From an uncultured delta proteobacterium (GTDB taxonomy: Bacteria; Desulfobacterota; Syntrophobacteria; BM002): a stretch of DNA of 64,000 bases. The notes below the pieces were generated by a model. It did not search any database and was not told the DNA's origin. It saw nothing but the letters and a program-made list of their open reading frames with translations. Made by a program: the position numbers and the translations under genes. The stretch is taken from positions 294,438 through 358,437 of the forward strand of contig CAVQGX010000031.1 in NCBI GenBank assembly GCA_963712115.1, read 5' to 3'. This document shows positions 1-64,000 of this stretch, piece by piece; position 1 is the stretch's first letter, and the number at the start of each line of letters is the position of its first letter.

Positions 1-1
1 G

Positions 2-214
2 AAGCGAGCTGATCTCGAAGGGTTGAATACAGAGTGTTTTGTGCGAGAAGGAGAGGCATACAAGGCAATAATTGACCTGGCGAAAGAAAAGAAAACTGAG
101 ATGATTGTCATTGGCTCCCATGGAAAGACGGGTTTAAAAAGGCTTCTTATGGGAAGTGTTGTGGAAAAAGTCATCGGTCATTCCCACTGTCCTGTACTCG
201 TGGTCAAAGGGTGA
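2..214 (+). CDS. Universal stress protein (UspA family), C-terminal part; 5' end lies outside the window
   Basis: USP motif IVIGSHGKTGLKRLLMGSVVEKVIGHSHCPVLVV. Confidence 0.9.
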   Translation, partial: KRADLEGLNTECFVREGEAYKAIIDLAKEKKTEMIVIGSHGKTGLKRLLMGSVVEKVIGHSHCPVLVVKG

Positions 215-322
215 ATGCAGTAGTTCTAACTTAAGACCAGCGATGAGGACGGCTGGAAAAATCCCGGGCAGATCAAACATAGATGTGATAATCGAGGAGC
301 TGGCCGGGAGATCTTGCCTAAC

Positions 323-925
323 ATGGCCAGAGAAACAGGAGCCGCGGCTGTGATCAAGAGTTTGATAGACCGGCTTTTCAAGAAAAAACCCGGACACAAG
401 CGAGTAAATATCAGCGGCAGAAAGCGGCTGGGTTTAGCCAGACGCTTGGAAAGATATGGTGAGGCTGCAGCCCTGGCACAGGCAGGGTTGCAGGATGTAG
501 CCCAAGAGATAATCCGTCGCGAGATTCAGGAACGTCCAAGAATCCTGGTGGTGGGAAGTGAGGACGGGTTTTCCCGGCCCCTGGTTGATTACGCCATAGG
601 GCTAGCCAAGCGCATGAAATATGAGATTGTCGCCCTGAACTGGGCGGACATCGCTACTGAGGCTCCCGAAAAGCTCAATCCCTATCGGGAGGAATTACTC
701 GAGGAGTTCAAGGCAAGAGCGGCTAAGGCAGTCGAGCTACTAGCCTCGCGCGCCGCTGAAGAAGGTGTACCCCTTCGGCATGTGGTCAAGTCAGGTGGGC
801 TGAGCACTAGCGTTCGTGAGCTGGAAAAGGAGGTTAGCCGCTTAAGCTTTGTCCTAACTGAATCGGAGCCAACCCGAGAGTTGGGATTGGAGACATCGAT
901 TCCGGTCTTCTGTATCAACAAGTAA
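323..925 (+). CDS. USP-like (adenine nucleotide alpha-hydrolase fold) hypothetical protein
   Basis: ILVVGSEDGFSRPLVDYAIGLAKR...RAAEEGVPLRHVVKSG resembles a degenerate USP domain; ATG at 323 chosen over TTG at 314. Confidence 0.6.
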   Translation: MARETGAAAVIKSLIDRLFKKKPGHKRVNISGRKRLGLARRLERYGEAAALAQAGLQDVAQEIIRREIQERPRILVVGSEDGFSRPLVDYAIGLAKRMKYEIVALNWADIATEAPEKLNPYREELLEEFKARAAKAVELLASRAAEEGVPLRHVVKSGGLSTSVRELEKEVSRLSFVLTESEPTRELGLETSIPVFCINK

Positions 926-994
926 AGAATCCAGGCCCGGCTTAGAAGGCCTTTCGTTCGCTGTTATTTGTGCCAGCTCACTTCGTTCGCCACC

Positions 995-1108
995 AGGCTC
1001 AAGGCTGAAGGCACAGGGCACAAGGCAAGAAAAATCAAATAAAACCTATCTTCTCCTTATGCCTTGCGCCTTATCTAAATCCGCAATCCGCAATCCGAAA
1101 TTCGCAAT
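995..1108. repeat. Heptamer tandem elements: AGGCNNA arm, inverted CCTTRYG arm, then AATCCGC run
   Basis: aggctca aggctga aggcaca gggcaca aggcaag ... ccttatg ccttgcg cctta; aatccgc aatccgc aatccga aattcgc. Confidence 0.8.
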
Positions 1109-1254
1109 GCTCTTCATCCAGCCAAATCCATTTCTCCAACAACAAGACCATACAGAGTCATTTTGACAAAACTTCTGCATGTAAGTGCGGTTCCTAAATG
1201 TGCTATACTGCGGCTACCAAATAATTCCTGGGTTACTTGCTGCAGGGGATAAAC

Positions 1255-3252
1255 ATGGCATTTTTTCGCAAGTCAGAAGAAAAGCAACAGTTTGAGGACC
1301 TTGAGCTGCTGCGCCAGGAAATCCTCAAGGCGAAGATGGCTCCTTCGGTAGAGGGTTACGCTGTCAAAGAACTGGATAAGCTCGAAAAGACTCCGGCGGA
1401 AGCAGCCGAATACGCCATCGGCATCAACCATCTGGAATACCTGGTGTCACTCCCATGGAATGTCCATACTGAGGACAACCTCGATCTCCATCATGTTGAA
1501 AACGTTCTCAACAGAGAACACGCAGGTCTCCCCCTGGTGAAAGAGCGAATCCTTGAGTACCTTGCGGTTCGCACTCTGAAAATCCAAAGGGATTTTCGCC
1601 TCCTGGTGGTGGACGACGAAGAAATCACTCGAGCCAATCTGCAACACATCCTGGAGAAGGAAGGCTACCAGGTGGCCGCTGCTACAAATGGTGCTGAAGC
1701 CTTGGAGAAAATGGAGAAGGCTTCCTTCGATCTCGTTCTCACCGACCTGCTGATGCTAAAGGTCGGAGGGATGGAGGTTCTCCAGCAGGTGAAGGATCGA
1801 TATCCCCAAACCGACGTGGTTATCATTACCGGATTCGCCACGGTGCCATCCGCAGTGGAAGCGCTACAAAAAGGTGCCTACCACTACCTGGCCAAGCCGC
1901 TCAAGATCGATGAGGTAAGGAGCACGGTGAGCCAAGCGCTGGCCAAAAAACAAAAGGCGCACAGACCTAAAGGTCCAGTGCTCTGCTTTGTGGGGCCGCC
2001 GGGCACAGGCAAGACCTCCTTAGGAAAATCTATTGCCTCAGCCATGGGGAGAAAATTTATTCGCTTGGCTTTGGGTGGGATGAAAGATGAAGCTGAAATC
2101 AGGGGACATCGTCGCAGTTACGCCGGAGCCATGCCCGGACGGATCATAGATGCCGTCCGTCGGGTCGGGTCCAAGAACCCGGTTTTTATGCTGGATGAGA
2201 TCGACAAGGTGGGCCAGGACTTCCGGGGCGACCCGGCCTCCGCCCTTCTCGAAGTATTGGACCCCGAGCAGAACGAGCACTTCCTGGATTATTACCTGGA
2301 TGTGCCCTTTGACCTTTCCGGCGTGATGTTTATCGCCACCGCCAATCTGGTGGACCCTATCCCCAGGCCTCTGCTCGACCGGATGGAGCTCTTGGCTCTG
2401 CCCGGATATACCGATGAGGAAAAGAAACGCATTGCTCTCGAGTTCCTCGTCCCCCGGCAAATCGAAACCTCGGGCCTTTCCACCTCTCCCCCCGAGTTTA
2501 CCCCGGAGGCGGTGCTGAAAATTATCAGAGAGCACACCAGGGAGGCCGGGTTGAGGAATCTCGAGCGGGAGATCGGCTCGATTTGCCGCAAGATCGCTCG
2601 AAAAGTTTTGCAACAAGGAGGAAAACAGAAATCGCTGATCGTCACTCCCGAGTTGGTGGAGGAATATCTCGGGCCAAGGAAGTTCTACTACGAGGTTGCC
2701 GAGGCCAAAGATCGGATCGGAGTGACCACTGGCTTGGTCTGGACTGAAACAGGTGGGGATATCGTCTTTGTTGAGGCCACCAAGATGAAAGGAAATAATA
2801 AGTTGATCCTCACCGGCTCCCTGGGAGAGGTCATGCAGGAATCGGCCCAGGCTGCCTTAAGTTACATCCGGAGCAACGCCGACCACTTCAAAATTGACCA
2901 GGATTTTTTCTCCGAGCATGACATCCACATACATGTACCTGCCGGCGCCATTACCAAGGATGGGCCCTCGGCAGGGCTCACCATAGCCATGGCCCTGATC
3001 TCGCTTTTGGCAGGCAGGCCTGCAAAGAGGCAGGTGGCCATGACCGGCGAACTGACCCTGACTGGCAGGATTCTCCCGGTTGCCGGGACCAGGGAAAAAC
3101 TGCTGGCAGCTCGCCGGGCAGGAGTAAAGACTGTTGTCTTTCCTGAGAAAAACAGAGTTGATCTCGATGACCTTGGCGCTGATATTCGTGCGGATATTGA
3201 GGTGATTCTCACCGGTAGTGTCGAGGAGGTGGTAGATCTCGTATTGCGATAG
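1255..3252 (+). CDS. lon: Lon (endopeptidase La) variant lacking the N-terminal substrate domain, with a REC domain inserted just before the Walker A strand
   Basis: LPW...ERILEYLAV, Walker A GPPGTGKT, Walker B FMLDEIDK, catalytic DGPSAG and REKLLAA; REC (LLVVDDE...FDLVLTD...AKP) at ~1591-1950; candidate extended -10 TGCTATACT at 1201. Confidence 0.92.
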   Translation: MAFFRKSEEKQQFEDLELLRQEILKAKMAPSVEGYAVKELDKLEKTPAEAAEYAIGINHLEYLVSLPWNVHTEDNLDLHHVENVLNREHAGLPLVKERILEYLAVRTLKIQRDFRLLVVDDEEITRANLQHILEKEGYQVAAATNGAEALEKMEKASFDLVLTDLLMLKVGGMEVLQQVKDRYPQTDVVIITGFATVPSAVEALQKGAYHYLAKPLKIDEVRSTVSQALAKKQKAHRPKGPVLCFVGPPGTGKTSLGKSIASAMGRKFIRLALGGMKDEAEIRGHRRSYAGAMPGRIIDAVRRVGSKNPVFMLDEIDKVGQDFRGDPASALLEVLDPEQNEHFLDYYLDVPFDLSGVMFIATANLVDPIPRPLLDRMELLALPGYTDEEKKRIALEFLVPRQIETSGLSTSPPEFTPEAVLKIIREHTREAGLRNLEREIGSICRKIARKVLQQGGKQKSLIVTPELVEEYLGPRKFYYEVAEAKDRIGVTTGLVWTETGGDIVFVEATKMKGNNKLILTGSLGEVMQESAQAALSYIRSNADHFKIDQDFFSEHDIHIHVPAGAITKDGPSAGLTIAMALISLLAGRPAKRQVAMTGELTLTGRILPVAGTREKLLAARRAGVKTVVFPEKNRVDLDDLGADIRADIEVILTGSVEEVVDLVLR

Positions 3253-3279
3253 GGACCTTGGCTTTGGGCTTCATTCACC

Positions 3280-4656
3280 CTACGGAGACGCCTCCTCGGA
3301 GTTTTCTTCCAATCCCCAGCGCTTTAGCTTACGCCACAGAGAAACCCTATCGATCCCCAGTACTTCGGCAGCCCTCGTCTTATTCCCGTCCACCTGTTTC
3401 AAAACCCAGCTGACATATTCCACCTCATTCTCCTCCAAGGTGGGGAAACGCAGGCTGGCTTGCCGGTAGACCTTGAGGGAATACTGCCCTAGTTCCTGGG
3501 GGAGGTGCTTCGCCAGAATTTCCTCTTCGTTACAAAGGACAACAGCCCGCTCAACTATGTTTTCCAGCTCACGAATGTTCCCCGGGTATTCGTAGTTCAT
3601 CAGGACTTCCATGGCTTCATCCGAGAAACCCTTGATGGATTTTCCCTGCGCCTCGGCATAACGTGCCAGAAAGTGATGCGCCAGCAGCGGGACGTCGTCC
3701 CTTCGCTCCGCCAGCGGAGGAAGGTGGAGACTGACCACATTGAGACGGTAGAAAAGATCCTTGCGGAATCCGCCTGTTTCCACCTCTTTATTCAAATCCT
3801 TGTTGGTGGCGGCAACAAGGCGGATGTCAACTTTGATAGGTTGGGTTCCCCCCACGCGAAGTAAGGACTTCTCCTCTATAACCCGCAGAAGTTTTACCTG
3901 CATGGAGGCAGGCATATCGCCAATCTCATCAAGAAAAACAGTACCCCTGTTTGCCGCCTCCAGAAGACCTATTTTGGTGGTGGTAGCCCCGGTAAAGGCA
4001 TCTTTCTCGTGACCGAAAAGTTCATTGCTGAGGAGCTCCTCAGTGAAAGCCCCGCAGTTGAAAGCGACAAAACGCTCGTCGGCGCGGCTACTCTGGCGAT
4101 GAATCGCCCGGGCGAACAGCTCTTTGCCCGTACCTGTCTCGCCAAAAATGAGGACATTACAGTCGGTGGGCGCAATCTGGCCTACCAGCGCGACAAGCTC
4201 TTGCATCTTCCTGCTCTTGCCTATGATAAAGGGGATTCCCCCTCCTCTGTGGTAATCCCGCTTGAGTACCCGAAGCTCGTCTTTGAGAGCCTTTTTTTCC
4301 AGGGCTCTCTTGGTGATCATCCGCACTTCATCTATCTTGTAAGGTTTGGGTATGTAGTGATAGGCTCCCTTTTGCATTGCTTCAATGGCGGTGGCCACCG
4401 TGGCGTATGCGGTGAGCATAACCACCTCGGTATCGGGATACTGCTCTTTTGTCCTGGCCAGAACCTCCATGCCATCCACCTGCTTCATTTTCAGGTCGGT
4501 CATGACCAAGTCGAATTCAGTATTCGACAGCTTCTTGAGGGCACTAATTCCACTATCCGCCGTTGCAACATCATAACCATCTTTTCTCAGAATGTGTTCG
4601 AGGTTCTCCCTGGCGATGGCCTCGTCGTCTACGACAAGTATCCGGCTTTTGTTCAT
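3280..4656 (-). CDS. Sigma54-dependent response regulator (NtrC/AtoC family: REC-AAA-Fis HTH)
   Basis: ILVVDDE receiver, GETGTGKE, DAFTGA variant of the GAFTGA loop, FLDEIGDM, C-terminal AAEVLGIDRVSLWRKLK. Confidence 0.95.
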   Translation of the reverse strand: MNKSRILVVDDEAIARENLEHILRKDGYDVATADSGISALKKLSNTEFDLVMTDLKMKQVDGMEVLARTKEQYPDTEVVMLTAYATVATAIEAMQKGAYHYIPKPYKIDEVRMITKRALEKKALKDELRVLKRDYHRGGGIPFIIGKSRKMQELVALVGQIAPTDCNVLIFGETGTGKELFARAIHRQSSRADERFVAFNCGAFTEELLSNELFGHEKDAFTGATTTKIGLLEAANRGTVFLDEIGDMPASMQVKLLRVIEEKSLLRVGGTQPIKVDIRLVAATNKDLNKEVETGGFRKDLFYRLNVVSLHLPPLAERRDDVPLLAHHFLARYAEAQGKSIKGFSDEAMEVLMNYEYPGNIRELENIVERAVVLCNEEEILAKHLPQELGQYSLKVYRQASLRFPTLEENEVEYVSWVLKQVDGNKTRAAEVLGIDRVSLWRKLKRWGLEENSEEASP

Positions 4657-4662
4657 CTGACT

Positions 4663-6120
4663 TTAGTCTCCCAAGTGCTTTTGGTCTCTGAGCGGGAGCC
4701 GGATGGTGAAGACGCTGCCCTCGCCTACCCTGCTCACCACGCTAAGGGTGCCACTATGCTGTTCGACGATTCCGTGGGCCACCGATAAGCCGAGTCCAGT
4801 ACCATACCCAACCTCTTTGGTGCTAAAGAATGGGTCAAAGATGTGTGGCAAGTGATCTTCGGGGATACCGCAACCGGAATCCTTGACCAGGATTTCCACC
4901 TGTTTCGCTCTTTTATCCTCTACGGCGGTTATGGTGATGCGACCCACCTCGTTGGGCATGGCCTGAGAGGCGTTCACCAAGAGGTTGAGGAGGACTTCTT
5001 GCAGCTTTTGAGCATCTACATAGATATCCAACTCCTCGGGAATCTCGGTGAAGATTTCCACTCCTGCCGGCAACTGGCTGGAAATCAGTCTGGTGGTCCT
5101 GATTACCAGGTTTTCAAGGTTCACCCAATTCTCCTGGAATTCCCGCTCCCGGGAAAATTCCAGCAGACCCTTAACGATGTCGCGGGCTCTATCCACCTCT
5201 TGATCAATGTTGTTGAGGAGTTTTCTAATAAACTCTGAATTGCCGTCAGCGATTTCCTCCTGCAGAATCTGGCAAGAGGTGGAGATATTGTTCAAGGGGT
5301 TATTGAGCTGGTGGGCGATTCCGGATGTCAGAACTCCCAGGGAGGAAAGCTTCTGAGCCTGTACGAGTTGATCCTGCCGCTTCTGAAGTTCGCTGATCAT
5401 CTTGTTGAATGCCTCCACCACAGACTGGGTCTCATCCCTAGTCTGCACCACCGGCAGCGGTTTGAAATCTCCCTTGGCGATCCGCTGAGTGGTCCTCTCA
5501 ATAACCGTGAGCGGCCCGACAATTTTCCGACTGACCAGCACAATCAGAAACAAGCCGAGAAGCAGGAGGATAGAAGCGGAGAAGAGAATCTTGGTCTTCA
5601 GGGATTTGACAATTTGCTGAACCCGGGTGTGCTCGAAGTCGGATAATCGCAAAGACAAATCAACCAGATCCTTGCCGACTTGCCTGATCTCTGCCTCGAT
5701 CTCTTCTTTAGATCGTGGGCTTGGATTGTCCTTGCCTTTTTCGGCCACAAGCTCCCGCAGAAGCTGACCATAACGCTCCATCTCGTTCTCGAGTCTTTCC
5801 AGATAGGTAACGCCCTTCAAACCCCTGACGTCAGGGTGTATGCGCAGATAGACCTCCTTTCCTCTTTCAAGGTAGGCAAGGGCCTCTTCATGGTTATCTC
5901 TTTGGCCGTAGAGAAGGAAATTTTTTTCATAACGCCTGGCTTCCAAGAGGGTATCGTGGAGTTCATGGCCTTTAACCACAAATTCAATTTTGCGCTCAAT
6001 TGTTAAAAGGTTGCGGTAGGCAATGATTCCCACACCCACAAAGGCAATAATGGACATGAAAAAGCCCAAAATAACTTTCTGTCGAATGGAGAGATGTATC
6101 TTGGAGATGAATTTCACCAT
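4663..6120 (-). CDS. Membrane sensor histidine kinase (2 TM, periplasmic helical sensor, HAMP, HisKA, HATPase)
   Basis: H-box GIAHQLNNPL, N-box NLLVNA, DSGCGI, DPFFSTK, GTGLGL. Confidence 0.95.
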   Translation of the reverse strand: MVKFISKIHLSIRQKVILGFFMSIIAFVGVGIIAYRNLLTIERKIEFVVKGHELHDTLLEARRYEKNFLLYGQRDNHEEALAYLERGKEVYLRIHPDVRGLKGVTYLERLENEMERYGQLLRELVAEKGKDNPSPRSKEEIEAEIRQVGKDLVDLSLRLSDFEHTRVQQIVKSLKTKILFSASILLLLGLFLIVLVSRKIVGPLTVIERTTQRIAKGDFKPLPVVQTRDETQSVVEAFNKMISELQKRQDQLVQAQKLSSLGVLTSGIAHQLNNPLNNISTSCQILQEEIADGNSEFIRKLLNNIDQEVDRARDIVKGLLEFSREREFQENWVNLENLVIRTTRLISSQLPAGVEIFTEIPEELDIYVDAQKLQEVLLNLLVNASQAMPNEVGRITITAVEDKRAKQVEILVKDSGCGIPEDHLPHIFDPFFSTKEVGYGTGLGLSVAHGIVEQHSGTLSVVSRVGEGSVFTIRLPLRDQKHLGD

Positions 6121-6297
6121 AGCACCCCTGCGCTGGTTTCTTCTGAACGATTTGTTTTCATAATGATAGTTTACAAGGGCCTAAATAGCAAACGTCTAGA
6201 TTGACCCCTTTCGGGTCAAAAGATGAGGTAGATCTTTAGGAAGAGAAAAGATTCAATCTCTTTATTAGAACAATTCGTTTTTGCAGTGCTCAGTGCC

Positions 6298-6535
6298 TTT
6301 GGCCACTAGAGGTGGCCGTCATAACGCTGCGCTGTCATTATGCCTTCGGCGTCATTTATGTCATTAGGTCAAGTATCGCTTCGCTGTCTCCATGCTCGTC
6401 CCCATGCGGGTAACCTAATGACGGCCGCGAGGCCAAATGACGGGCTTCAGCCCAAATGACGCCGAAGGCAAATGACCATTAATGACGGGCGCCAGCCCTA
6501 TTGACGGCGCAGCCGAATGACGCGGAGCAAATGAC
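6298..6535. repeat. Modular GTCA/TGAC mini-hairpin array, copy 1
   Basis: Left arm of gtcat units, right arm of aatgac units separated by GGCCGCGAGGCC, GGGCTTCAGCCC, GCCGAAGGC, GGGCGCCAGCCC, GGCGCAGCC, GCGGAGC. Confidence 0.9.
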
Positions 6536-6553
6536 CTGTTAGTGCCTAGTGTA

Positions 6554-6943
6554 TTACTCTTCGTGCCCCAGGAGCTTCATGCGGAAACTGGCTGCCTCCT
6601 GTCTTTTAAGATCCAGTTCTTGCCACTCTTCCCGCAATGTCGCCATTAGCTGCCTCTGTTCCAGCCATAGCGCTTGGTCATTGCTGACTCTGTCGCTTTC
6701 TTGCCCTTCTCTGGGGGCCTGGAAGCCATTTTTGCCTTCAATTTCCTTTAGTCGTTTCTTTACCGCGGCCACCTCTGCCTTCACTTCTCTCATCCGCGCC
6801 AGTATTGCTTCCTCATCGCGGGTTAAAGGCACGTAGTTCCCCTCGCATTCATCTTTTTTGTCGAAATATTGGTGACAAGCTGTGCAAGATTCGCCATTCT
6901 CAGTCACAGAAATGGTGCCATTTTTCTTGACGTCACTACTCAT
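6554..6943 (-). CDS. Hypothetical coiled-coil protein with an N-terminal CxxCH motif
   Basis: 129-aa ORF with RBS GGAGGG; CTACH; helical C-terminus ending LLGHEE. Confidence 0.7.
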   Translation of the reverse strand: MSSDVKKNGTISVTENGESCTACHQYFDKKDECEGNYVPLTRDEEAILARMREVKAEVAAVKKRLKEIEGKNGFQAPREGQESDRVSNDQALWLEQRQLMATLREEWQELDLKRQEAASFRMKLLGHEE

Positions 6944-6977
6944 TAAAATCCCTCCCTATCTAGAGCGCCCATGGCGT

Positions 6978-7134
6978 AAATACCAATATCGAATATCGAA
7001 ATACGAAACAAATCCGAAATTCTAATTTCCAAATGCTCAAAACAACTTCCGGAAAAATTGACGATCAGGTTTTGGTCATTTGAGTTTTGAAAATTCGAAT
7101 TTGTTTAGGATTTAGTGCTTGGGATTTCGGATTT
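6978..7134. repeat. AT-rich inverted-arm element (AAATCCGAAAT...ATTTCGGATTT family), copy 1
   Basis: Arms are imperfect reverse complements; homologous to 21379-21538. Confidence 0.85.
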
Positions 7135-7227
7135 CAGGCTTTCGCTAATTACACTTCCCATATCATCAGCACTTGATCAATCCCTATTGGTAATATAGTA
7201 ACACCATAGATATTTTGCAAACACCCC

Positions 7228-7258
7228 AAAAAAAAGACCCGGCCCATTGGGCCGGGTC
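7228..7258 (-). terminator. Rho-independent terminator after qmoC
   Basis: GACCCGGCCC-loop-GGGCCGGGTC followed by a T8 tract on the minus strand. Confidence 0.85.
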
Positions 7259-7283
7259 GTGCATTACGGGATGACTGTTGGAA

Positions 7284-8645
7284 TTACTCTTTCTTCTCCT
7301 CTTCCTCTTCAGCCGGTTTCTCTTCTTCAGCTTCCGCCGGAGCTTCAGCTGCATTTTCCGCCTCTTCTGCGACCTCTTCGGCGGCGGCTTCTTCAGCTAC
7401 CGGTTCTTCCACAGCCGGAGCAACCACAGCGGCTGGAGCTGCCACCGGGGCAGCCGCAACTACCTCCACTCCAAAGGGACGATTGATGTAAGCCGCATAG
7501 CCCATGGCCACCGTCCGGTAGACCAAGTGGGCCAGCTTGCTATAGGGCAGATAACCGATAATGTAAAAAACGCACACCAGGTGGATGAAGTAGATGAAGT
7601 AAGCGAACCAGCCAGCGTCTGCCACCCGAGAAAGCCAAGTCAAAAAGCCGGTGACCACAATGCCCAGGATGGCAAGAATTAGAGACCAATCCAGGTAGGT
7701 TGTAGTGCTCTCAGCACCCTTGTCTTTGTAGCGGTTTGAGATCACCAGAGCGATGCCTATGAGCAGGGCCGACCCCGAAGCCAAGGCGAGCAACTTCACC
7801 GGGTTGATAAGACTGTAGGGAGGTGCCAAAAAGTCAACCCGGACAATGTAGAGGGCGAGAAAGCCTATGTTGGTCACAATGAACAAACCAATGAAGCCCA
7901 GGAAAACCAGAAGGTGTGATTGATAGCGATCCCGGTTGGTAATGCACAGCTTGAACTTGTCGTGAAAGAGAATGGTGGGAATCGCCGAGATCAGGCTCTT
8001 TACATAGTCTGCCATAACCAAAGGCTTGTCTTCCGCATAACCCTCCCTGATGGAATTGGTGTGGATGCCCTGGAGGAAGTTCCACACTCCGAAACCCAGA
8101 GAGACTGCGGCCAAGGCCGTGAAGGTAATGAAGATTACATCCACCAAGTAGAGGGGGAAGAACTCCCGCAATTCTACCGGCCCTTCAGGAATGTGAAGAT
8201 GCCCGGTCATCAGGAGTCCCAACAAGAGGACCACCACCGGAATGGCCAGCATGATTGGCCAATACTTCGCCTCACCCACGACTTTCCCCATGAAGTTGGG
8301 AAAGGCAAAATGCCTGAAGCTCATGGCTCGAATTGCCCGCAGAGTGTCTCCGGGACGGGCACCTCTGGGGCAGTGGGCGGAACAGTCATTGCAGTAGTGG
8401 CAAAGCCAGACATCAACACTGTTAACCAGTCTGTCCTTGAGGCCCCACTGTGAATAGATCATCTCTTTCCGTGGATAAGGTTTTTGCTCAGGAGCAAGCT
8501 CGCAAACCACCGAGCAGGTGGCACACTGAAAGCACTTTTTTAGTGTGTCTCCCCCTGCCGCTTTGAGTTCCCGAACGAAATCCAGATCGGGCTCCACCAG
8601 GGTCGCAGCTTTGCTCTCTACTTGCACTGCGGATTCCTCTGCCAT
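7284..8645 (-). CDS. qmoC: Quinone-interacting membrane oxidoreductase subunit C (HdrC/HdrE-like)
   Basis: CFQCATCSVVC and CHYCNDCSAHCP Fe-S motifs, multiple TM helices, LPYSKLAH; follows qmoB. Confidence 0.95.
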   Translation of the reverse strand: MAEESAVQVESKAATLVEPDLDFVRELKAAGGDTLKKCFQCATCSVVCELAPEQKPYPRKEMIYSQWGLKDRLVNSVDVWLCHYCNDCSAHCPRGARPGDTLRAIRAMSFRHFAFPNFMGKVVGEAKYWPIMLAIPVVVLLLGLLMTGHLHIPEGPVELREFFPLYLVDVIFITFTALAAVSLGFGVWNFLQGIHTNSIREGYAEDKPLVMADYVKSLISAIPTILFHDKFKLCITNRDRYQSHLLVFLGFIGLFIVTNIGFLALYIVRVDFLAPPYSLINPVKLLALASGSALLIGIALVISNRYKDKGAESTTTYLDWSLILAILGIVVTGFLTWLSRVADAGWFAYFIYFIHLVCVFYIIGYLPYSKLAHLVYRTVAMGYAAYINRPFGVEVVAAAPVAAPAAVVAPAVEEPVAEEAAAEEVAEEAENAAEAPAEAEEEKPAEEEEEKKE

Positions 8646-8657
8646 GTTATCTACCTC

Positions 8658-10895
8658 CTAGAAACCCTTATAAGGATTGGGACCAACTTCATCCAGCCTT
8701 TCTGAGAACTCATTTATAGCCCTGGGCAGGTCGGGATACTCGCTGATCTGCAGCTGAATCAGCTGCACCCGGTCGGACTCGAGGGCCAAGCGGTTCAGGG
8801 TTTCCGCCACCTTGGACAACCGAATCTCTGCCAGCTCGCTCCCCTTCATAAAGTGGCACTGGTAATTATCCCCATGACGGCATCCTAGGAGCAAAATACC
8901 ATCGATGCCCTTGGAGAGGGAGTCGGCGACCCAGATGAGGTTCAAACCTCCCAGGCAGCGCATGGGAATGACCCGGGCCCAGGGACTGATTTGCTGCCGG
9001 GTGATCCCCACCATATCCAGAGCCGGATAGGCGTCGTTTTCGCAGGCCAGGATGATAAATCTCGGCTTCTCGTCCCATTCGTCCGGCACGTTGATGCTCT
9101 TGATGATGCTACCGATCATCCTAACCGAATAATTCTTGAAGGAGATGATCCGTTCCGGGCAGGCACCCATGCAGACTCCACACCTGCGGCAGCGGGTAGG
9201 GTTCGGTAGAGGATTGGCCTTTTCGTCTTCATTGATGGCGCCGAATGGACATTCAACTGTGCAACGCTTGCACTGGGTGCACCGGTCCATGAAGAAATCA
9301 GGATAGCTCAGGTCTCCGGAACGTGGATGGACGGCCATACCCTGGGAGGTGAGCTCCACACACTGGATTGCCTTTAGGGCGGCTCCGGTAGCATCATCGA
9401 TGGTGCTGGGCCCGTCCAGGGGAGCCCGCACGCTGCCGGCATAGTAAATGCCGGTGCGCCGCGACTCGTAAGGGAAGCAGACGAAGTGTGAGTCCGGGAA
9501 CCCATTGTGCAAAGGTGGCGCCTCGGGACCCTGGCGGTATTCCAGGTTGAGCATGTTGGACTTGATAATAGTGTCGGCGGGAACCGCCACTTCTTCCGCA
9601 GCAGCACCTTCTTCTTCCAGGTCCAGACCCAGGTCGATCTCCTCACCGATGGCGGCTCTTGTCACCATACCGGTTGCCAGAACCAGCATGTCCACCTTCA
9701 GCTGAATTTTCTCACCAAGTAGGGTGTCATTTACCTCGAGAACCACATTCTTGTTCTCATCCTCGCTGATTGAGCCCACCTCGCCTTTGGTGAGAAATAA
9801 ACCTTCATCCTCTTGCATACTCTTGTAAAAAAACTCATAGTGCCCAGGAGTTCGCATATCCTTGTAGATGATGTAGGCCTTGGCGTCTTTATCCTGAAGC
9901 CGCAAATATTTGGCCTGCTTTAGAGACTCGATGCAGCAGGTCGAAGAGCAATACGGTAGATGGTTCTCATCCCTGGAGCCAGCGCAGAGGATAAAGGCGG
10001 CTGATTTCACCGGCCGGCCGTCAGAAGGTCGCACTATGGTACCTTTTAAGGCGAGCTCTTCTATTGTTTCATTGGTAACCACATTTTTGCAGGTCCCATA
10101 GCCAAGATGCCCAAGGTTCTTGGCCTCATATGGCTTGGCGCCGGTGGTCACCACAATGGCTCCGACTTTTTCGCTGACCACATTGCCGTTCTGCTTGATG
10201 TGTGCGGTATAGAGACAGGGTGCACCTTCTATCTTCTCCATGGTGGCCCCGGTATAGATCTTGATATTATCCTGCCCTTCTACCGCCTTGATCCGCTCGG
10301 CAATATCCACATCTTCCAAGTCAGTGTAAGGGTGCTTCAGGGGAGCCTGTTTAAACACTTTATTCATCCAGCCCCCCAGCTGGGCTGCCTTCTCCACCAG
10401 CACCACCTCGTAACCGGCCTTGGCCGCTTCAGCAGAGGCGGTGATCCCGGCCAGGCCGCCTCCCACCACCAGCAGCCTTTTAGACATTTCCTCTTCCGGC
10501 TTGAAAGGCTCGAGGGGCTCCATGTTTTGCGCCTTGGTTATTCCCATCCTCATGTAGTCTTCGGCCAACATCTGGGTGTCTTCTTCCCCCGCGGGCTGGC
10601 ACCAAACCACTTGCTCCCTGAGATTTACCCGGTCAAGCACCACACTCAGCCCGAAGTCAAAAACATCCTGCATGACCCGGGGGGAGCAGGCAGCAACCAC
10701 TACTGTGTTTACCCCATCATCACCAGCCAAATCTTCCTTGATGACCTGTACTCCCTCTTTGCTGCAAAGGAACTCGTGGTCCTTGCACACCGCCACACTG
10801 AATTCGTCGTTGGCAACCGTAGCCAGGGCTTCCACATCCAAGGAGTCCCCGATGCCACAGCCCTTGCATATATAAACTCCTATCTTCTTCTCCAT
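8658..10895 (-). CDS. qmoB: QmoB (HdrA-like flavoprotein with ferredoxin and MvhD domains)
   Basis: VVGGGLAG, CAGSRD..LPYCS, CTQCKRC..CP, ACENDAYPALD, ends GPNPYKGF. Confidence 0.96.
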   Translation of the reverse strand: MEKKIGVYICKGCGIGDSLDVEALATVANDEFSVAVCKDHEFLCSKEGVQVIKEDLAGDDGVNTVVVAACSPRVMQDVFDFGLSVVLDRVNLREQVVWCQPAGEEDTQMLAEDYMRMGITKAQNMEPLEPFKPEEEMSKRLLVVGGGLAGITASAEAAKAGYEVVLVEKAAQLGGWMNKVFKQAPLKHPYTDLEDVDIAERIKAVEGQDNIKIYTGATMEKIEGAPCLYTAHIKQNGNVVSEKVGAIVVTTGAKPYEAKNLGHLGYGTCKNVVTNETIEELALKGTIVRPSDGRPVKSAAFILCAGSRDENHLPYCSSTCCIESLKQAKYLRLQDKDAKAYIIYKDMRTPGHYEFFYKSMQEDEGLFLTKGEVGSISEDENKNVVLEVNDTLLGEKIQLKVDMLVLATGMVTRAAIGEEIDLGLDLEEEGAAAEEVAVPADTIIKSNMLNLEYRQGPEAPPLHNGFPDSHFVCFPYESRRTGIYYAGSVRAPLDGPSTIDDATGAALKAIQCVELTSQGMAVHPRSGDLSYPDFFMDRCTQCKRCTVECPFGAINEDEKANPLPNPTRCRRCGVCMGACPERIISFKNYSVRMIGSIIKSINVPDEWDEKPRFIILACENDAYPALDMVGITRQQISPWARVIPMRCLGGLNLIWVADSLSKGIDGILLLGCRHGDNYQCHFMKGSELAEIRLSKVAETLNRLALESDRVQLIQLQISEYPDLPRAINEFSERLDEVGPNPYKGF

Positions 10896-10899
10896 CGGA

Positions 10900-12162
10900 T
10901 TACCTCCTCACCGTAGATTGAATGGCTTTGAGCGCTGCAGCAGTTGCATCCCGGTTGGCAGTTGCCACATCTAGCGGCTTTCTGGTGCATCCAGCAGCAT
11001 AGATCCCAGGTTTTTCACTGACAACAAAGCCGCTTTCGTCGTAGGCTACATCAGTTGGCACCTTAGCGGTGGCTGTACTGGGCTCCATGCCAGTGGCCAG
11101 CACCACCAGATCCACCTTTGCCTGGCTCTTGCTACCGCCGTAAATGTCTTCGGCCGTTACCACGATCTTGTCGCTGGCCGGATCTGCCTCAACCTTGGCA
11201 ACCTTTCCCTTGATGAGGGTGACATTATCTTCAGCTGCAACTTTGGTGTAAAACTCCTCATATTTGCCCAAAGCTCGAATATCAATGTAGAAGATGGTAA
11301 CCTTGGCATCGGGGAGCTGCTCCCTGATGTAAGTGGTCTGCTTCAGCGATGCCAAGCAGCAAATGTGAGAGCAAAAGGCCATGTAGTTCTCGTCCCGCGA
11401 GCCGGCGCACTGCACAAAGGCAACGCTTTCCACCGGCTTGCCATCGGCGGGGCGGACGATCTTCCCTTTGGTGGGACCATCAAAGGCTGCCAGCCGCTCC
11501 ATCATCACGTTGGTGATCACATTGGGGACCTTGCCGAATCCCAGATTCTCTATCTTGCTGGCATCGTAAGGATTCCAACCAGTGGCCCAGACAATGGACG
11601 CCACTTTGAGGCTCACGCTCTCAGGCTGCATCTCCAAATCCACCGCGTCGTACTTACAGGCCTCTTTGGCCTTGGTTGCCTCGTCCGTACCGATTATCTC
11701 CGGGGCAATCACATAGCGCATGGGGTAAGCCATGTCGTGGGGGAGATAGGCGGCTTTGATCTTGTCCATGTTGTAATTGTAATCGTTTGGAATTTCCGTG
11801 GTGACCACCTCAGCGCAGGCTCCACATGCAGTACAGTTCTCATTCACGTACCGCGGCTTGAGTTTGATGGTCACATCTAAGTTTCCTTCCTCTCCGGATA
11901 TACTTTCCACCTCAGCCATGGTGAAAGTCTTTATCCGGGGATTCTGTCTTATGCGACGGAAGTTGATTTCCAAGCCGCAATTGGGCGGGCAGAGTTTGGG
12001 AAAGTATTGGTTCAACTGCGCCACCCGACCGCCAAGGTACGGCCGCTTTTCAACAATAAAAACATCGCGGCCCGTCTCGGCCGCCTCCACCGCTGTGGTC
12101 AGGCCGCTGATGCCGCCGCCGACCACCAGGATACTTTGGGTCAAACCTTTTTCCTCAGCCAT
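10900..12162 (-). CDS. qmoA: QmoA (HdrA-like flavoprotein)
   Basis: ILVVGGGISG, YFPKLCPPNCGLEIN, VQCAGSRD. Confidence 0.96.
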   Translation of the reverse strand: MAEEKGLTQSILVVGGGISGLTTAVEAAETGRDVFIVEKRPYLGGRVAQLNQYFPKLCPPNCGLEINFRRIRQNPRIKTFTMAEVESISGEEGNLDVTIKLKPRYVNENCTACGACAEVVTTEIPNDYNYNMDKIKAAYLPHDMAYPMRYVIAPEIIGTDEATKAKEACKYDAVDLEMQPESVSLKVASIVWATGWNPYDASKIENLGFGKVPNVITNVMMERLAAFDGPTKGKIVRPADGKPVESVAFVQCAGSRDENYMAFCSHICCLASLKQTTYIREQLPDAKVTIFYIDIRALGKYEEFYTKVAAEDNVTLIKGKVAKVEADPASDKIVVTAEDIYGGSKSQAKVDLVVLATGMEPSTATAKVPTDVAYDESGFVVSEKPGIYAAGCTRKPLDVATANRDATAAALKAIQSTVRR

Positions 12163-12522
12163 CGCATTCCTCCAAGGTATTTGGTTTTACTTTGGGGCAG
12201 GTTAGAGAAGATATACGACTAAACTCTTTGGAGGTTGCCCGGCGCATTTGAGCATTTCACCACCACAACAATCTGCACGAACATTTCACGCCACTAAGCC
12301 GGGCAATCACCATAGGGTTCAACTCTTGTCAAAGACAGGACTCTCCGTCCCTTAATATTCCCGGAAAGGATCTTGGACCAGCCTCAGCTGTTCCTCAATA
12401 TCGGCTTGGTTTTCTCTTCTTCCCATCTAGTGGGTTGGTATTCACCTTAATTTTATCTCAGTCCCACGGGGATAATAAGAAGTTATTTCAACGAGATGCA
12501 GCTGACAAACCACTGGAGACAG

Positions 12523-12559
12523 AAAATTGCTCCAGGCGCCCGCTCGGCGCCTGGAGCAG
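12523..12559 (-). terminator. Hairpin terminator or attenuator after aprA
   Basis: TGCTCCAGGCGCC-loop-GGCGCCTGGAGCA followed by ATTTT on the minus strand. Confidence 0.7.
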
Positions 12560-12577
12560 AATCACTCAAGTTTCACT

Positions 12578-14467
12578 TTAGGCCTGCAACCAATTCTGTA
12601 CGGGCTCCTTGCGAATAGACCACTTTCTGGTGGCGGGATCCCACTTGGAGATGGTGAAGACCTTCCAGTTGGCCTCGTCAAGGACCTCTTTGAAGTCAGC
12701 GCGGTAGTAGTAACCCGGGTAACGGGTCTCCTCGCGGAACATGAGGTGCCGCACGTGAATCTCGGAGGTCCACAACCGATGGTAGTTCTCCCAGGCCCGC
12801 AACAACTCGTGGAGACCATTGGCGCCCAGCAGCTTGGAGTCTTCATAGAGCATCCTGAGCTCCTCCAGGGCCCGCTGCAGCATGGCCTTGTTGGTGGTGT
12901 ACCACATGGAGGTACCACCGGCGTACTCGTCCATGATCTTGTTCAAGCGGAACAAGAACATCTTGGGCCGGATGTAGTTGGGAGTAATATCGTCTGTGAC
13001 CGTGTAACCCTTGCCCTCTTCATAGGTCTTCAGGGGCTTGAGGATCTCGGCCTTGATCTCCTCGAACTTTCCGCTATCGAGGTTCACATCCCCGGGGTTT
13101 TCCACCAGGAACTTGATGGCGGCCTTACCGGCGATGCGGCCTTCGGCGTGGGAGCCGGAGGAGAACTTGTGCGCGGAGCAGCCCACCCCGTCACCGGCGG
13201 TGAACAGACCCTTGATCGTGGTCATGCGGTTGTAGCCCCAGTTCCACTCGGGCGGTGCCAGGTCTGCCGGTCCGCTAACCCACATACCTGCGTGGGAGGC
13301 ATGAGAGCCGATAAAGTAGGGCTCAGCTGCCATGATCTCGGACTTCTTCTCTTCTGGGAAGATATTCTGGCCTGCCCAGAGGAGCGCCTGTGAGATGGTC
13401 ATGTCCAGGAAGTCTTCCCAGGCCTCGGACTCCAGCTCTTTCATCTTCTTCTTGTAGGCCTTGGGGTCATCCTTGTACTTTTCGGCCAGGGCGGCGATGG
13501 CCCGCTCAGTCCGCATGAACACTGGGCCCCTACCCTCCATGGACTCCAGCATCATCTGGTGGTTACGCAACGGCGTGGGCACTGGCTTGGCGGTGTTATA
13601 CGGTGCCCAGGGCTTGAGCACGTCCAAATTGTGGATGTACTCCTCATCGAAAGCGTTGGTGGCAGACGCCTTGAAGAACAGGAACCAGGCGCCCACCGGG
13701 CCGTAGCCGTCCTTGAACCGGGTGGGGATGAAGCGGCTTTCCATCTGGGCCAGCTCAGCCCCGACCTGAGCCATCATGGCGTAGTTGGAGCCGGCGTTCC
13801 AGGGTGGATACCAGGTGCGGCCCAGACCCTCGCCCACAGAGCGGGGACGGAAGATGTGCACCGCGCCACCGCAGACACAGACAATCGCCTTGGCCTTGAT
13901 GAAATAGACCTTGTTCTCGCGGACGCTAAAGCCCGCGGCGCCGGCAATCCGGCTGGGGTCATTGGCATCGGTCATCAGCTTGACGATAAACAGACGCTCG
14001 ATGATGTTGTCCACACCCAGGGCGTTTTTGGCGGCCTCAGCCACGATCACCTTGTAAGACTCGCCGTTGATCATGATCTGCCAGCGGCCGGCCCGCTGAT
14101 AGTTGCCCTCGGCATCCTTCCAAATGGGAAGTCCCCATTTCTCGAACAGGTGCACCGAGGAATCCACATGGCGGGCAATATCATAGACCAGGTCTTCACG
14201 GACGGTGCCCATCTGGTCCATTTGAACGTACTTGACGAAATCCTCGGGGGTGTTCTCGTTGCGGTCAATACCTATGTAAGTGTTGATGGCGGAAAGACCC
14301 ATGGCCACCGCACCACTGCGGTCCACGGCAGCCTTGTCTACCATGAGCACCTTGAGGTTGTTCTTCTTGGCCCAGTAAGACGCCTCGAAGGCCGCACCGC
14401 AGGCGGCCATGCCGCCGCCGATGATCAGAAGATCAGTACTCATTTCTACGGTTTCAAAAGCCTCCAT
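12578..14467 (-). CDS. aprA: Adenylylsulfate (APS) reductase alpha subunit
   Basis: RSGAVAMGLSAIN, WQIMINGESYK, RFKDGYGPVGAWF, HKFSSGSHAEGR, EETRYPGYYYR; ATG at 14467 behind GGAGGTG. Confidence 0.98.
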   Translation of the reverse strand: MEAFETVEMSTDLLIIGGGMAACGAAFEASYWAKKNNLKVLMVDKAAVDRSGAVAMGLSAINTYIGIDRNENTPEDFVKYVQMDQMGTVREDLVYDIARHVDSSVHLFEKWGLPIWKDAEGNYQRAGRWQIMINGESYKVIVAEAAKNALGVDNIIERLFIVKLMTDANDPSRIAGAAGFSVRENKVYFIKAKAIVCVCGGAVHIFRPRSVGEGLGRTWYPPWNAGSNYAMMAQVGAELAQMESRFIPTRFKDGYGPVGAWFLFFKASATNAFDEEYIHNLDVLKPWAPYNTAKPVPTPLRNHQMMLESMEGRGPVFMRTERAIAALAEKYKDDPKAYKKKMKELESEAWEDFLDMTISQALLWAGQNIFPEEKKSEIMAAEPYFIGSHASHAGMWVSGPADLAPPEWNWGYNRMTTIKGLFTAGDGVGCSAHKFSSGSHAEGRIAGKAAIKFLVENPGDVNLDSGKFEEIKAEILKPLKTYEEGKGYTVTDDITPNYIRPKMFLFRLNKIMDEYAGGTSMWYTTNKAMLQRALEELRMLYEDSKLLGANGLHELLRAWENYHRLWTSEIHVRHLMFREETRYPGYYYRADFKEVLDEANWKVFTISKWDPATRKWSIRKEPVQNWLQA

Positions 14468-14484
14468 AATTTTCACCTCCTCAA

Positions 14485-14925
14485 TTACTTCTTGGTTGGC
14501 AGCGCAGCAACTCCCAATGATGCCGGCTCAGTCCACAGGTTCTGGTCGTTGAGGTCACCAGGGCCGTCGGCAAAGCCGCCAGCGGGCACAGCACTGCCTT
14601 CCGCGGTGGTGCGGATGGGGAACTTGAAGCGCTTGATGGTGCCGTTTCTGAACTTGACCGTCCACATGATGTCCTCGGAACCACGCAGAGGCACAACGCT
14701 GGCGCCCATGGGCACGAAGTCGGCATAACCGCGAACGTCAACCGCCTGTTGGGGACAGATCTTTACGCAGTTGTAGCACTCCCAGCAGAACTCGGGCTCC
14801 TGGTTGTAACCTTTCATGGCCTCGGCGTCCAAGACCATCAGATCGTTGGGGCAGATGTACATGCAGGCTGTCCTGTCCTGCCCCTTGCATCCGTCACATT
14901 TTTCATCAATGACGTAACTTGGCAT
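14485..14925 (-). CDS. aprB: APS reductase beta subunit (2x4Fe-4S)
   Basis: MPSYV..KCDGCKG..TACMYICPNDLM, CWECYNCVKICP, RFKFPIRTT; ATG at 14925 behind GGAGG. Confidence 0.97.
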   Translation of the reverse strand: MPSYVIDEKCDGCKGQDRTACMYICPNDLMVLDAEAMKGYNQEPEFCWECYNCVKICPQQAVDVRGYADFVPMGASVVPLRGSEDIMWTVKFRNGTIKRFKFPIRTTAEGSAVPAGGFADGPGDLNDQNLWTEPASLGVAALPTKK

Positions 14926-15171
14926 TGATTTCCCTCCTAAAGTTTTTTGACCAAAAAATCGTAAGTAAACAATCAACACAGCCCCGGAGTTCCCTACTCC
15001 GGAACCTAGCTAGAAATAGCCTGCTAATCACCTCCCTTCCAGTGCGTGCTGTTTAGCTGTTAAATGGTCATAGAAAGCAGTAACTTCTATGCCGTTAGTA
15101 AAATCGGCGGGATATAACCTCCGCCCTAGCCAGTTGACTTTTGGTCGGCTTCGACCAATCTTATGAATTGA

Positions 15172-16413
15172 CTATCTCTTGATGTCCTTCTCGGCGTCTC
15201 CGGTGGCGTGGCCGTGGAGCTTGATTTCCACCTTCTCCTCGAGACCAGCGTAGTAGGCCTGGAGAATCTTTACCACTTCCGGCCTGGAGAATTCCTTGGG
15301 CAGCTCACCGCCCTCTGACAGGGTCTTGCGAACCAGGGTGCCGCTCAGAAGCAAACGGTCTTCCTTGCCGTGAGGGCAGGTCTTCATGGAACACATACCA
15401 CCGCACTTGAAACAGTGGAAGGTCCAGTCAATGGGAAGCGGCTTGAGTTCCAATGAGCCCTCAGGGATCTTAAAGAAAATCTTCTGGGCGTCAAAAGGAC
15501 CGTAGTAGTCGCCGACACCGGCATGATCGCGGCCGACGATCAGGTGACTACAGCCGTAGTTCTGACGGAAACATGCATGGAGCAATGCCTCCCGGGGACC
15601 GGCATACCTCATTTCCATGGGGTAGCCGCCCTGGATGACCGAATCCTTGACGAAATAGTAATCCACCAGAGCCTGGATCGCCTTTACCCGGACATCAGCG
15701 GGGATATCACCGGATTTCAGTTTGCCCAGCAGTTGATGGATGTAGAGGCCGTCGCTTACCTCCAGGGCGATCTTGGCCAGGTACTCGTGGGAGCGGTGCA
15801 TGGGGTTACGGAGCTGTAAGGCTGCCACCGTGCGCCAGCCCTTCTTCTCAAACATTGCTCGGGCCTGGGCCGGTGTTTGATAGAGGCCGGGAAATTCCTT
15901 GGGATAAAAACTCTCGCTCAGCACCTTGATGGGGCCGGCCAGGTTGATCTCTTCCTGGCCCATGACCTTTTGGACGCCGGGATGGCCTTCAGCATCATCG
16001 GTCCAGAAAACCGACTTGCACTCGTGGACCTTGTCGATGGCGTATTTCTCCGTTACCTTCATGGTGGCCAGGATCTCTTTAGTCTCGGCGTCAAGGAGTG
16101 CAACTTCCTCTTTGGCGCCGATGCTGCCGGCCACATCTTTGCTCGCTGACAGGGTGATGGGAATTGGCCAGAAGGTGCCATCGGTCATCAGATATTCATC
16201 GCAGACACCTTTCCAGTCCTCATAGCCCATGAACCCCTCCAGCGGGGTGAAGGCACCGATTCCCAGCATCAGAACGTCAGATGCCTCCCGGGAAGTCATG
16301 GGAACCTGCTTTAGCTTCTTGGCCTTTTCTTTTTCCGCCTTGAGTTCTTTACCTTCCAACAACAGCGGTTTCAGCTTTTTCTCTTTTCCATGTGGAGGTA
16401 CTAACTTCGACAT
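15172..16413 (-). CDS. sat: Sulfate adenylyltransferase (dissimilatory ATP sulfurylase)
   Basis: [37 protein letters not shown]. Confidence 0.98.
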
Positions 16414-16862
16414 TTCCTGTTCTCCCTTCTTCAATGAATATCCATTTCACCAAAAACTGTAAGAACTCGGGCACTTTTCCTAAAGGTGGACTTTACTGGA
16501 TTCGACCTTCTTTAAACTCAGTACAAAAAGCACAAATTTATCCTGCCCCGCCCGATGTTTGTGAAAATTTGTTCTAATTTCAATGGATAAAATCTCTCTT
16601 GTCCCTGCAGTGGTATGGTTTGGAAGTCTTTTCCCTTTCAGGTGGCGGGGAAAATCCATTCACGCAACCGCAGGTCTGCTCGTCCTTCCACTATCCCGGT
16701 GCAAGAAACGGCTGGTTTTCGTTTCGCAAAACCGGAAAGTTTCATTAAAAACAGGCTCAAGGAGGAGACATCCTCTAACGCAACCCCCTCATGCAAGACT
16801 CAGCTTTAAGCTGAGCACTACCCCGGTGAGAGGGGGAGAGAAAAACGCTTGGCTGGGTGATT

Positions 16863-16919
16863 TTGTACTATCTTTAACAATGTTAGAGGCAATATACCCT
16901 GTAAAATAGAAATCTGCAA
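16863..16919 (-). promoter_or_regulatory. Candidate sigma70 promoter for sat with a downstream 18-bp TTGT-N10-ACAA operator (Rex-like)
   Basis: Minus strand TTGCAG-17bp-TATATT (16919-16891); TTGTACTATCTTTAACAA at 16863-16880; second box TTGTTGACTTTATAACAA at 16976-16993. Confidence 0.5.
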
Positions 16920-17013
16920 GCATTTTTTTTCACAAATTTGTCGCCTTGGGAACAGATCGTGCAGGAACCCGAAAGTTGTTGACTTTATAACAAAAAATCG
17001 ATAATTCAATACA

Positions 17014-17177
17014 AATTTCGGAATGCGGAATTCGGATTGCGGAACGGGGATTTCAGACTGAGATAAGCAGCAAGAAGTGACTTGGCATCTCCAGTCAGCT
17101 TTGTACCCTACTGGCGCATTACACCACTCCGAAGAAGCATTTCTTAAATCTACAATCCGAAATCCGAAACCCCCAAT
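17014..17177. repeat. Inverted heptamer arms (TGCGGAA/AATCCGA) around a ~100-bp core
   Basis: ttcggaatgcggaattcggattgcgga ... aaatctacaatccgaaatccgaaac. Confidence 0.75.
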
Positions 17178-17185
17178 GACGAGAG

Positions 17186-18151
17186 GTGAGAACCTTGTCG
17201 AGTAGTCGGCCCTTTCCTCTGTACGGTTGGGTAGCTCTTTGTGCGCTGGTCACTGCCCAAGTTCTCCTTTTTGCCGGCATAGAGGTAGTGCGGTATTGGT
17301 TTTTTCCCCTAGCCTGGTGGCCTTACATCCTGCTGACAGACGGGCTTGTTTATCGGCGCAAAGGATCGTCCCTCCTTACCCACCATCCCCGGGAGTTTCT
17401 CCTTCTTCTTCCCTGGTCGGTCTGTTTCTGGCTCATCTTTGAATTGTTCAACCTGGCTTTGAACAACTGGCACTATGTTTTGGTTCCCGAGAACATAGTG
17501 GAGCGGTGGGCTGGCTATGCAGTCTGCTATGCCACCGTGCTGCCCGGTCTTTTTGAGACTACGGAGCTCTTGGAAAGTTATGGTCTTTTCTCCAAAAGAC
17601 GAATTAAGCCTATCCCTGCCTCCAACCGATGGTATCTTCCCTTTGTAGCCACTGGTATCCTCTTTTTTATCCTGCCCCTAATCTGGCCTCATTCCTTTTT
17701 TCCCCTGGTCTGGGGAACTTTCGTTTTTCTGCTTGAGCCGCTTAATCACCGACTGGGTTTGCGGTCTCTAATGAGGGAGTGGCAGCAAGGATCTCTTCGC
17801 ACCTTTTGTCTGCTCCTTGTAGCAGGAGCAATTTGTGGTCTTCTGTGGGAATTCTGGAACTTCTGGGCTCTAACCAAGTGGGAATACACAGTGCCCTATG
17901 TCGGCTGGCTCAAGGTTTTTGAAATGCCTATCCTTGGTTTTTTCGGATTTCCCCCATTTGCAGTGGAATGTTATGTCATGATGAGTACTGTCACTATGCT
18001 TCGCCAGAAACGAGGATGGAAAGATCCGACCCTACCAATTAGCAAAGTCCGGGCACATATAATTTTAATGGTGTATGGGTTGCTCGTCATTTTCTGCCTT
18101 TTTGCCTTCCACCAGATCGACCTTCACACCGTCGCTTCTTATCGGCCGTAG
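17186..18151 (+). CDS. Multi-pass membrane protein of unknown function
   Basis: 321-aa ORF with ~8 hydrophobic segments and motifs WEFWNFWA..KW.Y and FEMPILGFFGFPPFA. Confidence 0.8.
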   Translation: MRTLSSSRPFPLYGWVALCALVTAQVLLFAGIEVVRYWFFPLAWWPYILLTDGLVYRRKGSSLLTHHPREFLLLLPWSVCFWLIFELFNLALNNWHYVLVPENIVERWAGYAVCYATVLPGLFETTELLESYGLFSKRRIKPIPASNRWYLPFVATGILFFILPLIWPHSFFPLVWGTFVFLLEPLNHRLGLRSLMREWQQGSLRTFCLLLVAGAICGLLWEFWNFWALTKWEYTVPYVGWLKVFEMPILGFFGFPPFAVECYVMMSTVTMLRQKRGWKDPTLPISKVRAHIILMVYGLLVIFCLFAFHQIDLHTVASYRP

Positions 18152-18196
18152 TTCAGCAATCAGCAGACAGCTGGCAGCGAATAGGAGATACCTCTG

Positions 18197-18293
18197 GTCA
18201 TTTGCTCCGCGTCATTTGGGCTGACGCCCGTCATTCGGCCTTACGGCCGTCATTATGTTGTTACAATGAATGACCATGAATGACAGCGGAGTG
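18197..18293. repeat. Modular GTCA/TGAC mini-hairpin array, copy 2 (short)
   Basis: gtcattt GCTCCGC gtcattt GGGCTGACGCCC gtcattc GGCCTTACGGCC gtcatt ... aatgac catg aatgac. Confidence 0.85.
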
Positions 18294-18367
18294 GAACTAG
18301 GGACCCGCTTGCGGGCCTGAGCGGAGGGAAGCGAGGGCAAAGAAATGAAAAATGGGAAATTAGAATT

Positions 18368-18486
18368 GTGCCTAGTGCTTAGTGCATAGTGCCTAGTGTA
18401 GTGCTGCCTGTTGCAATCTGCCTGCTGACCTCTGACCTCCGATCTCTGCCTTCTCACCCTATGCTCTATGCCCTATGCTCCATGCC
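18368..18486. repeat. Stacked heptamer tandems (TAGTGCC, TCTGACC, TATGCYC)
   Basis: gtgccta gtgctta gtgcata gtgccta; ctgacct ctgacct ccgatct; ctatgct ctatgcc ctatgct ccatgc. Confidence 0.8.
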
Positions 18487-18565
18487 TGCTTTTCAGTGCA
18501 CTCCTTGACGCTCCTCCTCCCACAGGTTAAAAGATAGGCTCCCACAAGCAGAAAGGAATATTTCA

Positions 18566-19939
18566 GTGGAGCCGACAACAGTCTATCTAACAAGCCTGGG
18601 TTGTCCTAAAAATAGAGTTGATAGTGAGGTTATCCTTGGCTCTCTCATCAATGCTGGCTACAAACCGGTGGAAGAGCCACTTGATGCCCAGCTTATTGTA
18701 GTGAACACCTGCGGATTTATTAGAAGTGCCACCGAGGAATCCATCGAGACAATTTTGGAGCTGGCTCAGGCGAAAAAATTGGGCCGCTGTGAGTTCCTCG
18801 TAGTGGCAGGGTGCCTGCCCCAACGTTATGGTCGTAAATTGGTCAAGTCCATGCCTGAGGTGGACCTATTCGTGGGCACCAGCTCTTTTGTCCATTTGGT
18901 GGAGATCCTTGCTCGCTATCAGAAGGATGATCTGGAAAGGCTCAATCTTGAGCCACCCAGATTCCTCATGAACTCGAAAACTCCAAGAACTCTTTCGGCC
19001 CCTTTTTACAGTGCCTACCTAAAGGTTGCAGAGGGCTGCAGTAATCGCTGCTCCTTTTGCACCATCCCTGCTATCCGTGGTCCCTATCGCAGCAGACCTC
19101 TGAACGACTTGCTCCAAGAAGCCGAGTGGCTAGCCTCTCGGGGTGTGATTGAACTCAACCTGGTGGCCCAGGATACGACTGCTTATGGAACAGATCTGGA
19201 CGCTACGCTCCGTCTGCCCGACCTTCTGGAGGCCCTGGCAAAAATTGGCAAGTTTCCTTGGATCCGGGTTCTTTATGGCTATCCCCAAAAGATCGATGGT
19301 AAACTGTTGGAGACCATGGCCTCATATGAGTCCATCTGCAATTACCTTGACCTGCCTCTGCAACATGTGTCCGGCCACCTGCTCAAGGCCATGGGTCGAA
19401 CCGGCTCTGCCGAGGAATTCCTTGAGCTCGTCGCCCTGATCCGGGAGTATCTTCCAGAGGTCACCTTGCGGACCACACTAATAGTTGGATTTCCTGGAGA
19501 AAGGCAAGAGGATTTCCAAGAACTTTACGAGTTTGTTGAGCAGGCCAGATTCCAGCGACTGGGACTTTTTGCCTATTCACCCGAAAAGGGGACTCGGGCA
19601 GCCTTATTAAGTGATCCAGTGGAGGAATCCGTTAAAATACAGAGAGTGCAAGTTCTAGCGGCTCTCCAGGAGAAAATCAGTCTGGATTATAACAGCCGCC
19701 TGGTGGGAACAGCCCAACCGGTTCTTATTGAAGGTGTGAGCGACGAGAGCGACTTGCTGCTGCAGGCCCGTCTTGCCTCGCAGGCACCGGAGGTAGACGG
19801 CTGTGTGCTCATAAATAAAGGCTTCGGCAAGGTGGGTGAGATAGTAGCAGCGCGCATAACTGAAGCTCACCCCCATGATCTGATTGGTGAAATCGCTGAG
19901 TCCCCAAATCCACCGTCTAATATGGTTATCAGGAATTAA
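18566..19939 (+). CDS. rimO: Ribosomal protein S12 methylthiotransferase RimO
   Basis: SLGCPKNRVDSE, NTCGFI, radical SAM CSNRCSFC, APEVDG, C-terminal TRAM region. Confidence 0.95.
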   Translation: MEPTTVYLTSLGCPKNRVDSEVILGSLINAGYKPVEEPLDAQLIVVNTCGFIRSATEESIETILELAQAKKLGRCEFLVVAGCLPQRYGRKLVKSMPEVDLFVGTSSFVHLVEILARYQKDDLERLNLEPPRFLMNSKTPRTLSAPFYSAYLKVAEGCSNRCSFCTIPAIRGPYRSRPLNDLLQEAEWLASRGVIELNLVAQDTTAYGTDLDATLRLPDLLEALAKIGKFPWIRVLYGYPQKIDGKLLETMASYESICNYLDLPLQHVSGHLLKAMGRTGSAEEFLELVALIREYLPEVTLRTTLIVGFPGERQEDFQELYEFVEQARFQRLGLFAYSPEKGTRAALLSDPVEESVKIQRVQVLAALQEKISLDYNSRLVGTAQPVLIEGVSDESDLLLQARLASQAPEVDGCVLINKGFGKVGEIVAARITEAHPHDLIGEIAESPNPPSNMVIRN

Positions 19940-19960
19940 ATCAGTTTCTTATGGAGTATT

Positions 19961-20148
19961 CCTGATCGCCAGCAAGGTATTAGATGCGAGGCGCCGAGGA
20001 GCGACTATTGAGGCGTATGGAGCAATACGGTGCAAGCATGCCCCCGCGCAGGCGGGGGGAGAAGCGATCGAAGGCAACGCCGCCCTTCGACTTTGCTCAG
20101 GGCCGTGAGCCTGTCGAACGGCAAATGGTGCCTTGCTGGTGGATCAGG
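19961..20148. mobile_element. MITE-like element with terminal inverted repeats and nested REP-like hairpins
   Basis: CCTGATCGCCAGCAAGG ... CCTTGCTGGTGGATCAGG; nested CCCCCGCGCAGGCGGGGG and CCCTTCGACTTTGCTCAGGGCCGTGAGCCTGTCGAACGG. Confidence 0.65.
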
Positions 20149-20242
20149 GAGTCCGAATTGTTTTGACAACTAACCCAATTTGGGCTATTAAGAAGTGTTC
20201 TATAGTTTTTCCAGCCTCAACTTTAGCTAAGGAACCCCAACA

Positions 20243-21250
20243 TTGTCCCTCAAGAGTACCGCAGAAGACCTGATTCACCAGCAGTACCCTCTTTTCGCCC
20301 AGCTGGATGAAGATCTGCAGCGCATCGAGGAAGAGATTAACAAGAATCTCCAATCCAGTGTGCCCCTCATCGCCCTGGTTACCCGCTACATTATGCGGAG
20401 CGGGGGAAAACGATTGCGCCCCTTGTTGACGGTCCTGGCAGCAAGGCTTTTGAACTATCAAGGTAACGACCACTACGGACTCTCCATTGTCTTCGAGTAC
20501 CTGCACGCAGCCACCCTCCTCCACGATGATGTGGTGGACAATGCCGAACTGCGCCGTGGCAGGCCATCGGCCAACACTCTCTGGGGTAATGCGGCGGTAG
20601 TTCTTGTAGGGGATTTCCTTCTCGCCACATCTTTTTTTCTTTCCGTAATGAGTGGCAACTTAAACATTCTCAGGATCCTCTCGGAGACTACCACCTCTAT
20701 GGCCGAAGGCGAGGTTCTACAATTGATCAACAGTGACAATTTGGAGATTTCCGAGGAGGAATATATTGAGGTTATAAAGCGCAAAACGGCCATTCTTATT
20801 TCGGCGGCATGTCAGATTGGCGCCATTCTTGGTCAGGCGGACGAAGAGCAAGAAGAGGCCATGCGTCGTTTTGGGCTCAACTTGGGTATCGCTTTCCAGC
20901 TCAGAGATGACTTCCTAGACTATGCCGGCAGCGAGGAGGAGTTTGGTAAGCCGGTGGGAAAAGATCTCCAGGAGGGCAAGATTACCCTGCCCTTAATTCA
21001 CGCTCTGCAATCGAGTAATGATGGTGACCGCCAGCGTCTGGTAGAACTCATCATCTCGGACCGCGATTACGAGCAGATCTTTGGCAAGGTCAAAAAAGTC
21101 ATCCAAGATTATCAGGGACTCGACTACACTGATAAGCTTGCCAACCACCACATAACCGAGGCCAAATCGGCACTGTCAATTTTCCCGGAATCACCCACCC
21201 GACAATCCTTACTCGAGATCGCTGAATACGTGGTCACCCGCCGTATTTAG
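20243..21250 (+). CDS. Polyprenyl (octaprenyl-type) diphosphate synthase
   Basis: GGKRLRP, HDDVVD..RRG, FQLRDDFLD, GKDLQEGKITLP. Confidence 0.93.
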   Translation: MSLKSTAEDLIHQQYPLFAQLDEDLQRIEEEINKNLQSSVPLIALVTRYIMRSGGKRLRPLLTVLAARLLNYQGNDHYGLSIVFEYLHAATLLHDDVVDNAELRRGRPSANTLWGNAAVVLVGDFLLATSFFLSVMSGNLNILRILSETTTSMAEGEVLQLINSDNLEISEEEYIEVIKRKTAILISAACQIGAILGQADEEQEEAMRRFGLNLGIAFQLRDDFLDYAGSEEEFGKPVGKDLQEGKITLPLIHALQSSNDGDRQRLVELIISDRDYEQIFGKVKKVIQDYQGLDYTDKLANHHITEAKSALSIFPESPTRQSLLEIAEYVVTRRI

Positions 21251-21313
21251 TTCCCCACGCCACCATTCTTCCTAACCGGACCACTGTATTTCTGGTCTAA
21301 GTTTAGCTTTCCA

Positions 21314-21603
21314 ACTAGGCACTAGGCAGTAAGCGCTAAACACCGAGAATGAGAATTCGGAATGCGGAGCTTGCAGATAAATTCGAAATCCTAATATCTA
21401 AATCCTAAACAAATTCAAATTTTCAAAATCGCAAATGGCCGAAACTTCCAATTCATTGTTTAATTCGATTTTGTTTTGAACATTGGAAAATTTGGAATTC
21501 GGATTTGTTTCGTGCTTCGGATTTAGGATTTCGGATTTGATATTGAGCGCTTACTACTCCCCGTTCCGAGTTAGAATGCATAGTCCTTAGTGCGTAGTGT
21601 AGT
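21314..21603. repeat. Nested element: ACTAGGC/TAGTGC arms enclosing AT-rich inverted-arm element copy 2 (21379-21538)
   Basis: actaggc actaggc agtaagc gctaaac ... tagtccttagtgcgtagtgtagt; inner element homologous to 6978-7134. Confidence 0.8.
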
Positions 21604-21684
21604 TGTCACTTGGGTACGAGGTTTGCATAAGAATCCTATCTACTTTGACATGTGCTTGGAAAGGTTCGGTAGATTTCGGCCCAC

Positions 21685-23916
21685 ATGATCAACCAATGGC
21701 GAGGAAAATCTGTTATGTCCAAGGTTTATAAATGGTTGGCTGCAATCTTGGGTGGTCTGCTCTTGTTGTTTTTGGTGCTAGTTCTATTTGTCCGCTTCTA
21801 CCTTACGGGTGAACTTATCGCCGCTTGGATTGAGCCTCCCATGGAAAACTATCTACACCGCAATGTGACGCTTGCTGATGCCAGGATTGGATTCCGCGGC
21901 TTTCGAGTAGATGGCCTGGAGATCCACGAACAAGGCAGCAGTGCTCCGTTGCTAAAGGGTGAAAAGTTAGAGCTCCGTTGGAGATTCAAGGAACTTATAA
22001 AAGGTAGAATCGTAATCCACACCCTGGTGTTCACCAAGCCGGAGATTAATCTCATCCGCTATGAAGACGGAAAACTGAACATCGCCGACCTGTTACCGGA
22101 GCATGCAGATCCAAATATTCAGGAATATTCCAGCAAGCATGCCGGTGTCCCACTGCTTATTTCATTACTTTCTATGGAAAATGGTCACCTTAGCTTTGTG
22201 GATCGTTCCCAGAAGCCCCAAGCAACATTGGAAATAAGAAACCTCAAATCGCGGATAAATGACTTTTCCGCCAGCGCACCCATTCCCTTTCAGATAGAAG
22301 GCCAGATTGTGGGCACGGGTCAAGGTTCTTTGGCTGTGAATGGCACTTACAACCCGGTAGGTGAAAACCTCGAGGGGAATTTGAGTCTCAAAGAAGTTGA
22401 TCTGGTAAGGATTAGTCCCTTCATAGCTCGAAATCACTCACATGTTATCCAGCAAGGCAACCTGACTTTGGAAACATCCCTGTCCACAGAGGGATTTGAC
22501 CACTTTGTGGCTCAAGGCAGTCTGAATCTGGATAAACTGAAGGTAAAAAATGGTGAAAAGCTGTCTGACACCCTCCAGGTGGAAGGCGATTTCCAACTTG
22601 ATGCTTTACTCTCCAAGGAAACACTTAAAGTGAACTCTCTCAACCTGGTTCTCAATGGGCAAATGGCCGAGATCCAGGGAACGCTTACTAAGTGGCAGCA
22701 AAAACCTCTTTTTGATTTTACTCTCACCTCCCATGAAATTAAATTGGACGAACTCTTGGCCCTCCTACCCAAAGCTCCACCTGCAACTGAGACCATTGAA
22801 GCCCCAACTGATCAATCAGCACCCGTTAAGGAGAGCTCGTCGACTCCTGAGGTTGAGGAAAAAGCCAGTTCTGAGGTGGTTTCTCTGCCTTCGTCAACGA
22901 AGACGGAAGAAAAGTTGGTTGAACAACTCAAGACTCCCGAGACTGCCCCAGAATCAACCGCTGTTGGTGGTAAGGCTGGTGGAGACTCCGGCGAGTCAGT
23001 TGTACTGCCCACAGGACCAGCTTCTGAAGGTGGAAGGGAAGAGTTGGAGGGGAATAAACCCTTTAATCTGGATGCTCAGGCAACTATTCATCTTGACTGG
23101 CTTCATTATAAAAAATTGGTTGCCAGCAATGTTGACTGCCAGGTGAATTTTCAAGAAGGAAAATTGCGAGTACAACCTCTGTCAGCGTCTCTTTATGGCG
23201 GCACATTAGGGGGTAATGCAAGAACGGACACGAAATCGGTCGGTCCCCCTTTCCATTCTATTGTTTACACAGAAAATATCCTGCTTGACGAAATAGTTGG
23301 AGTCATTTGGCCCGAAACCGGCGGGCGCTGGTCCGGCAATGTGAACCTCTTCTTTAGAGGCAATGGTAGCGGATCAGACCTGAGTGCCCTGCAATCCCGC
23401 ATTGATTTGAATATCAACGAAGCCGAGTTTTCTGGGCACCCTCTTTTCACAAAGCTTGCAGAGTTGTTTCAAGCCGAAAACCTTAAACAACTCCGATTTT
23501 CCCAAGTAACTGCAAGGGTTCTCACAAAGGAAGGGATAGCTACTATTAAAAGGCTGCATTTAGTTGGTCCCATAGTGCAAGCGGAAGGAAGTGGAACCGC
23601 GGGTCTCTTGGATAAAAATCTCGACTTACATCTACTCCTCCAGATCCGAGCTCAGTATGTAGGTAAAATCGGGCCTTTAAGGGACATAGTCACCAAAATC
23701 TCAGATAAACACGGCTTTGTTCAACTACCCTTGACGGTGCAGGGTACCTTTGATGAGCCAGTGTATGGGCTGAATCAGAGCTGGCTGGAGAAAACTGCCA
23801 AAAGAGTCGGGGTTCAGCAAGTGAAAAAGCCTGATAAGAAACAGCTGCCCAAGCAGCCTATTAGCGAGCAAAAGCAGAAGCAACTCAAAGAGGGATTAGA
23901 AAAGCTTGTCCAGTGA
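21685..23916 (+). CDS. AsmA-family / DUF748 periplasmic protein
   Basis: N-terminal TM anchor, PEINLIR..DGKLNIADLL, SLYGG.L.G, LPLTVQGTFDEP; low-complexity central linker; alternative start 21715. Confidence 0.8.
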   Translation: MINQWRGKSVMSKVYKWLAAILGGLLLLFLVLVLFVRFYLTGELIAAWIEPPMENYLHRNVTLADARIGFRGFRVDGLEIHEQGSSAPLLKGEKLELRWRFKELIKGRIVIHTLVFTKPEINLIRYEDGKLNIADLLPEHADPNIQEYSSKHAGVPLLISLLSMENGHLSFVDRSQKPQATLEIRNLKSRINDFSASAPIPFQIEGQIVGTGQGSLAVNGTYNPVGENLEGNLSLKEVDLVRISPFIARNHSHVIQQGNLTLETSLSTEGFDHFVAQGSLNLDKLKVKNGEKLSDTLQVEGDFQLDALLSKETLKVNSLNLVLNGQMAEIQGTLTKWQQKPLFDFTLTSHEIKLDELLALLPKAPPATETIEAPTDQSAPVKESSSTPEVEEKASSEVVSLPSSTKTEEKLVEQLKTPETAPESTAVGGKAGGDSGESVVLPTGPASEGGREELEGNKPFNLDAQATIHLDWLHYKKLVASNVDCQVNFQEGKLRVQPLSASLYGGTLGGNARTDTKSVGPPFHSIVYTENILLDEIVGVIWPETGGRWSGNVNLFFRGNGSGSDLSALQSRIDLNINEAEFSGHPLFTKLAELFQAENLKQLRFSQVTARVLTKEGIATIKRLHLVGPIVQAEGSGTAGLLDKNLDLHLLLQIRAQYVGKIGPLRDIVTKISDKHGFVQLPLTVQGTFDEPVYGLNQSWLEKTAKRVGVQQVKKPDKKQLPKQPISEQKQKQLKEGLEKLVQ

Positions 23917-23924
23917 CATTCAAC

Positions 23925-23964
23925 TGGAATGGTGGAATAATGGAATACTGGAATATTGGAAATT
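23925..23964. repeat. Octamer tandem repeat TGGAATNN
   Basis: tggaatgg tggaataa tggaatac tggaatat tggaaatt; short inverted remnant ttccaacattcc at ~24078. Confidence 0.75.
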
Positions 23965-24090
23965 ATGGTCATGGTCTTTGTCTTGGTAGACGCGTAAAAC
24001 TCTGAAACTTCGCGGACTATACTCGCCTTACTTCTAGGCTTTTGTCCCCCCAATGTATTTGAAGACTAGACCCAACTTTCCAACATTCCT

Positions 24091-24250
24091 AAGAGAGAAA
24101 CCCCGACAAACCCTCGCGCTGCCTGACTCACCGCCCCCTACCGTCCCTTCCAGTTGTTCTGGGAGCTCAACTGGCCTTACGTTTAGTCCGTAAGCGGATT
24201 CATAGGTTGGTCTCTTGGAGCCAAGTCCCCGCACGCGGCTTATCGGGGTC
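24091..24250 (-). ncRNA. Candidate stand-alone structured RNA (~160 nt), family unassigned
   Basis: Extended -10 TGCTAAGAT just upstream; 5' and 3' ends pair (ACCCCGAUAAGCC / GGGUUUGUCGGGGU); two internal hairpins; pyrimidine tail UUUCUCUCUU. Confidence 0.55.
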
Positions 24251-24344
24251 ATCTAATCTTAGCACAATTTGTGTTTGCTCTCATAGATTTTTTTCTGGTC
24301 TTTCTGTCCCCCATGCCTTCCCACTCTTTTCTTAATTCAGCCCC

Positions 24345-24611
24345 TCAGTTGTCCGTAGTCCGTTGTCAGTTGCTCAAAACGTTGAAACCGTTTAAATAAC
24401 TTCAAATTGGATATGAGATGTGAGATCTGAGATGTGGGGTGCTAAATCTCCGGGTAAATGTTGAATCTCACATCACACATCACACATCGCACATCTGCTC
24501 CTTTGGATTTTGCTTTTTTTAAATCCGAAATCCGCAATCCGAAATCCGCAATGCCCTTCCATGCTCCATGCGGCGAACGGAGTGAGCAACAACGAACCAC
24601 GGACTACTGAC
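24345..24611. repeat. Nested heptamer composite (outer TCCGTWG arms, inner TGAGATG/CACATCA arms, AATCCGC run)
   Basis: Inner ~150 bp recurs inverted at 44331-44477. Confidence 0.85.
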
Positions 24612-24735
24612 CAGGTAGAAATACCCTAGCCTTTGAGGCGAAAAAATGGTAAGCATTCTAACGTGTGGCACAGGTGGCGGGCCAAGGCTTTGACTTTAGC
24701 CGACTAGATTTTCAGGAGCCCTAAATGCAAGTTTT

Positions 24736-24848
24736 CTGGAGTACTGGAGTAGTGGAGTACTGGAGGAATATCGAAATCAGACTGCCGTCTTCGAACAGAC
24801 TCTAATGTATTTGCAACACTCCAATACTCCATCACTCCATCACTCCAA
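24736..24848. repeat. Inverted octamer arms TGGAGTAS / CACTCCAT
   Basis: ctggagta ctggagta gtggagta ctggag ... cactccaa tactccat cactccat cactccaa. Confidence 0.85.
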
Positions 24849-24867
24849 TTAAGAGGAATCTTTTCCC

Positions 24868-25776
24868 ATGAAAGAAAGGACTCCCTTCTTTTGCATCTTA
24901 ACTCTCGTGTTTCTGGCCATGGTCGCCGGGCTGATCGTCTGGCAGTGGGATACCCTGGTTGAGAAAATTGCAGGAGAAAAACTCGAGGAGGAACGCCAGG
25001 GTTGGATGGAACGAACTCAAGAGCTCGAGTCCATCATTCTGGAGTTGCAGCAGGGTAAAGAATTTAAACCGCTCCTGCCAGCGGAAAGATTAAGTCAAGC
25101 CTTTGGTCCTACTTCACCTTTAGTGAAGGGGGCGTCACCAAGAAGCATGAAGTGCGAAGAACTGGAGGCCTCCCTCCGCGCCTTTTGCCAGTATCTGGAC
25201 GCCGGTGAAACTTTTCGCTCTCAAAAGACTCACCGTGACAGTTGGGCACTTTTTACCAGCATTCTTCAGTCCCTGGAACGGCGACCTCCAGTAATGAGCG
25301 CGGAAGCTTATAGACCCTCGGTAATAGTTGAAAATAGCTTTTATTTCATCAGGTTACTCGGCAAAGAGAAGATCGACATTCTGCGCGAGGTGATCAAATT
25401 CGAGTCAGATCTTGCTGAACCCCTTATGGGCATCATCTACTACTGGCTAATGACTGGCAGGAGTTGTGACAAGTTACCATCTCCCTCTTCTGCTTTAAAG
25501 TTTATGTATAATTACGCTGGCTTCTTCCTGAACACCCTGGGGGGCCATTCGTATTTGTACCGCCAAGACTCAAGAATCAGACTATTGACCGTCTACTACT
25601 CTATCCTGGTAATGCATGAGGCCAATATGAGGGAATTAAACGAGGTGGGGTTTGATCTCCGCTTTTTCCTTCCCCATATTTTCCAAGAGGTTCAGAGTCG
25701 CAATGATCTGTTATATGCGGAGGATTATCTCCAAACTCTGACCAATCTCCAACTGCAATACTTCCGGCTGGAGTGA
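24868..25776 (+). CDS. Hypothetical membrane-anchored protein
   Basis: 302-aa ORF with RBS GAGG, single N-terminal TM, helical body; no family recognised. Confidence 0.75.
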   Translation: MKERTPFFCILTLVFLAMVAGLIVWQWDTLVEKIAGEKLEEERQGWMERTQELESIILELQQGKEFKPLLPAERLSQAFGPTSPLVKGASPRSMKCEELEASLRAFCQYLDAGETFRSQKTHRDSWALFTSILQSLERRPPVMSAEAYRPSVIVENSFYFIRLLGKEKIDILREVIKFESDLAEPLMGIIYYWLMTGRSCDKLPSPSSALKFMYNYAGFFLNTLGGHSYLYRQDSRIRLLTVYYSILVMHEANMRELNEVGFDLRFFLPHIFQEVQSRNDLLYAEDYLQTLTNLQLQYFRLE

Positions 25777-25846
25777 AAACAATAAATTGACCTCAGATTA
25801 GAAGAATTTGTTTGATCCTACTGGACAAAAGGTAACGGAGGAACAT

Positions 25847-26254
25847 ATGGCGACGAGATTCGTTAACAATGGCGATGGCACCGTGACGGATGGCGAGACC
25901 AATCTCGTATGGCAGAAGGATCCGGCCCCGGAGCGGATTACTTGGCCTGAAGCACAGCAGTACGTTGACCAGTTGAATGCTGAAAGCTTTGCTGGCCATA
26001 ATGACTGGAGCTTACCGACCAATGAAGAACTGTTAACTCTCATGCTCTCAAGGGAGAACAACAAGCGACTCTTTATAGACCCTATCTTTGGTTCGCAGCG
26101 CTGCTTCTGGAGTGCGGACACCCGAGGCCACCATGAGGCCTGTTACGTCGACTATTACTACGGAGGGGTTTACCGGTTTCAAGAGAATTATGTGAACCAC
26201 TCAGTGCGGGCCGTTAGGGGTCAGATGGCAAAGGTTGCTGAGCAAGCCAGTTAG
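25847..26254 (+). CDS. DUF1566 (Lcl C-terminal-like) domain protein
   Basis: RFVNNGDGTVTD..T.LVWQ, GHNDW.LPT.EEL, VRAVR; ATG at 25847 behind GGAGG. Confidence 0.85.
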   Translation: MATRFVNNGDGTVTDGETNLVWQKDPAPERITWPEAQQYVDQLNAESFAGHNDWSLPTNEELLTLMLSRENNKRLFIDPIFGSQRCFWSADTRGHHEACYVDYYYGGVYRFQENYVNHSVRAVRGQMAKVAEQAS

Positions 26255-26291
26255 CAACTCTTGACAAACGCCGCCATACTGGCCACCGTCG

Positions 26292-26377
26292 CGACACGGA
26301 GATAGGGAGAGACGGAGACGCGGGGAGTTATGAATTTTATTCTCTCCCCGTCCCCGTTTCTCCGCGTCGCCGCGTCG
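26292..26377. repeat. Inverted octamer arms (ACRCGGAG family), copy 1
   Basis: gacacggagatagggagagacggagacgcgggg ... ccccgtccccgtttctccgcgtcgccgcgtcg; related to 52722-52814. Confidence 0.8.
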
Positions 26378-26446
26378 GTCCGGTACCACATAATACCGCC
26401 GCAATGAAGGTGACCTCTCGGGAGTCATATCTGCGGAGCAGCATGA

Positions 26447-26962
26447 ATGAACGGGTACGTCCAGGTCTATACCGGTGACGGTAAAGGCAAGACCACCGCT
26501 GCCATCGGTCTGGCAATTAGGTCTCTAGGCGCAGGCTGGCGGGTATTCATCGCCCAATTCCTGAAAGCTGGGGAATATAGCGAGCATAAGGCTTTAGCAA
26601 AGTTCTCTGATCATCTCACCATCAAGACTTATGGGAGGAATGTTTTCATAAAAGGAAAGCCCGAAGATGAAGATAGACGGTTGGCCCAGGCAGCATATGA
26701 GGAGATCGCTGAGATTGTTGCTTCCGGGCGCTACCGTTTAGTGATTCTTGACGAGGCTAATGTGGCTGCTCACTACGGCCTGATAACGGTGGACCAGATT
26801 CTCGAGCTCATAGACCGGAGGGCTGAGGGGGTTGAACTGGTCATCACTGGCCGTTATGCCCACTCACGGTTGATCGACCGCGCCGACCTAGTTACTGAAA
26901 TGCGTGAAGTGAAGCACTACTTCCATCGAGGCATCAAGGCTCGAAGGGGAGTCGAGAAATGA
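26447..26962 (+). CDS. cobO: Cob(I)alamin adenosyltransferase (CobO/BtuR/CobA type)
   Basis: VYTGDGKGKTTAA.GLA.R, ILDE, VITGR.A, ADLVTEM..VKH. Confidence 0.93.
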   Translation: MNGYVQVYTGDGKGKTTAAIGLAIRSLGAGWRVFIAQFLKAGEYSEHKALAKFSDHLTIKTYGRNVFIKGKPEDEDRRLAQAAYEEIAEIVASGRYRLVILDEANVAAHYGLITVDQILELIDRRAEGVELVITGRYAHSRLIDRADLVTEMREVKHYFHRGIKARRGVEK

Positions 26963-27036
26963 AGGTTTCGGGTGTCAGGTGTCAGGAAAGAAATCAAGCG
27001 TAAAATCTGAAACCTGAAACCTGAACACTGAAACCT
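26963..27036. repeat. Inverted heptamer arms GGTKTCA / TGAAACC, copy 1
   Basis: aggtttcgggtgtcaggtgtcagg ... ctgaaacctgaaacctgaacactgaaacct; second copy at 34604-34686. Confidence 0.85.
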
Positions 27037-27113
27037 CAGTCATTGATATTTGGAATTTTAAGACCCTCTAGAATTCTGCACCATCTTTACCGGCAAAGAT
27101 AAAGAACTATCGC

Positions 27114-27629
27114 ATGAAGCGGATCACCCTAGTAACTGGAGGCAGTCGAAGCGGCAAGAGCAAAATTGCCTTGAACCTTGCTGCTCCATACGTAAATAAG
27201 GCTTTCATCGCTACCGCTGAAGCAACCGATGATGAGATGCTGGCTCGCATTGAACGCCATCGCCGCGAACGTGATTCATCATACTTAACCGTGGAGGAAC
27301 CGGTTAACCTGGACATGGCTTTAAAATCTTTGCCAGAAAAGACGGAGGTGGCGGTTCTTGACTGTATAACAGTTTGGCTTGGCAACCTCTTTTATCGAGA
27401 GAGAATAATTGATGGAGCTTGCCCAGAAATAAATGGGTTTTTGGACATTCTTGACTCCCCACCTTGTCACCTCATCCTTGTAACAAATGAAATTGGCATG
27501 GGCGTTATCCCCGCGGACTCGGCCACTCGTCACTTCCGCGACATAGCGGGCAGTCTTAACCAGCAGCTTGCCGAACGAGCCCATGAGGTTATTTTGTCGG
27601 TCAGTGGGATTCCCCTCCGAGTCAAATGA
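27114..27629 (+). CDS. cobU: Adenosylcobinamide kinase / cobinamide-phosphate guanylyltransferase
   Basis: LVTGGSRSGKS, IATA..D.EM..RI..H, VTNEIGMG. Confidence 0.95.
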   Translation: MKRITLVTGGSRSGKSKIALNLAAPYVNKAFIATAEATDDEMLARIERHRRERDSSYLTVEEPVNLDMALKSLPEKTEVAVLDCITVWLGNLFYRERIIDGACPEINGFLDILDSPPCHLILVTNEIGMGVIPADSATRHFRDIAGSLNQQLAERAHEVILSVSGIPLRVK

Positions 27630-27721
27630 ACTAAAATGATCTAAAATGCCTAAAGTGCCTAAAGTTAGAAAACAAGTGGAGCACCATTTGAGTGGCACGG
27701 TGTGGATTACAGCTGCTCATT

Positions 27722-27863
27722 GTCATTTGGCCACTAGACGTGGCCGTCATTACGCTTCGCTGTCAATATGCCTTCGGCGTCATTTATTGTCATCTGTTTC
27801 AACAACCTAATGACGGGCGGCAGCCCTATTGACGGCGAAGCCAAGTGACGCGAAGCATATGAC
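27722..27863. repeat. Modular GTCA/TGAC mini-hairpin array, copy 3
   Basis: gtcattt GGCCACTAGACGTGGCC gtcatta cGCTTCGCt gtcaata tGCCTTCGGC ... tgac GGGCGGCAGCCC ta ttgac GGCGAAGCC aa gtgac GCGAAGC at atgac. Confidence 0.9.
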
Positions 27864-27913
27864 TACAAAGTGCCTAGTAGAAATGTCTGCCAGCTGGGTA
27901 GATGGAGTGAACT

Positions 27914-28990
27914 GTGGAAAGACTTTTACCTACACTTGATGCGATTACTCCTGTTGACCGGAGTCTGGAAGCCGAAGTTCGTGCCCATCTAGACAACCTT
28001 ACGAAACCTCTTGGCAGTCTAGGGTTCCTGGAAGACCTGGCTGCCAACTATTGTTTAATAACCGGGACGAGCACCCCACAATTGGGCAAGAAGCGTATAG
28101 TGACCTTTGCCGGTGACCACTCCGTTGCAGCGGAAGGGGTTTCCGCCTATCCCAGTGAGGTCACACCTCAGATGGTTTACAACATGCTTGCTGGTGGGGC
28201 AGCCATCAATGTATTAGCCAAGCACGTGGGGGCCGACCTACAGGTAGTTGACATAGGGGTAGCTGACCCCCTAGAGGCTGCATCTGGTATACTGCGTCGG
28301 AAGGTGAAGCCGGGTACTGATAATATGAGCAGAGGACCGGCCATGACCAAAGAGGAGGCCATCCAGGGGATCCTGGTTGGGGTGGAGCTGGCCCATGCTG
28401 CTGCTGACGAAGGCGTCACCTTGATCGGCACTGGCGAAATGGGGATCGCCAACACAACCCCTTCCTCGGCGCTCTATGCCTCCCTCATTCCCTGCCCGGT
28501 GGTAGAGGTAACCGGGCGAGGTACGGGAATCGACGACAGCAGGCTCCAGCACAAGATCAAAGTCATTGAGCGTAGCCTCGAGGTTAATGCGCCCAGGCTC
28601 AATGATCCCCTCTCGACTCTTGCGGCTGTCGGTGGTTTGGAAATCGCCGGGATCTGTGGACTCATTTTGGCTGCGGCCGGGCGGAGATTGCCTGTAGTTG
28701 TCGACGGTTTTATCTCCTCAGCTGCTGCTCTTGTGGCCATGAGGCTAAAAGAGTCAGTAATCGATTACCTTTTTTTTAGCCACTGCTCAGCTGAGGCCGG
28801 CCACCGCACCTTTTTCGAGCGCTTGGGGATTCGACCCATACTCGATCTCGACCTGAGGTTAGGCGAGGGAACTGGTGCCGCTCTGGCCATGCACGTAATC
28901 GAAGGGGCGGTGAAAATATACAACGAAATGGCAACTTTCGACTCTGCCGGCGTCAGTGGCAAAGGAATAAGGAGTGGTGACTGGCGGTGA
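27914..28990 (+). CDS. cobT: Nicotinate-nucleotide-dimethylbenzimidazole phosphoribosyltransferase
   Basis: [33 protein letters not shown]. Confidence 0.96.
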
Positions 28991-29026
28991 TTACGTCGAA
29001 ACCCTATTTCTTTTTCATGGGCACCG

Positions 29027-29228
29027 GTCATTTGCTTCGCGTCACTTGGCTAAGCCGTCAATAGGGCTGGCGCCCGTCATATTTGTCATTTGGTTTCACC
29101 TATTAATTATCACTGATCTTGACGACCTGTTGACAACAAATGACAGCGGAGCGTAATGACAGCCACTTTAGTGGCATAATGACTACCTTATGACAGCGAA
29201 CTGACGGCCACGGAAGTGGCCAAATGAC
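29027..29228. repeat. Modular GTCA/TGAC mini-hairpin array, copy 4
   Basis: Same modules in opposite orientation to copies 1 and 3; central spacer shared with copy 8. Confidence 0.9.
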
Positions 29229-29282
29229 CCAATAACTGCGCACTGCTGGATACCAGGTATATAAGGAAATTGAGAGAGTTAC

Positions 29283-30062
29283 ATGCTCCGTGGACTGATT
29301 ACTGCCTTTCGGACCCTGACCATCTTTCCTATCCCTGGGCAAGATGCGCCAAAGCACAGCAACTCTCTACCTTTTTTCCCGGTGGTAGGATTTGCCTTAG
29401 GACTGCTCCTCTGGCTTGTGAGTCTCATTGACAGACTCATTAGCGGCAGCGGTTGGCCCATGGGCATCGCAGCGCTAATGCTCCTGGCAAACATCATAAG
29501 CACAAGAGCTCTTCATTTGGACGGTTTAGCGGATTTTGCCGATGCTCTTGGTGGTGGCTGGGATAAAGCAAGGCGTCTTGAGATCATGAAAGACACTCGC
29601 CTCGGGGTCTTCGGTGGGGTGGCTGTTATTATTGCTTTGCTTTGCAAGTGGCTTGCCTTTTCCAGGTTGGTATCAGTGGGCAGCACCGTCTGGGTCATCC
29701 TGCTCTTCATGATTGCCCGGACAATGCAGGTCCACTTAGCAGTACGACTAGACTACGCCAGAGTTGAGGGTGGCACGGCTTCTTCTTTTGTTCAGGGGGC
29801 TTCCGCCTATCACTTTGGCGCAGCCTATATGATCACCCTGGTAGCAGCTCTTGTTTTTGGCCCCTTTGGTTTGGCGGCTCTGGCTGTGGCCGCAATAATA
29901 ACCTGGGTCTATGGAGCTTGGTGTCGCAAGAACATCGGTGGCATAACCGGCGACCTGCTTGGCGCAGGGAATGAAATAATCGAGGTTGCCCTCCTCTTGT
30001 TGGCAGCCGCACCTGGCTCCCTCCTCCTTGGCCATACTGGCTGGGGGTGGCTAATTCATTAG
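29283..30062 (+). CDS. cobS: Adenosylcobinamide-GDP ribazoletransferase (cobalamin synthase)
   Basis: LHLDGLADFAD, LEIMKD.RLG.FG, GGITGD.LGA. Confidence 0.95.
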   Translation: MLRGLITAFRTLTIFPIPGQDAPKHSNSLPFFPVVGFALGLLLWLVSLIDRLISGSGWPMGIAALMLLANIISTRALHLDGLADFADALGGGWDKARRLEIMKDTRLGVFGGVAVIIALLCKWLAFSRLVSVGSTVWVILLFMIARTMQVHLAVRLDYARVEGGTASSFVQGASAYHFGAAYMITLVAALVFGPFGLAALAVAAIITWVYGAWCRKNIGGITGDLLGAGNEIIEVALLLLAAAPGSLLLGHTGWGWLIH

Positions 30063-30090
30063 GGCGAAACATCGCTCAAGGATTCATCCA

Positions 30091-30220
30091 GTCATTTGCC
30101 TTCGGCGTCATTTGGGCTGGCGCCCGTCATTAGGCCTTACGGCCGTCATTAGGTCGTTACAACAAATGACCATAAATGACAGCGTAGCGTACTGACGGCC
30201 ACATCTAGTGGCTAAGTGAC
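30091..30220. repeat. Modular GTCA/TGAC mini-hairpin array, copy 5
   Basis: gtcattt GCCTTCGGC gtcattt GGGCTGGCGCCC gtcatta GGCCTTACGGCC ... tgac a GCGTAGC gtac tgac GGCCACATCTAGTGGC. Confidence 0.9.
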
Positions 30221-30252
30221 TATAAGTGATCAACTAGAAGAACCGAGAGACT

Positions 30253-31344
30253 ATGGTGAGCGACGAACACATCCACGGCGGTGATCCGGAAAGGGAATTA
30301 AAGAGGCTGGGGCTTGCCCCTCGCCGAGTTCTGGATTTCAGTGTCAACGTCAGTCCCCTGGGCGTTCCAGAAGAGATTAAAAATATATGGAACGATCTTT
30401 TTAGAGAGATTGAAAGCTATCCCACTGTGGATGGCCGGGGAGTCGTTCACTATTATGAGAAACGCTTCGGTCTTGATCCTGCCCGGATTTTGGCAGGTAA
30501 CGGTTCCACCGAATCTATTTACCTGGCACCACGCGGTTTGGGCTTGCGGAAGGTGGTGGTAATCAATCCCTCCTTCCATGACTACACCAGAGCCAGCCTG
30601 GCGGCCGGGGCAGAATTGATCCCGGTGGAGCTCAAGGCCACTGCCGGGTTTGCCCCCCCGGATATGTCAGTTTTAGAAGAGGCGCTGGCCGGCAGCGACG
30701 GTCTATTTGTCGGCAACCCCAATAATCCTACAGGCACGGTTTTCCCCCGGCAGCTGTTGCTTGATCTAGCAGCGACTTTTCCCAGAAAGTGGCTGCTAGT
30801 TGACGAGGCCTTTGTTCAGTTTCTCGACCGACCTGATGAGACTAGCTTAATCAAGGAACAGCCACCACCGGCCAATATCCTTGTCTTTCACTCTCTCACC
30901 AAATTTTTTGCCCTTCCGGGTCTCAGGTTGGGTGCAGTAGTCGGCCATCCGGATGTTATCTCTCGTCTTCGTCAACTCAAAGAACCTTGGAGTGTCAACC
31001 GCATAGCCGAAAAAGTGGCACTGAAATTGATTGATTGCGCCGATTACGAGAAGAAGTTGACAAACCTTATTCGGAGAGAGCGGCCTAGGGTTTTTGCCAG
31101 GCTAAATAAGATCGCCGGGTTTCAACCTTTTGAACCTGCAGCTAATTTCCTCCTCGCACGGTGGACGCAAACAGACGAATTGGATGATTTTCTGCTCTTC
31201 ATGATGCGCTCAGGAATTCACCTTCGAGACTGCCGCAACTTTCCAGGACTGGAGGACAATTTTTTCCGCATGGCTATTCGCCAACCGGAAGAAAATGATC
31301 AGGTCCTCTCACTTATGCAAGACTGTGCTGCCCATTTTTTATGA
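30253..31344 (+). CDS. cobD: L-threonine-O-3-phosphate decarboxylase
   Basis: HGGD, DFSVNVSPLG, NPNNPTG, DEAF, SLTKFFALPGLRLG; cob cluster context. Confidence 0.88.
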   Translation: MVSDEHIHGGDPERELKRLGLAPRRVLDFSVNVSPLGVPEEIKNIWNDLFREIESYPTVDGRGVVHYYEKRFGLDPARILAGNGSTESIYLAPRGLGLRKVVVINPSFHDYTRASLAAGAELIPVELKATAGFAPPDMSVLEEALAGSDGLFVGNPNNPTGTVFPRQLLLDLAATFPRKWLLVDEAFVQFLDRPDETSLIKEQPPPANILVFHSLTKFFALPGLRLGAVVGHPDVISRLRQLKEPWSVNRIAEKVALKLIDCADYEKKLTNLIRRERPRVFARLNKIAGFQPFEPAANFLLARWTQTDELDDFLLFMMRSGIHLRDCRNFPGLEDNFFRMAIRQPEENDQVLSLMQDCAAHFL

Positions 31345-32360
31345 TTCACGCCGCCGCCATACTTATTTCTGCCCTGGTTCTGGATCTAATTCTAGGCGAT
31401 CCTCCCTTCCGCTTTCACCCGGTTCGGCTCATAGGCTCGACCATTAGTGGTTTGGAGAGGCTATTCCTCAGGTTAGGATGGTCGGGACTAGTTGGCGGAG
31501 CCCTTCTGGCAGCCAGCACAATTGCAGTTTTCCTCGGACTTTATCTGGCAGTTCGCAGCTTTCTCGGCAGACTACATCCTTTTCTAGCTTCAGTTCTGGA
31601 TCTCTACCTGGCCTATTCCTTCCTGGCATTGAAAGACTTGCTCAATCACGCCACCCCAGTTGCACAAGCTCTGGCCAGGAGTGATTTGACTCAGGCCCGG
31701 ACCGCACTCCAAAAAATTGTGGGTAGGGATACCTCAAATTTAGACACAGAAGGTGTGGTTCGTGGAGCAGTGGAGAGCGTGGCGGAGAATTTCGTTGATG
31801 GCGTGCTCTCACCTATGTTCTGGTACACCTTCGTAGCAGTTCTCAGCCATGTGTTTGGCTGTCCTTCACCTGCTGCCGCCGGTATTCTCAGTATGCTCAG
31901 CTTTAAAGTAATAAGCACACTCGACTCAATGGTAGGATATCGAAGAGATCATTATCTCCTATTTGGCAGACCTGCCGCCCGGCTGGACGATCTGGCCAAC
32001 TTCTTGCCGGCTCGTCTTTCTCTTATCATTTTATATATAGGAGCGGTTTTCAGTGGCGAGAGTGGTAGGGAAGGATGGAAAATTGCCTTGCGTGACCGGC
32101 GAAAACATCCATCACCCAACGCTGGCCACCCAGAGAGCTTTGTGGCTGGGGCTCTCGGGATCAAACTTGGAGGGCCTTCCCTTTATCAGGAAGGAGTGGT
32201 AGATAAACCCTGGTTAGGGGAGGGAGATGAAGAGACTGGATCCGCAGCATGTTCGCCGCTGTTGCAGATTGGTTTATCGGTCTTCCTGGGTAAGCGTTTT
32301 TATCTTTTCGGCCTTTCTTCTTTGCTCATCGGTTTTCCCTCCATGATTAGTTTCCATTAG
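31341..32360 (+). CDS. cbiB: Adenosylcobinamide-phosphate synthase (possible +1 frameshift near 32241 altering the C-terminus)
   Basis: LGDPP..HPV, VESVAENFVD, STLDSMVGY, ARLDD.ANF.PARL, H.SPNAG.PE. Confidence 0.92.
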   Translation: MIHAAAILISALVLDLILGDPPFRFHPVRLIGSTISGLERLFLRLGWSGLVGGALLAASTIAVFLGLYLAVRSFLGRLHPFLASVLDLYLAYSFLALKDLLNHATPVAQALARSDLTQARTALQKIVGRDTSNLDTEGVVRGAVESVAENFVDGVLSPMFWYTFVAVLSHVFGCPSPAAAGILSMLSFKVISTLDSMVGYRRDHYLLFGRPAARLDDLANFLPARLSLIILYIGAVFSGESGREGWKIALRDRRKHPSPNAGHPESFVAGALGIKLGGPSLYQEGVVDKPWLGEGDEETGSAACSPLLQIGLSVFLGKRFYLFGLSSLLIGFPSMISFH

Positions 32361-32438
32361 TCAAAGTATATCCAGGCCGTTATACTTCACAGGTAAAAAA
32401 AGGCTTTAGCTTCTAGTTCATTTCTACTAGAATCCGCC

Positions 32439-32472
32439 TGTAAAAATTTCGTAACAAAGGTGTAACAATTTT
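32439..32472 (+). promoter_or_regulatory. Pho-box-like direct repeats upstream of the phoU-pst operon
   Basis: GTAAAA (32440), GTAACA (32451), GTAACA (32462) at 11-bp periodicity. Confidence 0.65.
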
Positions 32473-32515
32473 TGAGGCCGGCTCTTCAAGCTTTTGGAGG
32501 GTAAGGAGAATCGAC

Positions 32516-33631
32516 ATGCCATCTCGTTTAGAGCAAAGCTTGCAAAGGGATATCGACCAAATTCGCTCCAAAGTGATTAAGATGGGCACCCTGGCAGAAG
32601 GCGCTTTGAGAGCCAGTCTCCATGCGCTTACCCAGTCAGACCGTCAGTTGGCTTACTCAGTTATCCTACGCGATCGGTATATCGACGAATTGGAGATGGA
32701 GCTAGACCAGCTTTGTCAGGAGTTTCTCGTGCGGCAGCAGCCCGCTGCCGGCAACCTGCGCTTCGTTTACGCGGTCATCAAAATCAACAATGAATTGGAA
32801 AGAATTGGGGATTACGCCGAGAGCATCGCGCGACATTTCCTAAGAGTACGTTCGGTTGATCCACAGCCTTCCTACGATAAGATGGAAGCCATTGCTCAGA
32901 AATCGATTCCTATGCTTCGTAATGCCATGCAGGCTTTTGCCGAGAGAGATACCGAGTTGGCAAAGGCCACCATGGATATGGAGGACAAGGTTGACGACAT
33001 TCGTTGGGATATTCACCATGAATTGATCCGTCTGCATGAGGATGGCAAGCTACCTTCAGAAGTACTTCCCTCACTCATGACTATCGTCACTCGCTTTGAG
33101 CGGGTGGCGGATCGATCTTGCAATATTTGTGAAGAAGTCCTCTATATGTGTACAGGCGAAGGCATTAAACACAAAGGAAAGGAAGTTTTCCGTGTTCTTC
33201 TTGTAGACGAGAGAGATGCCTGCCGTGGCCAGATAGCAAAGGGTATTGGCAATTCCCTCGGATTGGAGAGGTTCCATTTCTACAGTGCTGGGGTTGCTCC
33301 ACAAACTATAGATCCCAAAACAGTCGAATTCATGGCGGAAAAAGGGATTGATATCTCTGAACAGACTTCAAAGTATCTCGATCAGATCCTGGATCTCGAG
33401 AATTATCAGATTTTTGTCTCTCTGTGCAAAGAAGCAGAGGAGTACTTCCCGCCACCACAGAGCAAAATGATCAGCATTCATTGGGAAATAGAAGATCCTT
33501 CCAGACTCGACGGCTCTGAACAAGATATTCGAGCCGCTTTCGAAAAAACCTATAATATCTTGGATTCAAATATTCGAGATCTCGTTGAGGCGATTCTCGG
33601 CAATGACATCTTGAGCGAGGAGAAATCATAA
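32516..33631 (+). CDS. phoU: PhoU fused to a C-terminal degenerate LMW-PTP/ArsC-like domain
   Basis: QQP.A.NLR, ELERIGDYA, ERVAD..NICE; C-terminal VLLVDERDACRGQ, SAG, GIDIS.QTSK, HW.IEDP. Confidence 0.88.
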   Translation: MPSRLEQSLQRDIDQIRSKVIKMGTLAEGALRASLHALTQSDRQLAYSVILRDRYIDELEMELDQLCQEFLVRQQPAAGNLRFVYAVIKINNELERIGDYAESIARHFLRVRSVDPQPSYDKMEAIAQKSIPMLRNAMQAFAERDTELAKATMDMEDKVDDIRWDIHHELIRLHEDGKLPSEVLPSLMTIVTRFERVADRSCNICEEVLYMCTGEGIKHKGKEVFRVLLVDERDACRGQIAKGIGNSLGLERFHFYSAGVAPQTIDPKTVEFMAEKGIDISEQTSKYLDQILDLENYQIFVSLCKEAEEYFPPPQSKMISIHWEIEDPSRLDGSEQDIRAAFEKTYNILDSNIRDLVEAILGNDILSEEKS

Positions 33632-34572
33632 TGTTCAGTAAATCACCTATCAGAAAAAATATGCTTGTGCTTGGTTGTCTCGTCCTTACCTACACCATCC
33701 TTCTCATAGGGTGCGGCCAAAAAAGCGAAGAGACCCCCACCTCTTCCTCTGGGAAGACTGTCATCCAGAATGCTGGCTCTGACACCATGGTCAATGTGGC
33801 CCAAACATGGGCAGAAGACTATGCCACAATCAACCCCTCGGTCTCTGTGGAAGTCTCTGGCGGAGGGTCTGGAACGGGCATCGCTGCCCTGATCAACGGC
33901 ACTGTCGATATTGCCAATTGCAGCCGCCAGATGGAACCTGAAGAAATGGAGAGGGCAAAACAGAACACCGGCAAAGAGCCGCAGAAATTTGTGGTGGGCT
34001 ATGACGCCCTTGCTGTTTACCTCCATAAAGGCAACCCTCTAAATCAAATAAGCATCGAACAACTCGCGCAAATCTATGGTGAAGGGGGCAAGATCACCAA
34101 GTGGTCTCAGCTAGGCATCAAGAATTCAGCCTGCGATAGTGACGAAATTATTCGGGTAAGCCGACAATCTAACTCTGGTACCTACCACTACTTTCGCGAA
34201 ACCTTGCTCGGCAAGGAAAAGGATTTCAAATTGGGCTCTAGGGATTTGCACGGCTCGAAGGATGTAGTGGAACTAGTTGGTAGGACTCCCTGCGCCATAG
34301 GTTACAGCGGCATGGGTTACGCAACCGAGCAGGTAAAAAAACTGAAAATATCCAGAGAGGCGGGTAAACCCGCATATGAGCCCAGCCTCAAAACTGCGCT
34401 AGATGGAACTTATCCAATTTCCCGGCCGCTATACATGTACACTCTCGGAGAGCCAACTGGAGAAACCAGGAAATATCTAGAATGGATTTACTCTGATGTG
34501 GGTCAGGCAATTGTCGAACAGAGCGGGTACGTGCCCTTGCCGCAAGAAGAGCGCATCATGGGTCATAAGTAA
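33631..34572 (+). CDS. pstS: Phosphate ABC transporter substrate-binding lipoprotein
   Basis: Lipobox LIGC, GSDTM, GGGSGTG, RQSNSGT, YPISRPL. Confidence 0.93.
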   Translation: MFSKSPIRKNMLVLGCLVLTYTILLIGCGQKSEETPTSSSGKTVIQNAGSDTMVNVAQTWAEDYATINPSVSVEVSGGGSGTGIAALINGTVDIANCSRQMEPEEMERAKQNTGKEPQKFVVGYDALAVYLHKGNPLNQISIEQLAQIYGEGGKITKWSQLGIKNSACDSDEIIRVSRQSNSGTYHYFRETLLGKEKDFKLGSRDLHGSKDVVELVGRTPCAIGYSGMGYATEQVKKLKISREAGKPAYEPSLKTALDGTYPISRPLYMYTLGEPTGETRKYLEWIYSDVGQAIVEQSGYVPLPQEERIMGHK

Positions 34573-34603
34573 AGATATGAAATCCCAAACTCCAAGCACC
34601 AAA

Positions 34604-34686
34604 TTTCAGGAGTTTAGGTGTCAGGTTTCAGGTGTCAGGAGAGAAAACAGAAAGGCTGAAACCTGAACACTGAAACCTGAAACCTC
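34604..34686. repeat. Inverted heptamer arms GGTKTCA / TGAAACC, copy 2 (inside the pst operon)
   Basis: aggtgtcaggtttcaggtgtcagg ... ctgaaacctgaacactgaaacctgaaacct. Confidence 0.85.
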
Positions 34687-34770
34687 AGTAAGATCTGACC
34701 TGGCCCATCGAAGATCCCGTTATGCGGGGAAGGACCAGGTTTTCGATCTTGAATAGAGGACTAAAAACAT

Positions 34771-35664
34771 ATGATTAGCCGACATCGCCTTGAGACTCTC
34801 ACCGAACCTGTCATTGAATGGATTATTCGGCTATGTGGAATTAGTGCGATCATTTTTGTTTTTGGCATTTTCTTTTTCGTCTTTCGGGAAGGAGCAGATT
34901 TTCTCTTTCACAAGCTTGACCTCGTAGAGTTTTTTACCAGCCCTGAATGGTATCCCACCTCCGTTAGCCACAAGAGATATGGTGTACTCGCCTTGATCGC
35001 TGGAACCGCCAGTGTAACCCTTTTGGCGATGGCTATTGCCGTGCCCTTTGGATTGGGGGCTGCCATTTTTGTATCGGAATTCTGCAGTCCTAAACTAAAG
35101 GAAGCATTTAAGATCACAATCGAACTTCTGGCCGCCATACCTTCAGTGGTATGGGGATTCATTGGCCTTACCATAATGAATGAGCTGATTATCGACCTGT
35201 TCAACGCGCCAATCGGACTTACTGTCCTGAACGGTGGTATTATCCTCGCTTTAATGAGCGTGCCAATTATCGTCTCAATAGGAGAAGACGCACTCAAGGC
35301 TGTTCCTGATTCTTATCGGGAAGCTGCCGAAGCCCTAGGGGCAACCCGCTGGCAGGTTGTCTACAAAGTGCTTCTGCCGGCAGCCAAGAACGGTTTATTG
35401 GCCGCCGTTCTCCTTGGTGTTGCTCGGGCAATCGGGGAGACCATGGCAGTACTCATGGCAACCGGTCATGCCGTCAAAATTCCCCACAGTTTACTCGATT
35501 CAGTCAGAACTCTAACCGCAACAATCGCAGCAGAACTCGGTGAGGCACCAGTACATTCAGATCACTATCAAGTGCTCTTTCTTATCGGAGTTTTGCTCTT
35601 TTCCATCACTTTTGTGGTAAATCTTACCGCCGATTTAATTGTCAAGGGAATCCGCCAGAAATAG
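34771..35664 (+). CDS. pstC: Phosphate ABC transporter permease PstC
   Basis: ELLAAIPSVV.G, REAAEALGATRW, RAIGETMAV. Confidence 0.95.
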   Translation: MISRHRLETLTEPVIEWIIRLCGISAIIFVFGIFFFVFREGADFLFHKLDLVEFFTSPEWYPTSVSHKRYGVLALIAGTASVTLLAMAIAVPFGLGAAIFVSEFCSPKLKEAFKITIELLAAIPSVVWGFIGLTIMNELIIDLFNAPIGLTVLNGGIILALMSVPIIVSIGEDALKAVPDSYREAAEALGATRWQVVYKVLLPAAKNGLLAAVLLGVARAIGETMAVLMATGHAVKIPHSLLDSVRTLTATIAAELGEAPVHSDHYQVLFLIGVLLFSITFVVNLTADLIVKGIRQK

Positions 35665-35667
35665 GGA

Positions 35668-36660
35668 ATGAAGAAGATGACCGGACAACAAGACACGACC
35701 ATTATCAATTCCAACCCTGATTTTTCTGGAAGAAACCCCGGCACATCCGAGAAACAGGCGAGTAGAAATGCGAATTTGTTCACGGAGACGCCCCTTGTTC
35801 GCAGGAAAAGACTAGCTGAGAACATGGCTAAGGGATTGTTTCTCCTGATGGCGCTTTTGATGGTCATTCCCCTGATTCTCATCGTTGGTTATCTCTTTTA
35901 CAAAGCCTTTCCGGTTCTATCATTTGATTTCTTGTTCACCAATCCAACGCACGGTATGCGCGCTGGTGGGATATGGGCAGCTCTCTTGGGCACTATCTAT
36001 TTAGTTATGATTTCTCTACTCGTCTCTGCCCCCATTGGAGTTCTGGCGGCCGTCTACTTGAATGAATATGCGAGAGAGAATTGGCTCACCCGAATTATCA
36101 ACCTGGCCGTGGTGAACCTCGCCGGCGTTCCCAGCATTGTTCATGCACTCTTCGGCGTTGGTGCTTTTGTCCTGTTTGCTCGGATGGGTCGCTCCATTCT
36201 CGCGGCTTCTCTTACTTTGGCGATTATGACTCTACCCGTAATTATTGCCGCCACCAAGGAAGCACTTGGCGCGGTACCCATGGCTTTTCGAGAGGCCTGC
36301 TGGAATGTTGGTGCAACCCGCTGGCAAACTATTCGCAGAATCGTTTTACCCAACTCTATCAGTGGCATTTTGACTGGCATTATTCTCCAGGTCTCCCGTG
36401 CTGCTGGAGAGACCGCACCGATTATGTTCACTGGCGCTGTATTTTATAAAGCAATTTCTGAAGGCAATCCTTTTGCCTACGGCCTATTTGATCAATGTAT
36501 GGCCCTCTCCATGCATCTCTTCACCATTTCCACCCAAGTCCCAAATGTACCTGACGCCATACCATACGGGACTGCCGTTGTTCTTCTTGGCACCGTGCTG
36601 CTGGTTAACCTACTGGCTATTGCGCTACGTGTATATCTACGTTCGCGAAAGAGGTGGTAG
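35668..36660 (+). CDS. pstA: Phosphate ABC transporter permease PstA
   Basis: YLNEY, NLAGVPSIV, RAAGETAP; start uncertain. Confidence 0.93.
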   Translation: MKKMTGQQDTTIINSNPDFSGRNPGTSEKQASRNANLFTETPLVRRKRLAENMAKGLFLLMALLMVIPLILIVGYLFYKAFPVLSFDFLFTNPTHGMRAGGIWAALLGTIYLVMISLLVSAPIGVLAAVYLNEYARENWLTRIINLAVVNLAGVPSIVHALFGVGAFVLFARMGRSILAASLTLAIMTLPVIIAATKEALGAVPMAFREACWNVGATRWQTIRRIVLPNSISGILTGIILQVSRAAGETAPIMFTGAVFYKAISEGNPFAYGLFDQCMALSMHLFTISTQVPNVPDAIPYGTAVVLLGTVLLVNLLAIALRVYLRSRKRW

Positions 36661-37430
36661 ACCTGATGGGTAACTGGAAGAAAAAAATCGAGATCTCTAA
36701 TCTTGAAGTGAGGTATGACAAAAAAGAGGTACTGAAAGGAATTTCTCTCGATATCTATGAAAATGAAATCCTGGCCATCATCGGTCCTGCACAATCAGGA
36801 AAAACGACTTTATTAAAGGTTATAAATCGCACCATAGAATTTGTCCCTGGTGTCTGGGTTGGGGGGACTGTAAAAATAGATGGCAAAAACATTATGGAGA
36901 TGAGGAATGTCTATGAACTGCGGCGGAGGATTGGCATGGTCTTCCCTCTGCCAGTTGGCTTACCTCTGTCCATTTACGACAATGTGGCCTTTGCGCCTCG
37001 GGCTGCTGGTTTCCGCAAGCGCGATCAGTTGGACGAGATCGTTGAGCGCTGTCTGCGACAGGCAGCCCTTTGGGATGAAGTCAAAGACCGTTTGGACAGC
37101 TTGGGAACCAGGCTTTCTGGAGGCCAACAACAACGGTTAACCATTGCCAGGGCCCTTTCTCATCAACCTGAAATCCTCTGTCTCGATGAGTTTTCCATTG
37201 CGGTGGATCCAGTGACGACCATGCGGATCGAAGACGTGCTGAAAGAATTGCGCTCGGAGATGACAATCATCCTGGTCACCAATCTTGTCCAACAGGCCAG
37301 GCGCTTGGCGGATCGAACCGCTTTCCTATTGAACGGCGAGCTGATCGAAGTGGACTCCAATGAAGTTATTTTTTCGCGCTCTCCTGCAAACAAAATGACC
37401 TACGACTACGTGAGCGGAACCTTTGGCTAA
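36654..37430 (+). CDS. pstB: Phosphate ABC ATPase, copy 1 (degenerate Q-loop and H-switch)
   Basis: GPAQSGKT, LWDEVKDRL, LSGGQQQRL; alternative start 36666. Confidence 0.88.
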   Translation: MVDLMGNWKKKIEISNLEVRYDKKEVLKGISLDIYENEILAIIGPAQSGKTTLLKVINRTIEFVPGVWVGGTVKIDGKNIMEMRNVYELRRRIGMVFPLPVGLPLSIYDNVAFAPRAAGFRKRDQLDEIVERCLRQAALWDEVKDRLDSLGTRLSGGQQQRLTIARALSHQPEILCLDEFSIAVDPVTTMRIEDVLKELRSEMTIILVTNLVQQARRLADRTAFLLNGELIEVDSNEVIFSRSPANKMTYDYVSGTFG

Positions 37431-38202
37431 GAAAGAAAAAAACTACTGCATCGAAACCGACAAACTGAACTTGTGGTATGGCAACTTCCAGGCGCTGATC
37501 AATGTCAGCATTAAGATTGTCGAGGGGTTGATTACTGGGCTCATTGGCCCGTCTGGCTGCGGCAAAACCACTTTGCTGCGCTGTTTCAATCGGGTGAACG
37601 AACGTTATGGTAATGTCACCACTACAGGCCAGATCCAAATACTTGGAAAAAACATATACGATCCAGATGTTTCCTTGCAGGAATTGAGAAAATCCGTTGG
37701 CATGGTTTTCCAACGCCCCAATCCAGTCCCGATTTCCGTATACGAAAATATCCTCTTCGGCCTACGCGTTCACTCCAAGCGGGCTTCACTCACGAAATCG
37801 GAGAATGACGAAATCGTGGAAAAATCCTTAAGGGAGGTTTCTCTCTGGGAAGATTTGAAAGACAAACTGAAGACAAAAGCCACGACACTGCAACTGGAAC
37901 AGCAGCAGAAACTTTGTATTGCCCGCCTTTTACCCTTAAAGCCTGACGTAATCCTTATGGATGAGCCCTGTTCGTCCCTCGACGCCGAATCGACTCGTGG
38001 AGTCGAGGATTTGCTGTTAAGTCTGGCTGGGCGTTACACTCTTGTTGTGGTAACCCATAACATGGCACAAGCTCGCCGTATAAGCGATGAATGTATTTTC
38101 ATGCTCCTCGGCGAAATCATCGAGCACAGCCGCACCGCAGATCTGTTTCTTACACCGAAAGACTCTCGGAGTGCCGATTACATCGAGGGGCGGTATGGTT
38201 AA
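37423..38202 (+). CDS. pstB: Phosphate ABC ATPase, copy 2 (degenerate signature motif)
   Basis: GPSGCGKT, GMVFQRPNP, LMDEPCS, VTHNMAQA, YIEGRYG; LQLEQQQ replaces LSGGQQQ. Confidence 0.9.
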   Translation: MAKKEKNYCIETDKLNLWYGNFQALINVSIKIVEGLITGLIGPSGCGKTTLLRCFNRVNERYGNVTTTGQIQILGKNIYDPDVSLQELRKSVGMVFQRPNPVPISVYENILFGLRVHSKRASLTKSENDEIVEKSLREVSLWEDLKDKLKTKATTLQLEQQQKLCIARLLPLKPDVILMDEPCSSLDAESTRGVEDLLLSLAGRYTLVVVTHNMAQARRISDECIFMLLGEIIEHSRTADLFLTPKDSRSADYIEGRYG

Positions 38203-38225
38203 AAATTTGCCGATGAGGAGCAATC

Positions 38226-39189
38226 TTGATGTTCTACAAAACAAGGAGTAAATGTGCGGCATCCATTCTCATCTGCTCTGCCATCTTATTATGCATCTCT
38301 GCAGCCGGCTGCAAAAAAGGAGAGCAAGAAGCCGCCGTCTCTTCGCCTGCCAAGGTTACCATTCAGAATTCTGGTTCCGATACAATGGTTGTCCTGGCCC
38401 AGGCCTGGGCAGAGCAATATGCCAAAATAAAATTTTCGGTCTCGGTGGAAGTCTCCGGAGGAGGATCTGGTGCTGGCATAGCGGCTTTGATCAACGGCAC
38501 TGCCGACATCGCCAACAGTAGTAGGCCAATGACCAAGCAAGAAATAGAGATGGCTAAAGACAATACCGGGAAAGAACCCCAAGAGTACGTAGTTGGCTAT
38601 GATGCTTTGGCGATCTACGTCCACAAGGATAACCCGCTCGATGGGATCAGCATTGAGACAACTCGCCGAGATCTATGGAGAAGGTGGTACAATCACCAAA
38701 TGGTCCCAACTGGGAATCAAGAATCCAGGTTGTCCAAGCGATGATATTATTCGGATAAGCCGACAGTCAAGCTCCGGCACCTATTACTATTTTCGTGAGG
38801 TATTGCTTGGAAAACAAGGGGATTTCAAGTTGGGATCTAGAGATCTCCACGGATCCAAAGATGTCGTTGAACTAGTGGCGATGACTCCGTGCGCCATTGG
38901 CTACAGTGGCATGAGATACGCAACCTCTTATGTCAAGAAGCTCAAAGTTGCCAAAAAGGACAACGGTCCATACTTCGAAGCCACTGTTGAAACGGTACTC
39001 GACGGCAGGTATCCAATCCACCGACCATTTTACATGTATTCTCTCGGCCGGCCGACCGGAGAGACGAGGACCTATCTCGAATGGATTTACTCCGACACCG
39101 CCCAGAACATTGCCAAGAAAATTGGATACGTTCCATTGCCGCAAGCAGAGCGGGCTATGAGGAAAGCCAGTTTGGCAACGACCGATTAG
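38226..39189 (+). pseudogene. pstS: Second pstS paralog split by a +1 frameshift at ~38658 (pseudogene or sequencing error)
   Basis: ORFs 38226-38744 and 38593-39189 align with the N- and C-terminal halves of pstS 33631-34572; ATTGAG-A-CAACTC versus ATCGAACAACTC. Confidence 0.8.
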
Positions 39190-39275
39190 GACACACCTGA
39201 GGACGGCCATATCCGCGGTTCGCCCTAGGCGGATTCACAAAATATCCAGACTGGAATCAATAAGTATATGAACGA

Positions 39276-40538
39276 GTGAAGATGAGTGCGGATTCGATTA
39301 TTCTGGCCCTGGCCACCCTTGTAGGCCTCTATATGGCCGCCAATATCGGCGCCAATGACCTGGCCAATGCCATGGGAACCTCAGTCGGTTCAGGGGCTCT
39401 GACCCTTCGCCGGGCTGTGATTATTTCCATTGTGGCCAACCTGCTAGGGGCCGTCCTGGCTGGCGGTCATGTGACCAACACTATCAGCAAGGGCATGATC
39501 AACCCTGATTTGCTTGCCGCTACACCCGACAAACTGATGCTTGGCATGTTTGCCGCCTTGCTTGCCAGCGGCATCTGGGTCCATTTGGCCACGGTACTGG
39601 GAATGCCGGTTTCCACTACCCACTCCATAGTGGGAGCTGTGGTGGGTTTTGGCGTACTCACTGTGGGGATCGGTGCCATTTCCTGGGGAAAAGTTATTAC
39701 CATCGCAATTAGCTGGGTTGTCTCGCCAGTCTTTGGGGCAATTATCGCCGGGGGCATTTATTATCTCATACGCGAGAAAGTTCTCAGGGCAGACGTCCCT
39801 GAGTCTGTAGCACTGCGGTGGGCACCTTACCTGATCGGTGTCGTGCTGCTGACAATTATTCTCTCTTTTATTTTTAAGGGTCTCAAAAATCTACATCTCG
39901 ACCTCGGGTTCGGCCAGGCCCTGCTCATTGCTATTCCCTGTGGGGCAGCAGGCGGCTTAGTCGGCACCGTGTGGTTGAGGGCTCTCCTTGGCAGACGGAA
40001 GCTGAGGGAAGACATACAATACGATACCTCACCACTACAGGCTTTCTTCGCTTATCTCCAGGTGGTGACCGCATGTTACGTAGCCTTCGCCCATGGGGCC
40101 AATGACGTGGCCAATGCCATCGGCCCTCTGGCGGCTATTTTTTCAGTGGTCAAGACCAAAAGTGTAGCCATGCAGGTGGAGGTATCAATTTGGATGCTAG
40201 CTATAGGTGGAATTGCCGTAGGTGGCGGCTTGCTTGCCTTTGGTGGTAAGGTAATGGAGACTGTCGGCGGTAAAATTACCGAGCTAACTCCGGTACGGGG
40301 ATTTTGCGCCCAGTTTGGTGCTGCCACCACAATTCTGGTATGCTCAAGGCTGGGACTGCCGGTTTCCACTACCCACGTTTTGGTGGGCGCAGTGGTGGGG
40401 GTGGGCTTCATGCGGGGCATGGGATTTCTCGACTTGAGACTACTGCGTAACATCGGTTCGTCTTGGGTGATAACTCTCCCCTTCACCGCGTTTCTGGCTA
40501 TGATTATTTATAAATTGCTGACATGGTTTTTCCTGTAG
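39276..40538 (+). CDS. Inorganic phosphate transporter, PiT family
   Basis: GANDLANAMG and HGANDVANA signatures, PVSTTH twice. Confidence 0.95.
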   Translation: MKMSADSIILALATLVGLYMAANIGANDLANAMGTSVGSGALTLRRAVIISIVANLLGAVLAGGHVTNTISKGMINPDLLAATPDKLMLGMFAALLASGIWVHLATVLGMPVSTTHSIVGAVVGFGVLTVGIGAISWGKVITIAISWVVSPVFGAIIAGGIYYLIREKVLRADVPESVALRWAPYLIGVVLLTIILSFIFKGLKNLHLDLGFGQALLIAIPCGAAGGLVGTVWLRALLGRRKLREDIQYDTSPLQAFFAYLQVVTACYVAFAHGANDVANAIGPLAAIFSVVKTKSVAMQVEVSIWMLAIGGIAVGGGLLAFGGKVMETVGGKITELTPVRGFCAQFGAATTILVCSRLGLPVSTTHVLVGAVVGVGFMRGMGFLDLRLLRNIGSSWVITLPFTAFLAMIIYKLLTWFFL

Positions 40539-40562
40539 CGTAGGCACGCGTTACTGGGAGGT

Positions 40563-41237
40563 ATGCTTATGAGATTTTCATTCTTCTCTCTTTTTTACCA
40601 ATCACCTTTTCTAAAGCTGAAGAACCATGCTGACAAAGTGAAGGAATGCGCCTGGCTGTTTAAACGGGCCGCGCAATGCTATGTGGAGCAGGACTCCGAC
40701 GAGTTAGACAAGCTCACCGAGGAGGTGGCCAAGCTTGAAAGCCAGGCAGATGAGCTCAAACGTAATCTCCGCAACCACCTGCCCCGGGGAATATTCATGC
40801 CCATGGACAAGTTTGTTTTCCTCGACTGCCTCCGTGAGCAGGACCACGTGCTGGATGATGTGGAACAAGCTCTCTACTGGCTCTCTTTCAACCCCATGGC
40901 GGGAATCCCTGAGGAATTGGTGGGAGATTTTCTCGATCTCATTGACGCGGTTATACCCGCTATAGAGAAAATTCCTGATATGTCGGAGCAAGCTCTTGTC
41001 TACTTCAGGAGCAGTACCGAAGAGAATCGCAAAAAGCTAAAAAGCATCATCCGGGCGATTTATCAGGCCGAAAAGGAGGCAGACTACCTGGAGCATGAGC
41101 TTAAAAAGAAGGCTTTCGCCTTGTTAGAAGATCCCGTTGAAATATACCATATTGTTAGGCTGGTGGAGATTGTCGGCGACATTTGTGATCATGCTCAGAA
41201 TGCCTCAGACCGTATGCGAACCATGATCACCAGGTAG
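40563..41237 (+). CDS. DUF47 / PhoU-like PiT accessory protein
   Basis: SPF..L..H, LESQADELK, D.A.NA.DR; adjacent to PiT. Confidence 0.88.
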   Translation: MLMRFSFFSLFYQSPFLKLKNHADKVKECAWLFKRAAQCYVEQDSDELDKLTEEVAKLESQADELKRNLRNHLPRGIFMPMDKFVFLDCLREQDHVLDDVEQALYWLSFNPMAGIPEELVGDFLDLIDAVIPAIEKIPDMSEQALVYFRSSTEENRKKLKSIIRAIYQAEKEADYLEHELKKKAFALLEDPVEIYHIVRLVEIVGDICDHAQNASDRMRTMITR

Positions 41238-41360
41238 GAGATTTTTCGACAAGTTTCCCGCGGCAAGACCTGTCAGCGAGGAGTTCGACTGACCTCGTCA
41301 GATGTTAATTCTCGACAGTTTTTAACCTGGTTTATATTTCTATGCAGGGAGGAAGGAGCG

Positions 41361-42176
41361 ATGAAAAGAATTCTCTTTATTTTGAGTTTGCTGACAATCT
41401 CTTTTTCTTTGGCCTCATCCCCCACTGAAGCAAAAACATTGCTTAATATCATCAAGGACGGAAAGATTGTTATAGGTGTCAAGGCGGATTATCCTCCTTG
41501 GGCTGCTATCAACGAAAAAAGCGACTTCGAGGGGTGGGAGATTGACCTTTGCCGCAAGCTTGCCGAGTATCTTTTTGGAGACCCCAGTAAAGTTCAGTTT
41601 GTGGCGGTCACTAGCGAAAATCGGATAAAGCTACTTAAATCAGGCAAAATCGATATTCTTTGGGCGACTTTGGGACACACACCAGAGCGGGCTCAAGAGG
41701 TTGATTTTTCCATTCCCTACTTCGAATCTGGCGTCCGCCTCCTGGCCAAAAAGGGCTCAGGGATCAACTCCATTTATGATCTCAGTGGGAAAAAGGTCAT
41801 CACTATCAAGGGAACGACCGGAGGTCAAGCCCTGGCTGAGCTGGTCCCGAAGGCGGAACAGATCAAGCTAAGCACGACGCACGAGGCTATCCAGGCCCTG
41901 AGGAACGACCAGGGAGTTGCCTTTGCTCAGGATGATCTGTTGGTATTCACCATGGCACTATACAATCCAGAGTTTGAAGTTGTGGGCGAACATTTCAATA
42001 CCACATACTGGGGAGTCGCTGTCCCCAAGGGTGAAGAGGACGTCAAGGCTTTTTTAAACGTCTCACTCCGACTGATGTACGAGACGGGATTCCTCCAGGA
42101 TTCACTAAAGAAGTGGTGGGGTGGCTGGGTACTGGATGAGTACCTGAGAAGAATCGAAAAAGTTTTTAAGGAATAA
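41361..42176 (+). CDS. Amino-acid ABC transporter substrate-binding protein (family 3), orphan
   Basis: Signal peptide, GVKADYPPW, G.EIDL, TPERAQEVDFSIPY. Confidence 0.9.
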   Translation: MKRILFILSLLTISFSLASSPTEAKTLLNIIKDGKIVIGVKADYPPWAAINEKSDFEGWEIDLCRKLAEYLFGDPSKVQFVAVTSENRIKLLKSGKIDILWATLGHTPERAQEVDFSIPYFESGVRLLAKKGSGINSIYDLSGKKVITIKGTTGGQALAELVPKAEQIKLSTTHEAIQALRNDQGVAFAQDDLLVFTMALYNPEFEVVGEHFNTTYWGVAVPKGEEDVKAFLNVSLRLMYETGFLQDSLKKWWGGWVLDEYLRRIEKVFKE

Positions 42177-42241
42177 TGACGCCTTACTAATCCTGATTTA
42201 CTGTAGCGTTGGAAAAAATTATTAAAGAAACCCATACGACC

Positions 42242-42769
42242 ATGACGAATAGGAACAAACTTCGGATTCTTTATCTTTGCACCGGCAACTCATGTCGCAG
42301 TCAAATGGCTGAGGCTTTTACCCGGCATCTCAAAGGTGACCAGATAGAAGCCCTTTCGGCCGGGGTGGCTCCTAAGGGAATAGATCCAAGAGCGACAAAG
42401 GCCATGTCGGAGGCTGGAATTGATATCTCAAACCAGGGTTCCAAGTCGCTCAACCAGGTCATACACAGGCAATTTGATTACGTGGTGACCTTATGTGACA
42501 ACGCTCAAAAGACTTGCCCCCGTTTTCCGGGCAAAACCAGGGTCATTCATGTGGGCTTCGACGATCCACCCAAACTGGCGGCAACTGCAAAAGATGAAGA
42601 AGAAGCCATGCTCCACTACCGTCGAGTCCGTGATGAGATCAAAGCCTTTGTGGAGAAGCTGCCCGAATCGCTGTTAGATAAAGGAGGTCACCAAGAGGAT
42701 TTCCAGGCTGGAATCCAAGCCTTTCTGGATGACTTACCCGTGGATTTAACGAACAAGAAGGAAGACTAG
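42242..42769 (+). CDS. arsC: Arsenate reductase, thioredoxin-dependent LMW-PTP family
   Basis: LCTGNSCRSQMAE, VVTLCD.A..TCP.FP, GFDDP, RRVRDEI. Confidence 0.9.
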   Translation: MTNRNKLRILYLCTGNSCRSQMAEAFTRHLKGDQIEALSAGVAPKGIDPRATKAMSEAGIDISNQGSKSLNQVIHRQFDYVVTLCDNAQKTCPRFPGKTRVIHVGFDDPPKLAATAKDEEEAMLHYRRVRDEIKAFVEKLPESLLDKGGHQEDFQAGIQAFLDDLPVDLTNKKED

Positions 42770-42962
42770 CCCGGACATTTCATGAATTGCTGTCGCGAGA
42801 TCACGAAGATGAGCGTGCCACCGGGCAACCGTACCGCGGGATTGGTCCCGAGGCGTACCTGAACGGTACGTCGCAGGGGCTAACACCAGAGGACGCCCGG
42901 AAGGACGGCCATATCCGTGGTCGCAGTCACGCCAGGGCGTGAATTCATGAAATGTCCGGGCT
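42768..42962. mobile_element. MITE-like element with ~21-bp terminal inverted repeats between convergent arsC and arsR
   Basis: AGCCCGGACATTTCATGAATT ... AATTCATGAAATGTCCGGGCT; right-end fragment recurs at ~39197-39255. Confidence 0.75.
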
Positions 42963-43276
42963 CAAAGGGAAAAGAACCTTGCCAAATCTCTCAGGACCTC
43001 AGGGTCTATCCAGCACTCCACATTCTGGCCTTTCCGCTGCATCCTGATTAATCCGGCCCGATAAAGCTCCTTGATGTGATGCGAAACAGTTGACGGCACA
43101 ATCTCCAGGTCTTGCGCCAGCTCTCCCACATAAGCTGTGCCCGTCTCAATGGTGTGCTTTGTCCCGGGTGCACAGCAGGACACCAGGCGGAGGAACATAC
43201 GTAACCTATTAGGATTTGACAGTGCCTTGAATATCTCTGCGAATCTTTGGATCTCTTCCTCGCGATGGTTCGACAT
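42962..43276 (-). CDS. ArsR/SmtB-family transcriptional regulator
   Basis: FKALSNPNRL, ST.SHHIKEL..AGLI; vicinal CC; start 43276 or 43288. Confidence 0.9.
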   Translation of the reverse strand: MSNHREEEIQRFAEIFKALSNPNRLRMFLRLVSCCAPGTKHTIETGTAYVGELAQDLEIVPSTVSHHIKELYRAGLIRMQRKGQNVECWIDPEVLRDLARFFSL

Positions 43277-43312
43277 ATATCGAACCATACTTGAGATCTA
43301 TTTCCCTGTCAA
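43265..43312 (-). promoter_or_regulatory. Sigma70 promoter and palindromic operator of the ArsR gene
   Basis: TTGACA-17-TATGGT on the minus strand; ATGGTTCGA-N6-TCGAACCAT perfect inverted repeat over the -10 and start codon. Confidence 0.7.
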
Positions 43313-43510
43313 CGAAAATCCCTGCACACATTAGAATTGCAAGGATTGTGGCAGATGACATTACTTGGGGTGAACCTCTGAGGAGAGTCCTGCATTGTTT
43401 GTCTTGACATTTCACTAAGGTCTTTGACAGATTAGAAAACTGAGTGTTTTTATAAAACCCTGAACCCGGCTTGGACTGGCATCTCTTGCCTAGGAAAACC
43501 TCGATAACCC

Positions 43511-44326
43511 ATGCGTGATGATATTACCCCCATAGAGAGCATTCCTCCTGAACAGCTCAGGAATCTGAAAGGTGTTCTCTTCGACCTCGACGACACCTTC
43601 ACCACTCGCGGTAAGATTCCTGCTTGCTCATTTACTGCACTGTGGGATCTCAGAAATGCCGGACTTACTGTTGTTGCCGTCACCGGGAGGCCGGCTGGCT
43701 GGTGCGACCACATAGCCCGGATGTGGCCCGTGGATGGAGTGGTAGGTGAGAATGGCGCTTTTTACTTCTGGTACGATGAAGAAGAGCGAAAGCTGAACAA
43801 GCGTTTTTTGGACTCTGATGAGGTGCGCGCTGATAAACGTCAGCGTCTCATAACCATAAGGGATGAAATCCTTGCAGCAGTTCCAGGTAGTGCACTTGCA
43901 AGCGATCAGCTTTACAGGGAGACGGACCTGGCCATTGATTACTGCGAGGACGTGCCGACCTTAGGTCCCGAGGCAGTCAAGAAAATTTGCCACATATTCA
44001 AAGCGCACGGCGCCACCTGCAAAGTCTCTTCTATTCACGTGAATGGCTGGTTTGGTGAGTATGACAAACTTGGAATGGCGAAGCGCTTCATGCAGGAGCG
44101 CTTCGGGCTGGATCTGGATGGAGTGAAAGCTAGCTTCGCTTACTGTGGGGACTCACCGAATGACGAGCCCATGTTCGGGTACTTTCCCATGAGCGTAGCA
44201 GTAAACAACGTCTTGAATTTCGTGGATCAGATGCAAACACTGCCTGCCTACATCACTTCATCGGAAGGCGGCCAAGGGTTTGCTGAGTTTGTAGGTCATA
44301 TCCTCCGACACAGGCGTAAGGCGTAG
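43511..44326 (+). CDS. HAD-superfamily (subfamily IIB-like) hydrolase
   Basis: FDLDDT, VTGR, ENGA, GDSPND.PMF. Confidence 0.9.
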   Translation: MRDDITPIESIPPEQLRNLKGVLFDLDDTFTTRGKIPACSFTALWDLRNAGLTVVAVTGRPAGWCDHIARMWPVDGVVGENGAFYFWYDEEERKLNKRFLDSDEVRADKRQRLITIRDEILAAVPGSALASDQLYRETDLAIDYCEDVPTLGPEAVKKICHIFKAHGATCKVSSIHVNGWFGEYDKLGMAKRFMQERFGLDLDGVKASFAYCGDSPNDEPMFGYFPMSVAVNNVLNFVDQMQTLPAYITSSEGGQGFAEFVGHILRHRRKA

Positions 44327-44330
44327 GTTA

Positions 44331-44477
44331 GAATTGCGGATTTGCGGATTGCGGATTTAAAAACTCAAAATCCTAAGCAGGGGATGTGCGATATGTGATG
44401 TGAGATTGAACATTTCTCTCATGATTTAGTATCCCACATCTCAGACCTCACATCTCACATCCAGCTTGGAGTTGTTT
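44331..44477. repeat. Inverted copy of the TGAGATG/CACATCA + AATCCGC element seen at ~24400-24550
   Basis: Reverse complement aligns over ~150 bp. Confidence 0.85.
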
Positions 44478-44508
44478 CGGATTTTTCATCAAGCTCTATA
44501 CCCTATGC

Positions 44509-45592
44509 CTACAACAAAATCATACACTTTTGTGGATTTAGAAACAGGTAGATTTCCTCTCCTTCTTCTCGCGGCACGTTGTGCGGAGCCTGCACCCTGA
44601 CCATATTGCCATTTACGCTTACGAAAAAGTAAAGAAAGTTACCCAAGTACGCCTTGTGGACAATGTTACCCTTGAACAGGTTCTCCCTGGTTTCGGGTGG
44701 TTCGGTAAACACCTCCACATCCTCAGGACGTATAGATGCATAGACTTTTTTCCCCGGTGTTGTTGCCGCCATGCTGGGCATCTTACACAGCATCTTCTCG
44801 CTGAATTCGGTACGCACGTAAACTGTATCCGTCTCTAGGACAACCTCCACTGACCTCCCCGGACATAAAGTTCATGGTGCCGATGAAATCGGCGACAAAT
44901 CTATTGGCGGGCTTTTCATATATCTCGTAGGGAGTGCCGATTTGCACCACATTCCCCGAGTCCATGACGGCGATTCGATCAGAGATAACCATTGCCTCTG
45001 CCTGGTCGTGGGTGACGTAGACCGAGGTGATGCCCATTCGTCTAACCAGGCTCTTGATTTCAAACCTCAGCTCTTCTCTGAGCTTGGCATCCAGGTTGCT
45101 CAGCGGTTCGTCCAAGAGTAACACTTTGGGGTTTCCCACTAGAGCCCGGGCAAGAGCCACCCTTTGCTGCTGCCCGCCGCTCAATTGGCCAGGGTATCTC
45201 TCTTCCAAGCCATCCAAACCCACCAATTCCAACACCTGTTGCGCCCTTTCTTGTATACTCCGCTTGGGTATCTTCTGAAGTTTCAAGCCGTAAACTATAT
45301 TCTTGTAAACCTTCATATGTGGCCATACAGCATAGTTTTGGAACACCATGCCGATTCCCCTTTTTGACGGCTCGACAAACCCTTGCGAAAGCATGGGCTT
45401 GCCGTCAATGATAATGTCCCCTTCCTCTGGTTTTTCCAAGCCTGCGATGCAGCGCAAGGTCGTCGTTTTCCCGCAGCCACTGGGCCCTAGAAGCGTCAAC
45501 ATTTCTCCCTCGTTGACTTCAAGCTCAATGTGATTAACTGCCACTACTTTCTTAAAGCGCTTGAACAGGTTCTTGATCTCGATGAATGCCAT
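44509..45592 (-). CDS. ABC transporter ATPase (Fe3+/polyamine type, TOBE domain), split by a +1 frameshift at ~44851
   Basis: GPSGCGKT, LSGGQQQR, VTHDQ in ORF 44783-45628; TOBE-like SIRPED...YLG in ORF 44509-44850. Confidence 0.85.
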
Positions 45593-45663
45593 TGAACTTG
45601 TCTCCGTAAGCAAGAATCTACCCGCCATGCACCCTTAAAGGGTGGGGCTCTTGGCAAAATTAT

Positions 45664-45938
45664 GTCATTACGCTCAGCGCGGTTGCGCTTCGCTGTCACT
45701 AGGCTTCGCCGTCATCAGGCCTCGCGGCCGTCATTTGTGGTCATGTGCCTTCGGCGTCATTCGGGCTAGCGCCCGTCATGCATGGTCATTTGTCGTTATT
45801 TGTTCTATTCATTATCACCAATCATCACGACTTAATGACAACAAATGACAGCGAAGCGTAATGACAGCCACTTTAGTGGCATAATGACTACCTAATGACA
45901 TCAGTGCATTATGACGGCCACATTAGTGGCCAAATGAT
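45664..45938. repeat. Modular GTCA/TGAC mini-hairpin array, copy 6 (longest)
   Basis: Multiple gtca units then multiple tgac units separated by the same hairpin modules; sits between permease and ATPase. Confidence 0.9.
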
Positions 45939-45953
45939 AGAACTCCTTGTGCC

Positions 45954-47714
45954 TTAGGCCTTACGCCTTGGTTCTACTGGCCACTGGATACTGGCTACTT
46001 GGTCTATGGATCTTATGACAAATTGACCGCCCATTACCTGATTTTTTAAGCGACCCCAGGCTGCTTTGAGGACGCCCCCACTGATTCTTGATATGATTAG
46101 CAGGAGGATAAAGGTGATCACAATCATCAGAAAAGCCATGGCGGCGGCGATGCCGAACTCCATGCCGCGGTGCCAGTTCAAATAGATTCCTATGGGCAGG
46201 GTTTCCCATCCTCCTCGATAAAGGAATATGGCGGTAGAGATCTCCTGGAAGGCCATGATGAAAAACATTACCACGCCCACGAGCACCCCTTTGACCAGCA
46301 AGGGCAGAGATATGCTCAGAAAAGTCCTGAGTTTACCCGCGCCCGACACTTCGGAGGCCTCCTCGAGGGAAATATCCAACTGCAAGTAAGAGGCATGAGC
46401 CATGCGCAAAAAGTACGGGAGCCGCCTGGCAAAAAGGGCCAGCGCCATGATGATCCAGTGCGTGGCCAAGGGTATGGTTTTCCAAAATCCCAGGAGATAA
46501 CTTACCCCCACCGCGATACCTGGGAAAGCCAGCATCAATGTGATCACAAAGTCGAGAGCATCTCTCCCCGGGACACGGGTGCGGACGATGAGATAGGCGG
46601 CTGGAAGCCCGAAACCGATCCCGAAAACTAGGGCTATCCCACTGAAGACGAAGGAATTCTTTATCAGGAGCGGCGTTTCCAGAAGAATTACCCTGAAATT
46701 TTCCAGGGTCCAATAGGTTGGAAACGGCTCGAGGACCCATCTTCTGGAGAAAGCGGCCAACCCCAGCACGATGGGAATGAGCAGTACGAGGACAGCGATG
46801 AAGCACATGTAGAAATACGAGGCCATTTTTACCAAGGGGCTCGGCTCGATCACTCTCCCTTCAGAGGTTGTCCCTTTAGAGAGGCCAGTATACTTTTTCC
46901 TCTCCACCCACCATCTGGCGAGCAAAAAGAGGGTAATACAAACTATGGAAGAAACGACCACCGCCACGATCCCCATGTACTTGCGATGAACATCGGTGAA
47001 GTGATAGGCGATGTTGATGTAGGCAACCGAGGGGAGAAAGTCCACCTGTCCCAAAATCAGTGGCGTGAGCCAGTCTGTAAAGGGCCAGAGGAATACGATG
47101 ACAGCGCCCGCAAGATAGGTTGGAGTGCAGAGAGGCAAAGTGACTGTGAGGAATCTCCAAAAGCCGCTCGCCCCCTCGACTTCGGCGGCTTCTTCAAAGC
47201 AGGGGTCTATGTTGGTGAAACCTGCGGAAAGACTGAGGACGATAAAAGGAAGCATGTGCAGGGCCTGAATGAATACCAACCCGTGAAGCCCGTAGATGAA
47301 ATTTATGGGTGTCTTGATCAACCCCATTTCCACCAGGAGCAGATTCACAGTTCCAAACCTGCCCAAAAAAATGATGAAGGCAAATACGCCGGCATAAGCG
47401 GGCAAAACAATGGGCAAAAGGATTAGGGCTGTAAAAACTGTCTTGCCCCGCTGTCTGTATCTCGCCAGAATGTACGACAGGGGTATTCCGAATATGGTGG
47501 TGGTCAGGAGCACCAGTGTACTCAGGAACAAGGTATTTCCAAAGGTTTTGAGGTAATACGCGTCTTGGAAGAATTCCAGATAATTTTTTATGCCCCAGGT
47601 GTCGGTTCCGGCGATTTTGAAGCTTTCCAGCACCAGAATTGACAATGGATAAATCACGAGCAGGGCAATTACCGACCACAAGAGTGTCGACAGAAGGATA
47701 TTGCCGCGGGTCAT
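45954..47714 (-). CDS. ABC transporter permease (FbpB-like, two fused domains)
   Basis: Two EAA loops (FEEAAEVEGAS, LEEASEVSGAG); ~12 TM. Confidence 0.92.
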   Translation of the reverse strand: MTRGNILLSTLLWSVIALLVIYPLSILVLESFKIAGTDTWGIKNYLEFFQDAYYLKTFGNTLFLSTLVLLTTTIFGIPLSYILARYRQRGKTVFTALILLPIVLPAYAGVFAFIIFLGRFGTVNLLLVEMGLIKTPINFIYGLHGLVFIQALHMLPFIVLSLSAGFTNIDPCFEEAAEVEGASGFWRFLTVTLPLCTPTYLAGAVIVFLWPFTDWLTPLILGQVDFLPSVAYINIAYHFTDVHRKYMGIVAVVVSSIVCITLFLLARWWVERKKYTGLSKGTTSEGRVIEPSPLVKMASYFYMCFIAVLVLLIPIVLGLAAFSRRWVLEPFPTYWTLENFRVILLETPLLIKNSFVFSGIALVFGIGFGLPAAYLIVRTRVPGRDALDFVITLMLAFPGIAVGVSYLLGFWKTIPLATHWIIMALALFARRLPYFLRMAHASYLQLDISLEEASEVSGAGKLRTFLSISLPLLVKGVLVGVVMFFIMAFQEISTAIFLYRGGWETLPIGIYLNWHRGMEFGIAAAMAFLMIVITFILLLIISRISGGVLKAAWGRLKNQVMGGQFVIRSIDQVASIQWPVEPRRKA

Positions 47715-47774
47715 ATTGCATCCCTTTGTACATCTTGCATGCTAGGCACTTTGAGGCTGCGTCACAATGCCAAT

Positions 47775-47894
47775 GTCATTCCGGACGAGTCCGCAAGAGG
47801 CGGATGAGATCCGGAATCCAGAAAATTACTATCAAGAGGCCTATTTCTGGATCCCGGCCCGCGCCCCTCTCTGCGGGACTTGGCCGGGATGACG
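47775..47894. repeat. CGTC-type REP-like dimer (GTCATTCC...GGAATCCAG / CTGGATCCCGG...GGGATGAC)
   Basis: Paired palindromes with GTCAT...ATGAC termini. Confidence 0.7.
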
Positions 47895-48032
47895 AATTGC
47901 TGCACAATCTCTTTGGTCGGGGACTTTGATACTATCTAATAATTGACATACGAGCGAGCGCTAGCTCGCCCGCACGTCAAGCCCAAAGAGTATTCTGTTG
48001 AGTTGGGATAATTGAGCAGTGTAGCTCTTGCT

Positions 48033-49334
48033 TTACGGCGCGACCAGTAGGGAGCGTGCCTTCGATGCAGCCAAACGGGCTGCCGCATAATTGCCATCCA
48101 CACCAAAGAGCTTCCTGGCTTCTTGTATCTGCGCCTCAGCTTTGCTCACGCTCATCTTCTGGGCTTTCGCCGCTTGAATTTCTCCCTCAACTTCCTCTAT
48201 GAGGAATAGGCTGCTTTTCAACTCGCCCCATTTTCTATAGATCTCATATTCATAGTAGCGGTTAACATCGTCCCACCTCTTGGTGGCAAGATCCAGATCG
48301 TACTCGATGAATCCGACTTGCAGATCCCAGAATGAATCAACGCCCAGCGCCTTCTGGGCGTGCGTAGCCATGGCGACGCCTTCTTTCTCCCACTCGGAGA
48401 ATTTGATGTCCGTTCTGGCCGGAAAGTAACCCCCCTCCAGCACGTATTTTTGTCCCTCCATGCTGAATAGCCAGTCCAGAAAAATCTTGCCGATTTTTTC
48501 GTTGGGTGCGTTTTTCAGCAAAGCCACTGCTTCTGGAACCAGGATCGTTTTGTCAGGGAGCAAATCCCGGACAGGGTAGCCATCTCTGCGCGCAACCATC
48601 GCATTCATTTGCGGCTGCGCGACCCCGATGGGAATTTCGCCGCGGCTGGTTATGTGGGTCGTATCCGTGCTGCCGGTGGAGAAGCGAGCCAACTGGGCCG
48701 CCAATGCTCTAAGATATGCCCAACCTTCCTTTTCTCCAAATGTCTGCAAGATGATTTCTACGGTTTCATGCATTGTGCCGGAGGCATACGGCAGCGTATA
48801 CACGACGTTACCCCTGTAGATGGGGTCAATCAGATCCTTCCAGGTTTTTGGCGGCGGCAGCCTCAGTTTTTTCAAGACACTCTCGTTGTATAGATTGGTA
48901 ACGATCCAGGGCGCGAAGCAGGTCCAATCCCCACCTTTATCTTTTACTTTCATGCCGTGCCATTCGGCGGGGACCTTATCCCAATCCTTTGGCTTGTAAG
49001 GGACGATCAATTTTTCTTGCTTTAAGACTTCATGGGCTGGAGCGCCTGCGCCCAAGAAAATGTCGGCATCTGGTTTGTCGCCCCACGCTCTCACTTTGTC
49101 CAAGCAGACCGGCCATCCGCCCGGCCGCACGAAGGTGATATCCACGTCCTTACCATAGGTCTTCTTGTAGTAATCCTTGAAACCCTTGGTCAGACTCTCG
49201 GATAACTCCGTGTAAACGGGACCTACCCAGCCGAGTTTGTCTGCTGCCAGCGCCTTCCACGCGAAGGTTGGGTGGAGCAGTAAGACCAATGAAAGGAGAG
49301 CGAAGATTGTTGCAGTCAAGATTTTCTTTCTCAT
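48033..49334 (-). CDS. ABC transporter substrate-binding protein (Fe3+/polyamine/thiamine cluster)
   Basis: Signal peptide, AD.FLG, PKTWKDL, FLDWLFS.EGQ. Confidence 0.88.
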   Translation of the reverse strand: MRKKILTATIFALLSLVLLLHPTFAWKALAADKLGWVGPVYTELSESLTKGFKDYYKKTYGKDVDITFVRPGGWPVCLDKVRAWGDKPDADIFLGAGAPAHEVLKQEKLIVPYKPKDWDKVPAEWHGMKVKDKGGDWTCFAPWIVTNLYNESVLKKLRLPPPKTWKDLIDPIYRGNVVYTLPYASGTMHETVEIILQTFGEKEGWAYLRALAAQLARFSTGSTDTTHITSRGEIPIGVAQPQMNAMVARRDGYPVRDLLPDKTILVPEAVALLKNAPNEKIGKIFLDWLFSMEGQKYVLEGGYFPARTDIKFSEWEKEGVAMATHAQKALGVDSFWDLQVGFIEYDLDLATKRWDDVNRYYEYEIYRKWGELKSSLFLIEEVEGEIQAAKAQKMSVSKAEAQIQEARKLFGVDGNYAAARLAASKARSLLVAP

Positions 49335-49632
49335 TTTGAACTCCTTTCTTCTGACATTGTCATATTTAGAGATAAAATCTGTTTATCCTCAATCACCTCC
49401 TTTTGAAAACGTTATTACCATCTGTTGGCATCTAAGCAGAATAGAGATAAATTAAAAAAAAGACGAGCCCTTTTTTGATCTAACTCGACAATATAGTAGG
49501 CAAGGTCATAACCCCTCTTCCGCCCTTTGCTGTTGGCCTCGGAATCAACTTTGACGCTAGATCTAGCTTATTGCGGCAGTGACATGATATACTTTCAGCT
49601 CAAAGGCCCAACTTATCTCTAAGGAGGAAAAG

Positions 49633-49959
49633 ATGGCAGAGCAGCGAAGCCTTAGTATTTCTGGTGGATTGACTGGAGCGCTCTTGGGTTTAGCAGCTGA
49701 ATTGGCATTGGAAGAGATCACTGGCATGGAGATTGTGAACGGATTGCTCGCCGTGATCGGTGCGGGTTTTGGTCTCATACGAATCGACCGACGTATATAT
49801 GAGGCCACGGTTAATCTGATCAAACGGGTGCCGGTGGAGCCCAATTCCGACTATCGCGACGTCATTGAACAGATTGATGAAATGTCCCTTGAGCTTCCAG
49901 AGTTGCGCGAGAGCTTCGTCAAGCTGGTGCAGGCCGGTATTGAGGCGCAGAAGGCCTAA
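49633..49959 (+). CDS. Hypothetical small membrane protein
   Basis: Strong RBS AAGGAGG; two Gly-rich hydrophobic segments. Confidence 0.7.
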   Translation: MAEQRSLSISGGLTGALLGLAAELALEEITGMEIVNGLLAVIGAGFGLIRIDRRIYEATVNLIKRVPVEPNSDYRDVIEQIDEMSLELPELRESFVKLVQAGIEAQKA

Positions 49960-49964
49960 TACCA

Positions 49965-50387
49965 ATGGTCGGTCTAAATGCCCTATCCAAATTCTTTCGC
50001 AAGACCATTGGTCCGCGGATTGAAGCTTTGGGGCTTCTTCCACATCGCTACTATTTGCACCGGGCCCTGGATGCACTTGAGGAGGACGATATTGACGAAG
50101 CAGTGCGGATGGTAATCTTAGCGGGTAATGACAAAAAAAACGCCAGGTGGCGCCTTGTCTGCCAACAGGTCATCTTCCGCTGCAGGGTCTTGGCCTCTCA
50201 ACACCAAAAGCAGTTGGACCGATTTAAGACCGAAATGGAGATTTTCGGCAAGCCTTCAGAGTCGAGTGATACTTACCTTCGTCTACAGAAAGCTGAGGAG
50301 CGAGCGCGGGACGTTCTAAGAAGCTACGAGTTATTGCTCTTCGCCCAACTCAACGGCCGCAAGACCGATTCTGTCACGGTCGAATAA
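49965..50387 (+). CDS. Hypothetical protein
   Basis: 140-aa ORF 5 bp downstream of the previous gene. Confidence 0.65.
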   Translation: MVGLNALSKFFRKTIGPRIEALGLLPHRYYLHRALDALEEDDIDEAVRMVILAGNDKKNARWRLVCQQVIFRCRVLASQHQKQLDRFKTEMEIFGKPSESSDTYLRLQKAEERARDVLRSYELLLFAQLNGRKTDSVTVE

Positions 50388-50474
50388 TTCGAGACCTCGC
50401 AAGTTCATCAAACCCTTATTACCATCATTTTTTTCCTTGATTTTCTTTAGGCGCCGTAGTAGGAAGGATCAAAC

Positions 50475-50640
50475 AACTGGGTACCCCTTCGGGTTTAATA
50501 GGGAATCCCGTGCAAATCGGGAGCGGTCCCGCCGCTGTATTCGAGGACGAAAGCCGCAATTGAGCCACTGTCTAATCGAAGTTAGATGGGAAGGCGCGGT
50601 GAGTAGGATGATCCGAGAGCCAGAATACCTGCCCAGGTGC
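50475..50640 (+). ncRNA. Cobalamin (B12) riboswitch
   Basis: AATAGGGAATCCCGTGCAAATCGGGAGCGGTCCCGCCGCTGT, GCCACTG...GGGAAGGC, B12 box GAGCCAGAATACCTGCC. Confidence 0.93.
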
Positions 50641-50705
50641 CAGTCGAGTAGGCCACGTGGAAATGGCTGAAATCGACAATCCTTAAGGACCAAGAAACTG
50701 GGTGC

Positions 50706-50742
50706 AATCCTTAAGCTGGAGACAGCTTAAGGATTTTTTTTT
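50706..50742 (+). terminator. Terminator of the riboswitch expression platform
   Basis: AATCCTTAAGCTG-GAGA-CAGCTTAAGGATT followed by a T-run. Confidence 0.85.
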
Positions 50743-50824
50743 GGCACCAACCTCAACCTCTAGTTTTCCTGATGGCGCCCGCCGTGGGCAGACGGCGGGT
50801 GCTTTCGGGATTAAGGAGAAAAAC

Positions 50825-51085
50825 ATGAAAAAAGGTTTGATAGTTTATCTGATCGACAGTGACGGCTTGCCTGAAACTTTTGATGGTGATGATGCCCTAG
50901 CCCACCTATCTTTATCCTTTGACCACTCGGTTTTGGCCGCTTCCACAGAAGGTTTTTATGATATTCCTGAAGCCTGGCACCTGATGCTGACACGAGGCAT
51001 GCAGAATATTTCCTGCGTCAAGGGTCGGCTCAATGAATCCGGAGACATTGAGCTCTACGGAGAACCGTTGAGACTGTATGGTTAG
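50825..51085 (+). CDS. Small hypothetical protein under B12-riboswitch control (86 aa)
   Basis: RBS AAGGAG before ATG 50825; MKKGLIVYLIDS...EAWH.MLTRGM. Confidence 0.7.
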   Translation: MKKGLIVYLIDSDGLPETFDGDDALAHLSLSFDHSVLAASTEGFYDIPEAWHLMLTRGMQNISCVKGRLNESGDIELYGEPLRLYG

Positions 51086-51870
51086 TCACATATCTCTTAA
51101 CTGATCCAATCTCTCACAGAGTTCGCAGAGATCTCAGAGGTCTTATACTACCGTACAATAGTAGGCCTTTGTAAGAATCGAAGGATCGCTCAGGAATTCA
51201 GTGGGAATCCATTGTGGACGTAAATATGCAAGCACATTCACTTCCACAAAAGGGATCCCCTCTTTTGACGATGCATTCGCATCGGTACCCCTGCTGCGCA
51301 GTGGAACCTGAGCAATCCTATTTTTTGGTTAGCTCTCTGAGACAGTTTGAGACCGCAGGGAGAGGACGAGCTTTCGCCAATACATGGGGACAAAAGAATA
51401 ATCAATACTCAAGACGGTACCAAGCAAGTGGTCGTATGGTTAATCCGGCATCTCGGCGGGCCCACTGTAACTCAGCGAGCTCGTTAATTTTTCAGTCTGA
51501 TTTGGTGGAAAAGCTTATAGAGGAGGGTCGCATAGCAGCACAGTGGGGAGTTCTTGAAGGACCAGAGTAAGCTTGCTTGTTCTGGACTTCAAGATCTCCC
51601 CACGTGTCCGGATGCCGTGGCATCGGGACTGCCCGCTCTGCGGGTGCTGATAAGCGATCCAGACTCTTAGCAAATTTTTCCTGCATTCTCTGTGTTCTCT
51701 AGCGAACCCCGAGCTAGCCGAGGGGGAAGCGGGCGAGAGATATATCTTATTCTCAACACCAATTGTACATCCCCTGCACCCATTAAAACGCGCCAGTCAT
51801 TGTCACTTGCGATTCTATTGATTAGAATTCTTCCGGAATTGCCAATTTCCTTTCAGGAGGAAGTGTATTC

Positions 51871-52671
51871 ATGAAGATGACCTGGGATAGTGAGGCTGAA
51901 AAAATGTTGCGGCGGGTGCCATTCTTTGTCCGCAAACGGGTGCGGACAAAAGTGGAAGAGGAAGTTGCTGCCGCCGGCCGCAATTGTGTTACCAAAGGAG
52001 ATCTCGAAGAGAGCAAACGGAAACATCTGAAGAGTCTCAGCGAAGGCATCAAAGGCTACAGTCTCGATGCCTGCTTTGGCTCCAGTGGCTGTCACAATGC
52101 GGTAGTGGCTTCTGCCGACTTGGTCTCCAACCTGGATAATCTCCTCGAAAAGGCAGACTTGCTCACCTTTCTCCGTTCTCGTTTAGGCGAACGTTTGAAG
52201 TTGCATCATCAGCTCAGGGTAACCATTGCCGATTGTCCAAACTCATGCTCCCAGCCTCAGATAAAGGACATCGGCATTATTGGCCAGGCCCAGATTGTCT
52301 GCAATCCTCCTGAGTGTACAGGCTGCGGTGAATGTGAGGCCGCGTGCGAAGAATCAGCTATAGACCTAAAGGACGGCTTTCTGGTGAGCATCGACGAAGG
52401 ATCATGCGTTCAGTGCGGAGCTTGTGCGCAAATCTGTCCCACTGATTCACTCAGCACCAGTGCCGCTACATTCAGGGTGCTAGTGGGAGGCAAATTGGGT
52501 CGTCATCCCCAGCTGGCTCGAGAGTTAACCCGAGATCTCGACGGGGACCAGGTTCTGGCTCTGGTGAGTGTAATAGTTGATTTCTACAAATCCAAGGCCA
52601 ACAGCGGAGAACGTCTCGGTGCGCTCATCAATAGGATTGGGTGGGAGGAGTTTAGAAAAGCAGTCCTTTAG
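51871..52671 (+). CDS. Nitrite/sulfite-reductase-like 4Fe-4S protein with N-terminal PCP_red-like domain
   Basis: W..EAE..L.RVPFFVR.RV, CPNSCSQPQIKDIG, two CxxCxxCxxxC motifs, VGGKLGRHP. Confidence 0.85.
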   Translation: MKMTWDSEAEKMLRRVPFFVRKRVRTKVEEEVAAAGRNCVTKGDLEESKRKHLKSLSEGIKGYSLDACFGSSGCHNAVVASADLVSNLDNLLEKADLLTFLRSRLGERLKLHHQLRVTIADCPNSCSQPQIKDIGIIGQAQIVCNPPECTGCGECEAACEESAIDLKDGFLVSIDEGSCVQCGACAQICPTDSLSTSAATFRVLVGGKLGRHPQLARELTRDLDGDQVLALVSVIVDFYKSKANSGERLGALINRIGWEEFRKAVL

Positions 52672-52721
52672 CCATTGGACCACGCCCGTTATAGCCATGT
52701 GGGAAACTGTGCGAGCTGGTT

Positions 52722-52814
52722 CGACACGGGGAAGCGGAGACACGGAGATACGGCGAAAAAACTTCAGGAGCGAAAGCCATCTCCGTATCGCCGCGTCGCC
52801 GTGTCTCCGTCTCG
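52722..52814. repeat. Inverted octamer arms (ACRCGGAG family), copy 2
   Basis: gacacggggaagcggagacacggagatacggcg ... ctccgtatcgccgcgtcgccgtgtctccgtctcg. Confidence 0.8.
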
Positions 52815-52840
52815 GTGGGTAGATAATAGATGGTCTGCTG

Positions 52841-53728
52841 CTACCAAATGGCTTCTCTTAATGTTTGTTCCAGGGAAATCGGTTCGAGGCCAAGAAGTTC
52901 ATAGAAGGGTTTTTCGTCGCAGGTACTGCCTTCCAAAAGCATGATGATCTGATCAGTTGTAAGTGGATAACCGGGCGCGTGCTGAAGTGCTGAAGTGGCG
53001 AGCCGCAAGGGGAATACCGGCAGGTGTATTTTCACAATGGTTTTTCCCAAAACCCGAGCCAGGGTATCCATTATCTCATCAAAGGTAACATTGTCGGGAC
53101 CGCCCACATCCAGTGTCTTACCGTAGGATTCTTTTAATTCAAGAGCCTTTTCAAATCCCTGTGCCACTGTGTCGGCACTTACCGGTTGGAAACGATATTG
53201 GCCGTCACCAATGATGGGCACTACGATCTTTTTCACCATATCGGCGAACATCTTTATGGCTTCACCACCTGGACCGAAGATTAAAGACGGTCTAAAGATT
53301 GAGTAATCGAGGCCGCTCTCACGGACGAGTTCCTCAGCTGCGAACTTGGTACGCAGATAGGGAGTGGGGCCATCTTCCCTGGCCCCCAGTGCACTCATGT
53401 GAAGCAATCTTGCAACCCCTGTTTCTTTAGCGGCGGCAACAACATTGGCCGTGGCTTCAGTATGCAACTTTTCAAAGGTAACCCCACGACTCGGAAAAGC
53501 ACGAATGATTCCCACAAGATGGATGACCGCATCGCAGCCCTGCATCCCTTGGATCAAATCGGCAACCTCTTCCACCGTGCCAGGGACTACTTCCACCTCA
53601 TCTGGTCTCTTAATCTTATACTCAGAGCCGGGTCGTACCAAAGTCTTCACCTGGTGCTTCTTTTCCAGTAGCTCCTTCAAAACATGGTTGCCCACGAATC
53701 CAGTGCTTCCCGTGACAAATACCTTCAT
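52841..53728 (-). CDS. NAD-dependent epimerase/dehydratase (complex I NDUFA9-like SDR)
   Basis: VFVTGSTGFVG, IHLVGII, MSALGA, YLRTK, FRPSLIFG. Confidence 0.9.
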   Translation of the reverse strand: MKVFVTGSTGFVGNHVLKELLEKKHQVKTLVRPGSEYKIKRPDEVEVVPGTVEEVADLIQGMQGCDAVIHLVGIIRAFPSRGVTFEKLHTEATANVVAAAKETGVARLLHMSALGAREDGPTPYLRTKFAAEELVRESGLDYSIFRPSLIFGPGGEAIKMFADMVKKIVVPIIGDGQYRFQPVSADTVAQGFEKALELKESYGKTLDVGGPDNVTFDEIMDTLARVLGKTIVKIHLPVFPLRLATSALQHAPGYPLTTDQIIMLLEGSTCDEKPFYELLGLEPISLEQTLREAIW

Positions 53729-54001
53729 GACAATCTCCTGTTCTACTGGCAGCAAGAAAAATCAGGACGAGGAGGAAGGAACGGTTTTTTGAGAAAGGCT
53801 GTCAGTAAGAATAATTCAAACATCTTATAACAAGGTCCAGGATTAGGCAAGAGAGACAATTTTTGGGGCTCCCCCACCAAAACCCTCCCCCCTAACGGAG
53901 TAAGAGGAGGAGAACAGTCTCAAAAAAGACGCCTTGACCTAGAGCAAGACCCGTCTTATGCTGTGGGTGAAGAAAAAGTTAAATGGAGGAACTTTTCTCC
54001 T

Positions 54002-54625
54002 ATGATCATGTTGACTCTTTTGAAGGTAATGATCTTCGCGGTATTACTCTTTTCCGTAATATTGCATGAAGTGGCCCACGGATATATAGCGCTGCGCCTA
54101 GGTGACCCTACCGCCCGAGACGCCGGTCGTCTTACACTGAACCCAATCAAACACATTGATCCATTTGGAACGGTGCTCTTGCCTTTGCTTCTTTACTTCG
54201 CTCAATCTCCCGTACTTTTTGGTTGGGCCAAACCGGTTCCGGTAAACTCATTTCTTCTTCGAGATCCTGACAAGGACATGATGTTGGTGGCGGCCTCTGG
54301 ACCTCTCACCAATATCACCCTTGCTGTGCTTTTCGCTCTGGGACTTCGCTATCTTCCCGTCCATTCGCCGCCACTATTCGTAGACCTTCTGGTCTACTCT
54401 TGCTACATAAATATTATTCTTGCCTTCTTCAACTTATTGCCCATACCCCCTCTCGATGGCTCCAAGCTCGTGGCCGGCTTTCTTCCCGCCAAATTGAAAC
54501 AATCATACCTGCAACTGGGACGCTACAGTTTGTTTATAATCCTGCCGTTCTTGTATCTAGCCTTAAAGTACGGAGTAGTGACAACAATTATCGAACGTAT
54601 CTTCTACCTTCTGGTTAAGGCATGA
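54002..54625 (+). CDS. Site-2 protease (peptidase M50)
   Basis: HEVAHG, GRLTLNPIKHID, FNLLPIPPLDG; start uncertain (53963-54029). Confidence 0.92.
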   Translation: MIMLTLLKVMIFAVLLFSVILHEVAHGYIALRLGDPTARDAGRLTLNPIKHIDPFGTVLLPLLLYFAQSPVLFGWAKPVPVNSFLLRDPDKDMMLVAASGPLTNITLAVLFALGLRYLPVHSPPLFVDLLVYSCYINIILAFFNLLPIPPLDGSKLVAGFLPAKLKQSYLQLGRYSLFIILPFLYLALKYGVVTTIIERIFYLLVKA

Positions 54626-54740
54626 GTGGGGCAGGCGTCCCTGCCAGCCATATCAGAGGGGAAAAAAGAATCGTTAGGGCAGGCCGGTGTTCATGTCTTT
54701 AAGTGGGCAAGGAGAAATACAGCAGGCAGCCATTTGAAAC

Positions 54741-55069
54741 CAGGCACTAAGCAGTAGGCACTAGGCACTACTAAGACTGAGACCACTTTAAGTCATTATA
54801 CTACGCTTTGACTCAAGGTCATTTGGCCACTAAATGCGGCCGTCATTACGCTTCGCTGTCAATATGCCTTCGGCGTCATGTATGGTCATAAGGGTAGTAC
54901 GCTATGCTGGCCACTCATAGTTAACTGTCATTGTGGCTTCGGAACAATTTAATGACGGGCGCCAGGCCTAGTGACGGCGGAGTTAAATGACGCAGAGCAA
55001 ATGACATGACTTGCCGGTGCCTAGTGCATAGTTCCTAGTGCCTAGTACGCCATGCGCTCTGCGCTATGC
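54741..55069. repeat. Modular GTCA/TGAC array copy 7 (54792-55010) nested inside ACTAGGC/GCCTAGT heptamer arms
   Basis: caggcactaagcagtaggcactaggcacta ... array ... gtgcctagtgcatagttcctagtgcctagt. Confidence 0.88.
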
Positions 55070-55075
55070 TGATTT

Positions 55076-55267
55076 ACCCTAATGTTGCAGACCCATTCCG
55101 AGGAAAAACACGCAAGAGTGCGCCAGATGTGGCTGCGCACAGGCTCGGATAGGTCGAGGCGTACTTGACCGTACGTCAAGCCCTGTCCGAGGCGAGCACA
55201 GCTGCAGATGGCGTGCTATCGCGCGAGCGCAGCGGTTTTGGCCGGTCTGGGTTTGCAACATTAGGGT
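55076..55267. mobile_element. 192-bp MITE-like element, copy A
   Basis: TIR ACCCTAATGTTGCAGACCCA / TGGGTTTGCAACATTAGGGT. Confidence 0.8.
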
Positions 55268-56734
55268 TTACATTGAAGCAGCTTGATTAGATTCTTGCGG
55301 GAGCTTGAGCTTGACGATCTCAGCCAACTCGGTGGGTTTTTCAATAGTTTCATCGATGGCCTGAAGAAGGATTCGATAGTAAGTTTTTATACGGTTTACA
55401 TATCTCACCGGTTCGGTTCCCCTGGCATATCCGTGAGGCAGGCTTCGGTAGTATTTCTTCTGCCGTAACAAAGGTAGAGCAGCACTCACATCCTGCCAGT
55501 TGTCCGGATCTTTATCCAACCGTTTTGCCAATCCTCTGGCGTCCTCTAAGTGCCCCCAGCCTACATTGTAAGCTGCCAGAGCCATATAAGTCCTGTCTGG
55601 TTCGGGAACAGTATTGCCGATCCTTTCGTGCAGCAGAGCTAAGTAGCGAGCTCCACCTTCAATAGATTGACGGGGGTCCAGCCTGCTCTCTACCCCCAGA
55701 CTTTCAGCAGTGTCCTGCGTGAGCATCATTAAACCTCTGACTCCAGTAAAGCTTACCGCTTGGGGATCCCAATGGGATTCCTGATATGATTGCGCTGCCA
55801 CCAGCTTCCAATCCAAGCCGTGTTTTTTTGCTGCTGTCTTAAAGTAACTTTTGTACATGGGCAGACGATGCCTTAGCCTGCGGTGATACTGGACCAGATC
55901 AACATAATCAAAGACTTTGAGGTGCCCATAATAATGTTGCTTCAATTTCTGCAGCTGAGCAGAGGTTGATGGTTGGGCAAACCAGTGCTCAACGGCAGCC
56001 AAGAGATGATGGTGCTGCGGATGCACGGCCCAGGCAAGTTGTTCAGCTTCTTGAATCGCAAAGTGAATCCTGAGTTGCGGATAATAACGCCGATTCACCG
56101 CAACAATGTTTGAGTCGGCTATGGTAAGTGGAATTATGCCTCGCCAGACCATCTCCAGGATTTCCTCGGTCTCATAGCCAGAAACCGGCAGCCAGGACAG
56201 GCCGGGATATTGAGGTTTTAGCTCCTTTAGCCTCTCTTCATAGGAGGTGCCGGCATTTACCCATAAGGGCTGGCCAATGAGATCTCCTACATCGCTAGGT
56301 GACGGGCCGCCCCGGCGGCCCACCACTTGCTGCTGGACCTCCATATAGGGAGGACCAAATGCTACTCTTCGCATGCGGTTCTCTGTAACGGTAAAGCCTG
56401 CGGCAATTAGATCTGCTTCGCCTCGAAGTAGTGCGGGAATCATCTCATTGAAATTGTCGGTGACAACGCATTTCAGCTTCACACCCAGATGATCAGCAAA
56501 GCTTTTCACCAGATCGTATTCAAAGCCAGCAAATCCCTGAGGTCCCTCGAAGTAACAGGTGGCATTGTTTCGAATAAGCACTCGAAGGGTACCCCTGTCT
56601 TTTATAGTATCCAACTCATCTCTGGGACCCAACTGGTTACAGCCGGTGCCAGCTAGGAGAATTAGACAGAGGGTGAACGAGCTCAGCAGTTTCATCCAGG
56701 TGAGAATAAATCTGTTTTGGCCAGATCCTGTCAT
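55268..56734 (-). CDS. mltF: Membrane-bound lytic murein transglycosylase F
   Basis: SBP_bac_3 N-domain (GFEYDL..FA) plus SLT domain (YQESHW, GVRGLMMLT, AAYNVG.GH..DAR, GYARG.EP); start uncertain. Confidence 0.93.
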   Translation of the reverse strand: MTGSGQNRFILTWMKLLSSFTLCLILLAGTGCNQLGPRDELDTIKDRGTLRVLIRNNATCYFEGPQGFAGFEYDLVKSFADHLGVKLKCVVTDNFNEMIPALLRGEADLIAAGFTVTENRMRRVAFGPPYMEVQQQVVGRRGGPSPSDVGDLIGQPLWVNAGTSYEERLKELKPQYPGLSWLPVSGYETEEILEMVWRGIIPLTIADSNIVAVNRRYYPQLRIHFAIQEAEQLAWAVHPQHHHLLAAVEHWFAQPSTSAQLQKLKQHYYGHLKVFDYVDLVQYHRRLRHRLPMYKSYFKTAAKKHGLDWKLVAAQSYQESHWDPQAVSFTGVRGLMMLTQDTAESLGVESRLDPRQSIEGGARYLALLHERIGNTVPEPDRTYMALAAYNVGWGHLEDARGLAKRLDKDPDNWQDVSAALPLLRQKKYYRSLPHGYARGTEPVRYVNRIKTYYRILLQAIDETIEKPTELAEIVKLKLPQESNQAASM

Positions 56735-57140
56735 TATTTTATCTTCTGAATCCCCTTTGATAAATGACCCCTGCCCTGATATTGAAGTTACCTTCCAGGC
56801 TACATGGGTCAGAGCCAATTACCATACTTGGGTGTTTCCCCAATAGAGCAAAATCCGTACCTTTTCATCCAATTAGCTCTTTGCTAGACCCGTTCCGTCC
56901 TGTTTTTTCAACGGCCACTTGGTTTTGCAGATCGAGGGAAGACTCAGATAATGCTTCTTTCGAAATTTGTCAAGACCTCAGCCGGAGTAAGCGGCCAGTT
57001 GTGACCTCCCTTGGCATTGCCTGCATAAATATTATATTTTCACATGGTTATGCCTGCAAACAAAGAGAGTATCTCCATTCTTCCCAAGTGTACGAGAGTA
57101 TACCATTAATTACTCCAGGAAAACAAACCGAGGCTCACTT

Positions 57141-57332
57141 ACCCTAATGTTGAAGACCCACTCCGAGGAAAAACGCGTTAGAGGGCGGCAGATGTGGCCG
57201 AGCGCAGACTCGGGCAGGATGAACAGTACTTTACCGTACGTGAGATCCTGGCCGAGGCGAGCAGGGTCGCAGATGCCGTTCTATCAAGCGAGCGGAGCGA
57301 TTTTTACCGGTTTGGGTTTGCAGCATTAGGGT
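57141..57332. mobile_element. 192-bp MITE-like element, copy B (direct orientation to copy A)
   Basis: ACCCTAATGTTGAAGACCCA ... TGGGTTTGCAGCATTAGGGT. Confidence 0.8.
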
Positions 57333-57446
57333 TAACCAGTTTCCATCCGGAACCAAAGATTTCCGGCTGGAGCTGTCAGTGTTCAGCAGTCAGCTTTAAT
57401 TATTGGATTTATTTAGATTTAGCTGAAAACTGAAGGCTGATGGCGC

Positions 57447-58799
57447 TCATCCTAAAACCTTTGTTTTCGGATGAGCACTAACCAGCATCACTCGAAGATC
57501 CATTACGTTGGTATTGGTGGGGCCAGTAATCAGCAGGTCGTCCAGGTGTTGAAAAAAGTGATAAGAGTCGTTTTCTTCAAGGAACTCTCTGGGATTGAGA
57601 CCCTTAGCCAGGGCTCTTGCTACGGTATCGCCATCCACCACTGCACCCGCAGCATCGGTGGGCCCGTCTGTGCCGTCCGTGCCACCGCTGAGAAGGCAGA
57701 CACCCTTAAGTCCCTCGAGATCCAAAGCGGCCGCCAGGGAAAACTCCAAGTTTCGTCCACCCTTACCCTTGCCGCGTACCACTACCGTGGTCTCTCCCCC
57801 TGAAATCAGACAGGCAGGTGGACTAACGGGGTGGCCGCTTTGAACAATTTCCTTAAGCAGGGCGCTATGAAAACCTGCCGCCTCCGTGGTGTCACCCTCG
57901 ATCATTGTAGAAAGAATGAGGGTTTGGTAACCGAGCTTCTGTGCCTTTGCTGCGGCAGCCTTTAGCGCCTGCAAATTGTTGCCTACCAGAGTAGTATAAC
58001 TGTTGGAGAATATTAGATCATTTGGTTTAGGTGTCTCTGGGACTTCTCCTTTCATTCCGGCTTCCAAGTAAGATCTAACTGATGGAGGCAACTTCTCTCC
58101 GAGAGAATAACGGTCTAACACTGCTCTGCAATCCTCGAATGTACTCGGATCCCCCACGGTTGGCCCGGAAGCAATGACATCGAGGGGATCGCCCACAACA
58201 TCTGAGAGAACAAGGGAGACAAGGGTTGCCGGATTAGCCAGTCTCGCCAGCTGTCCCCCTTTGATTTGGGAGAGGTGTTTTCTAATGGTGTTCATCTCCT
58301 CAATGGAGGCGCCGGACTTTAAAAGGAGATTGGTGGTGGTCATTTTCTCTTCCAGGGTGATACCCTCAACCGGCATGGGAAGTAAGGCTGAGCCGCCCCC
58401 AGATAGTAGGAACAGCACCAAGTCTTTTCGGCCCATCTTCGCCAGCAGATCTGCCAGTTCCCTGGTAGCTCGCCAGCCATTTTCGTCGGGGGTTGGATGG
58501 CCTGCCTCCTCAAGGCGGATTTTCTGCAGGGGTGCCAGATAACCGTACTTAACGATAACCAGCCCTCCCTTCACCAGGTTCCCGAGGATTTCTTCCACTG
58601 CCTGAGCCATAGCGGCTGAACCTTTACCCGCGCCTATGGCCCAAACGTGGCTGAATTCATTCAGATCAAATTTTTTCTCTCCGATTTCAAGAATATTTCC
58701 CTCTAAAGCCACGAACCTCTTCACTGCCTCTTTCGGATCCACAGCTCTCAATCCAGCTTCAAAGATTTGTTGAGCCTCTGCTTTGAGATCTCTTGCCAT
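57447..58799 (-). CDS. Glycerate 2-kinase (class II, DUF4147/MOFRL)
   Basis: GAGK, GHP.PD, SGGGSAL, IASGPT, GGETTV, GTDGTDGP, TGPTNTNVMD. ATG is the reverse complement of CAT at 58797-58799, so the gene is on the minus strand despite the + label in the ORF track. Confidence 0.93.
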   Translation of the reverse strand: MARDLKAEAQQIFEAGLRAVDPKEAVKRFVALEGNILEIGEKKFDLNEFSHVWAIGAGKGSAAMAQAVEEILGNLVKGGLVIVKYGYLAPLQKIRLEEAGHPTPDENGWRATRELADLLAKMGRKDLVLFLLSGGGSALLPMPVEGITLEEKMTTTNLLLKSGASIEEMNTIRKHLSQIKGGQLARLANPATLVSLVLSDVVGDPLDVIASGPTVGDPSTFEDCRAVLDRYSLGEKLPPSVRSYLEAGMKGEVPETPKPNDLIFSNSYTTLVGNNLQALKAAAAKAQKLGYQTLILSTMIEGDTTEAAGFHSALLKEIVQSGHPVSPPACLISGGETTVVVRGKGKGGRNLEFSLAAALDLEGLKGVCLLSGGTDGTDGPTDAAGAVVDGDTVARALAKGLNPREFLEENDSYHFFQHLDDLLITGPTNTNVMDLRVMLVSAHPKTKVLG

Positions 58800-58883
58800 A
58801 ACGAGCTCCTTAACAGCCTAACTCGGTTAGATTTTTGCCAACACCAGAGTTGTCTTATCTCAACACCCCGTGCTCCATCTCTC

Positions 58884-59003
58884 TTCGCTATGCGCTCTGC
58901 GCTGTGCGACCTCGGTGCCTAGTGCCTACTGCCTAGTTCAAATGGCTGCCCGCTGCCTGCTGTATTTCTCCATGCCCCATGCTCCATGCCCTATGCCCTA
59001 TGC
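58884..59003. repeat. Stacked heptamer tandems (TGCGCTM, TGCCTAS, ATGCYCY); partly an inverted copy of 54705-54770
   Basis: gtgcctagtgcctactgcctagttcaaatggctgcc...ctgctgtatttctcc matches the reverse complement of ggagaaatacagcaggcagccatttgaa. Confidence 0.8.
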
Positions 59004-59107
59004 AACAAACAATCTGCAATTGACAGTGCTCGCTTCTGCCAAGTAGAATCATCCATGTCGGCGCAATCATTTATCCTTTTGGAAAGAGGTTTTGGAGGTA
59101 TTTGAAT

Positions 59108-59521
59108 ATGGAGAATTGCATCTTTTGTAAGATCGTTCGCGGGGAGATCCCTTCAGCAAAGGTACTGGAAAACGAAAAGTTATTAGCATTTCTGGACATC
59201 AATCCGGTTAGCAAGGGGCACACGCTGGTAATTCCCAAGGCCCACTATGCCGCCTACGCGGAAATACCTGTAGATGTTCTCGCTGCAATGGGCGAGGCCT
59301 TGCAAAAAATTGGCAGGGCAGTCAAATCCCAACTTGATTTCGCCGGCTTTAACATTCTGCTCAATAATGACCGGGCGGCAGGCCAGCTCATCGATCACTC
59401 TCATTTCCACCTGATTCCAAGAAATATCGGGGATGGAGTGATGGACTGGCCTCCGGTTCGTCCGTACGCAGAAGGTGAAATGGAAACCATCCGCGCAGTG
59501 CTGTCTAATGCGGTGTCATAA
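59108..59521 (+). CDS. HIT-family nucleotide hydrolase
   Basis: CIFCKIV.GEIP, GHTLVIPK, HSHFHLIP; upstream TTGACA-18-TAGAAT. Confidence 0.93.
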   Translation: MENCIFCKIVRGEIPSAKVLENEKLLAFLDINPVSKGHTLVIPKAHYAAYAEIPVDVLAAMGEALQKIGRAVKSQLDFAGFNILLNNDRAAGQLIDHSHFHLIPRNIGDGVMDWPPVRPYAEGEMETIRAVLSNAVS

Positions 59522-59541
59522 CAGGCGCACGACGCCATTGG

Positions 59542-59772
59542 GTCATTACGCTCAGCGCTATTGCGCTTCGCTGTCACTGGGCTCCGCCGTCAATAGGGCT
59601 GGCGCCCGTCATTGTTGTCATTTGTGGTTATTTCACCTATTAATTATCACCGATCTTAACGACCTGTTGACAACAAATGACAGCGGAGCGTACTGACCTA
59701 ATGACCATAAGTGACGCCGAAGGCATACTGACAGCGAAGCGTATTGACGGCCACGTCTCGTGGCCAAATGAC
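59542..59772. repeat. Modular GTCA/TGAC mini-hairpin array, copy 8
   Basis: Same modules; ends GGCCACGTCTCGTGGCC aaatgac. Confidence 0.9.
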
Positions 59773-59788
59773 CGCAAAAGTCTCACGG

Positions 59789-60616
59789 TTAAGTTCTGTA
59801 CTTACTAGGTAAGGAAAGGTACCTTTCGCCTTCCTGGACTCTGCCCCGTTTGACACAGCCCTGCCCGTAAATCTCACACTTCCGGCGGAGTACCCTCCAG
59901 GCCCATCTGTACTGATCGGTCGAGAGTCTACCGCTTTTTAAAAGTTTCTCCAAAGCCTTGATTCTATACCGATCTATACCACTTCTGGCAGACAACTGAT
60001 CTGAGTGGCCACCCCGCTTGATCACCAGTGGATGAGGCAGCAACGGTACTGGATATTCCACTGAAACTCGCAGCCACAAGTCATAGTCCTCAGCAGCAGG
60101 CAAATCCTCGTCAAAATAGCCCACCTTTTCCAAAAGCGAAGCCTTCAACATCACCGCTGAAGGGCTGACTAAGCAGAGATGCAGGCTCCGTCGAAAAATG
60201 TCCCCCGATGGCTTTCGATGGTGTTTTTTTGGATTCACCTGCCGGTTATTTCTCCACCAGATCTCTTCTGTCTGGCAAATGTGAACCTCCGGATGCTCCA
60301 TCATGTAGTTATGTTGAAGGTGCAATTTAGATGGGAGCCACAGGTCATCAGAATCCAAGAAAGCAACCAGTGGGGCGGTGGAAAACTCAAGTCCACGATT
60401 TCGCGCAGCGCTTACTCCCGCATTTTCCTGCTGGCAATATTTGAGACGGGAGCCAAAAATAGATAGTCTTTCCTCCGTTTCGTCGGTGGAGCCATCGTCA
60501 ACCACAATGAGCTCAAAATCCGTCATTTCCTGGGCCAGAACTGATTCCACCGCTTCCGTCACCATGGCGGCCCGATTGAAGGTGGTGATTATAACCGATA
60601 CTTGAGGTAGCATCAT
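59789..60616 (-). CDS. Glycosyltransferase family 2
   Basis: VSVIITTFNR, VVDDGSTD, SAARN.G, FLDSDD, EDYDLWLR. Confidence 0.93.
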   Translation of the reverse strand: MMLPQVSVIITTFNRAAMVTEAVESVLAQEMTDFELIVVDDGSTDETEERLSIFGSRLKYCQQENAGVSAARNRGLEFSTAPLVAFLDSDDLWLPSKLHLQHNYMMEHPEVHICQTEEIWWRNNRQVNPKKHHRKPSGDIFRRSLHLCLVSPSAVMLKASLLEKVGYFDEDLPAAEDYDLWLRVSVEYPVPLLPHPLVIKRGGHSDQLSARSGIDRYRIKALEKLLKSGRLSTDQYRWAWRVLRRKCEIYGQGCVKRGRVQEGERYLSLPSKYRT

Positions 60617-60652
60617 TTACAGAGCTAAAAGCACAGGACACAAGATTATTAG

Positions 60653-60856
60653 GTCATTACGCTCCGCGCTATTGCGCTCTGCTGTCACTAAGCTCCGCCG
60701 TCATTAGGGCTGGCGCCCGTCATTAAGTTGTCTCAACGCCACAATGACAGTTAACTATGAATGACAGCGGAGCGCAGTGACCCATTTACCATAAATGACG
60801 CCGAAGGCATATTGACAGCGAAGCGTAGTGACGGCCACGTCTAGTGGCCAAATGAC
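60653..60856. repeat. Modular GTCA/TGAC mini-hairpin array, copy 9
   Basis: Same modules; spacer acaatgacagttaactatga is the reverse complement of the copy 7 spacer. Confidence 0.9.
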
Positions 60857-60902
60857 CTGCAAAGTCTTGCACCTTAAGCCACGAACCTGTGACTTCTTGC
60901 CA

Positions 60903-62645
60903 CTAGCCAAGAGTGAGTTGATATATAACCGCTAGCCCACCAGCAAGATAGAAGCTATTCTCCACCAGGGTTTCGAAGCGGAGACTGCCCGGCCTCAATA
61001 ACTCCCTTTTGTGGACGAATAGGTAGAAGCCTGTATAAAAGCAAGTAATCAGCATTACATAGCTAAAATCTGTGGCTAAGCCGAGTAGGGGTGCCACCAA
61101 TAAAGAGATTGCCAGACCCAAGACCAAATAGACCAAAAGCCGTCTGGTGTGCTTCTCACCTATGACAATCGGCAAAGTCTCCTCGCCAACCAGTCTATCT
61201 CCTTGGATATCTACAATGTCAAAGACGGCCGAGCGCACAAAAACCAAGGCAAAAACTACACTTACTGCAAAAAGAGTTTGAAAACCTAAGGCGTGACCTT
61301 CGCGCATACTCGGAAGTAAAGTGGCAACAACACTCCAACCGGCGGCGACAAAAATTGTCTTGGATGCGGGAATATCTTTGAGTTTGGATACTCTAACAAC
61401 TCGCAGCCAACTCTCCGGAAATATGCGCACACTGTAGAGTAGTCCTAATCCGGTCATAGCCAACAGGGCGAAGAAAAGGGCCCTGCTCTGAGCATTGGCG
61501 ATCATTAGAGCTACAATTACACCACTTAGACTGGTCAGAAAAAAGCCGAACTTATATTGCTCGTAAAGGGCAGCACGGGAAGGATAGTTAAAGCGCGACG
61601 CCTTGTCAGTGTAACGGTTGAGGACATGCATAGCAAATACATAGAAGAATGTTATAAAAAAATCTGCAAGCCTCGGCTTGATTCCTTGAAGCACAGCTGC
61701 CGCATAGCTCAAACATCCTGCACCGCCTGCCACATAAAGATTGCTTTGCAAGAAAAAGCGCAAGTAGTGGTCAAAGACCCTTACCAGTGGCCTCACCCCC
61801 CTGGGTTGTATGCTCTCCAGTTTGTGCACAACCCGCCGGAGCAGCCAGTGGGGAGTCGAAGCACCTGCGGTAACACCTACAACAGTTAGGTCCTGAAATT
61901 GCTTTCGATCCAGTTCCTCTTCGGTCTCGACATGAAAAGTCGGGATACCGGTAGCCGCGGCTATCTCTGCCAATCTCTTAGTATTTCCGCTATGGTGGCC
62001 ACCTACGACCACCATTGCTTCCACCTCCTTGCAGAGAGAGCGCACCTCCTCCTGACGATTGTGGGTGGAGTCACAGATGGTATTGTGAATCTCAGCCCCT
62101 GGATAGCGTTTTTCTATAAGAGTTGATATTGCTTTAAAGGCACGTTCATCTTGGGTGGTCTGCGCCACCACCAATACCTTGTCCATTGAGGGGAGTTGCT
62201 CAACTTCTTCAACCGTATTCAACACGTGAGCGCGCCCGTTGGCGAAACCTTTTAGCCCGATTACCTCGGCGTGATTGTCGTCACCGACAATAACGACACC
62301 GTACCCTCTCAATGCATGTTTCTTTATGATTCCCTGGACCTTCCCTACCCTTGGACAGGTGGCGTTGATGATCTTGAAACCTTTCTGCCTAATTGCCTTT
62401 CGTTCCTGGGGAGGAATACCGTGGGCTCTTATGGCTATGCGGCCCTGTTCTGCCTCTTCCATGTCCTTAAGACAACGAATGCCTCTCTTCTCCAAAATCT
62501 CTAGGACCTGATTGTTGTGGATTAGAGGTCCATAGGTATGAATAATCTCGTCAGGCTGTAGATCCCTGGCAGCGTTGAGCACCAGGTCCAGAGCCCGCCG
62601 CACCCCCATGCAGAAACCGGCATTTTTCGCTACTTTTACCTTCAC
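60903..62645 (-). CDS. ispH: IspH (HMBPP reductase) fused to a C-terminal UbiA-like prenyltransferase membrane domain
   Basis: AGFCMGV.RA, GPLIHN, ATCP, TIC..T..RQ, S.NT..L, TAGASTP; C-terminal TMs with NRYTD and DIVDIQGD; GTG at 62645 behind AGGAG. Confidence 0.9.
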   Translation of the reverse strand: MKVKVAKNAGFCMGVRRALDLVLNAARDLQPDEIIHTYGPLIHNNQVLEILEKRGIRCLKDMEEAEQGRIAIRAHGIPPQERKAIRQKGFKIINATCPRVGKVQGIIKKHALRGYGVVIVGDDNHAEVIGLKGFANGRAHVLNTVEEVEQLPSMDKVLVVAQTTQDERAFKAISTLIEKRYPGAEIHNTICDSTHNRQEEVRSLCKEVEAMVVVGGHHSGNTKRLAEIAAATGIPTFHVETEEELDRKQFQDLTVVGVTAGASTPHWLLRRVVHKLESIQPRGVRPLVRVFDHYLRFFLQSNLYVAGGAGCLSYAAAVLQGIKPRLADFFITFFYVFAMHVLNRYTDKASRFNYPSRAALYEQYKFGFFLTSLSGVIVALMIANAQSRALFFALLAMTGLGLLYSVRIFPESWLRVVRVSKLKDIPASKTIFVAAGWSVVATLLPSMREGHALGFQTLFAVSVVFALVFVRSAVFDIVDIQGDRLVGEETLPIVIGEKHTRRLLVYLVLGLAISLLVAPLLGLATDFSYVMLITCFYTGFYLFVHKRELLRPGSLRFETLVENSFYLAGGLAVIYQLTLG

Positions 62646-62937
62646 CAAATCTCCTATCTCTCGCCCGAGCCCTGCGGGCTCTAGAGTCCACAGAGAGCTC
62701 AGAGAAAAAGATATTAGTGGATGTACTCGGATCACTTAAGGAACCCTGCAAAGCAGGGGTCCCGATGGGGCCATCGGGACTAATGGAGAATGCCTGACGA
62801 CCAGAATAAGCTAGCTTATTCTGACGCTCAGGATCTCTCCATTATGCCTTTGAGCGATCCTCTCCCAGGTCAAATCAAATCATTCTCGCTGCTTTTTTGT
62901 TTTAGAGCTCTCTGAGGCTCTGTGAGAGAAAAAAATT

Positions 62938-63921
62938 TCAATCCTCCAGTATCGCAAAGAAATCCTCGCAAACTTTGATCATAGTTTCTATATCTCGGCA
63001 ACCGCTCAGGCCAGCACGTAACCGCGCGCTTCCCCGCAAGCCTTTACTATACCACATGAGCCGAGAGCGAATACCGGCGAGTCTCTGCCGCCCTGAAAGA
63101 GATTCTTTATACAAATCCAGGTGACGCCCCACAACCTCCAATCGCTCTCGCACCGATGGACCGGATAACGCCTCCCCCCGTACCAACTGTTTGGCCTGTT
63201 TGAAGATCCAGGGGTTACCCATCGCTCCGCGGCCAATCATCACTCCATTACACCCGGTCAATTGCTTCATTTCTTCAACCTGCTCGGGACGGGTGACGTC
63301 TCCGTTGCCAATGACCGGAATGGTCACTGCTTGTTTCACTTTGCCAATTAGATACCAATCCGCCTTCCCGGAAAACCCTTGCTTGGCTGTTCGTGGATGA
63401 ATGGTGATAGCGTCCGCCCCAGCATCCTCAGCAACTCTGGCCAACTCCAATACATTTATCTGGGATTTGCTCCAGCCGGATCTGGTTTTCACCGTAAGCG
63501 GAATACTCACAACTCTCCGCACAGCTTCGACTATCTGCGCTACTTTTTCCGGCTGCCGAATTAGTTGAGCGCCCGCCCCTTGACGAAGTACCTTCGGCAC
63601 CGGACACCCCATGTTGAGATCAATTATGTCAGCTCCCTCACCCGAGACAATGCGCGCAGCTTCACCCATAACTAAAGGATCTGATCCGAAAAGCTGGATA
63701 GCCAGCGGCTTTTCCTCCGGATGGCTATTTAGTAGTAACCTGGTGCTGGCACTCTTGCGCACAATTCCCTCGGCGCTAACCATCTCGGAGGTCACCAAAT
63801 CCGCACCTAAGCTCTTGGCTATTCTACGAAAACTCAGGTCAGTAATACCCGCCATGGGAGCAAGGATCAAACCCTCTCCCAATTCAAGGCCACCGATTTT
63901 GAGTTTTGTCCTCGTCGTCAC
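62938..63921 (-). CDS. dusB: tRNA dihydrouridine synthase B
   Basis: LAPMAGITD, IDLNMGCP, IHPRT, IGNGDV, GVMIGRG. Confidence 0.92.
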   Translation of the reverse strand: MTTRTKLKIGGLELGEGLILAPMAGITDLSFRRIAKSLGADLVTSEMVSAEGIVRKSASTRLLLNSHPEEKPLAIQLFGSDPLVMGEAARIVSGEGADIIDLNMGCPVPKVLRQGAGAQLIRQPEKVAQIVEAVRRVVSIPLTVKTRSGWSKSQINVLELARVAEDAGADAITIHPRTAKQGFSGKADWYLIGKVKQAVTIPVIGNGDVTRPEQVEEMKQLTGCNGVMIGRGAMGNPWIFKQAKQLVRGEALSGPSVRERLEVVGRHLDLYKESLSGRQRLAGIRSRLMWYSKGLRGSARLRAGLSGCRDIETMIKVCEDFFAILED

Positions 63922-64000
63922 GGTCTATTGCTTTCTGTTTTGTGTATCTTAACCGGAGGGGAAAATCATGAACAATCATAGATTAGTAAGGGTTAAAGAG

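Follow-up and report, generated by a model that had tools for sequence, protein, structure and literature searches.

A probable DVU3303-type Lon protease with an internal receiver domain, beside a histidine kinase and a sigma-54 regulator, in an uncultured delta proteobacterium

Bacteria usually keep regulated proteolysis in check via adaptors or through modification of the substrate. The closest described counterpart of the locus analyzed here is the DVU3303/DVU3304/DVU3305 "three-component system" of Desulfovibrio (Nitratidesulfovibrio) vulgaris Hildenborough, for which the hypothesis that we consider below had already been put forward in 2011 (Rajeev 2011, PMC3333781). Excerpts of two later papers give a pairwise cofitness of >0.9 for the three genes in D. 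vulgaris (Trotter 2023, PMC10102598) and mark DVU3303-3305 as being without a sigma-54 promoter (Kazakov 2015, PMC4641369); the family also has a chlorate phenotype in D. vulgaris. None of the papers that we found holds a phosphotransfer, gating, ATPase or protease assay of a Lon carrying a receiver (REC) domain. An earlier note on this DNA, which knew of no mechanistic characterization, was right to that extent, but the hypothesis itself has been in print since 2011.

The window is a 64,000-nucleotide stretch of DNA from an uncultured delta proteobacterium. Its open reading frames for Lon, the sigma-54 regulator, the histidine kinase and a USP-like protein lie where the earlier note had placed them, and the features of the locus are as follows.

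314..925, plus strand: USP-like open reading frame, 203 residues (Pfam Usp with E 2.4e-4; its 22.1 bits fall short of the cut-off of 24 bits)
926..1254: intergenic gap of 330 bp between the USP-like gene and Lon, with short repeats at about 1025-1108
1255..3252, plus strand: REC-Lon protease gene, 665 residues and stop (open reading frame, Pfam, NCBIfam, phmmer)
1255..1590, plus strand: helical region, residues 1-112, equivalent to E. coli Lon ~249-342 by alignment, ending in the ERILEYLAVRTLK helix
1603..1929, plus strand: REC domain, residues 117-225 (Pfam Response_reg, PF00072, E 5.8e-29); phospho-acceptor Asp164 at nt 1744-1746
1981..2625, plus strand: AAA+ ATPase module and lid, residues 243-457 (Pfam AAA, Lon_lid); Walker A at nt 1993-2016
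2641..3246, plus strand: Lon_C protease domain, residues 463-664 (PF05362, E 9.1e-82); Ser572 at nt 2968-2970, Lys615 at nt 3097-3099
3280..4656, minus strand: RR1, sigma-54-dependent response regulator, 458 residues (REC, Sigma54_activat, HTH_8)
4663..6120, minus strand: HK1, histidine kinase, 485 residues (HAMP, HisKA, HATPase_c)

The Lon open reading frame ends at 3252 on the plus strand and could start at 1237 or 1255; the ATG at 1255 is the likely start codon, since homologues are about 665 residues long and begin MxFF. RR1, whose Sigma54_activat domain (PF00158) is matched with an E of 2.4e-70, lies tail-to-tail with Lon across a 27-bp gap, and HK1 has two hydrophobic stretches, judged by eye, ahead of its HAMP domain. 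The USP-like open reading frame is the final gene of a plus-strand string that starts upstream of the window and runs in the order small open reading frame, membrane open reading frame, TauE, tandem USP, USP-like open reading frame, with Pfam matches to TauE and Usp in its upstream part; the string and Lon are co-directional in this genome. A second kinase and sigma-54 regulator pair, HK2/RR2, sits just upstream of the window (4689-7540 of locus L009), with HK2 at a distance of 5.7 kb from the start of Lon. Open reading frames of 162, 309 and 279 residues adjoin this pair, the 309-residue one matching TauE at 30% (BLASTP). The genes for Lon, RR1 and HK1 are all matched with 90-99% likeness by metatranscriptome (RNA-library) contigs from four runs in three studies; as contigs they give no strand, ends or level, and DNA carry-over is possible. 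Among the matches listed, none bridges the gap from 925 to 1255, which speaks neither for nor against co-transcription of Lon with the USP string; the repeat at about 1025-1108 matches many unrelated RNA-library contigs. Scans for sigma-70 promoters and terminators gave matches no commoner than in shuffled sequence.

Pfam places AAA at residues 243-378 of Lon and Lon_lid at 405-457, and scores Response_reg at 100.9 bits against a cut-off of 30.2 bits; the NCBIfam model TIGR00763 (endopeptidase La) matches in two stretches, its 719.9 bits exceeding the cut-off of 608.05. In a phmmer comparison with the PDB, residues 14-107 align with residues 249-342 of E. coli Lon (6u5z), and residues 234-664 with 343-771. 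This alignment leaves the first ~248 residues of LonA missing from REC-Lon, and Pfam finds no match to the LON substrate-binding domain (PF02190) on the protein, both of which agree with the earlier note's view that the N-terminal domain is absent. Because the flanking segments align to E. coli Lon first up to 342 and then from 343, the REC is, as judged by alignment, a clean insertion of about 125 residues between adjacent Lon residues. No gene for a split-off N-domain lies beside Lon within the 330-bp upstream gap. The genome encodes two full-length LonA proteins besides REC-Lon, which is a third, specialized LonA paralogue without a globular N-domain; this loss suggests a narrow client set.

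The active sites of all three modules are complete, as had been claimed from the first look at the DNA. The receiver pocket has D120, D121, the acceptor D164, T192 and K214; Walker A is GPPGTGKT at residues 247-254 and Walker B is D314/E315; and in the phmmer alignment Ser572 and Lys615 fall on E. coli S679 and K722. Across 46 REC-Lon sequences D120, D164 and K214 are each present in 46/46 and D121 in 43/46, while position 192 is Thr in 43 and Ser in three. The ATPase residues K253, T254 and E315 and the catalytic Ser and Lys of Lon_C are each kept in 46/46, and the pore-loop Tyr289 is nearly invariant among homologues.

In an AF2 model of REC-Lon (pLDDT 82.2) the region of residues 1-112 forms five helices. 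Helix 93-111 runs into REC β1 (115-119), and the long REC α5 (218-236) runs into AAA+ β1 (242-246) and then Walker A. The junction sequences of 16 diverse homologues align over 211 columns with zero gaps, showing that the two linkers that flank the REC have a fixed length. The receiver is most likely spliced rigidly between the helix that precedes AAA+ strand β1 and β1 itself. Among the 31 PDB matches listed by Foldseek there are only ordinary Lon chains.

The earlier note had proposed a domain-architecture search. A full-junction match to REC-Lon is present in 45 of the 401 sampled genomes of the phylum, spread over 15 of 111 family codes. Response_reg is present in all 120 clusters listed and those of about 600 residues or more also carry Lon_C, the shorter ones being labelled partial or cut short; at least 17 of the 79 named loci listed have a full-junction match, among them Desulfobacter vibrioformis DSM 8776 and MAGs of Nitrospirota. 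The family is thus widespread in sulfate reducers and relatives, and the fusion is not unique to this assembly. That it is an assembly chimera, or that the REC is a dead pseudo-receiver which replaces the N-domain structurally, we consider extremely improbable, having found nothing in favor of either. Clusters from independent sources have identical architecture and length, and RNA-library contigs of four runs span the gene across its junctions; misassembly was rejected on the independent clusters, the number of genomes carrying REC-Lon and the fixed linkers on either side of the REC. The invariance of D120, D164 and K214 argues against a dead receiver.

The neighborhood is also shared. Across 47 loci, REC-Lon is accompanied by an RR1-like regulator in 36, a full HK1-like kinase in 32, a USP-like gene in 34 and TauE in 29, and kinase, sigma-54 regulator, REC-Lon and USP/TauE genes co-occur across 15 family codes. 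The RR1-like gene is missing from the fetched stretch in 11 of the 47; three of these are loci with a Cache-type kinase, two are contigs of <10 kb, and in one the stretch ends at the contig end. In the Cache-kinase loci REC-Lon is the sole adjacent partner of the kinase.

Within this genome 78 other receivers match the Lon REC at E<=1e-8, and that of RR1 is the closest of them, with 59% identity and 145.8 bits, ahead of a runner-up at 46% and 109.1 bits; the likeness to the convergent regulator that the earlier note had seen is therefore real and specific. That note had considered only one kinase, and the presence of HK2/RR2 a few kb upstream of Lon adds a further candidate. Phosphorylation of the Lon REC by HK2, or by an orphan kinase, instead of by the adjacent HK1 would be compatible with the sequence as cross-talk; however, the REC of RR2 shares no more than 41% identity with the Lon REC, where that of RR1 shares 59%, and the kinases that accompany Lon in 32 of the 47 loci are HK1-like and not HK2-like, so that we regard this alternative as very improbable.

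In a phylogeny the receivers group by type, with mirrored sub-trees and an SH-aLRT of 96 for the regulator clade; the tree does not unite the Lon RECs in a single clade. The Lon and RR1 receivers may be old sister groups that were inherited together, although the node that unites them against 14 other receivers of the genome is weak (SH-aLRT 76). In 35 within-genome pairs the two receivers are 52.1% identical, compared with 50.8% for shuffled pairs, a value that no permutation out of 5000 attains. At the kinase-contact positions presumed after the HK853-RR468 complex the excess amounts to +3.5 points, which 1.8% of random 21-column sets also reach, and elsewhere to +0.9 points; this small co-variation excess could come partly from shared composition.

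The sister Lon lineage with the Cache-type kinase is 42% identical at these presumed positions and 67% elsewhere, whereas 130 reference pairs average 81% at the contact positions and none of the 130 is as low. This lineage thus appears to have been rewired at its presumed kinase-contact surface, in a single lineage event represented by three near-identical sequences. As a further explanation, the REC could serve chiefly as a sink or competitor for phosphate and thereby tune phosphorylation of RR1, the protease being constitutively active. Sink receivers have precedent in branched pathways, and here the Lon and RR1 receivers have a contact surface in common and one linked kinase. A sink would, however, make superfluous the gap-free, fixed-length splice into the AAA+ module; every ATPase and protease catalytic residue is kept in 46/46 sequences; and the stretch fetched for the Cache-kinase loci is without an RR1-like gene, REC-Lon being the only adjacent partner of the kinase there. 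We consider the sink explanation quite improbable.

The candidate target genes are marked by promoter elements. A sigma-54-type element, TGGCACGGTTGTTGAA, at position 9473 of L009 has two palindromes upstream of it and heads the small-open-reading-frame/TauE/USP string, 3.8 kb upstream of Lon. An element of this type precedes the USP/TauE string in 31 of 41 loci (~2.5 expected). Paired GTTGCA-N3-TGCAAC sites are found in 37 of 47 loci, and 33 of 38 pairs are spaced 86-90 bp apart, against ~0.6 pairs expected; the strict palindrome occurs only twice in the 4.9 Mb of this genome, both times at this locus and 88 bp apart. Upstream of Lon itself the sigma-54 element is not enriched (4 of 47 loci, ~2.7 expected). 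In this genome, at the thresholds used, neither a sigma-54 promoter nor the activator palindrome lies directly upstream of Lon or HK1, and the scans for both found neither in the gap at 926..1254.

Taken together, these data lead us to a four-step working model for a DVU3303-type REC-Lon with a shared kinase, which as a whole we consider probable. First, the membrane kinase HK1 would sense envelope or oxyanion-type stress, as the D. vulgaris phenotypes suggest. Second, HK1 would phosphorylate the sister receivers, the REC of RR1 and Asp164 of Lon. Third, phosphorylated RR1 would bind the palindrome pair and fire the sigma-54 promoter; the sites are read from the DNA and their function is predicted. 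The putative promoter would drive a 57-codon open reading frame, the small membrane open reading frame, the TauE-family anion exporter and the USP genes, in a string that runs towards Lon. Fourth, phosphorylation of the Lon REC would act through the long α5 helix and a 5-residue connector on β1 and the Walker A loop, and so switch ATP-dependent proteolysis.

The direction of this switch is not fixed by sequence, and an off-switch can be envisaged in which the unphosphorylated form is the active protease and proteolysis and sigma-54 transcription are anti-phased. The unphosphorylated form is the active one in the ClpXP adaptor CpdR. In NtrC1 and NtrC4, whose receivers are the best solved relatives of the Lon REC (1zy2, 1ny5, 3dzd), the off-state receiver keeps the AAA+ ring apart, and therefore either polarity could be built from the fold. 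On the other side, the Lon, kinase and regulator mutants of D. vulgaris share a fitness pattern, with the high cofitness given above, which fits a Lon that needs its kinase; polarity of the insertions could mimic this and account for the cofitness, as Lon there seems to be the leading gene of a Lon-HK-RR operon. On balance phosphorylation more likely switches Lon on, and we judge the off-switch unlikely.

The comparative evidence all points the same way, and the interpretation in the earlier note, that one kinase may serve both an activator and a protease, is partly supported by it. A broader joint reading, which we advance tentatively at somewhat less than an even chance, is that REC-Lon would represent the first case of an AAA+ protease under direct gating by two-component phosphorylation: one kinase would act on a sulfite/oxyanion-exporter and USP operon via the sister receiver of RR1, and on a rigid proteolytic switch via REC α5 and the Walker A strand, the clients being products or regulators of the same operon. 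A receiver hard-wired into the Lon motor would link a sensor kinase directly to protein degradation, in a family genetically tied to a regulon for stress and anion export. If this is true, the two-gene modules of Cache-type kinase and REC-Lon would be minimal two-component systems with proteolysis as their sole output. The comparison offers experimental handles in the fixed-length REC junctions, the rewired contact surface of the Cache-kinase lineage and the paired activator sites.

Compared with canonical LonA (MEROPS S16; E. coli 6u5z, B. subtilis 3m6a and M. taiwanensis 4ypl), REC-Lon matches in AAA+ module, lid and Ser-Lys protease domain over ~430 residues (phmmer E ~1e-150) and in Foldseek has 38-40% identity with a TM of up to 0.86, normalized to the target; it differs in beginning at the equivalent of E. 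coli ~249, without the N-domain, and in carrying the 125-residue REC at 342/343. The ClpXP adaptors CpdR and RssB also place an AAA+ protease under control of receiver phosphorylation, but the likeness is one of function only, as these two are proteins in their own right that bring substrates to ClpXP whereas the receiver of REC-Lon is covalently part of Lon; the NCBIfam scores lie far under the cut-offs (CpdR, 75.5 against 180; RssB, 74.4 against 700). Enhancer-binding proteins of the NtrC1/DctD type have a REC directly N-terminal to the AAA+ module, as in REC-Lon, which unlike them has no match to Sigma54_activat (PF00158) and no DNA-binding domain, and whose predicted output is proteolysis. 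With the DVU3303 system the locus shares a REC and a Lon in one polypeptide and an adjoining histidine kinase and sigma-54 regulator, and by this architecture and gene context, rather than by comparison with the DVU3303 sequence, the gene is most likely a member of the DVU3303-type family. In both systems the target operon has a sigma-54 element and the Lon gene does not; the operon in D. vulgaris is sigma-54-dependent and holds UspA-type and membrane proteins and the putative anion transporter DVU3299, where a TauE-family protein is found here. The published wording implies that in D. vulgaris Lon heads a Lon-HK-RR operon divergent from the USP string, while in this genome Lon converges with an HK-RR operon and has the USP/TauE string upstream of it in the same direction. 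What the present locus adds to the described system is this co-directional string and the second kinase/regulator pair upstream, together with the closest-REC relation to RR1, the paired palindromes with a sigma-54-type promoter, and the rewired Cache-kinase lineage.

An earlier note, made from the sequence alone, had described a Lon protease with a receiver (REC) domain inside it and without the N-terminal substrate-recognition domain, and ORF calls, Pfam and phmmer searches confirmed all of these details. The ORFs, in window coordinates, and the Pfam domains of the 665-aa Lon product (REC-Lon) are as follows.

314-925, plus strand: USP-like ORF
1237/1255-3252, plus strand: Lon-like ORF, REC-Lon
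3280-4656, minus strand: sigma-54 response regulator, RR1
4663-6120, minus strand: histidine kinase, HK1
REC-Lon residues 117-225: Response_reg (E 5.8e-29)
REC-Lon residues 243-378: AAA
REC-Lon residues 405-457: Lon_lid
REC-Lon residues 463-664: Lon_C

Pfam gave no match to the LON substrate-binding domain on REC-Lon, and the NCBIfam model for endopeptidase La (TIGR00763) matched in two stretches with 719.9 bits (cut-off 608.05). In phmmer searches of PDB sequences, residues 14-107 align with residues 249-342 of E. coli Lon (6u5z) and residues 234-664 with 343-771; by this geometry the receiver is an insert of ~125 aa placed cleanly between neighbouring Lon residues, and the first ~248 residues of LonA are absent. 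Ser572 and Lys615, which align with E. coli S679 and K722, are invariant in 46 family members, as are D120, the acceptor D164, K214, K253 and T254 of Walker A, and E315; D121 is conserved in 43 of the 46, D314 in 45, and T192 is threonine in 43 and serine in three. The junctions of 16 diverse REC-Lon sequences align over 211 columns with zero gaps, which indicates fixed linker lengths on both sides of the receiver. In the AlphaFold2 model (40-sequence alignment; mean pLDDT 82.2, pTM 0.69) a Lon helix (93-111) is followed after three residues by REC beta1 (115-119), and REC alpha5, a 19-residue helix (218-236), ends five residues ahead of AAA+ beta1 (242-246), from which the chain passes straight into Walker A (247-254). 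Foldseek matched this model to ordinary LonA chains, with target-normalised TM up to 0.86, and none of the 31 chains listed was a Lon with a receiver. Judged by sequence comparison, the motor, protease and receiver are all intact, and the receiver is rigidly spliced.

The family was searched with the junction-spanning residues 60-270. Among the matches listed, Response_reg is present in 120 of 120 clusters (58-96% identity). Lon_C is present as well in those that reach ~600 aa (665 aa in most cases), and the shorter ones are truncated or bear the label partial; the source records, from MAGs of Deltaproteobacteria/Thermodesulfobacteriota, name the proteins 'endopeptidase La'. The phylum was sampled evenly with 401 genomes, this one counted in, and the whole junction was matched in one open frame in 45 of them, one with two copies; these fall in 15 of 111 family codes (our own count from the table), and two further genomes gave matches that were cut short. 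At least 17 of the 79 named-genome loci listed hold the full junction, including those of Desulfobacter vibrioformis DSM 8776, Desulfovibrio sp. 7SRBS1, Syntrophobacter, Desulfonema and Desulfomonilaceae, and the matches listed extend outside the phylum to Nitrospirota/Thermodesulfovibrionales MAGs. The fusion, for which the earlier note had suggested a domain-architecture search, is thus recurrent, and a family with its junction intact in so many genomes, and recurring among the clusters listed, rules out an assembly chimera; REC-Lon is real and conserved, and the earlier note had read it correctly. Two full-length LonA genes (open frames of 819 and 788 aa) lie on other contigs of this genome (G000), making REC-Lon a third, specialised paralogue. 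A 247-aa frame at G000:C8:43928-44392 (minus strand), unlinked to the REC-Lon locus, matches only the N-terminal positions 24-204 of the Lon family model (E 6.8e-5) and may be a stand-alone Lon N-domain-like protein. In another genome, 79% complete, REC-Lon occupies two overlapping ORFs of 254 and 434 aa (locus L086, G008:C11, 9632-11651), and is a frameshift or pseudogene.

REC-Lon ends a plus-strand string whose first gene lies 3.7 kb upstream of it. The string is listed in coordinates of the fetched locus L009 (contig C31:282438-301437), from which 12000 is subtracted to give window coordinates.

9545-9718, plus strand: 57-codon ORF, first gene
second gene, plus strand: 102-aa membrane ORF
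third gene, plus strand: TauE-family exporter
11359-12214 (window up to 214), plus strand: tandem USP gene, frameshifted in this assembly
end of string, plus strand: USP-like ORF, then REC-Lon

Elsewhere the tandem USP is one ORF of ~283 aa; here tblastn finds residues 1-81 and 67-283 in different frames, reflecting either a frameshift or a sequencing error. Farther upstream, the minus strand carries MgtE and another pair of a kinase (HK2) and a sigma-54 regulator (RR2). This paralogous module without Lon (L009 3076-7540; G000:C31:285513-289977) encodes HK2 (500 aa, 37% identical to HK1), RR2 (450 aa, 50% to RR1) and, after a sigma-54-like element (TGGCACCAATCTTGCC at L009 4489, minus strand, preceded by GTTTCATAATGAAAC at 4551), a 162-aa ORF and then a TauE-family paralogue 30% identical to the main TauE. 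The minus strand of window 7284-10895 encodes a membrane protein of 453 aa, which has Cys-rich motifs and ends in an acidic tail rich in Ala and Glu, then a 745-aa Cys-rich flavoprotein-like ORF; both may be akin to the Hdr/Qmo-type redox subunits known from sulfate reducers.

Neighbourhoods of up to 20 kb from 47 other genomes were compared by BLASTP with the proteins of this locus; L085, whose Lon is cut by the contig end, was left out, so that 47 loci were counted with this one included. An RR1-like regulator lies near REC-Lon in 36 of the 47, a USP-like gene in 34, a full HK1-like kinase in 32, TauE (70-76% identity, Lon 54-78%) and the small membrane ORF in 29 each, and the tandem USP in 14, bearing out the linkage to USP, kinase and regulator genes that the earlier note had anticipated. 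The tail-to-tail arrangement of RR1 and Lon seen in this window is the commonest regulator position (13 loci), and the USP/TauE string, co-directional with Lon in this genome, is divergent from it in most loci. Gene order across these loci indicates that REC-Lon is tightly linked to one kinase type and a sigma-54 activator with a sister receiver. No protein of the cluster is better conserved than the exporter: in loci L040-L086 it retains 70-76% identity across family codes where Lon retains only 54-66%.

A sigma-54-like element (TGGCACGGTTGTTGAA, L009 9473) heads the USP/TauE string, preceded by two palindromes 88 bp apart (GTTACAATTTGCAAC at L009 9291 and GTTACAATATGTAAC at 9379). In 31 of 41 loci such a -24/-12 element occurs on the correct strand no more than 400 nt upstream of the string, versus ~2.5 expected from the background density of 0.145 per kb-strand. 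The palindrome GTTGCA-N3-TGCAAC, found by de novo word and dyad counts, is paired in 37 of the 47 loci; 33 of 38 pairs have a spacing of 86-90 bp (~0.6 pairs expected by chance), 31 pairs are within 700 nt of the Lon start, and the strict form occurs exactly twice in the 4.9 Mb of this genome, both times at the REC-Lon locus. The TauE/USP string therefore carries a conserved pair of putative activator sites and a predicted sigma-54 promoter. Elements aimed at Lon itself show no enrichment (4 of 47 loci versus ~2.7 expected), in agreement with the asterisk that, in Kazakov et al. (2015, PMC4641369), marks the Desulfovibrio vulgaris Lon, kinase and regulator genes DVU3303-3305 as lacking a sigma-54 promoter.

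Transcription of Lon in this genome would come either from read-through from the sigma-54 promoter or from a promoter of its own in the 330-bp gap before it, which holds a short repeat and, by eye, what may be an extended -10. RNA-library contigs from four runs cover the genes of the locus; none of those listed bridges this gap, and contigs of this kind cannot show transcript ends. The repeat in the gap (window 1025-1108; GCAATCC/GCAAT units) draws many unrelated contigs, with a summed depth of 40-65 versus ~8 beside it and loose ends at 1077 and 1108, and looks like a dispersed repeat element. RNA contigs also pile up and break in the intergenic stretch upstream of HK1 (window 6300-6545), which is dense in CGTCATT/AATGACG repeats in both orientations (depth 34-38 in run X17, several joints, loose ends).

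The likeness between the Lon and RR1 receivers, from which a shared kinase had been proposed, is real: among the 78 other REC matches in this genome that of RR1 is closest to Lon REC (59% identity, 145.8 bits), the next-best reaching 46% (109.1 bits) and that of RR2 41% (93.5 bits). Sequences group by type rather than by genome in a quick maximum-likelihood tree built from 46 Lon RECs, 35 RR1-like ones and a further 15 from this genome, and its Lon and regulator sub-trees mirror each other. Regulator RECs form a single clade (SH-aLRT 96), into which the long-branch RR2 is drawn; Lon RECs lie beside it without clear resolution, and the node setting both apart from the other 14 RECs of this genome is weak (SH-aLRT 76). 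The grouping by type and the mirrored sub-trees argue that the resemblance goes back to an old duplication whose products were passed on together, and does not reflect recent copying.

If one kinase docks both receivers, REC pairs from the same genome are expected to be more alike than pairs across genomes. Lon/RR1 REC identity in 35 same-genome pairs is 52.1% versus 50.8% when shuffled, a value reached by 0 of 5000 permutations. At 21 presumed kinase-contact positions (alpha1 and the beta4-alpha4 and beta5-alpha5 loops), picked by hand in advance with the HK853-RR468 complex as guide, identity exceeds the shuffled value by 3.5 points (64.9% versus 61.5%), and 1.8% of random 21-column sets match this excess; the remaining 95 positions show an excess of 0.9 points, and 67 of 5000 permutations reach the observed value. 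This co-variation lends modest support to a shared kinase. Sharper evidence comes from a minority lineage (L082-L084), in which Lon lacks RR1, HK1 and USP neighbours and a Cache-type kinase of 627-650 aa lies directly upstream on the same strand. One genome, G061, holds two paralogues: L046, in an HK-RR-Lon operon beside TauE/USP genes, and L084, behind the Cache-type kinase and with no RR1-like regulator within the fetched stretch. In the REC tree the minority lineage forms a sister group (SH-aLRT 92) to L046 and L054, both found in the HK1/RR1 context, and the RECs of the two groups share only 42% identity at contact positions versus 67% elsewhere; in 130 reference REC pairs of similar background divergence mean contact identity is 81% (sd 9), with 0 of 130 that low. 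The kinase-docking surface of this lineage looks to have been re-wired after duplication, a reading drawn from one evolutionary event.

We propose that HK1 phosphorylates both receivers, and that phosphorylated RR1 would turn the USP/TauE string on. Phosphorylation of D164 could be passed on via the alpha4-beta5-alpha5 face and helix alpha5 to beta1 and Walker A, and may alter ATPase activity or the assembly of the ring and, through either, proteolysis. The N-domain of LonA serves in substrate recognition, and its loss in REC-Lon suggests a narrow client set.

Earlier studies describe a corresponding system in D. vulgaris. Its genes are responsive to high pH, to heat shock and to stationary phase (Rajeev et al., 2011, PMC3333781), and the regulon is given as DVU3302-3298 and DVU3303-3305 (Kazakov et al., 2015). 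In 6.25 mM chlorate the three genes are detrimental, with every pairwise cofitness above 0.9, and one of the targets, the putative anion transporter DVU3299, is important (Trotter et al., 2023, PMC10102598). This cofitness favours 'phosphorylated = on' for Lon, with the reservation that Lon insertions there may be polar on the kinase and regulator. Our literature search, which covered sources outside subscription journals, found no study of the biochemistry or structure of a Lon that contains a receiver, and a kinase-gated Lon would, if true, be a first biochemically. The hypothesis itself is not new and the family is already in print: the REC-Lon of this genome is a new member, in a rearranged locus, of the DVU3303-type family described genomically in 2011 and genetically in 2023.

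Follow-up and report, generated by a model that had tools for sequence, protein, structure and literature searches.

The REP and BIME repeats of enterobacteria and pseudomonads, as far as their published summaries go, are high-copy, G/C-rich small palindromes limited to intergenic DNA; they form composite mosaics, often within operons and between convergent genes, and copies in opposite orientation adjoin and fold singly or jointly (Di Nocera 2013; Nunvar 2010), features that recur in the elements described below. A REP of the GTAG type is an imperfect palindrome of 20-40 bp with a GTAG foot, and the RAYT gene that goes with it, usually a single copy, lies between REPs of its own kind; in a BIME the orientation alternates with every unit. 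Within the super-family of CGTC-tagged REPs, families 1-4 are outlined as having an unpaired CGTC tag, a stem of 8-9 bp whose first two pairs are A/T, a loop of 4-5 nt and a tail resembling CCA (Di Nocera 2013). In the parts of the account drawn on here, a dedicated transposase is not known for this super-family either, and the units of its Neisseria dRS3 repeats cluster in mosaics interleaved with other repeats, much like the present elements (Di Nocera et al. 2013). REPINs, which abstracts describe together with RAYTs and with the lagging-strand targeting of IS608 and ISDra2, consist of two inverted halves around a spacer and occur also as single halves, and they persist for long times in narrow clades; the present family is alike in all these respects. 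Additionally, DNA mini-hairpins are described, in summary form, at the single-strand initiation or priming sites of the phage G4 origin and RSF1010 ssiA and at the phage N4 promoters.

Other modular repeats offer more distant parallels. Pneumococcal BOX elements are modular repeats with a variable tandem array, and a MITE of Porphyromonas gingivalis contains, according to its summary, a minisatellite. Like the present elements, both are outlined as composite and intergenic, with variable internal tandem modules between conserved ends; they differ in having one array in one orientation, whereas the elements consist of two opposed mini-hairpin arrays. Cyanobacteria reportedly carry short tandemly repeated heptamers (STRR) and small dispersed repeats (SDR). 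The genome studied here is likewise rich in heptamer tandem arrays (727 rows with period 7); small repeats that form hairpins lie among these arrays, and one repeat may sit inside another, although it belongs to another phylum, the Desulfobacterota, and the sequences are others.

The window, a stretch of 64,000 nucleotides from an uncultured delta proteobacterium, holds nine intergenic elements at the coordinates given in a preliminary description, and each was re-read and its arms parsed (Table 1). Left arms carry GTCAWTW units and right arms WAWTGAC units, and every type of short palindrome previously reported is present. The terminal module, GGCCAC-N4-5-GTGGCC, stands at the left in copies 1, 3 and 7 (degenerate in copy 7) and at the right in copies 4, 5, 6, 8 and 9, and copy 2 is without it. 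The latter does not form a class of its own: it comprises a B arm and a centre, and its A arm is shortened by another, nested repeat, which has 15 copies in the genome and TGAC at most 40 nt upstream in 11 of them.

Table 1. Repeat elements and adjoining repeats in the window (lower-case and capital letters in brackets denote modules; positions are those of the window).
Feature	Position	Strand	Composition
Copy 1	6298-6535		arm A at left (6298-6371; outward ..b a T), centre, arm B at right (6419-6535; e f b. f c d) with a 45-nt tandem block; parsed arms 6318-6535
Copy 2	18197-18297		B arm (e f d, 18197-18252), palindromic core, A-arm start (TGAC CATGAA TGAC AGCGGAG)
Nested repeat in copy 2	18296-18345	+	about 50 nt (CTAGGGACCCGCTTGCGGGCCTGAGCGG...); truncates A arm of copy 2
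Copy 3	27722-27863		left arm A (. b a T), short core, right arm B (f c d)
Copy 4	29027-29228		left arm B (. f c-like d), long core type C3, right arm A (.. a t.. T)
Copy 5	30091-30220		left arm B (e f b), short palindromic core GTCGTTACAAC, right arm A (. a T)
Copy 6	45664-45928		left arm B (. f b. e c Z), core type C3, right arm A (. a t. ? T); 45-nt tandem block in arm B; last TGAC of arm A decayed to TGAT; parsed arms 45664-45915
Copy 7	54792-55010		left arm A (T, a, b), enlarged centre, right arm B (f-like, c-like, d); one stem mismatch in T module
GTGCCTA heptamer tandem array	55017-55046	+	adjoins B-arm end of copy 7; same flank in genome G006
Copy 8	59542-59772		left arm B (. f c Z), core type C3, right arm A (. 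a.. b a T); parsed arms 59515-59772
Copy 9	60653-60856		left arm B (f c-like Z), core type C2, right arm A (a. b a T)

Family modules (TGAC-hairpin-TGAC) number 43 in the window and are absent from every one of 200 shuffles that preserve its dinucleotides; generic arrangements of TGAC, perfect palindrome and TGAC number 29 (shuffle mean 0.46, maximum 4) and clusters of at least four TGAC with gaps of at most 34 number 17 (mean 0.46, maximum 2). Genome-wide, about 410 modules make up 212 arms, which form 51 two-armed elements and 110 single arms, and 6 of the 212 arms fall within crude ORFs, though such ORFs cover 79% of the genome. The family is therefore a REP family in the general sense, being high-copy, intergenic and stem-loop-forming. 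Its terminal module recurs in 14 of the 17 other genomes of the genus and in none of 23 genomes of other genera (0/4 from the same family, 0/19 from the rest of the class), and a reversed-pattern control gives 0 in all 41 genomes. Among 185,579 species, the terminal module is found in 55 stretches, all in 12 MAGs labelled Deltaproteobacteria, Desulfobacteraceae, Syntrophobacterales or Desulfobacterota. The nine elements are thus true copies of a repeat family confined to one genus of uncultured sulfate-reducer-type bacteria. That the pattern reflects chance, low-complexity sequence or misassembly might be argued from the state of the genome, a 70-contig MAG with 6% contamination in which some contigs end within elements. 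This reading has virtually no probability left: it is refuted by the shuffles, by the recurrence of the same modules in 14 further members of the genus whose genomes were assembled independently (the reversed-pattern control giving 0), and by orthologous sites at which the flanks are conserved, and the region is also found in public DNA runs.

The modules are small (10-24 nt), with stems of 2-6 bp made of G/C pairs only, loops mostly of 3-4 nt and WWW tails. On the TGAC strand, the loop is of the G..A kind behind a C:G closing pair in 382 of 414 cases and of the T..C kind in none, which at the level of sequence is the motif of the DNA mini-hairpins GCGNAGC and GCGNNAGC (C:G closing, G-N-A or G-N-N-A); the likeness of the units to single-strand DNA hairpins pointed out in the preliminary description therefore appears well founded. 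The hairpins of phages and plasmids obey the same rule, and cores of the GCGAAGC, GCGGAGC and CCGAAGG type occur literally in the elements; as described, however, they are single functional sites on single strands, whereas the elements comprise hundreds of hairpins in chromosomal arrays. Positional entropy is 0-0.3 bits in stems versus 1.1-1.9 bits in the middle of loops. Likewise, 19 orthologous module pairs, a small sample of kin that are not independent, differ at 6 of 128 stem, 8 of 20 loop-middle and 18 of 76 linker positions (Fisher p = 3.4e-6); stems thus change far less between orthologous copies than loops and linkers do. Covariation in variants of the terminal module is weak within this one module type: two changes are compensatory, against three G.T pairs and seven mismatches, with 81 unchanged. 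Stems may be kept by selection or by hairpin-templated correction; alternatively, their conservation could be due to young copies together with hypermutable loops. Folding z-scores of the elements range from -2.8 to -6.7; the two arms pair with each other in copy 3, whereas copy 5 folds mostly into local hairpins.

Such folding raises the question of whether the hairpins act in RNA or in DNA. If the arrays were co-transcribed with their neighbours, their hairpin stacks could protect 3' ends, act as attenuators or be sites of processing, roles that have been proposed for REPs. Many copies indeed lie within operons or between convergent genes, for example between cobT, cobS and cobD-like genes, and arrays are present in 32 out of 542 intergenic regions with convergent genes, in 89 out of 2471 with co-directional genes and in 22 out of 547 with divergent genes. 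In line with a role in RNA, the loops of module e are mostly GNRA (24/34; GTAA, GCAA, GTGA, GAAA, GCGA), the two-armed design puts a hairpin array into transcripts of either direction, and RNA-library contigs from two studies span the cobT-cobS spacer of a sister allele, although such contigs cannot demonstrate transcription of the allele in this genome. Against it, one-armed arrays have no preferred direction relative to the upstream gene (same strand 39/86, opposite strand 47/86, by crude ORF calls), no U-runs follow the hairpins of the window elements, and the C:G-closed G-N-A and GNNA loops (GCCA, GCTA) follow the rule of DNA mini-hairpins, which a review, in the part drawn on here, presents as far more stable in DNA than in RNA. 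Rfam gives no match to the elements either: over the whole window at the gathering threshold, its covariance models find a cobalamin riboswitch only, and at E<=1 the stretches 27600-30300 and 59400-61000 return zero and two rows, both of the latter at chance level (18.8 and 18.3 bits versus cut-offs of 84 and 37.5). A function in RNA thus appears doubtful. One-armed arrays are oriented in another respect, their TGAC strand coinciding with the locally C-rich strand in 57 cases versus 23, and among pairs of neighbouring arrays at distances of 1-30 kb, 35 are co-oriented versus 8. This bias holds for one-armed arrays only (two-armed elements 26 versus 18, p = 0.29), and reading it in terms of replication assumes that the G-rich strand is the leading strand, for which the correlation between skew and gene strand (r = 0.65) is the sole support. 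Overall, the level of action is likely single-stranded DNA and not an oriented RNA signal.

The arms themselves are ordered. Arm A follows the grammar a-(.)-(.)-b-a-T and arm B either e-f-c-d or e-f-c-Z, and 44 of the 51 two-armed elements are A/B heterodimers; within an arm all units share one orientation, which switches once, at the element centre. A single module order accommodates 290 of 336 pairwise orders (0.863), whereas 1000 shuffles within arms average 0.60 and reach 0.68 at most. The modules had been described as interchangeable, with number and order differing between copies; their number does differ, but their order is largely fixed. As tandem arrays, the arms are degenerate and contain blocks of 19 and 45 nt, and Tandem Repeats Finder (TRF) places blocks of period 45 at 6436-6521 and 45704-45789 and of period 19 at 6417-6476, 18210-18254 and 30106-30153. 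Inside these blocks, module b matches c and e matches f, each pair differing by one pairing-preserving base-pair swap. Local duplication explains such blocks. Modules standing alone are rare in the genome (6/410), and all of them are decayed arrays. Given the fixed order, the few lone modules, the tandem blocks and the lack of a cognate Y1 or RAYT gene (see below), the proposal of a trans-acting system that adds modules one by one is not supported, and the arrays seem to grow by local duplication and not through a dedicated building enzyme.

Comparison of orthologous sites reveals both persistence and change, and differences in presence and in module content, which the preliminary description had suggested looking for, do exist. 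Elements in the cobT-cobS spacer (copy 4) and between cobS and an aminotransferase gene (copy 5) are common to this genome and to its relatives G005 and G014, with G010 sharing the latter site only; the element between an unnamed gene and cobT (copy 3) is seen in this genome alone. At the sites of copies 6, 8 and 9, G014 has elements with conserved ends and differing interiors: the counterpart of copy 8 lies in opposite orientation, and that of copy 9 has the same A arm and is one-armed, behind a 'solo' leader. The ortholog of copy 7 in G006 reads T a. core e f Z, differing in its interior and B arm. At orthologous sites, therefore, the element ends are kept, and the interior is changed, the element is inverted, or other repeats stand there; a clean empty site was not found at these loci in the relatives. 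Sites that are filled in the more distant G014 and G005 have no element in the nearest relatives, G002, G007 and G012. Such a distribution requires either that elements were lost or replaced repeatedly or that the same sites received insertions more than once, and the latter would favour a targeted mobile element.

Mobility of this kind would fit REPIN- or IS200/IS605-like miniature elements, whole copies or blocks of modules being moved by a trans-acting HUH/Y1 enzyme that recognises the hairpin and its TGAC foot on single-stranded DNA at the fork. A tetranucleotide beside a small hairpin is the recognition logic of the REPIN/RAYT and IS200/IS605 systems, the skew bias and co-orientation of one-armed arrays would be in agreement with such a mechanism, and the flanks of the copies listed show no target-site duplication, despite element ends of the form GTCATTT...AAATGAC. 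The lack of a duplication there speaks against DDE-type MITEs, which typically combine terminal inverted repeats with one. The genome also contains four Y1 genes, one of them 185 bp from an element. However, a search for a cognate RAYT or TnpA(Y1) gene, as initially proposed, found none, all four genes having other hairpins at their own ends: two IS200-like copies have CCCCGCAGCTTGCTGCGGGG-type hairpins, which differ from the element modules, the RAYT-like gene, at C20, is flanked by GGGCGGGG..CCCCGCCC palindromic REPs with GTAG and not by TGAC units, and the fourth, the C56 gene, has hairpins of its own. Moreover, the one Y1 gene beside an element has no close relative in 14 of the 17 genus genomes: at E<=1e-20 they yielded no C56-type protein, the element-rich G005, G014 and G007 included, and together with the differing IS200-like hairpins this speaks against miniature elements derived from IS200/IS605. 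Genes adjoining elements form only ordinary paralogue groups (sampled members are a histidine kinase and an ABC ATPase), the scarcity of isolated modules also speaks against mobilisation, and, on the assumption that leading and G-rich strand coincide, the strand with the G..A loops would not be the template of lagging-strand synthesis. Movement by such an enzyme is accordingly judged unlikely.

With modest confidence, we favour the view that the elements are genus-restricted, non-coding composite palindromic repeats of the REP/BIME kind that are remodelled in place by duplication and loss. The unit consists of TGAC, a G/C mini-hairpin with C:G closing and a G..A loop, and an A/T-rich linker of 3-4 nt, and an arm is a degenerate head-to-tail array of such units, probably made and remodelled in place as blocks of one to three units are duplicated or lost between TGAC direct repeats. 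In a whole element, the two different arms, A and B, stand head to head around a short palindromic core, and therefore each strand reads TGAC-hairpin units outward. Elements stay for long in intergenic DNA with their outer modules and flanks fixed, their interiors being exchanged, or whole elements inverted, probably by recombination or template switching between inverted TGAC and GTCA repeats; sometimes a whole element is replaced by other short-repeat arrays.

Repeats of this build differ from each of the described types. GTAG-type REPs with a RAYT are ruled out by the TGAC foot, by stems of 2-6 bp in place of a 20-40 bp REP, and by the different REPs around the RAYT-like gene, which also sets this genome apart from REPIN/RAYT systems. 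Strictly defined BIMEs, with alternating REPs, are excluded by the head-to-tail units, the lack of T..C loops and the single central switch, and the elements differ from REPs and BIMEs further in having several distinct hairpin types in near-fixed order. A REPIN has one REP per half, and the same one in both, and folds as a single long hairpin; the elements likewise have inverted arms, which pair with each other in copy 3, but each half is an array of 2-8 hairpins and the arms are different in 44 of 51 cases. The elements approach the CGTC-tagged super-family in that modules b-f and T have GACG, which is complementary to CGTC, at their foot, although the last G of this GACG is already paired; families 1-4 are nevertheless ruled out by the G/C-only short stems, the mostly 3-4 nt G..A loops and the A/T-rich tails.

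The elements thus add a distinct structural type to the world of REPs, BIMEs and REPINs, namely opposed, ordered arrays of minimal hairpins, in an uncultured Desulfobacterota genus whose intergenic DNA is unusually rich in short tandem repeats. It is conceivable, if distinctly improbable, that the arrays, instead of being selfish or neutral repeats, are working devices of single-stranded DNA, in which stable, SSB-resistant C(GNA)G mini-hairpins, TGAC feet and fork polarity are read by a genus-specific enzyme or replisome factor that also drives duplication. If so, they could, among other roles, signal priming or re-start, mark places where the fork pauses or act as landing pads, and would be a chromosomal, arrayed counterpart of the single-strand initiation hairpins of phages and plasmids. 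Since the orientation of one-armed arrays follows GC skew and not gene direction, a replication-linked role becomes testable given a closed genome or a culture. In practical terms, the elements break assemblies and mark hypervariable intergenic slots useful for strain typing. Finally, as for the CGTC-type REPs, there is no apparent transposase partner, and the family may therefore inform how such repeats arise and persist without one.

The preliminary description had claimed nine intergenic elements in the window, each made up of GTCAWTW units on the left and WAWTGAC units on the right, interspersed with small G/C palindromes, and inspection of all nine places bore out this array structure at every one of them (see the table). 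Forty-three family modules, each consisting of TGAC, a small hairpin and an A/T linker, were observed in the window vs 0 across 200 dinucleotide-preserving shuffles of it; the corresponding figures were 29 for generic TGAC-palindrome-TGAC units (shuffle mean 0.46, maximum 4) and 17 for TGAC clusters (mean 0.46, maximum 2). A match to an existing Rfam model, a possibility that the same description had raised, was found for none of the arrays in the window. The sole Rfam match there is a cobalamin riboswitch (107 bits) that sits 5' of small ORFs; cobalamin-synthesis genes are also found in the window, as is a single ORF with an IspH/LytB domain and a UbiA prenyltransferase domain.

Coordinates of array arms and of other features (window positions, unless a contig of the same genome, G000, is named)
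Feature	Location	Remark
Copy 1 arms	6318-6371 / 6419-6535	parser
Copy 2 arm	18197-18252	parser
Copy 3 arms	27722-27792 / 27811-27863	parser
Copy 4 arms	29027-29088 / 29120-29228	parser
Copy 5 arms	30091-30148 / 30167-30220	parser
Copy 6 arms	45664-45788 / 45836-45915	parser
Copy 7 arms	54792-54888 / 54953-55010	parser
Copy 8 arms	59515-59620 / 59668-59772	parser
Copy 9 arms	60653-60722 / 60745-60856	parser
Period-45 block, copy 1	6436-6521	1.9 copies, 80% matches
Period-45 block, copy 6	45704-45789	1.9 copies, 78% matches
Period-19 blocks	6417-6476, 18210-18254, 30106-30153	
~50-nt repeat	18296-18345	cuts short copy 2
Heptamer arrays (examples)	1078-1108, 18368-18398, 24410-24552, 34656-34685, 54742-54770, 55017-55046, 58970-59003	
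B-arm-end flanks (examples)	6536-6560, 27864-27880, 55011-55046	
Putative dispersed repeat	55070-55275	adjoins copy 7
Cobalamin riboswitch	50462-50650	Rfam
IspH/LytB-UbiA ORF	60903-62735 (-)	
IS200-like element copies	C64:8012-8374, C48:16547-16906	
RAYT-like gene	C20:238180-238446	171 aa

The dispersal seen in the window extends to the whole G000 genome (4.9 Mb, 70 contigs, 48.9% G+C) and to its relatives. G000 holds 410 modules with TGAC on either side. Its arms that contain one or more hairpin modules number 212; 110 of them stand alone and the others make up 51 two-armed elements. There are 170 instances of module a (AGCGNAGCGT), of which 147 lie between two TGACs, and 22 of the terminal module, TGAC-GGCCAC-N4-5-GTGGCCAA. 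The latter was found in 14 of the 17 other genomes of the genus, in 0 of 4 genomes from the family's other genera and in 0 of 19 from the rest of the class, and the backwards pattern, used as a control, was absent from all 41 genomes. Among 185,579 species represented by one genome each, the terminal module was present in 55 stretches, all of which fall in 12 MAGs labeled as Deltaproteobacteria, Desulfobacteraceae, Syntrophobacterales or Desulfobacterota. The TGAC mini-hairpin arrays are a real, genus-wide repeat family.

Followed 5' to 3' from the center outward, both arms of an element are one kind of array, in which TGAC, a hairpin and a 3-4 nt A/T linker follow one another. The modules are a (A-GC-GNA-GC-GT), b (GCC-GNA-GGC), c (GGC-GNA-GCC), d (GC-GNA-GC), e (GGCC-N4-GGCC), f (GGGC-N4-GCCC), t or T ((A/G)GCCAC-N4-5-GTGGC(C)) and the compound terminal Z (AGCGAAGCGC-N4-GCGCGRAGYGT), along with spacers that have no hairpin (CTAA, CATAAA). 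The modules had been described as interchangeable and variable in order, which overstates their freedom: 290 of the 336 pairwise module orders (0.863) agree with one order, whereas 1000 within-arm shuffles averaged 0.60 and reached 0.68 at most. Arms come in two types: A reads a.. b a (t) T, and B reads either e f c d or e f (c) Z. Two-armed elements combine A with B in 44 of 51 cases, the others being A/A (n = 1), B/B (n = 1) or unclear (n = 5). They enclose three kinds of core, one a short palindrome (GTCATTAGGTTGTTACAACAAATGAC) and the other two longer. Among the single arms, approximately 80 count as A-like, with a. c or a. b, and lie behind a conserved leader, whose string TACCTNTTACAANNAATGACAGCG is present 54 times in G000.

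The arms are diverged tandem repeats: Tandem Repeats Finder (TRF) detected blocks of period 45 and 19 within them. In the 45-nt blocks c aligns with b and e with f, and each pair differs by one swapped base pair with pairing kept (GGC/GCC vs. GCC/GGC; GGCC/GGCC vs. GGGC/GCCC). The alternative, in which modules are inserted one by one at bare TGAC, was rejected: lone modules account for 6 of 410, every one in a decayed array, and there is therefore no sign of single-module insertion at ordinary TGAC sites. The only candidate insertable module is a separate repeat of ~50 nt (CTGGGAACCCGCTTGCGGG..., ACTGGGAACCCGCTTGCGGGMCTGAGCGGAGCGCAGCGAGCGCGAA), with 15 copies in G000 (contigs C3, C14, C22, C26, C39, C51 and others), 11 of which have TGAC at most 40 nt upstream; 11 copies lie in TGAC arrays, exactly between the linker and the next TGAC, and 4 elsewhere.

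Heptamer tandem arrays also crowd G000, with period 7 in 727 of 1828 kept TRF rows and period 14 in 305 more, the commonest units being ACTAGGC/GCCTAGT, ACCTCTG and AAATCCG. They recall the STRR repeats of heterocystous cyanobacteria and, in several spacers of relatives, are arranged as two inverted arms. The terminus of B arms is often followed, within 6-8 nt, by GTGCC(T/C)AGTG heptamers, as at 8 of 16 Z ends and 4 of 13 d ends, and the flanks of A-arm (T) ends are variable; therefore, a heptamer array on one side may belong to a composite unit. Nesting of the elements mid-way in inverted heptamer arrays was rejected, with 2 of 50 fitting vs. a control mean of 1.66. Adjoining copy 7, a stretch of ~190 nt shows 87-90% identity to several other places in relatives G002, G006 and G007 and appears to be another dispersed repeat.

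Of 414 loops read on the TGAC strand, 382 start with G, end with A and are closed by a C:G pair, and the complementary T..C loop form is not found. Entropy amounts to 0-0.3 bits at stem positions and 1.1-1.9 bits at the middle loop base. When 19 module pairs were drawn from relatives' orthologous elements, whose flanking genes share 70-91% DNA identity, differences affected 6 of 128 positions in stems, 8 of 20 in loop middles, 5 of 30 in loop ends and 18 of 76 in linkers (stems vs. loop middle plus linkers, Fisher p = 3.4e-6), and loop length was altered in four loops. These comparisons argue for constraint on the hairpins of the modules. Among 93 instances of the terminal module, 81 were unchanged, 3 had G.T, 7 had a mismatch and just 2 were compensatory; classical covariation is therefore thin, and a covariation test inside this module was discarded as the module is too invariant.

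Judged by sequence, the loop rule of the modules is that of GCGNAGC/GCGNNAGC mini-hairpin DNA, which, according to a 2026 review, greatly exceeds its RNA counterpart in stability, is poorly bound by SSB and is found at the single-strand priming sites of phage G4 and RSF1010 as well as in phage N4 promoters. The modules look like DNA hairpins, and the single-strand DNA hairpin picture drawn in the preliminary description was judged reasonable. DNA folding gave z-scores of -2.8 for copy 5, with predicted local hairpins, and of -6.4 to -6.7 for copy 3, with predicted partial arm-to-arm pairing.

Only 6 of the 212 arms lie inside crude ORFs, though such ORFs make up 79% of G000. Arrays are held by 89 of the 2471 spacers between co-directional genes, 32 of the 542 between convergent genes and 22 of the 547 between divergent genes. 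A-like arrays do not favor either direction of the upstream gene (same strand 39, opposite 47; n = 86 with both neighbor genes called). The TGAC strand of the 80 A-like arrays that have no partner arm is, over 15-kb flanks with the element left out, the locally C-rich strand in 57 cases and the G-rich strand in 23 (p = 2e-4; 51:20 after removal of near-duplicate copies). Two-armed elements have no such bias (26:18). Of neighboring arrays at distances of 1-30 kb, 35 pairs share one orientation vs. 8 that do not, and this persists over stretches where gene direction switches. One-armed a.c or a.b arrays are bunched on contigs C38, C14, C36 and C18 (11, 7, 6 and 6 copies), nearly all in the same orientation irrespective of gene direction. 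Since GC skew tracks gene strand (r = 0.65, 124 windows), the leading strand is probably the G-rich one, which would make the G..A-loop strand the leading-strand template. In a replichore comparison of three single-contig MAGs orientations were mixed, but with records that are 62-88% complete and possibly not in true order this carries no weight.

The trans-acting system that had been proposed to assemble interchangeable modules is unsupported, given the largely fixed order, the 6 isolated modules and the absence of a cognate among the Y1 (HUH-type) transposase genes found in G000. Four Y1_Tnp genes (PF01797) were found there, two of them belonging to copies of an IS200-like element that has hairpins of its own. 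The right end of this element has the hairpin CCCTGCAGCTTGCTGCAGG, then GTCATTCATTC; the string GTCATTCAT at this end also occurs 3' of array hairpins on the GTCA strand, which may be coincidence. The RAYT-like gene on contig C20 is flanked by inverted palindromes, written GGGCGGGG..CCCCGCCC or GGGCGGGG(A/T)TAAACCCCGCCC, beside GTAG-like bases; the latter form has only 5 exact copies in G000. Gene and palindromes are a classical REP/RAYT pair and have no relation to the TGAC arrays. RAYT-type palindromes also occur in spacers of relatives G009, G011 and G012 (loci L089, L096 and L110), and at the copy 7 site G012 has a similar RAYT-like gene with its REPs. An IS200-type gene on contig C56 (149 aa) has an element 185 bp upstream, at the contig end, and relatives of its protein at E<=1e-20 are distant only (38-43% identity; 3 of 17 genus genomes). 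The candidacy of a Y1 enzyme was rejected because all four genes have other hairpins at their own ends and close relatives of the C56 protein are missing from 14 of the 17 genus genomes (none at E<=1e-20 in G005, G014 and G007). Clustering of 268 ORFs neighboring the elements gave two groups of more than three members (17 and 7), and the one window member scanned per group was a histidine kinase and an ABC ATPase, respectively; a recurrent neighbor gene was likewise dismissed as partner, the neighbors being ordinary.

General REP traits are common to REPs and the TGAC arrays. In logic, the arrays are nearest to REP/BIME mosaics and Neisseria mosaic regions, as well as to the STRR/SDR repeats of cyanobacteria and the BOX elements of pneumococci. 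However, they fall outside the definitions of GTAG REPs with a RAYT partner, of BIMEs, described as alternating in orientation (Nunvar, 2010), of the four CGTC families, whose stems of 8-9 bp start with A/T and whose 4-5 nt loops go with a CCA tail (Di Nocera, 2013), of miniature IS200/IS605 elements and of DDE-type MITEs. No description of the family was found in the literature, supplements aside. The TGAC mini-hairpin family is REP-like, yet distinct from these known kinds.

At orthologous sites, presence/absence and interior differences were seen, and the element-less cobalamin spacers of the closer relatives G002, G006, G007 and G012 contain heptamer repeat arrays in place of elements. Three spacers of the cobalamin operon (CobT-type, CobS and aminotransferase genes) differ greatly across the 17 relatives. 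G005 and G014 have elements in the cobT-cobS and cobS-aminotransferase spacers, and G010 in the latter, with outer modules and flanks as in G000 and different interiors; the spacer before cobT holds an element in G000 only. Elements are present in G014 also at the sites of copy 6 (Z and c kept on one side, a and t on the other, with a different core type), copy 8 (element inverted) and copy 9 (a lone A arm behind a solo leader). At the copy 7 site, G006 (flanking stretches 87-89% identical) has T a. core e f Z and G000 has T a b. long center f c d, with a GTGCCTA flank common to both. RNA-library contigs of two studies join 28962 to 29281 with 150 other letters, themselves unread, in between, and public-run contigs likewise join 30022 to 30265 and 27630 to 27938, module-level change not being readable from them; these junctions are a hint that very close strains have other alleles of the spacers. 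The RNA-library contigs cover genes and bridge a sister allele, and say nothing on transcription or RNA ends of the G000 allele. Because of the patterns at orthologous sites, we infer a mechanism of long residence and remodeling, which fits them: elements would stay long at one site, blocks would be lost and duplicated inside them, the interior could be exchanged or inverted between inverted repeats, and elements may be replaced by other arrays.
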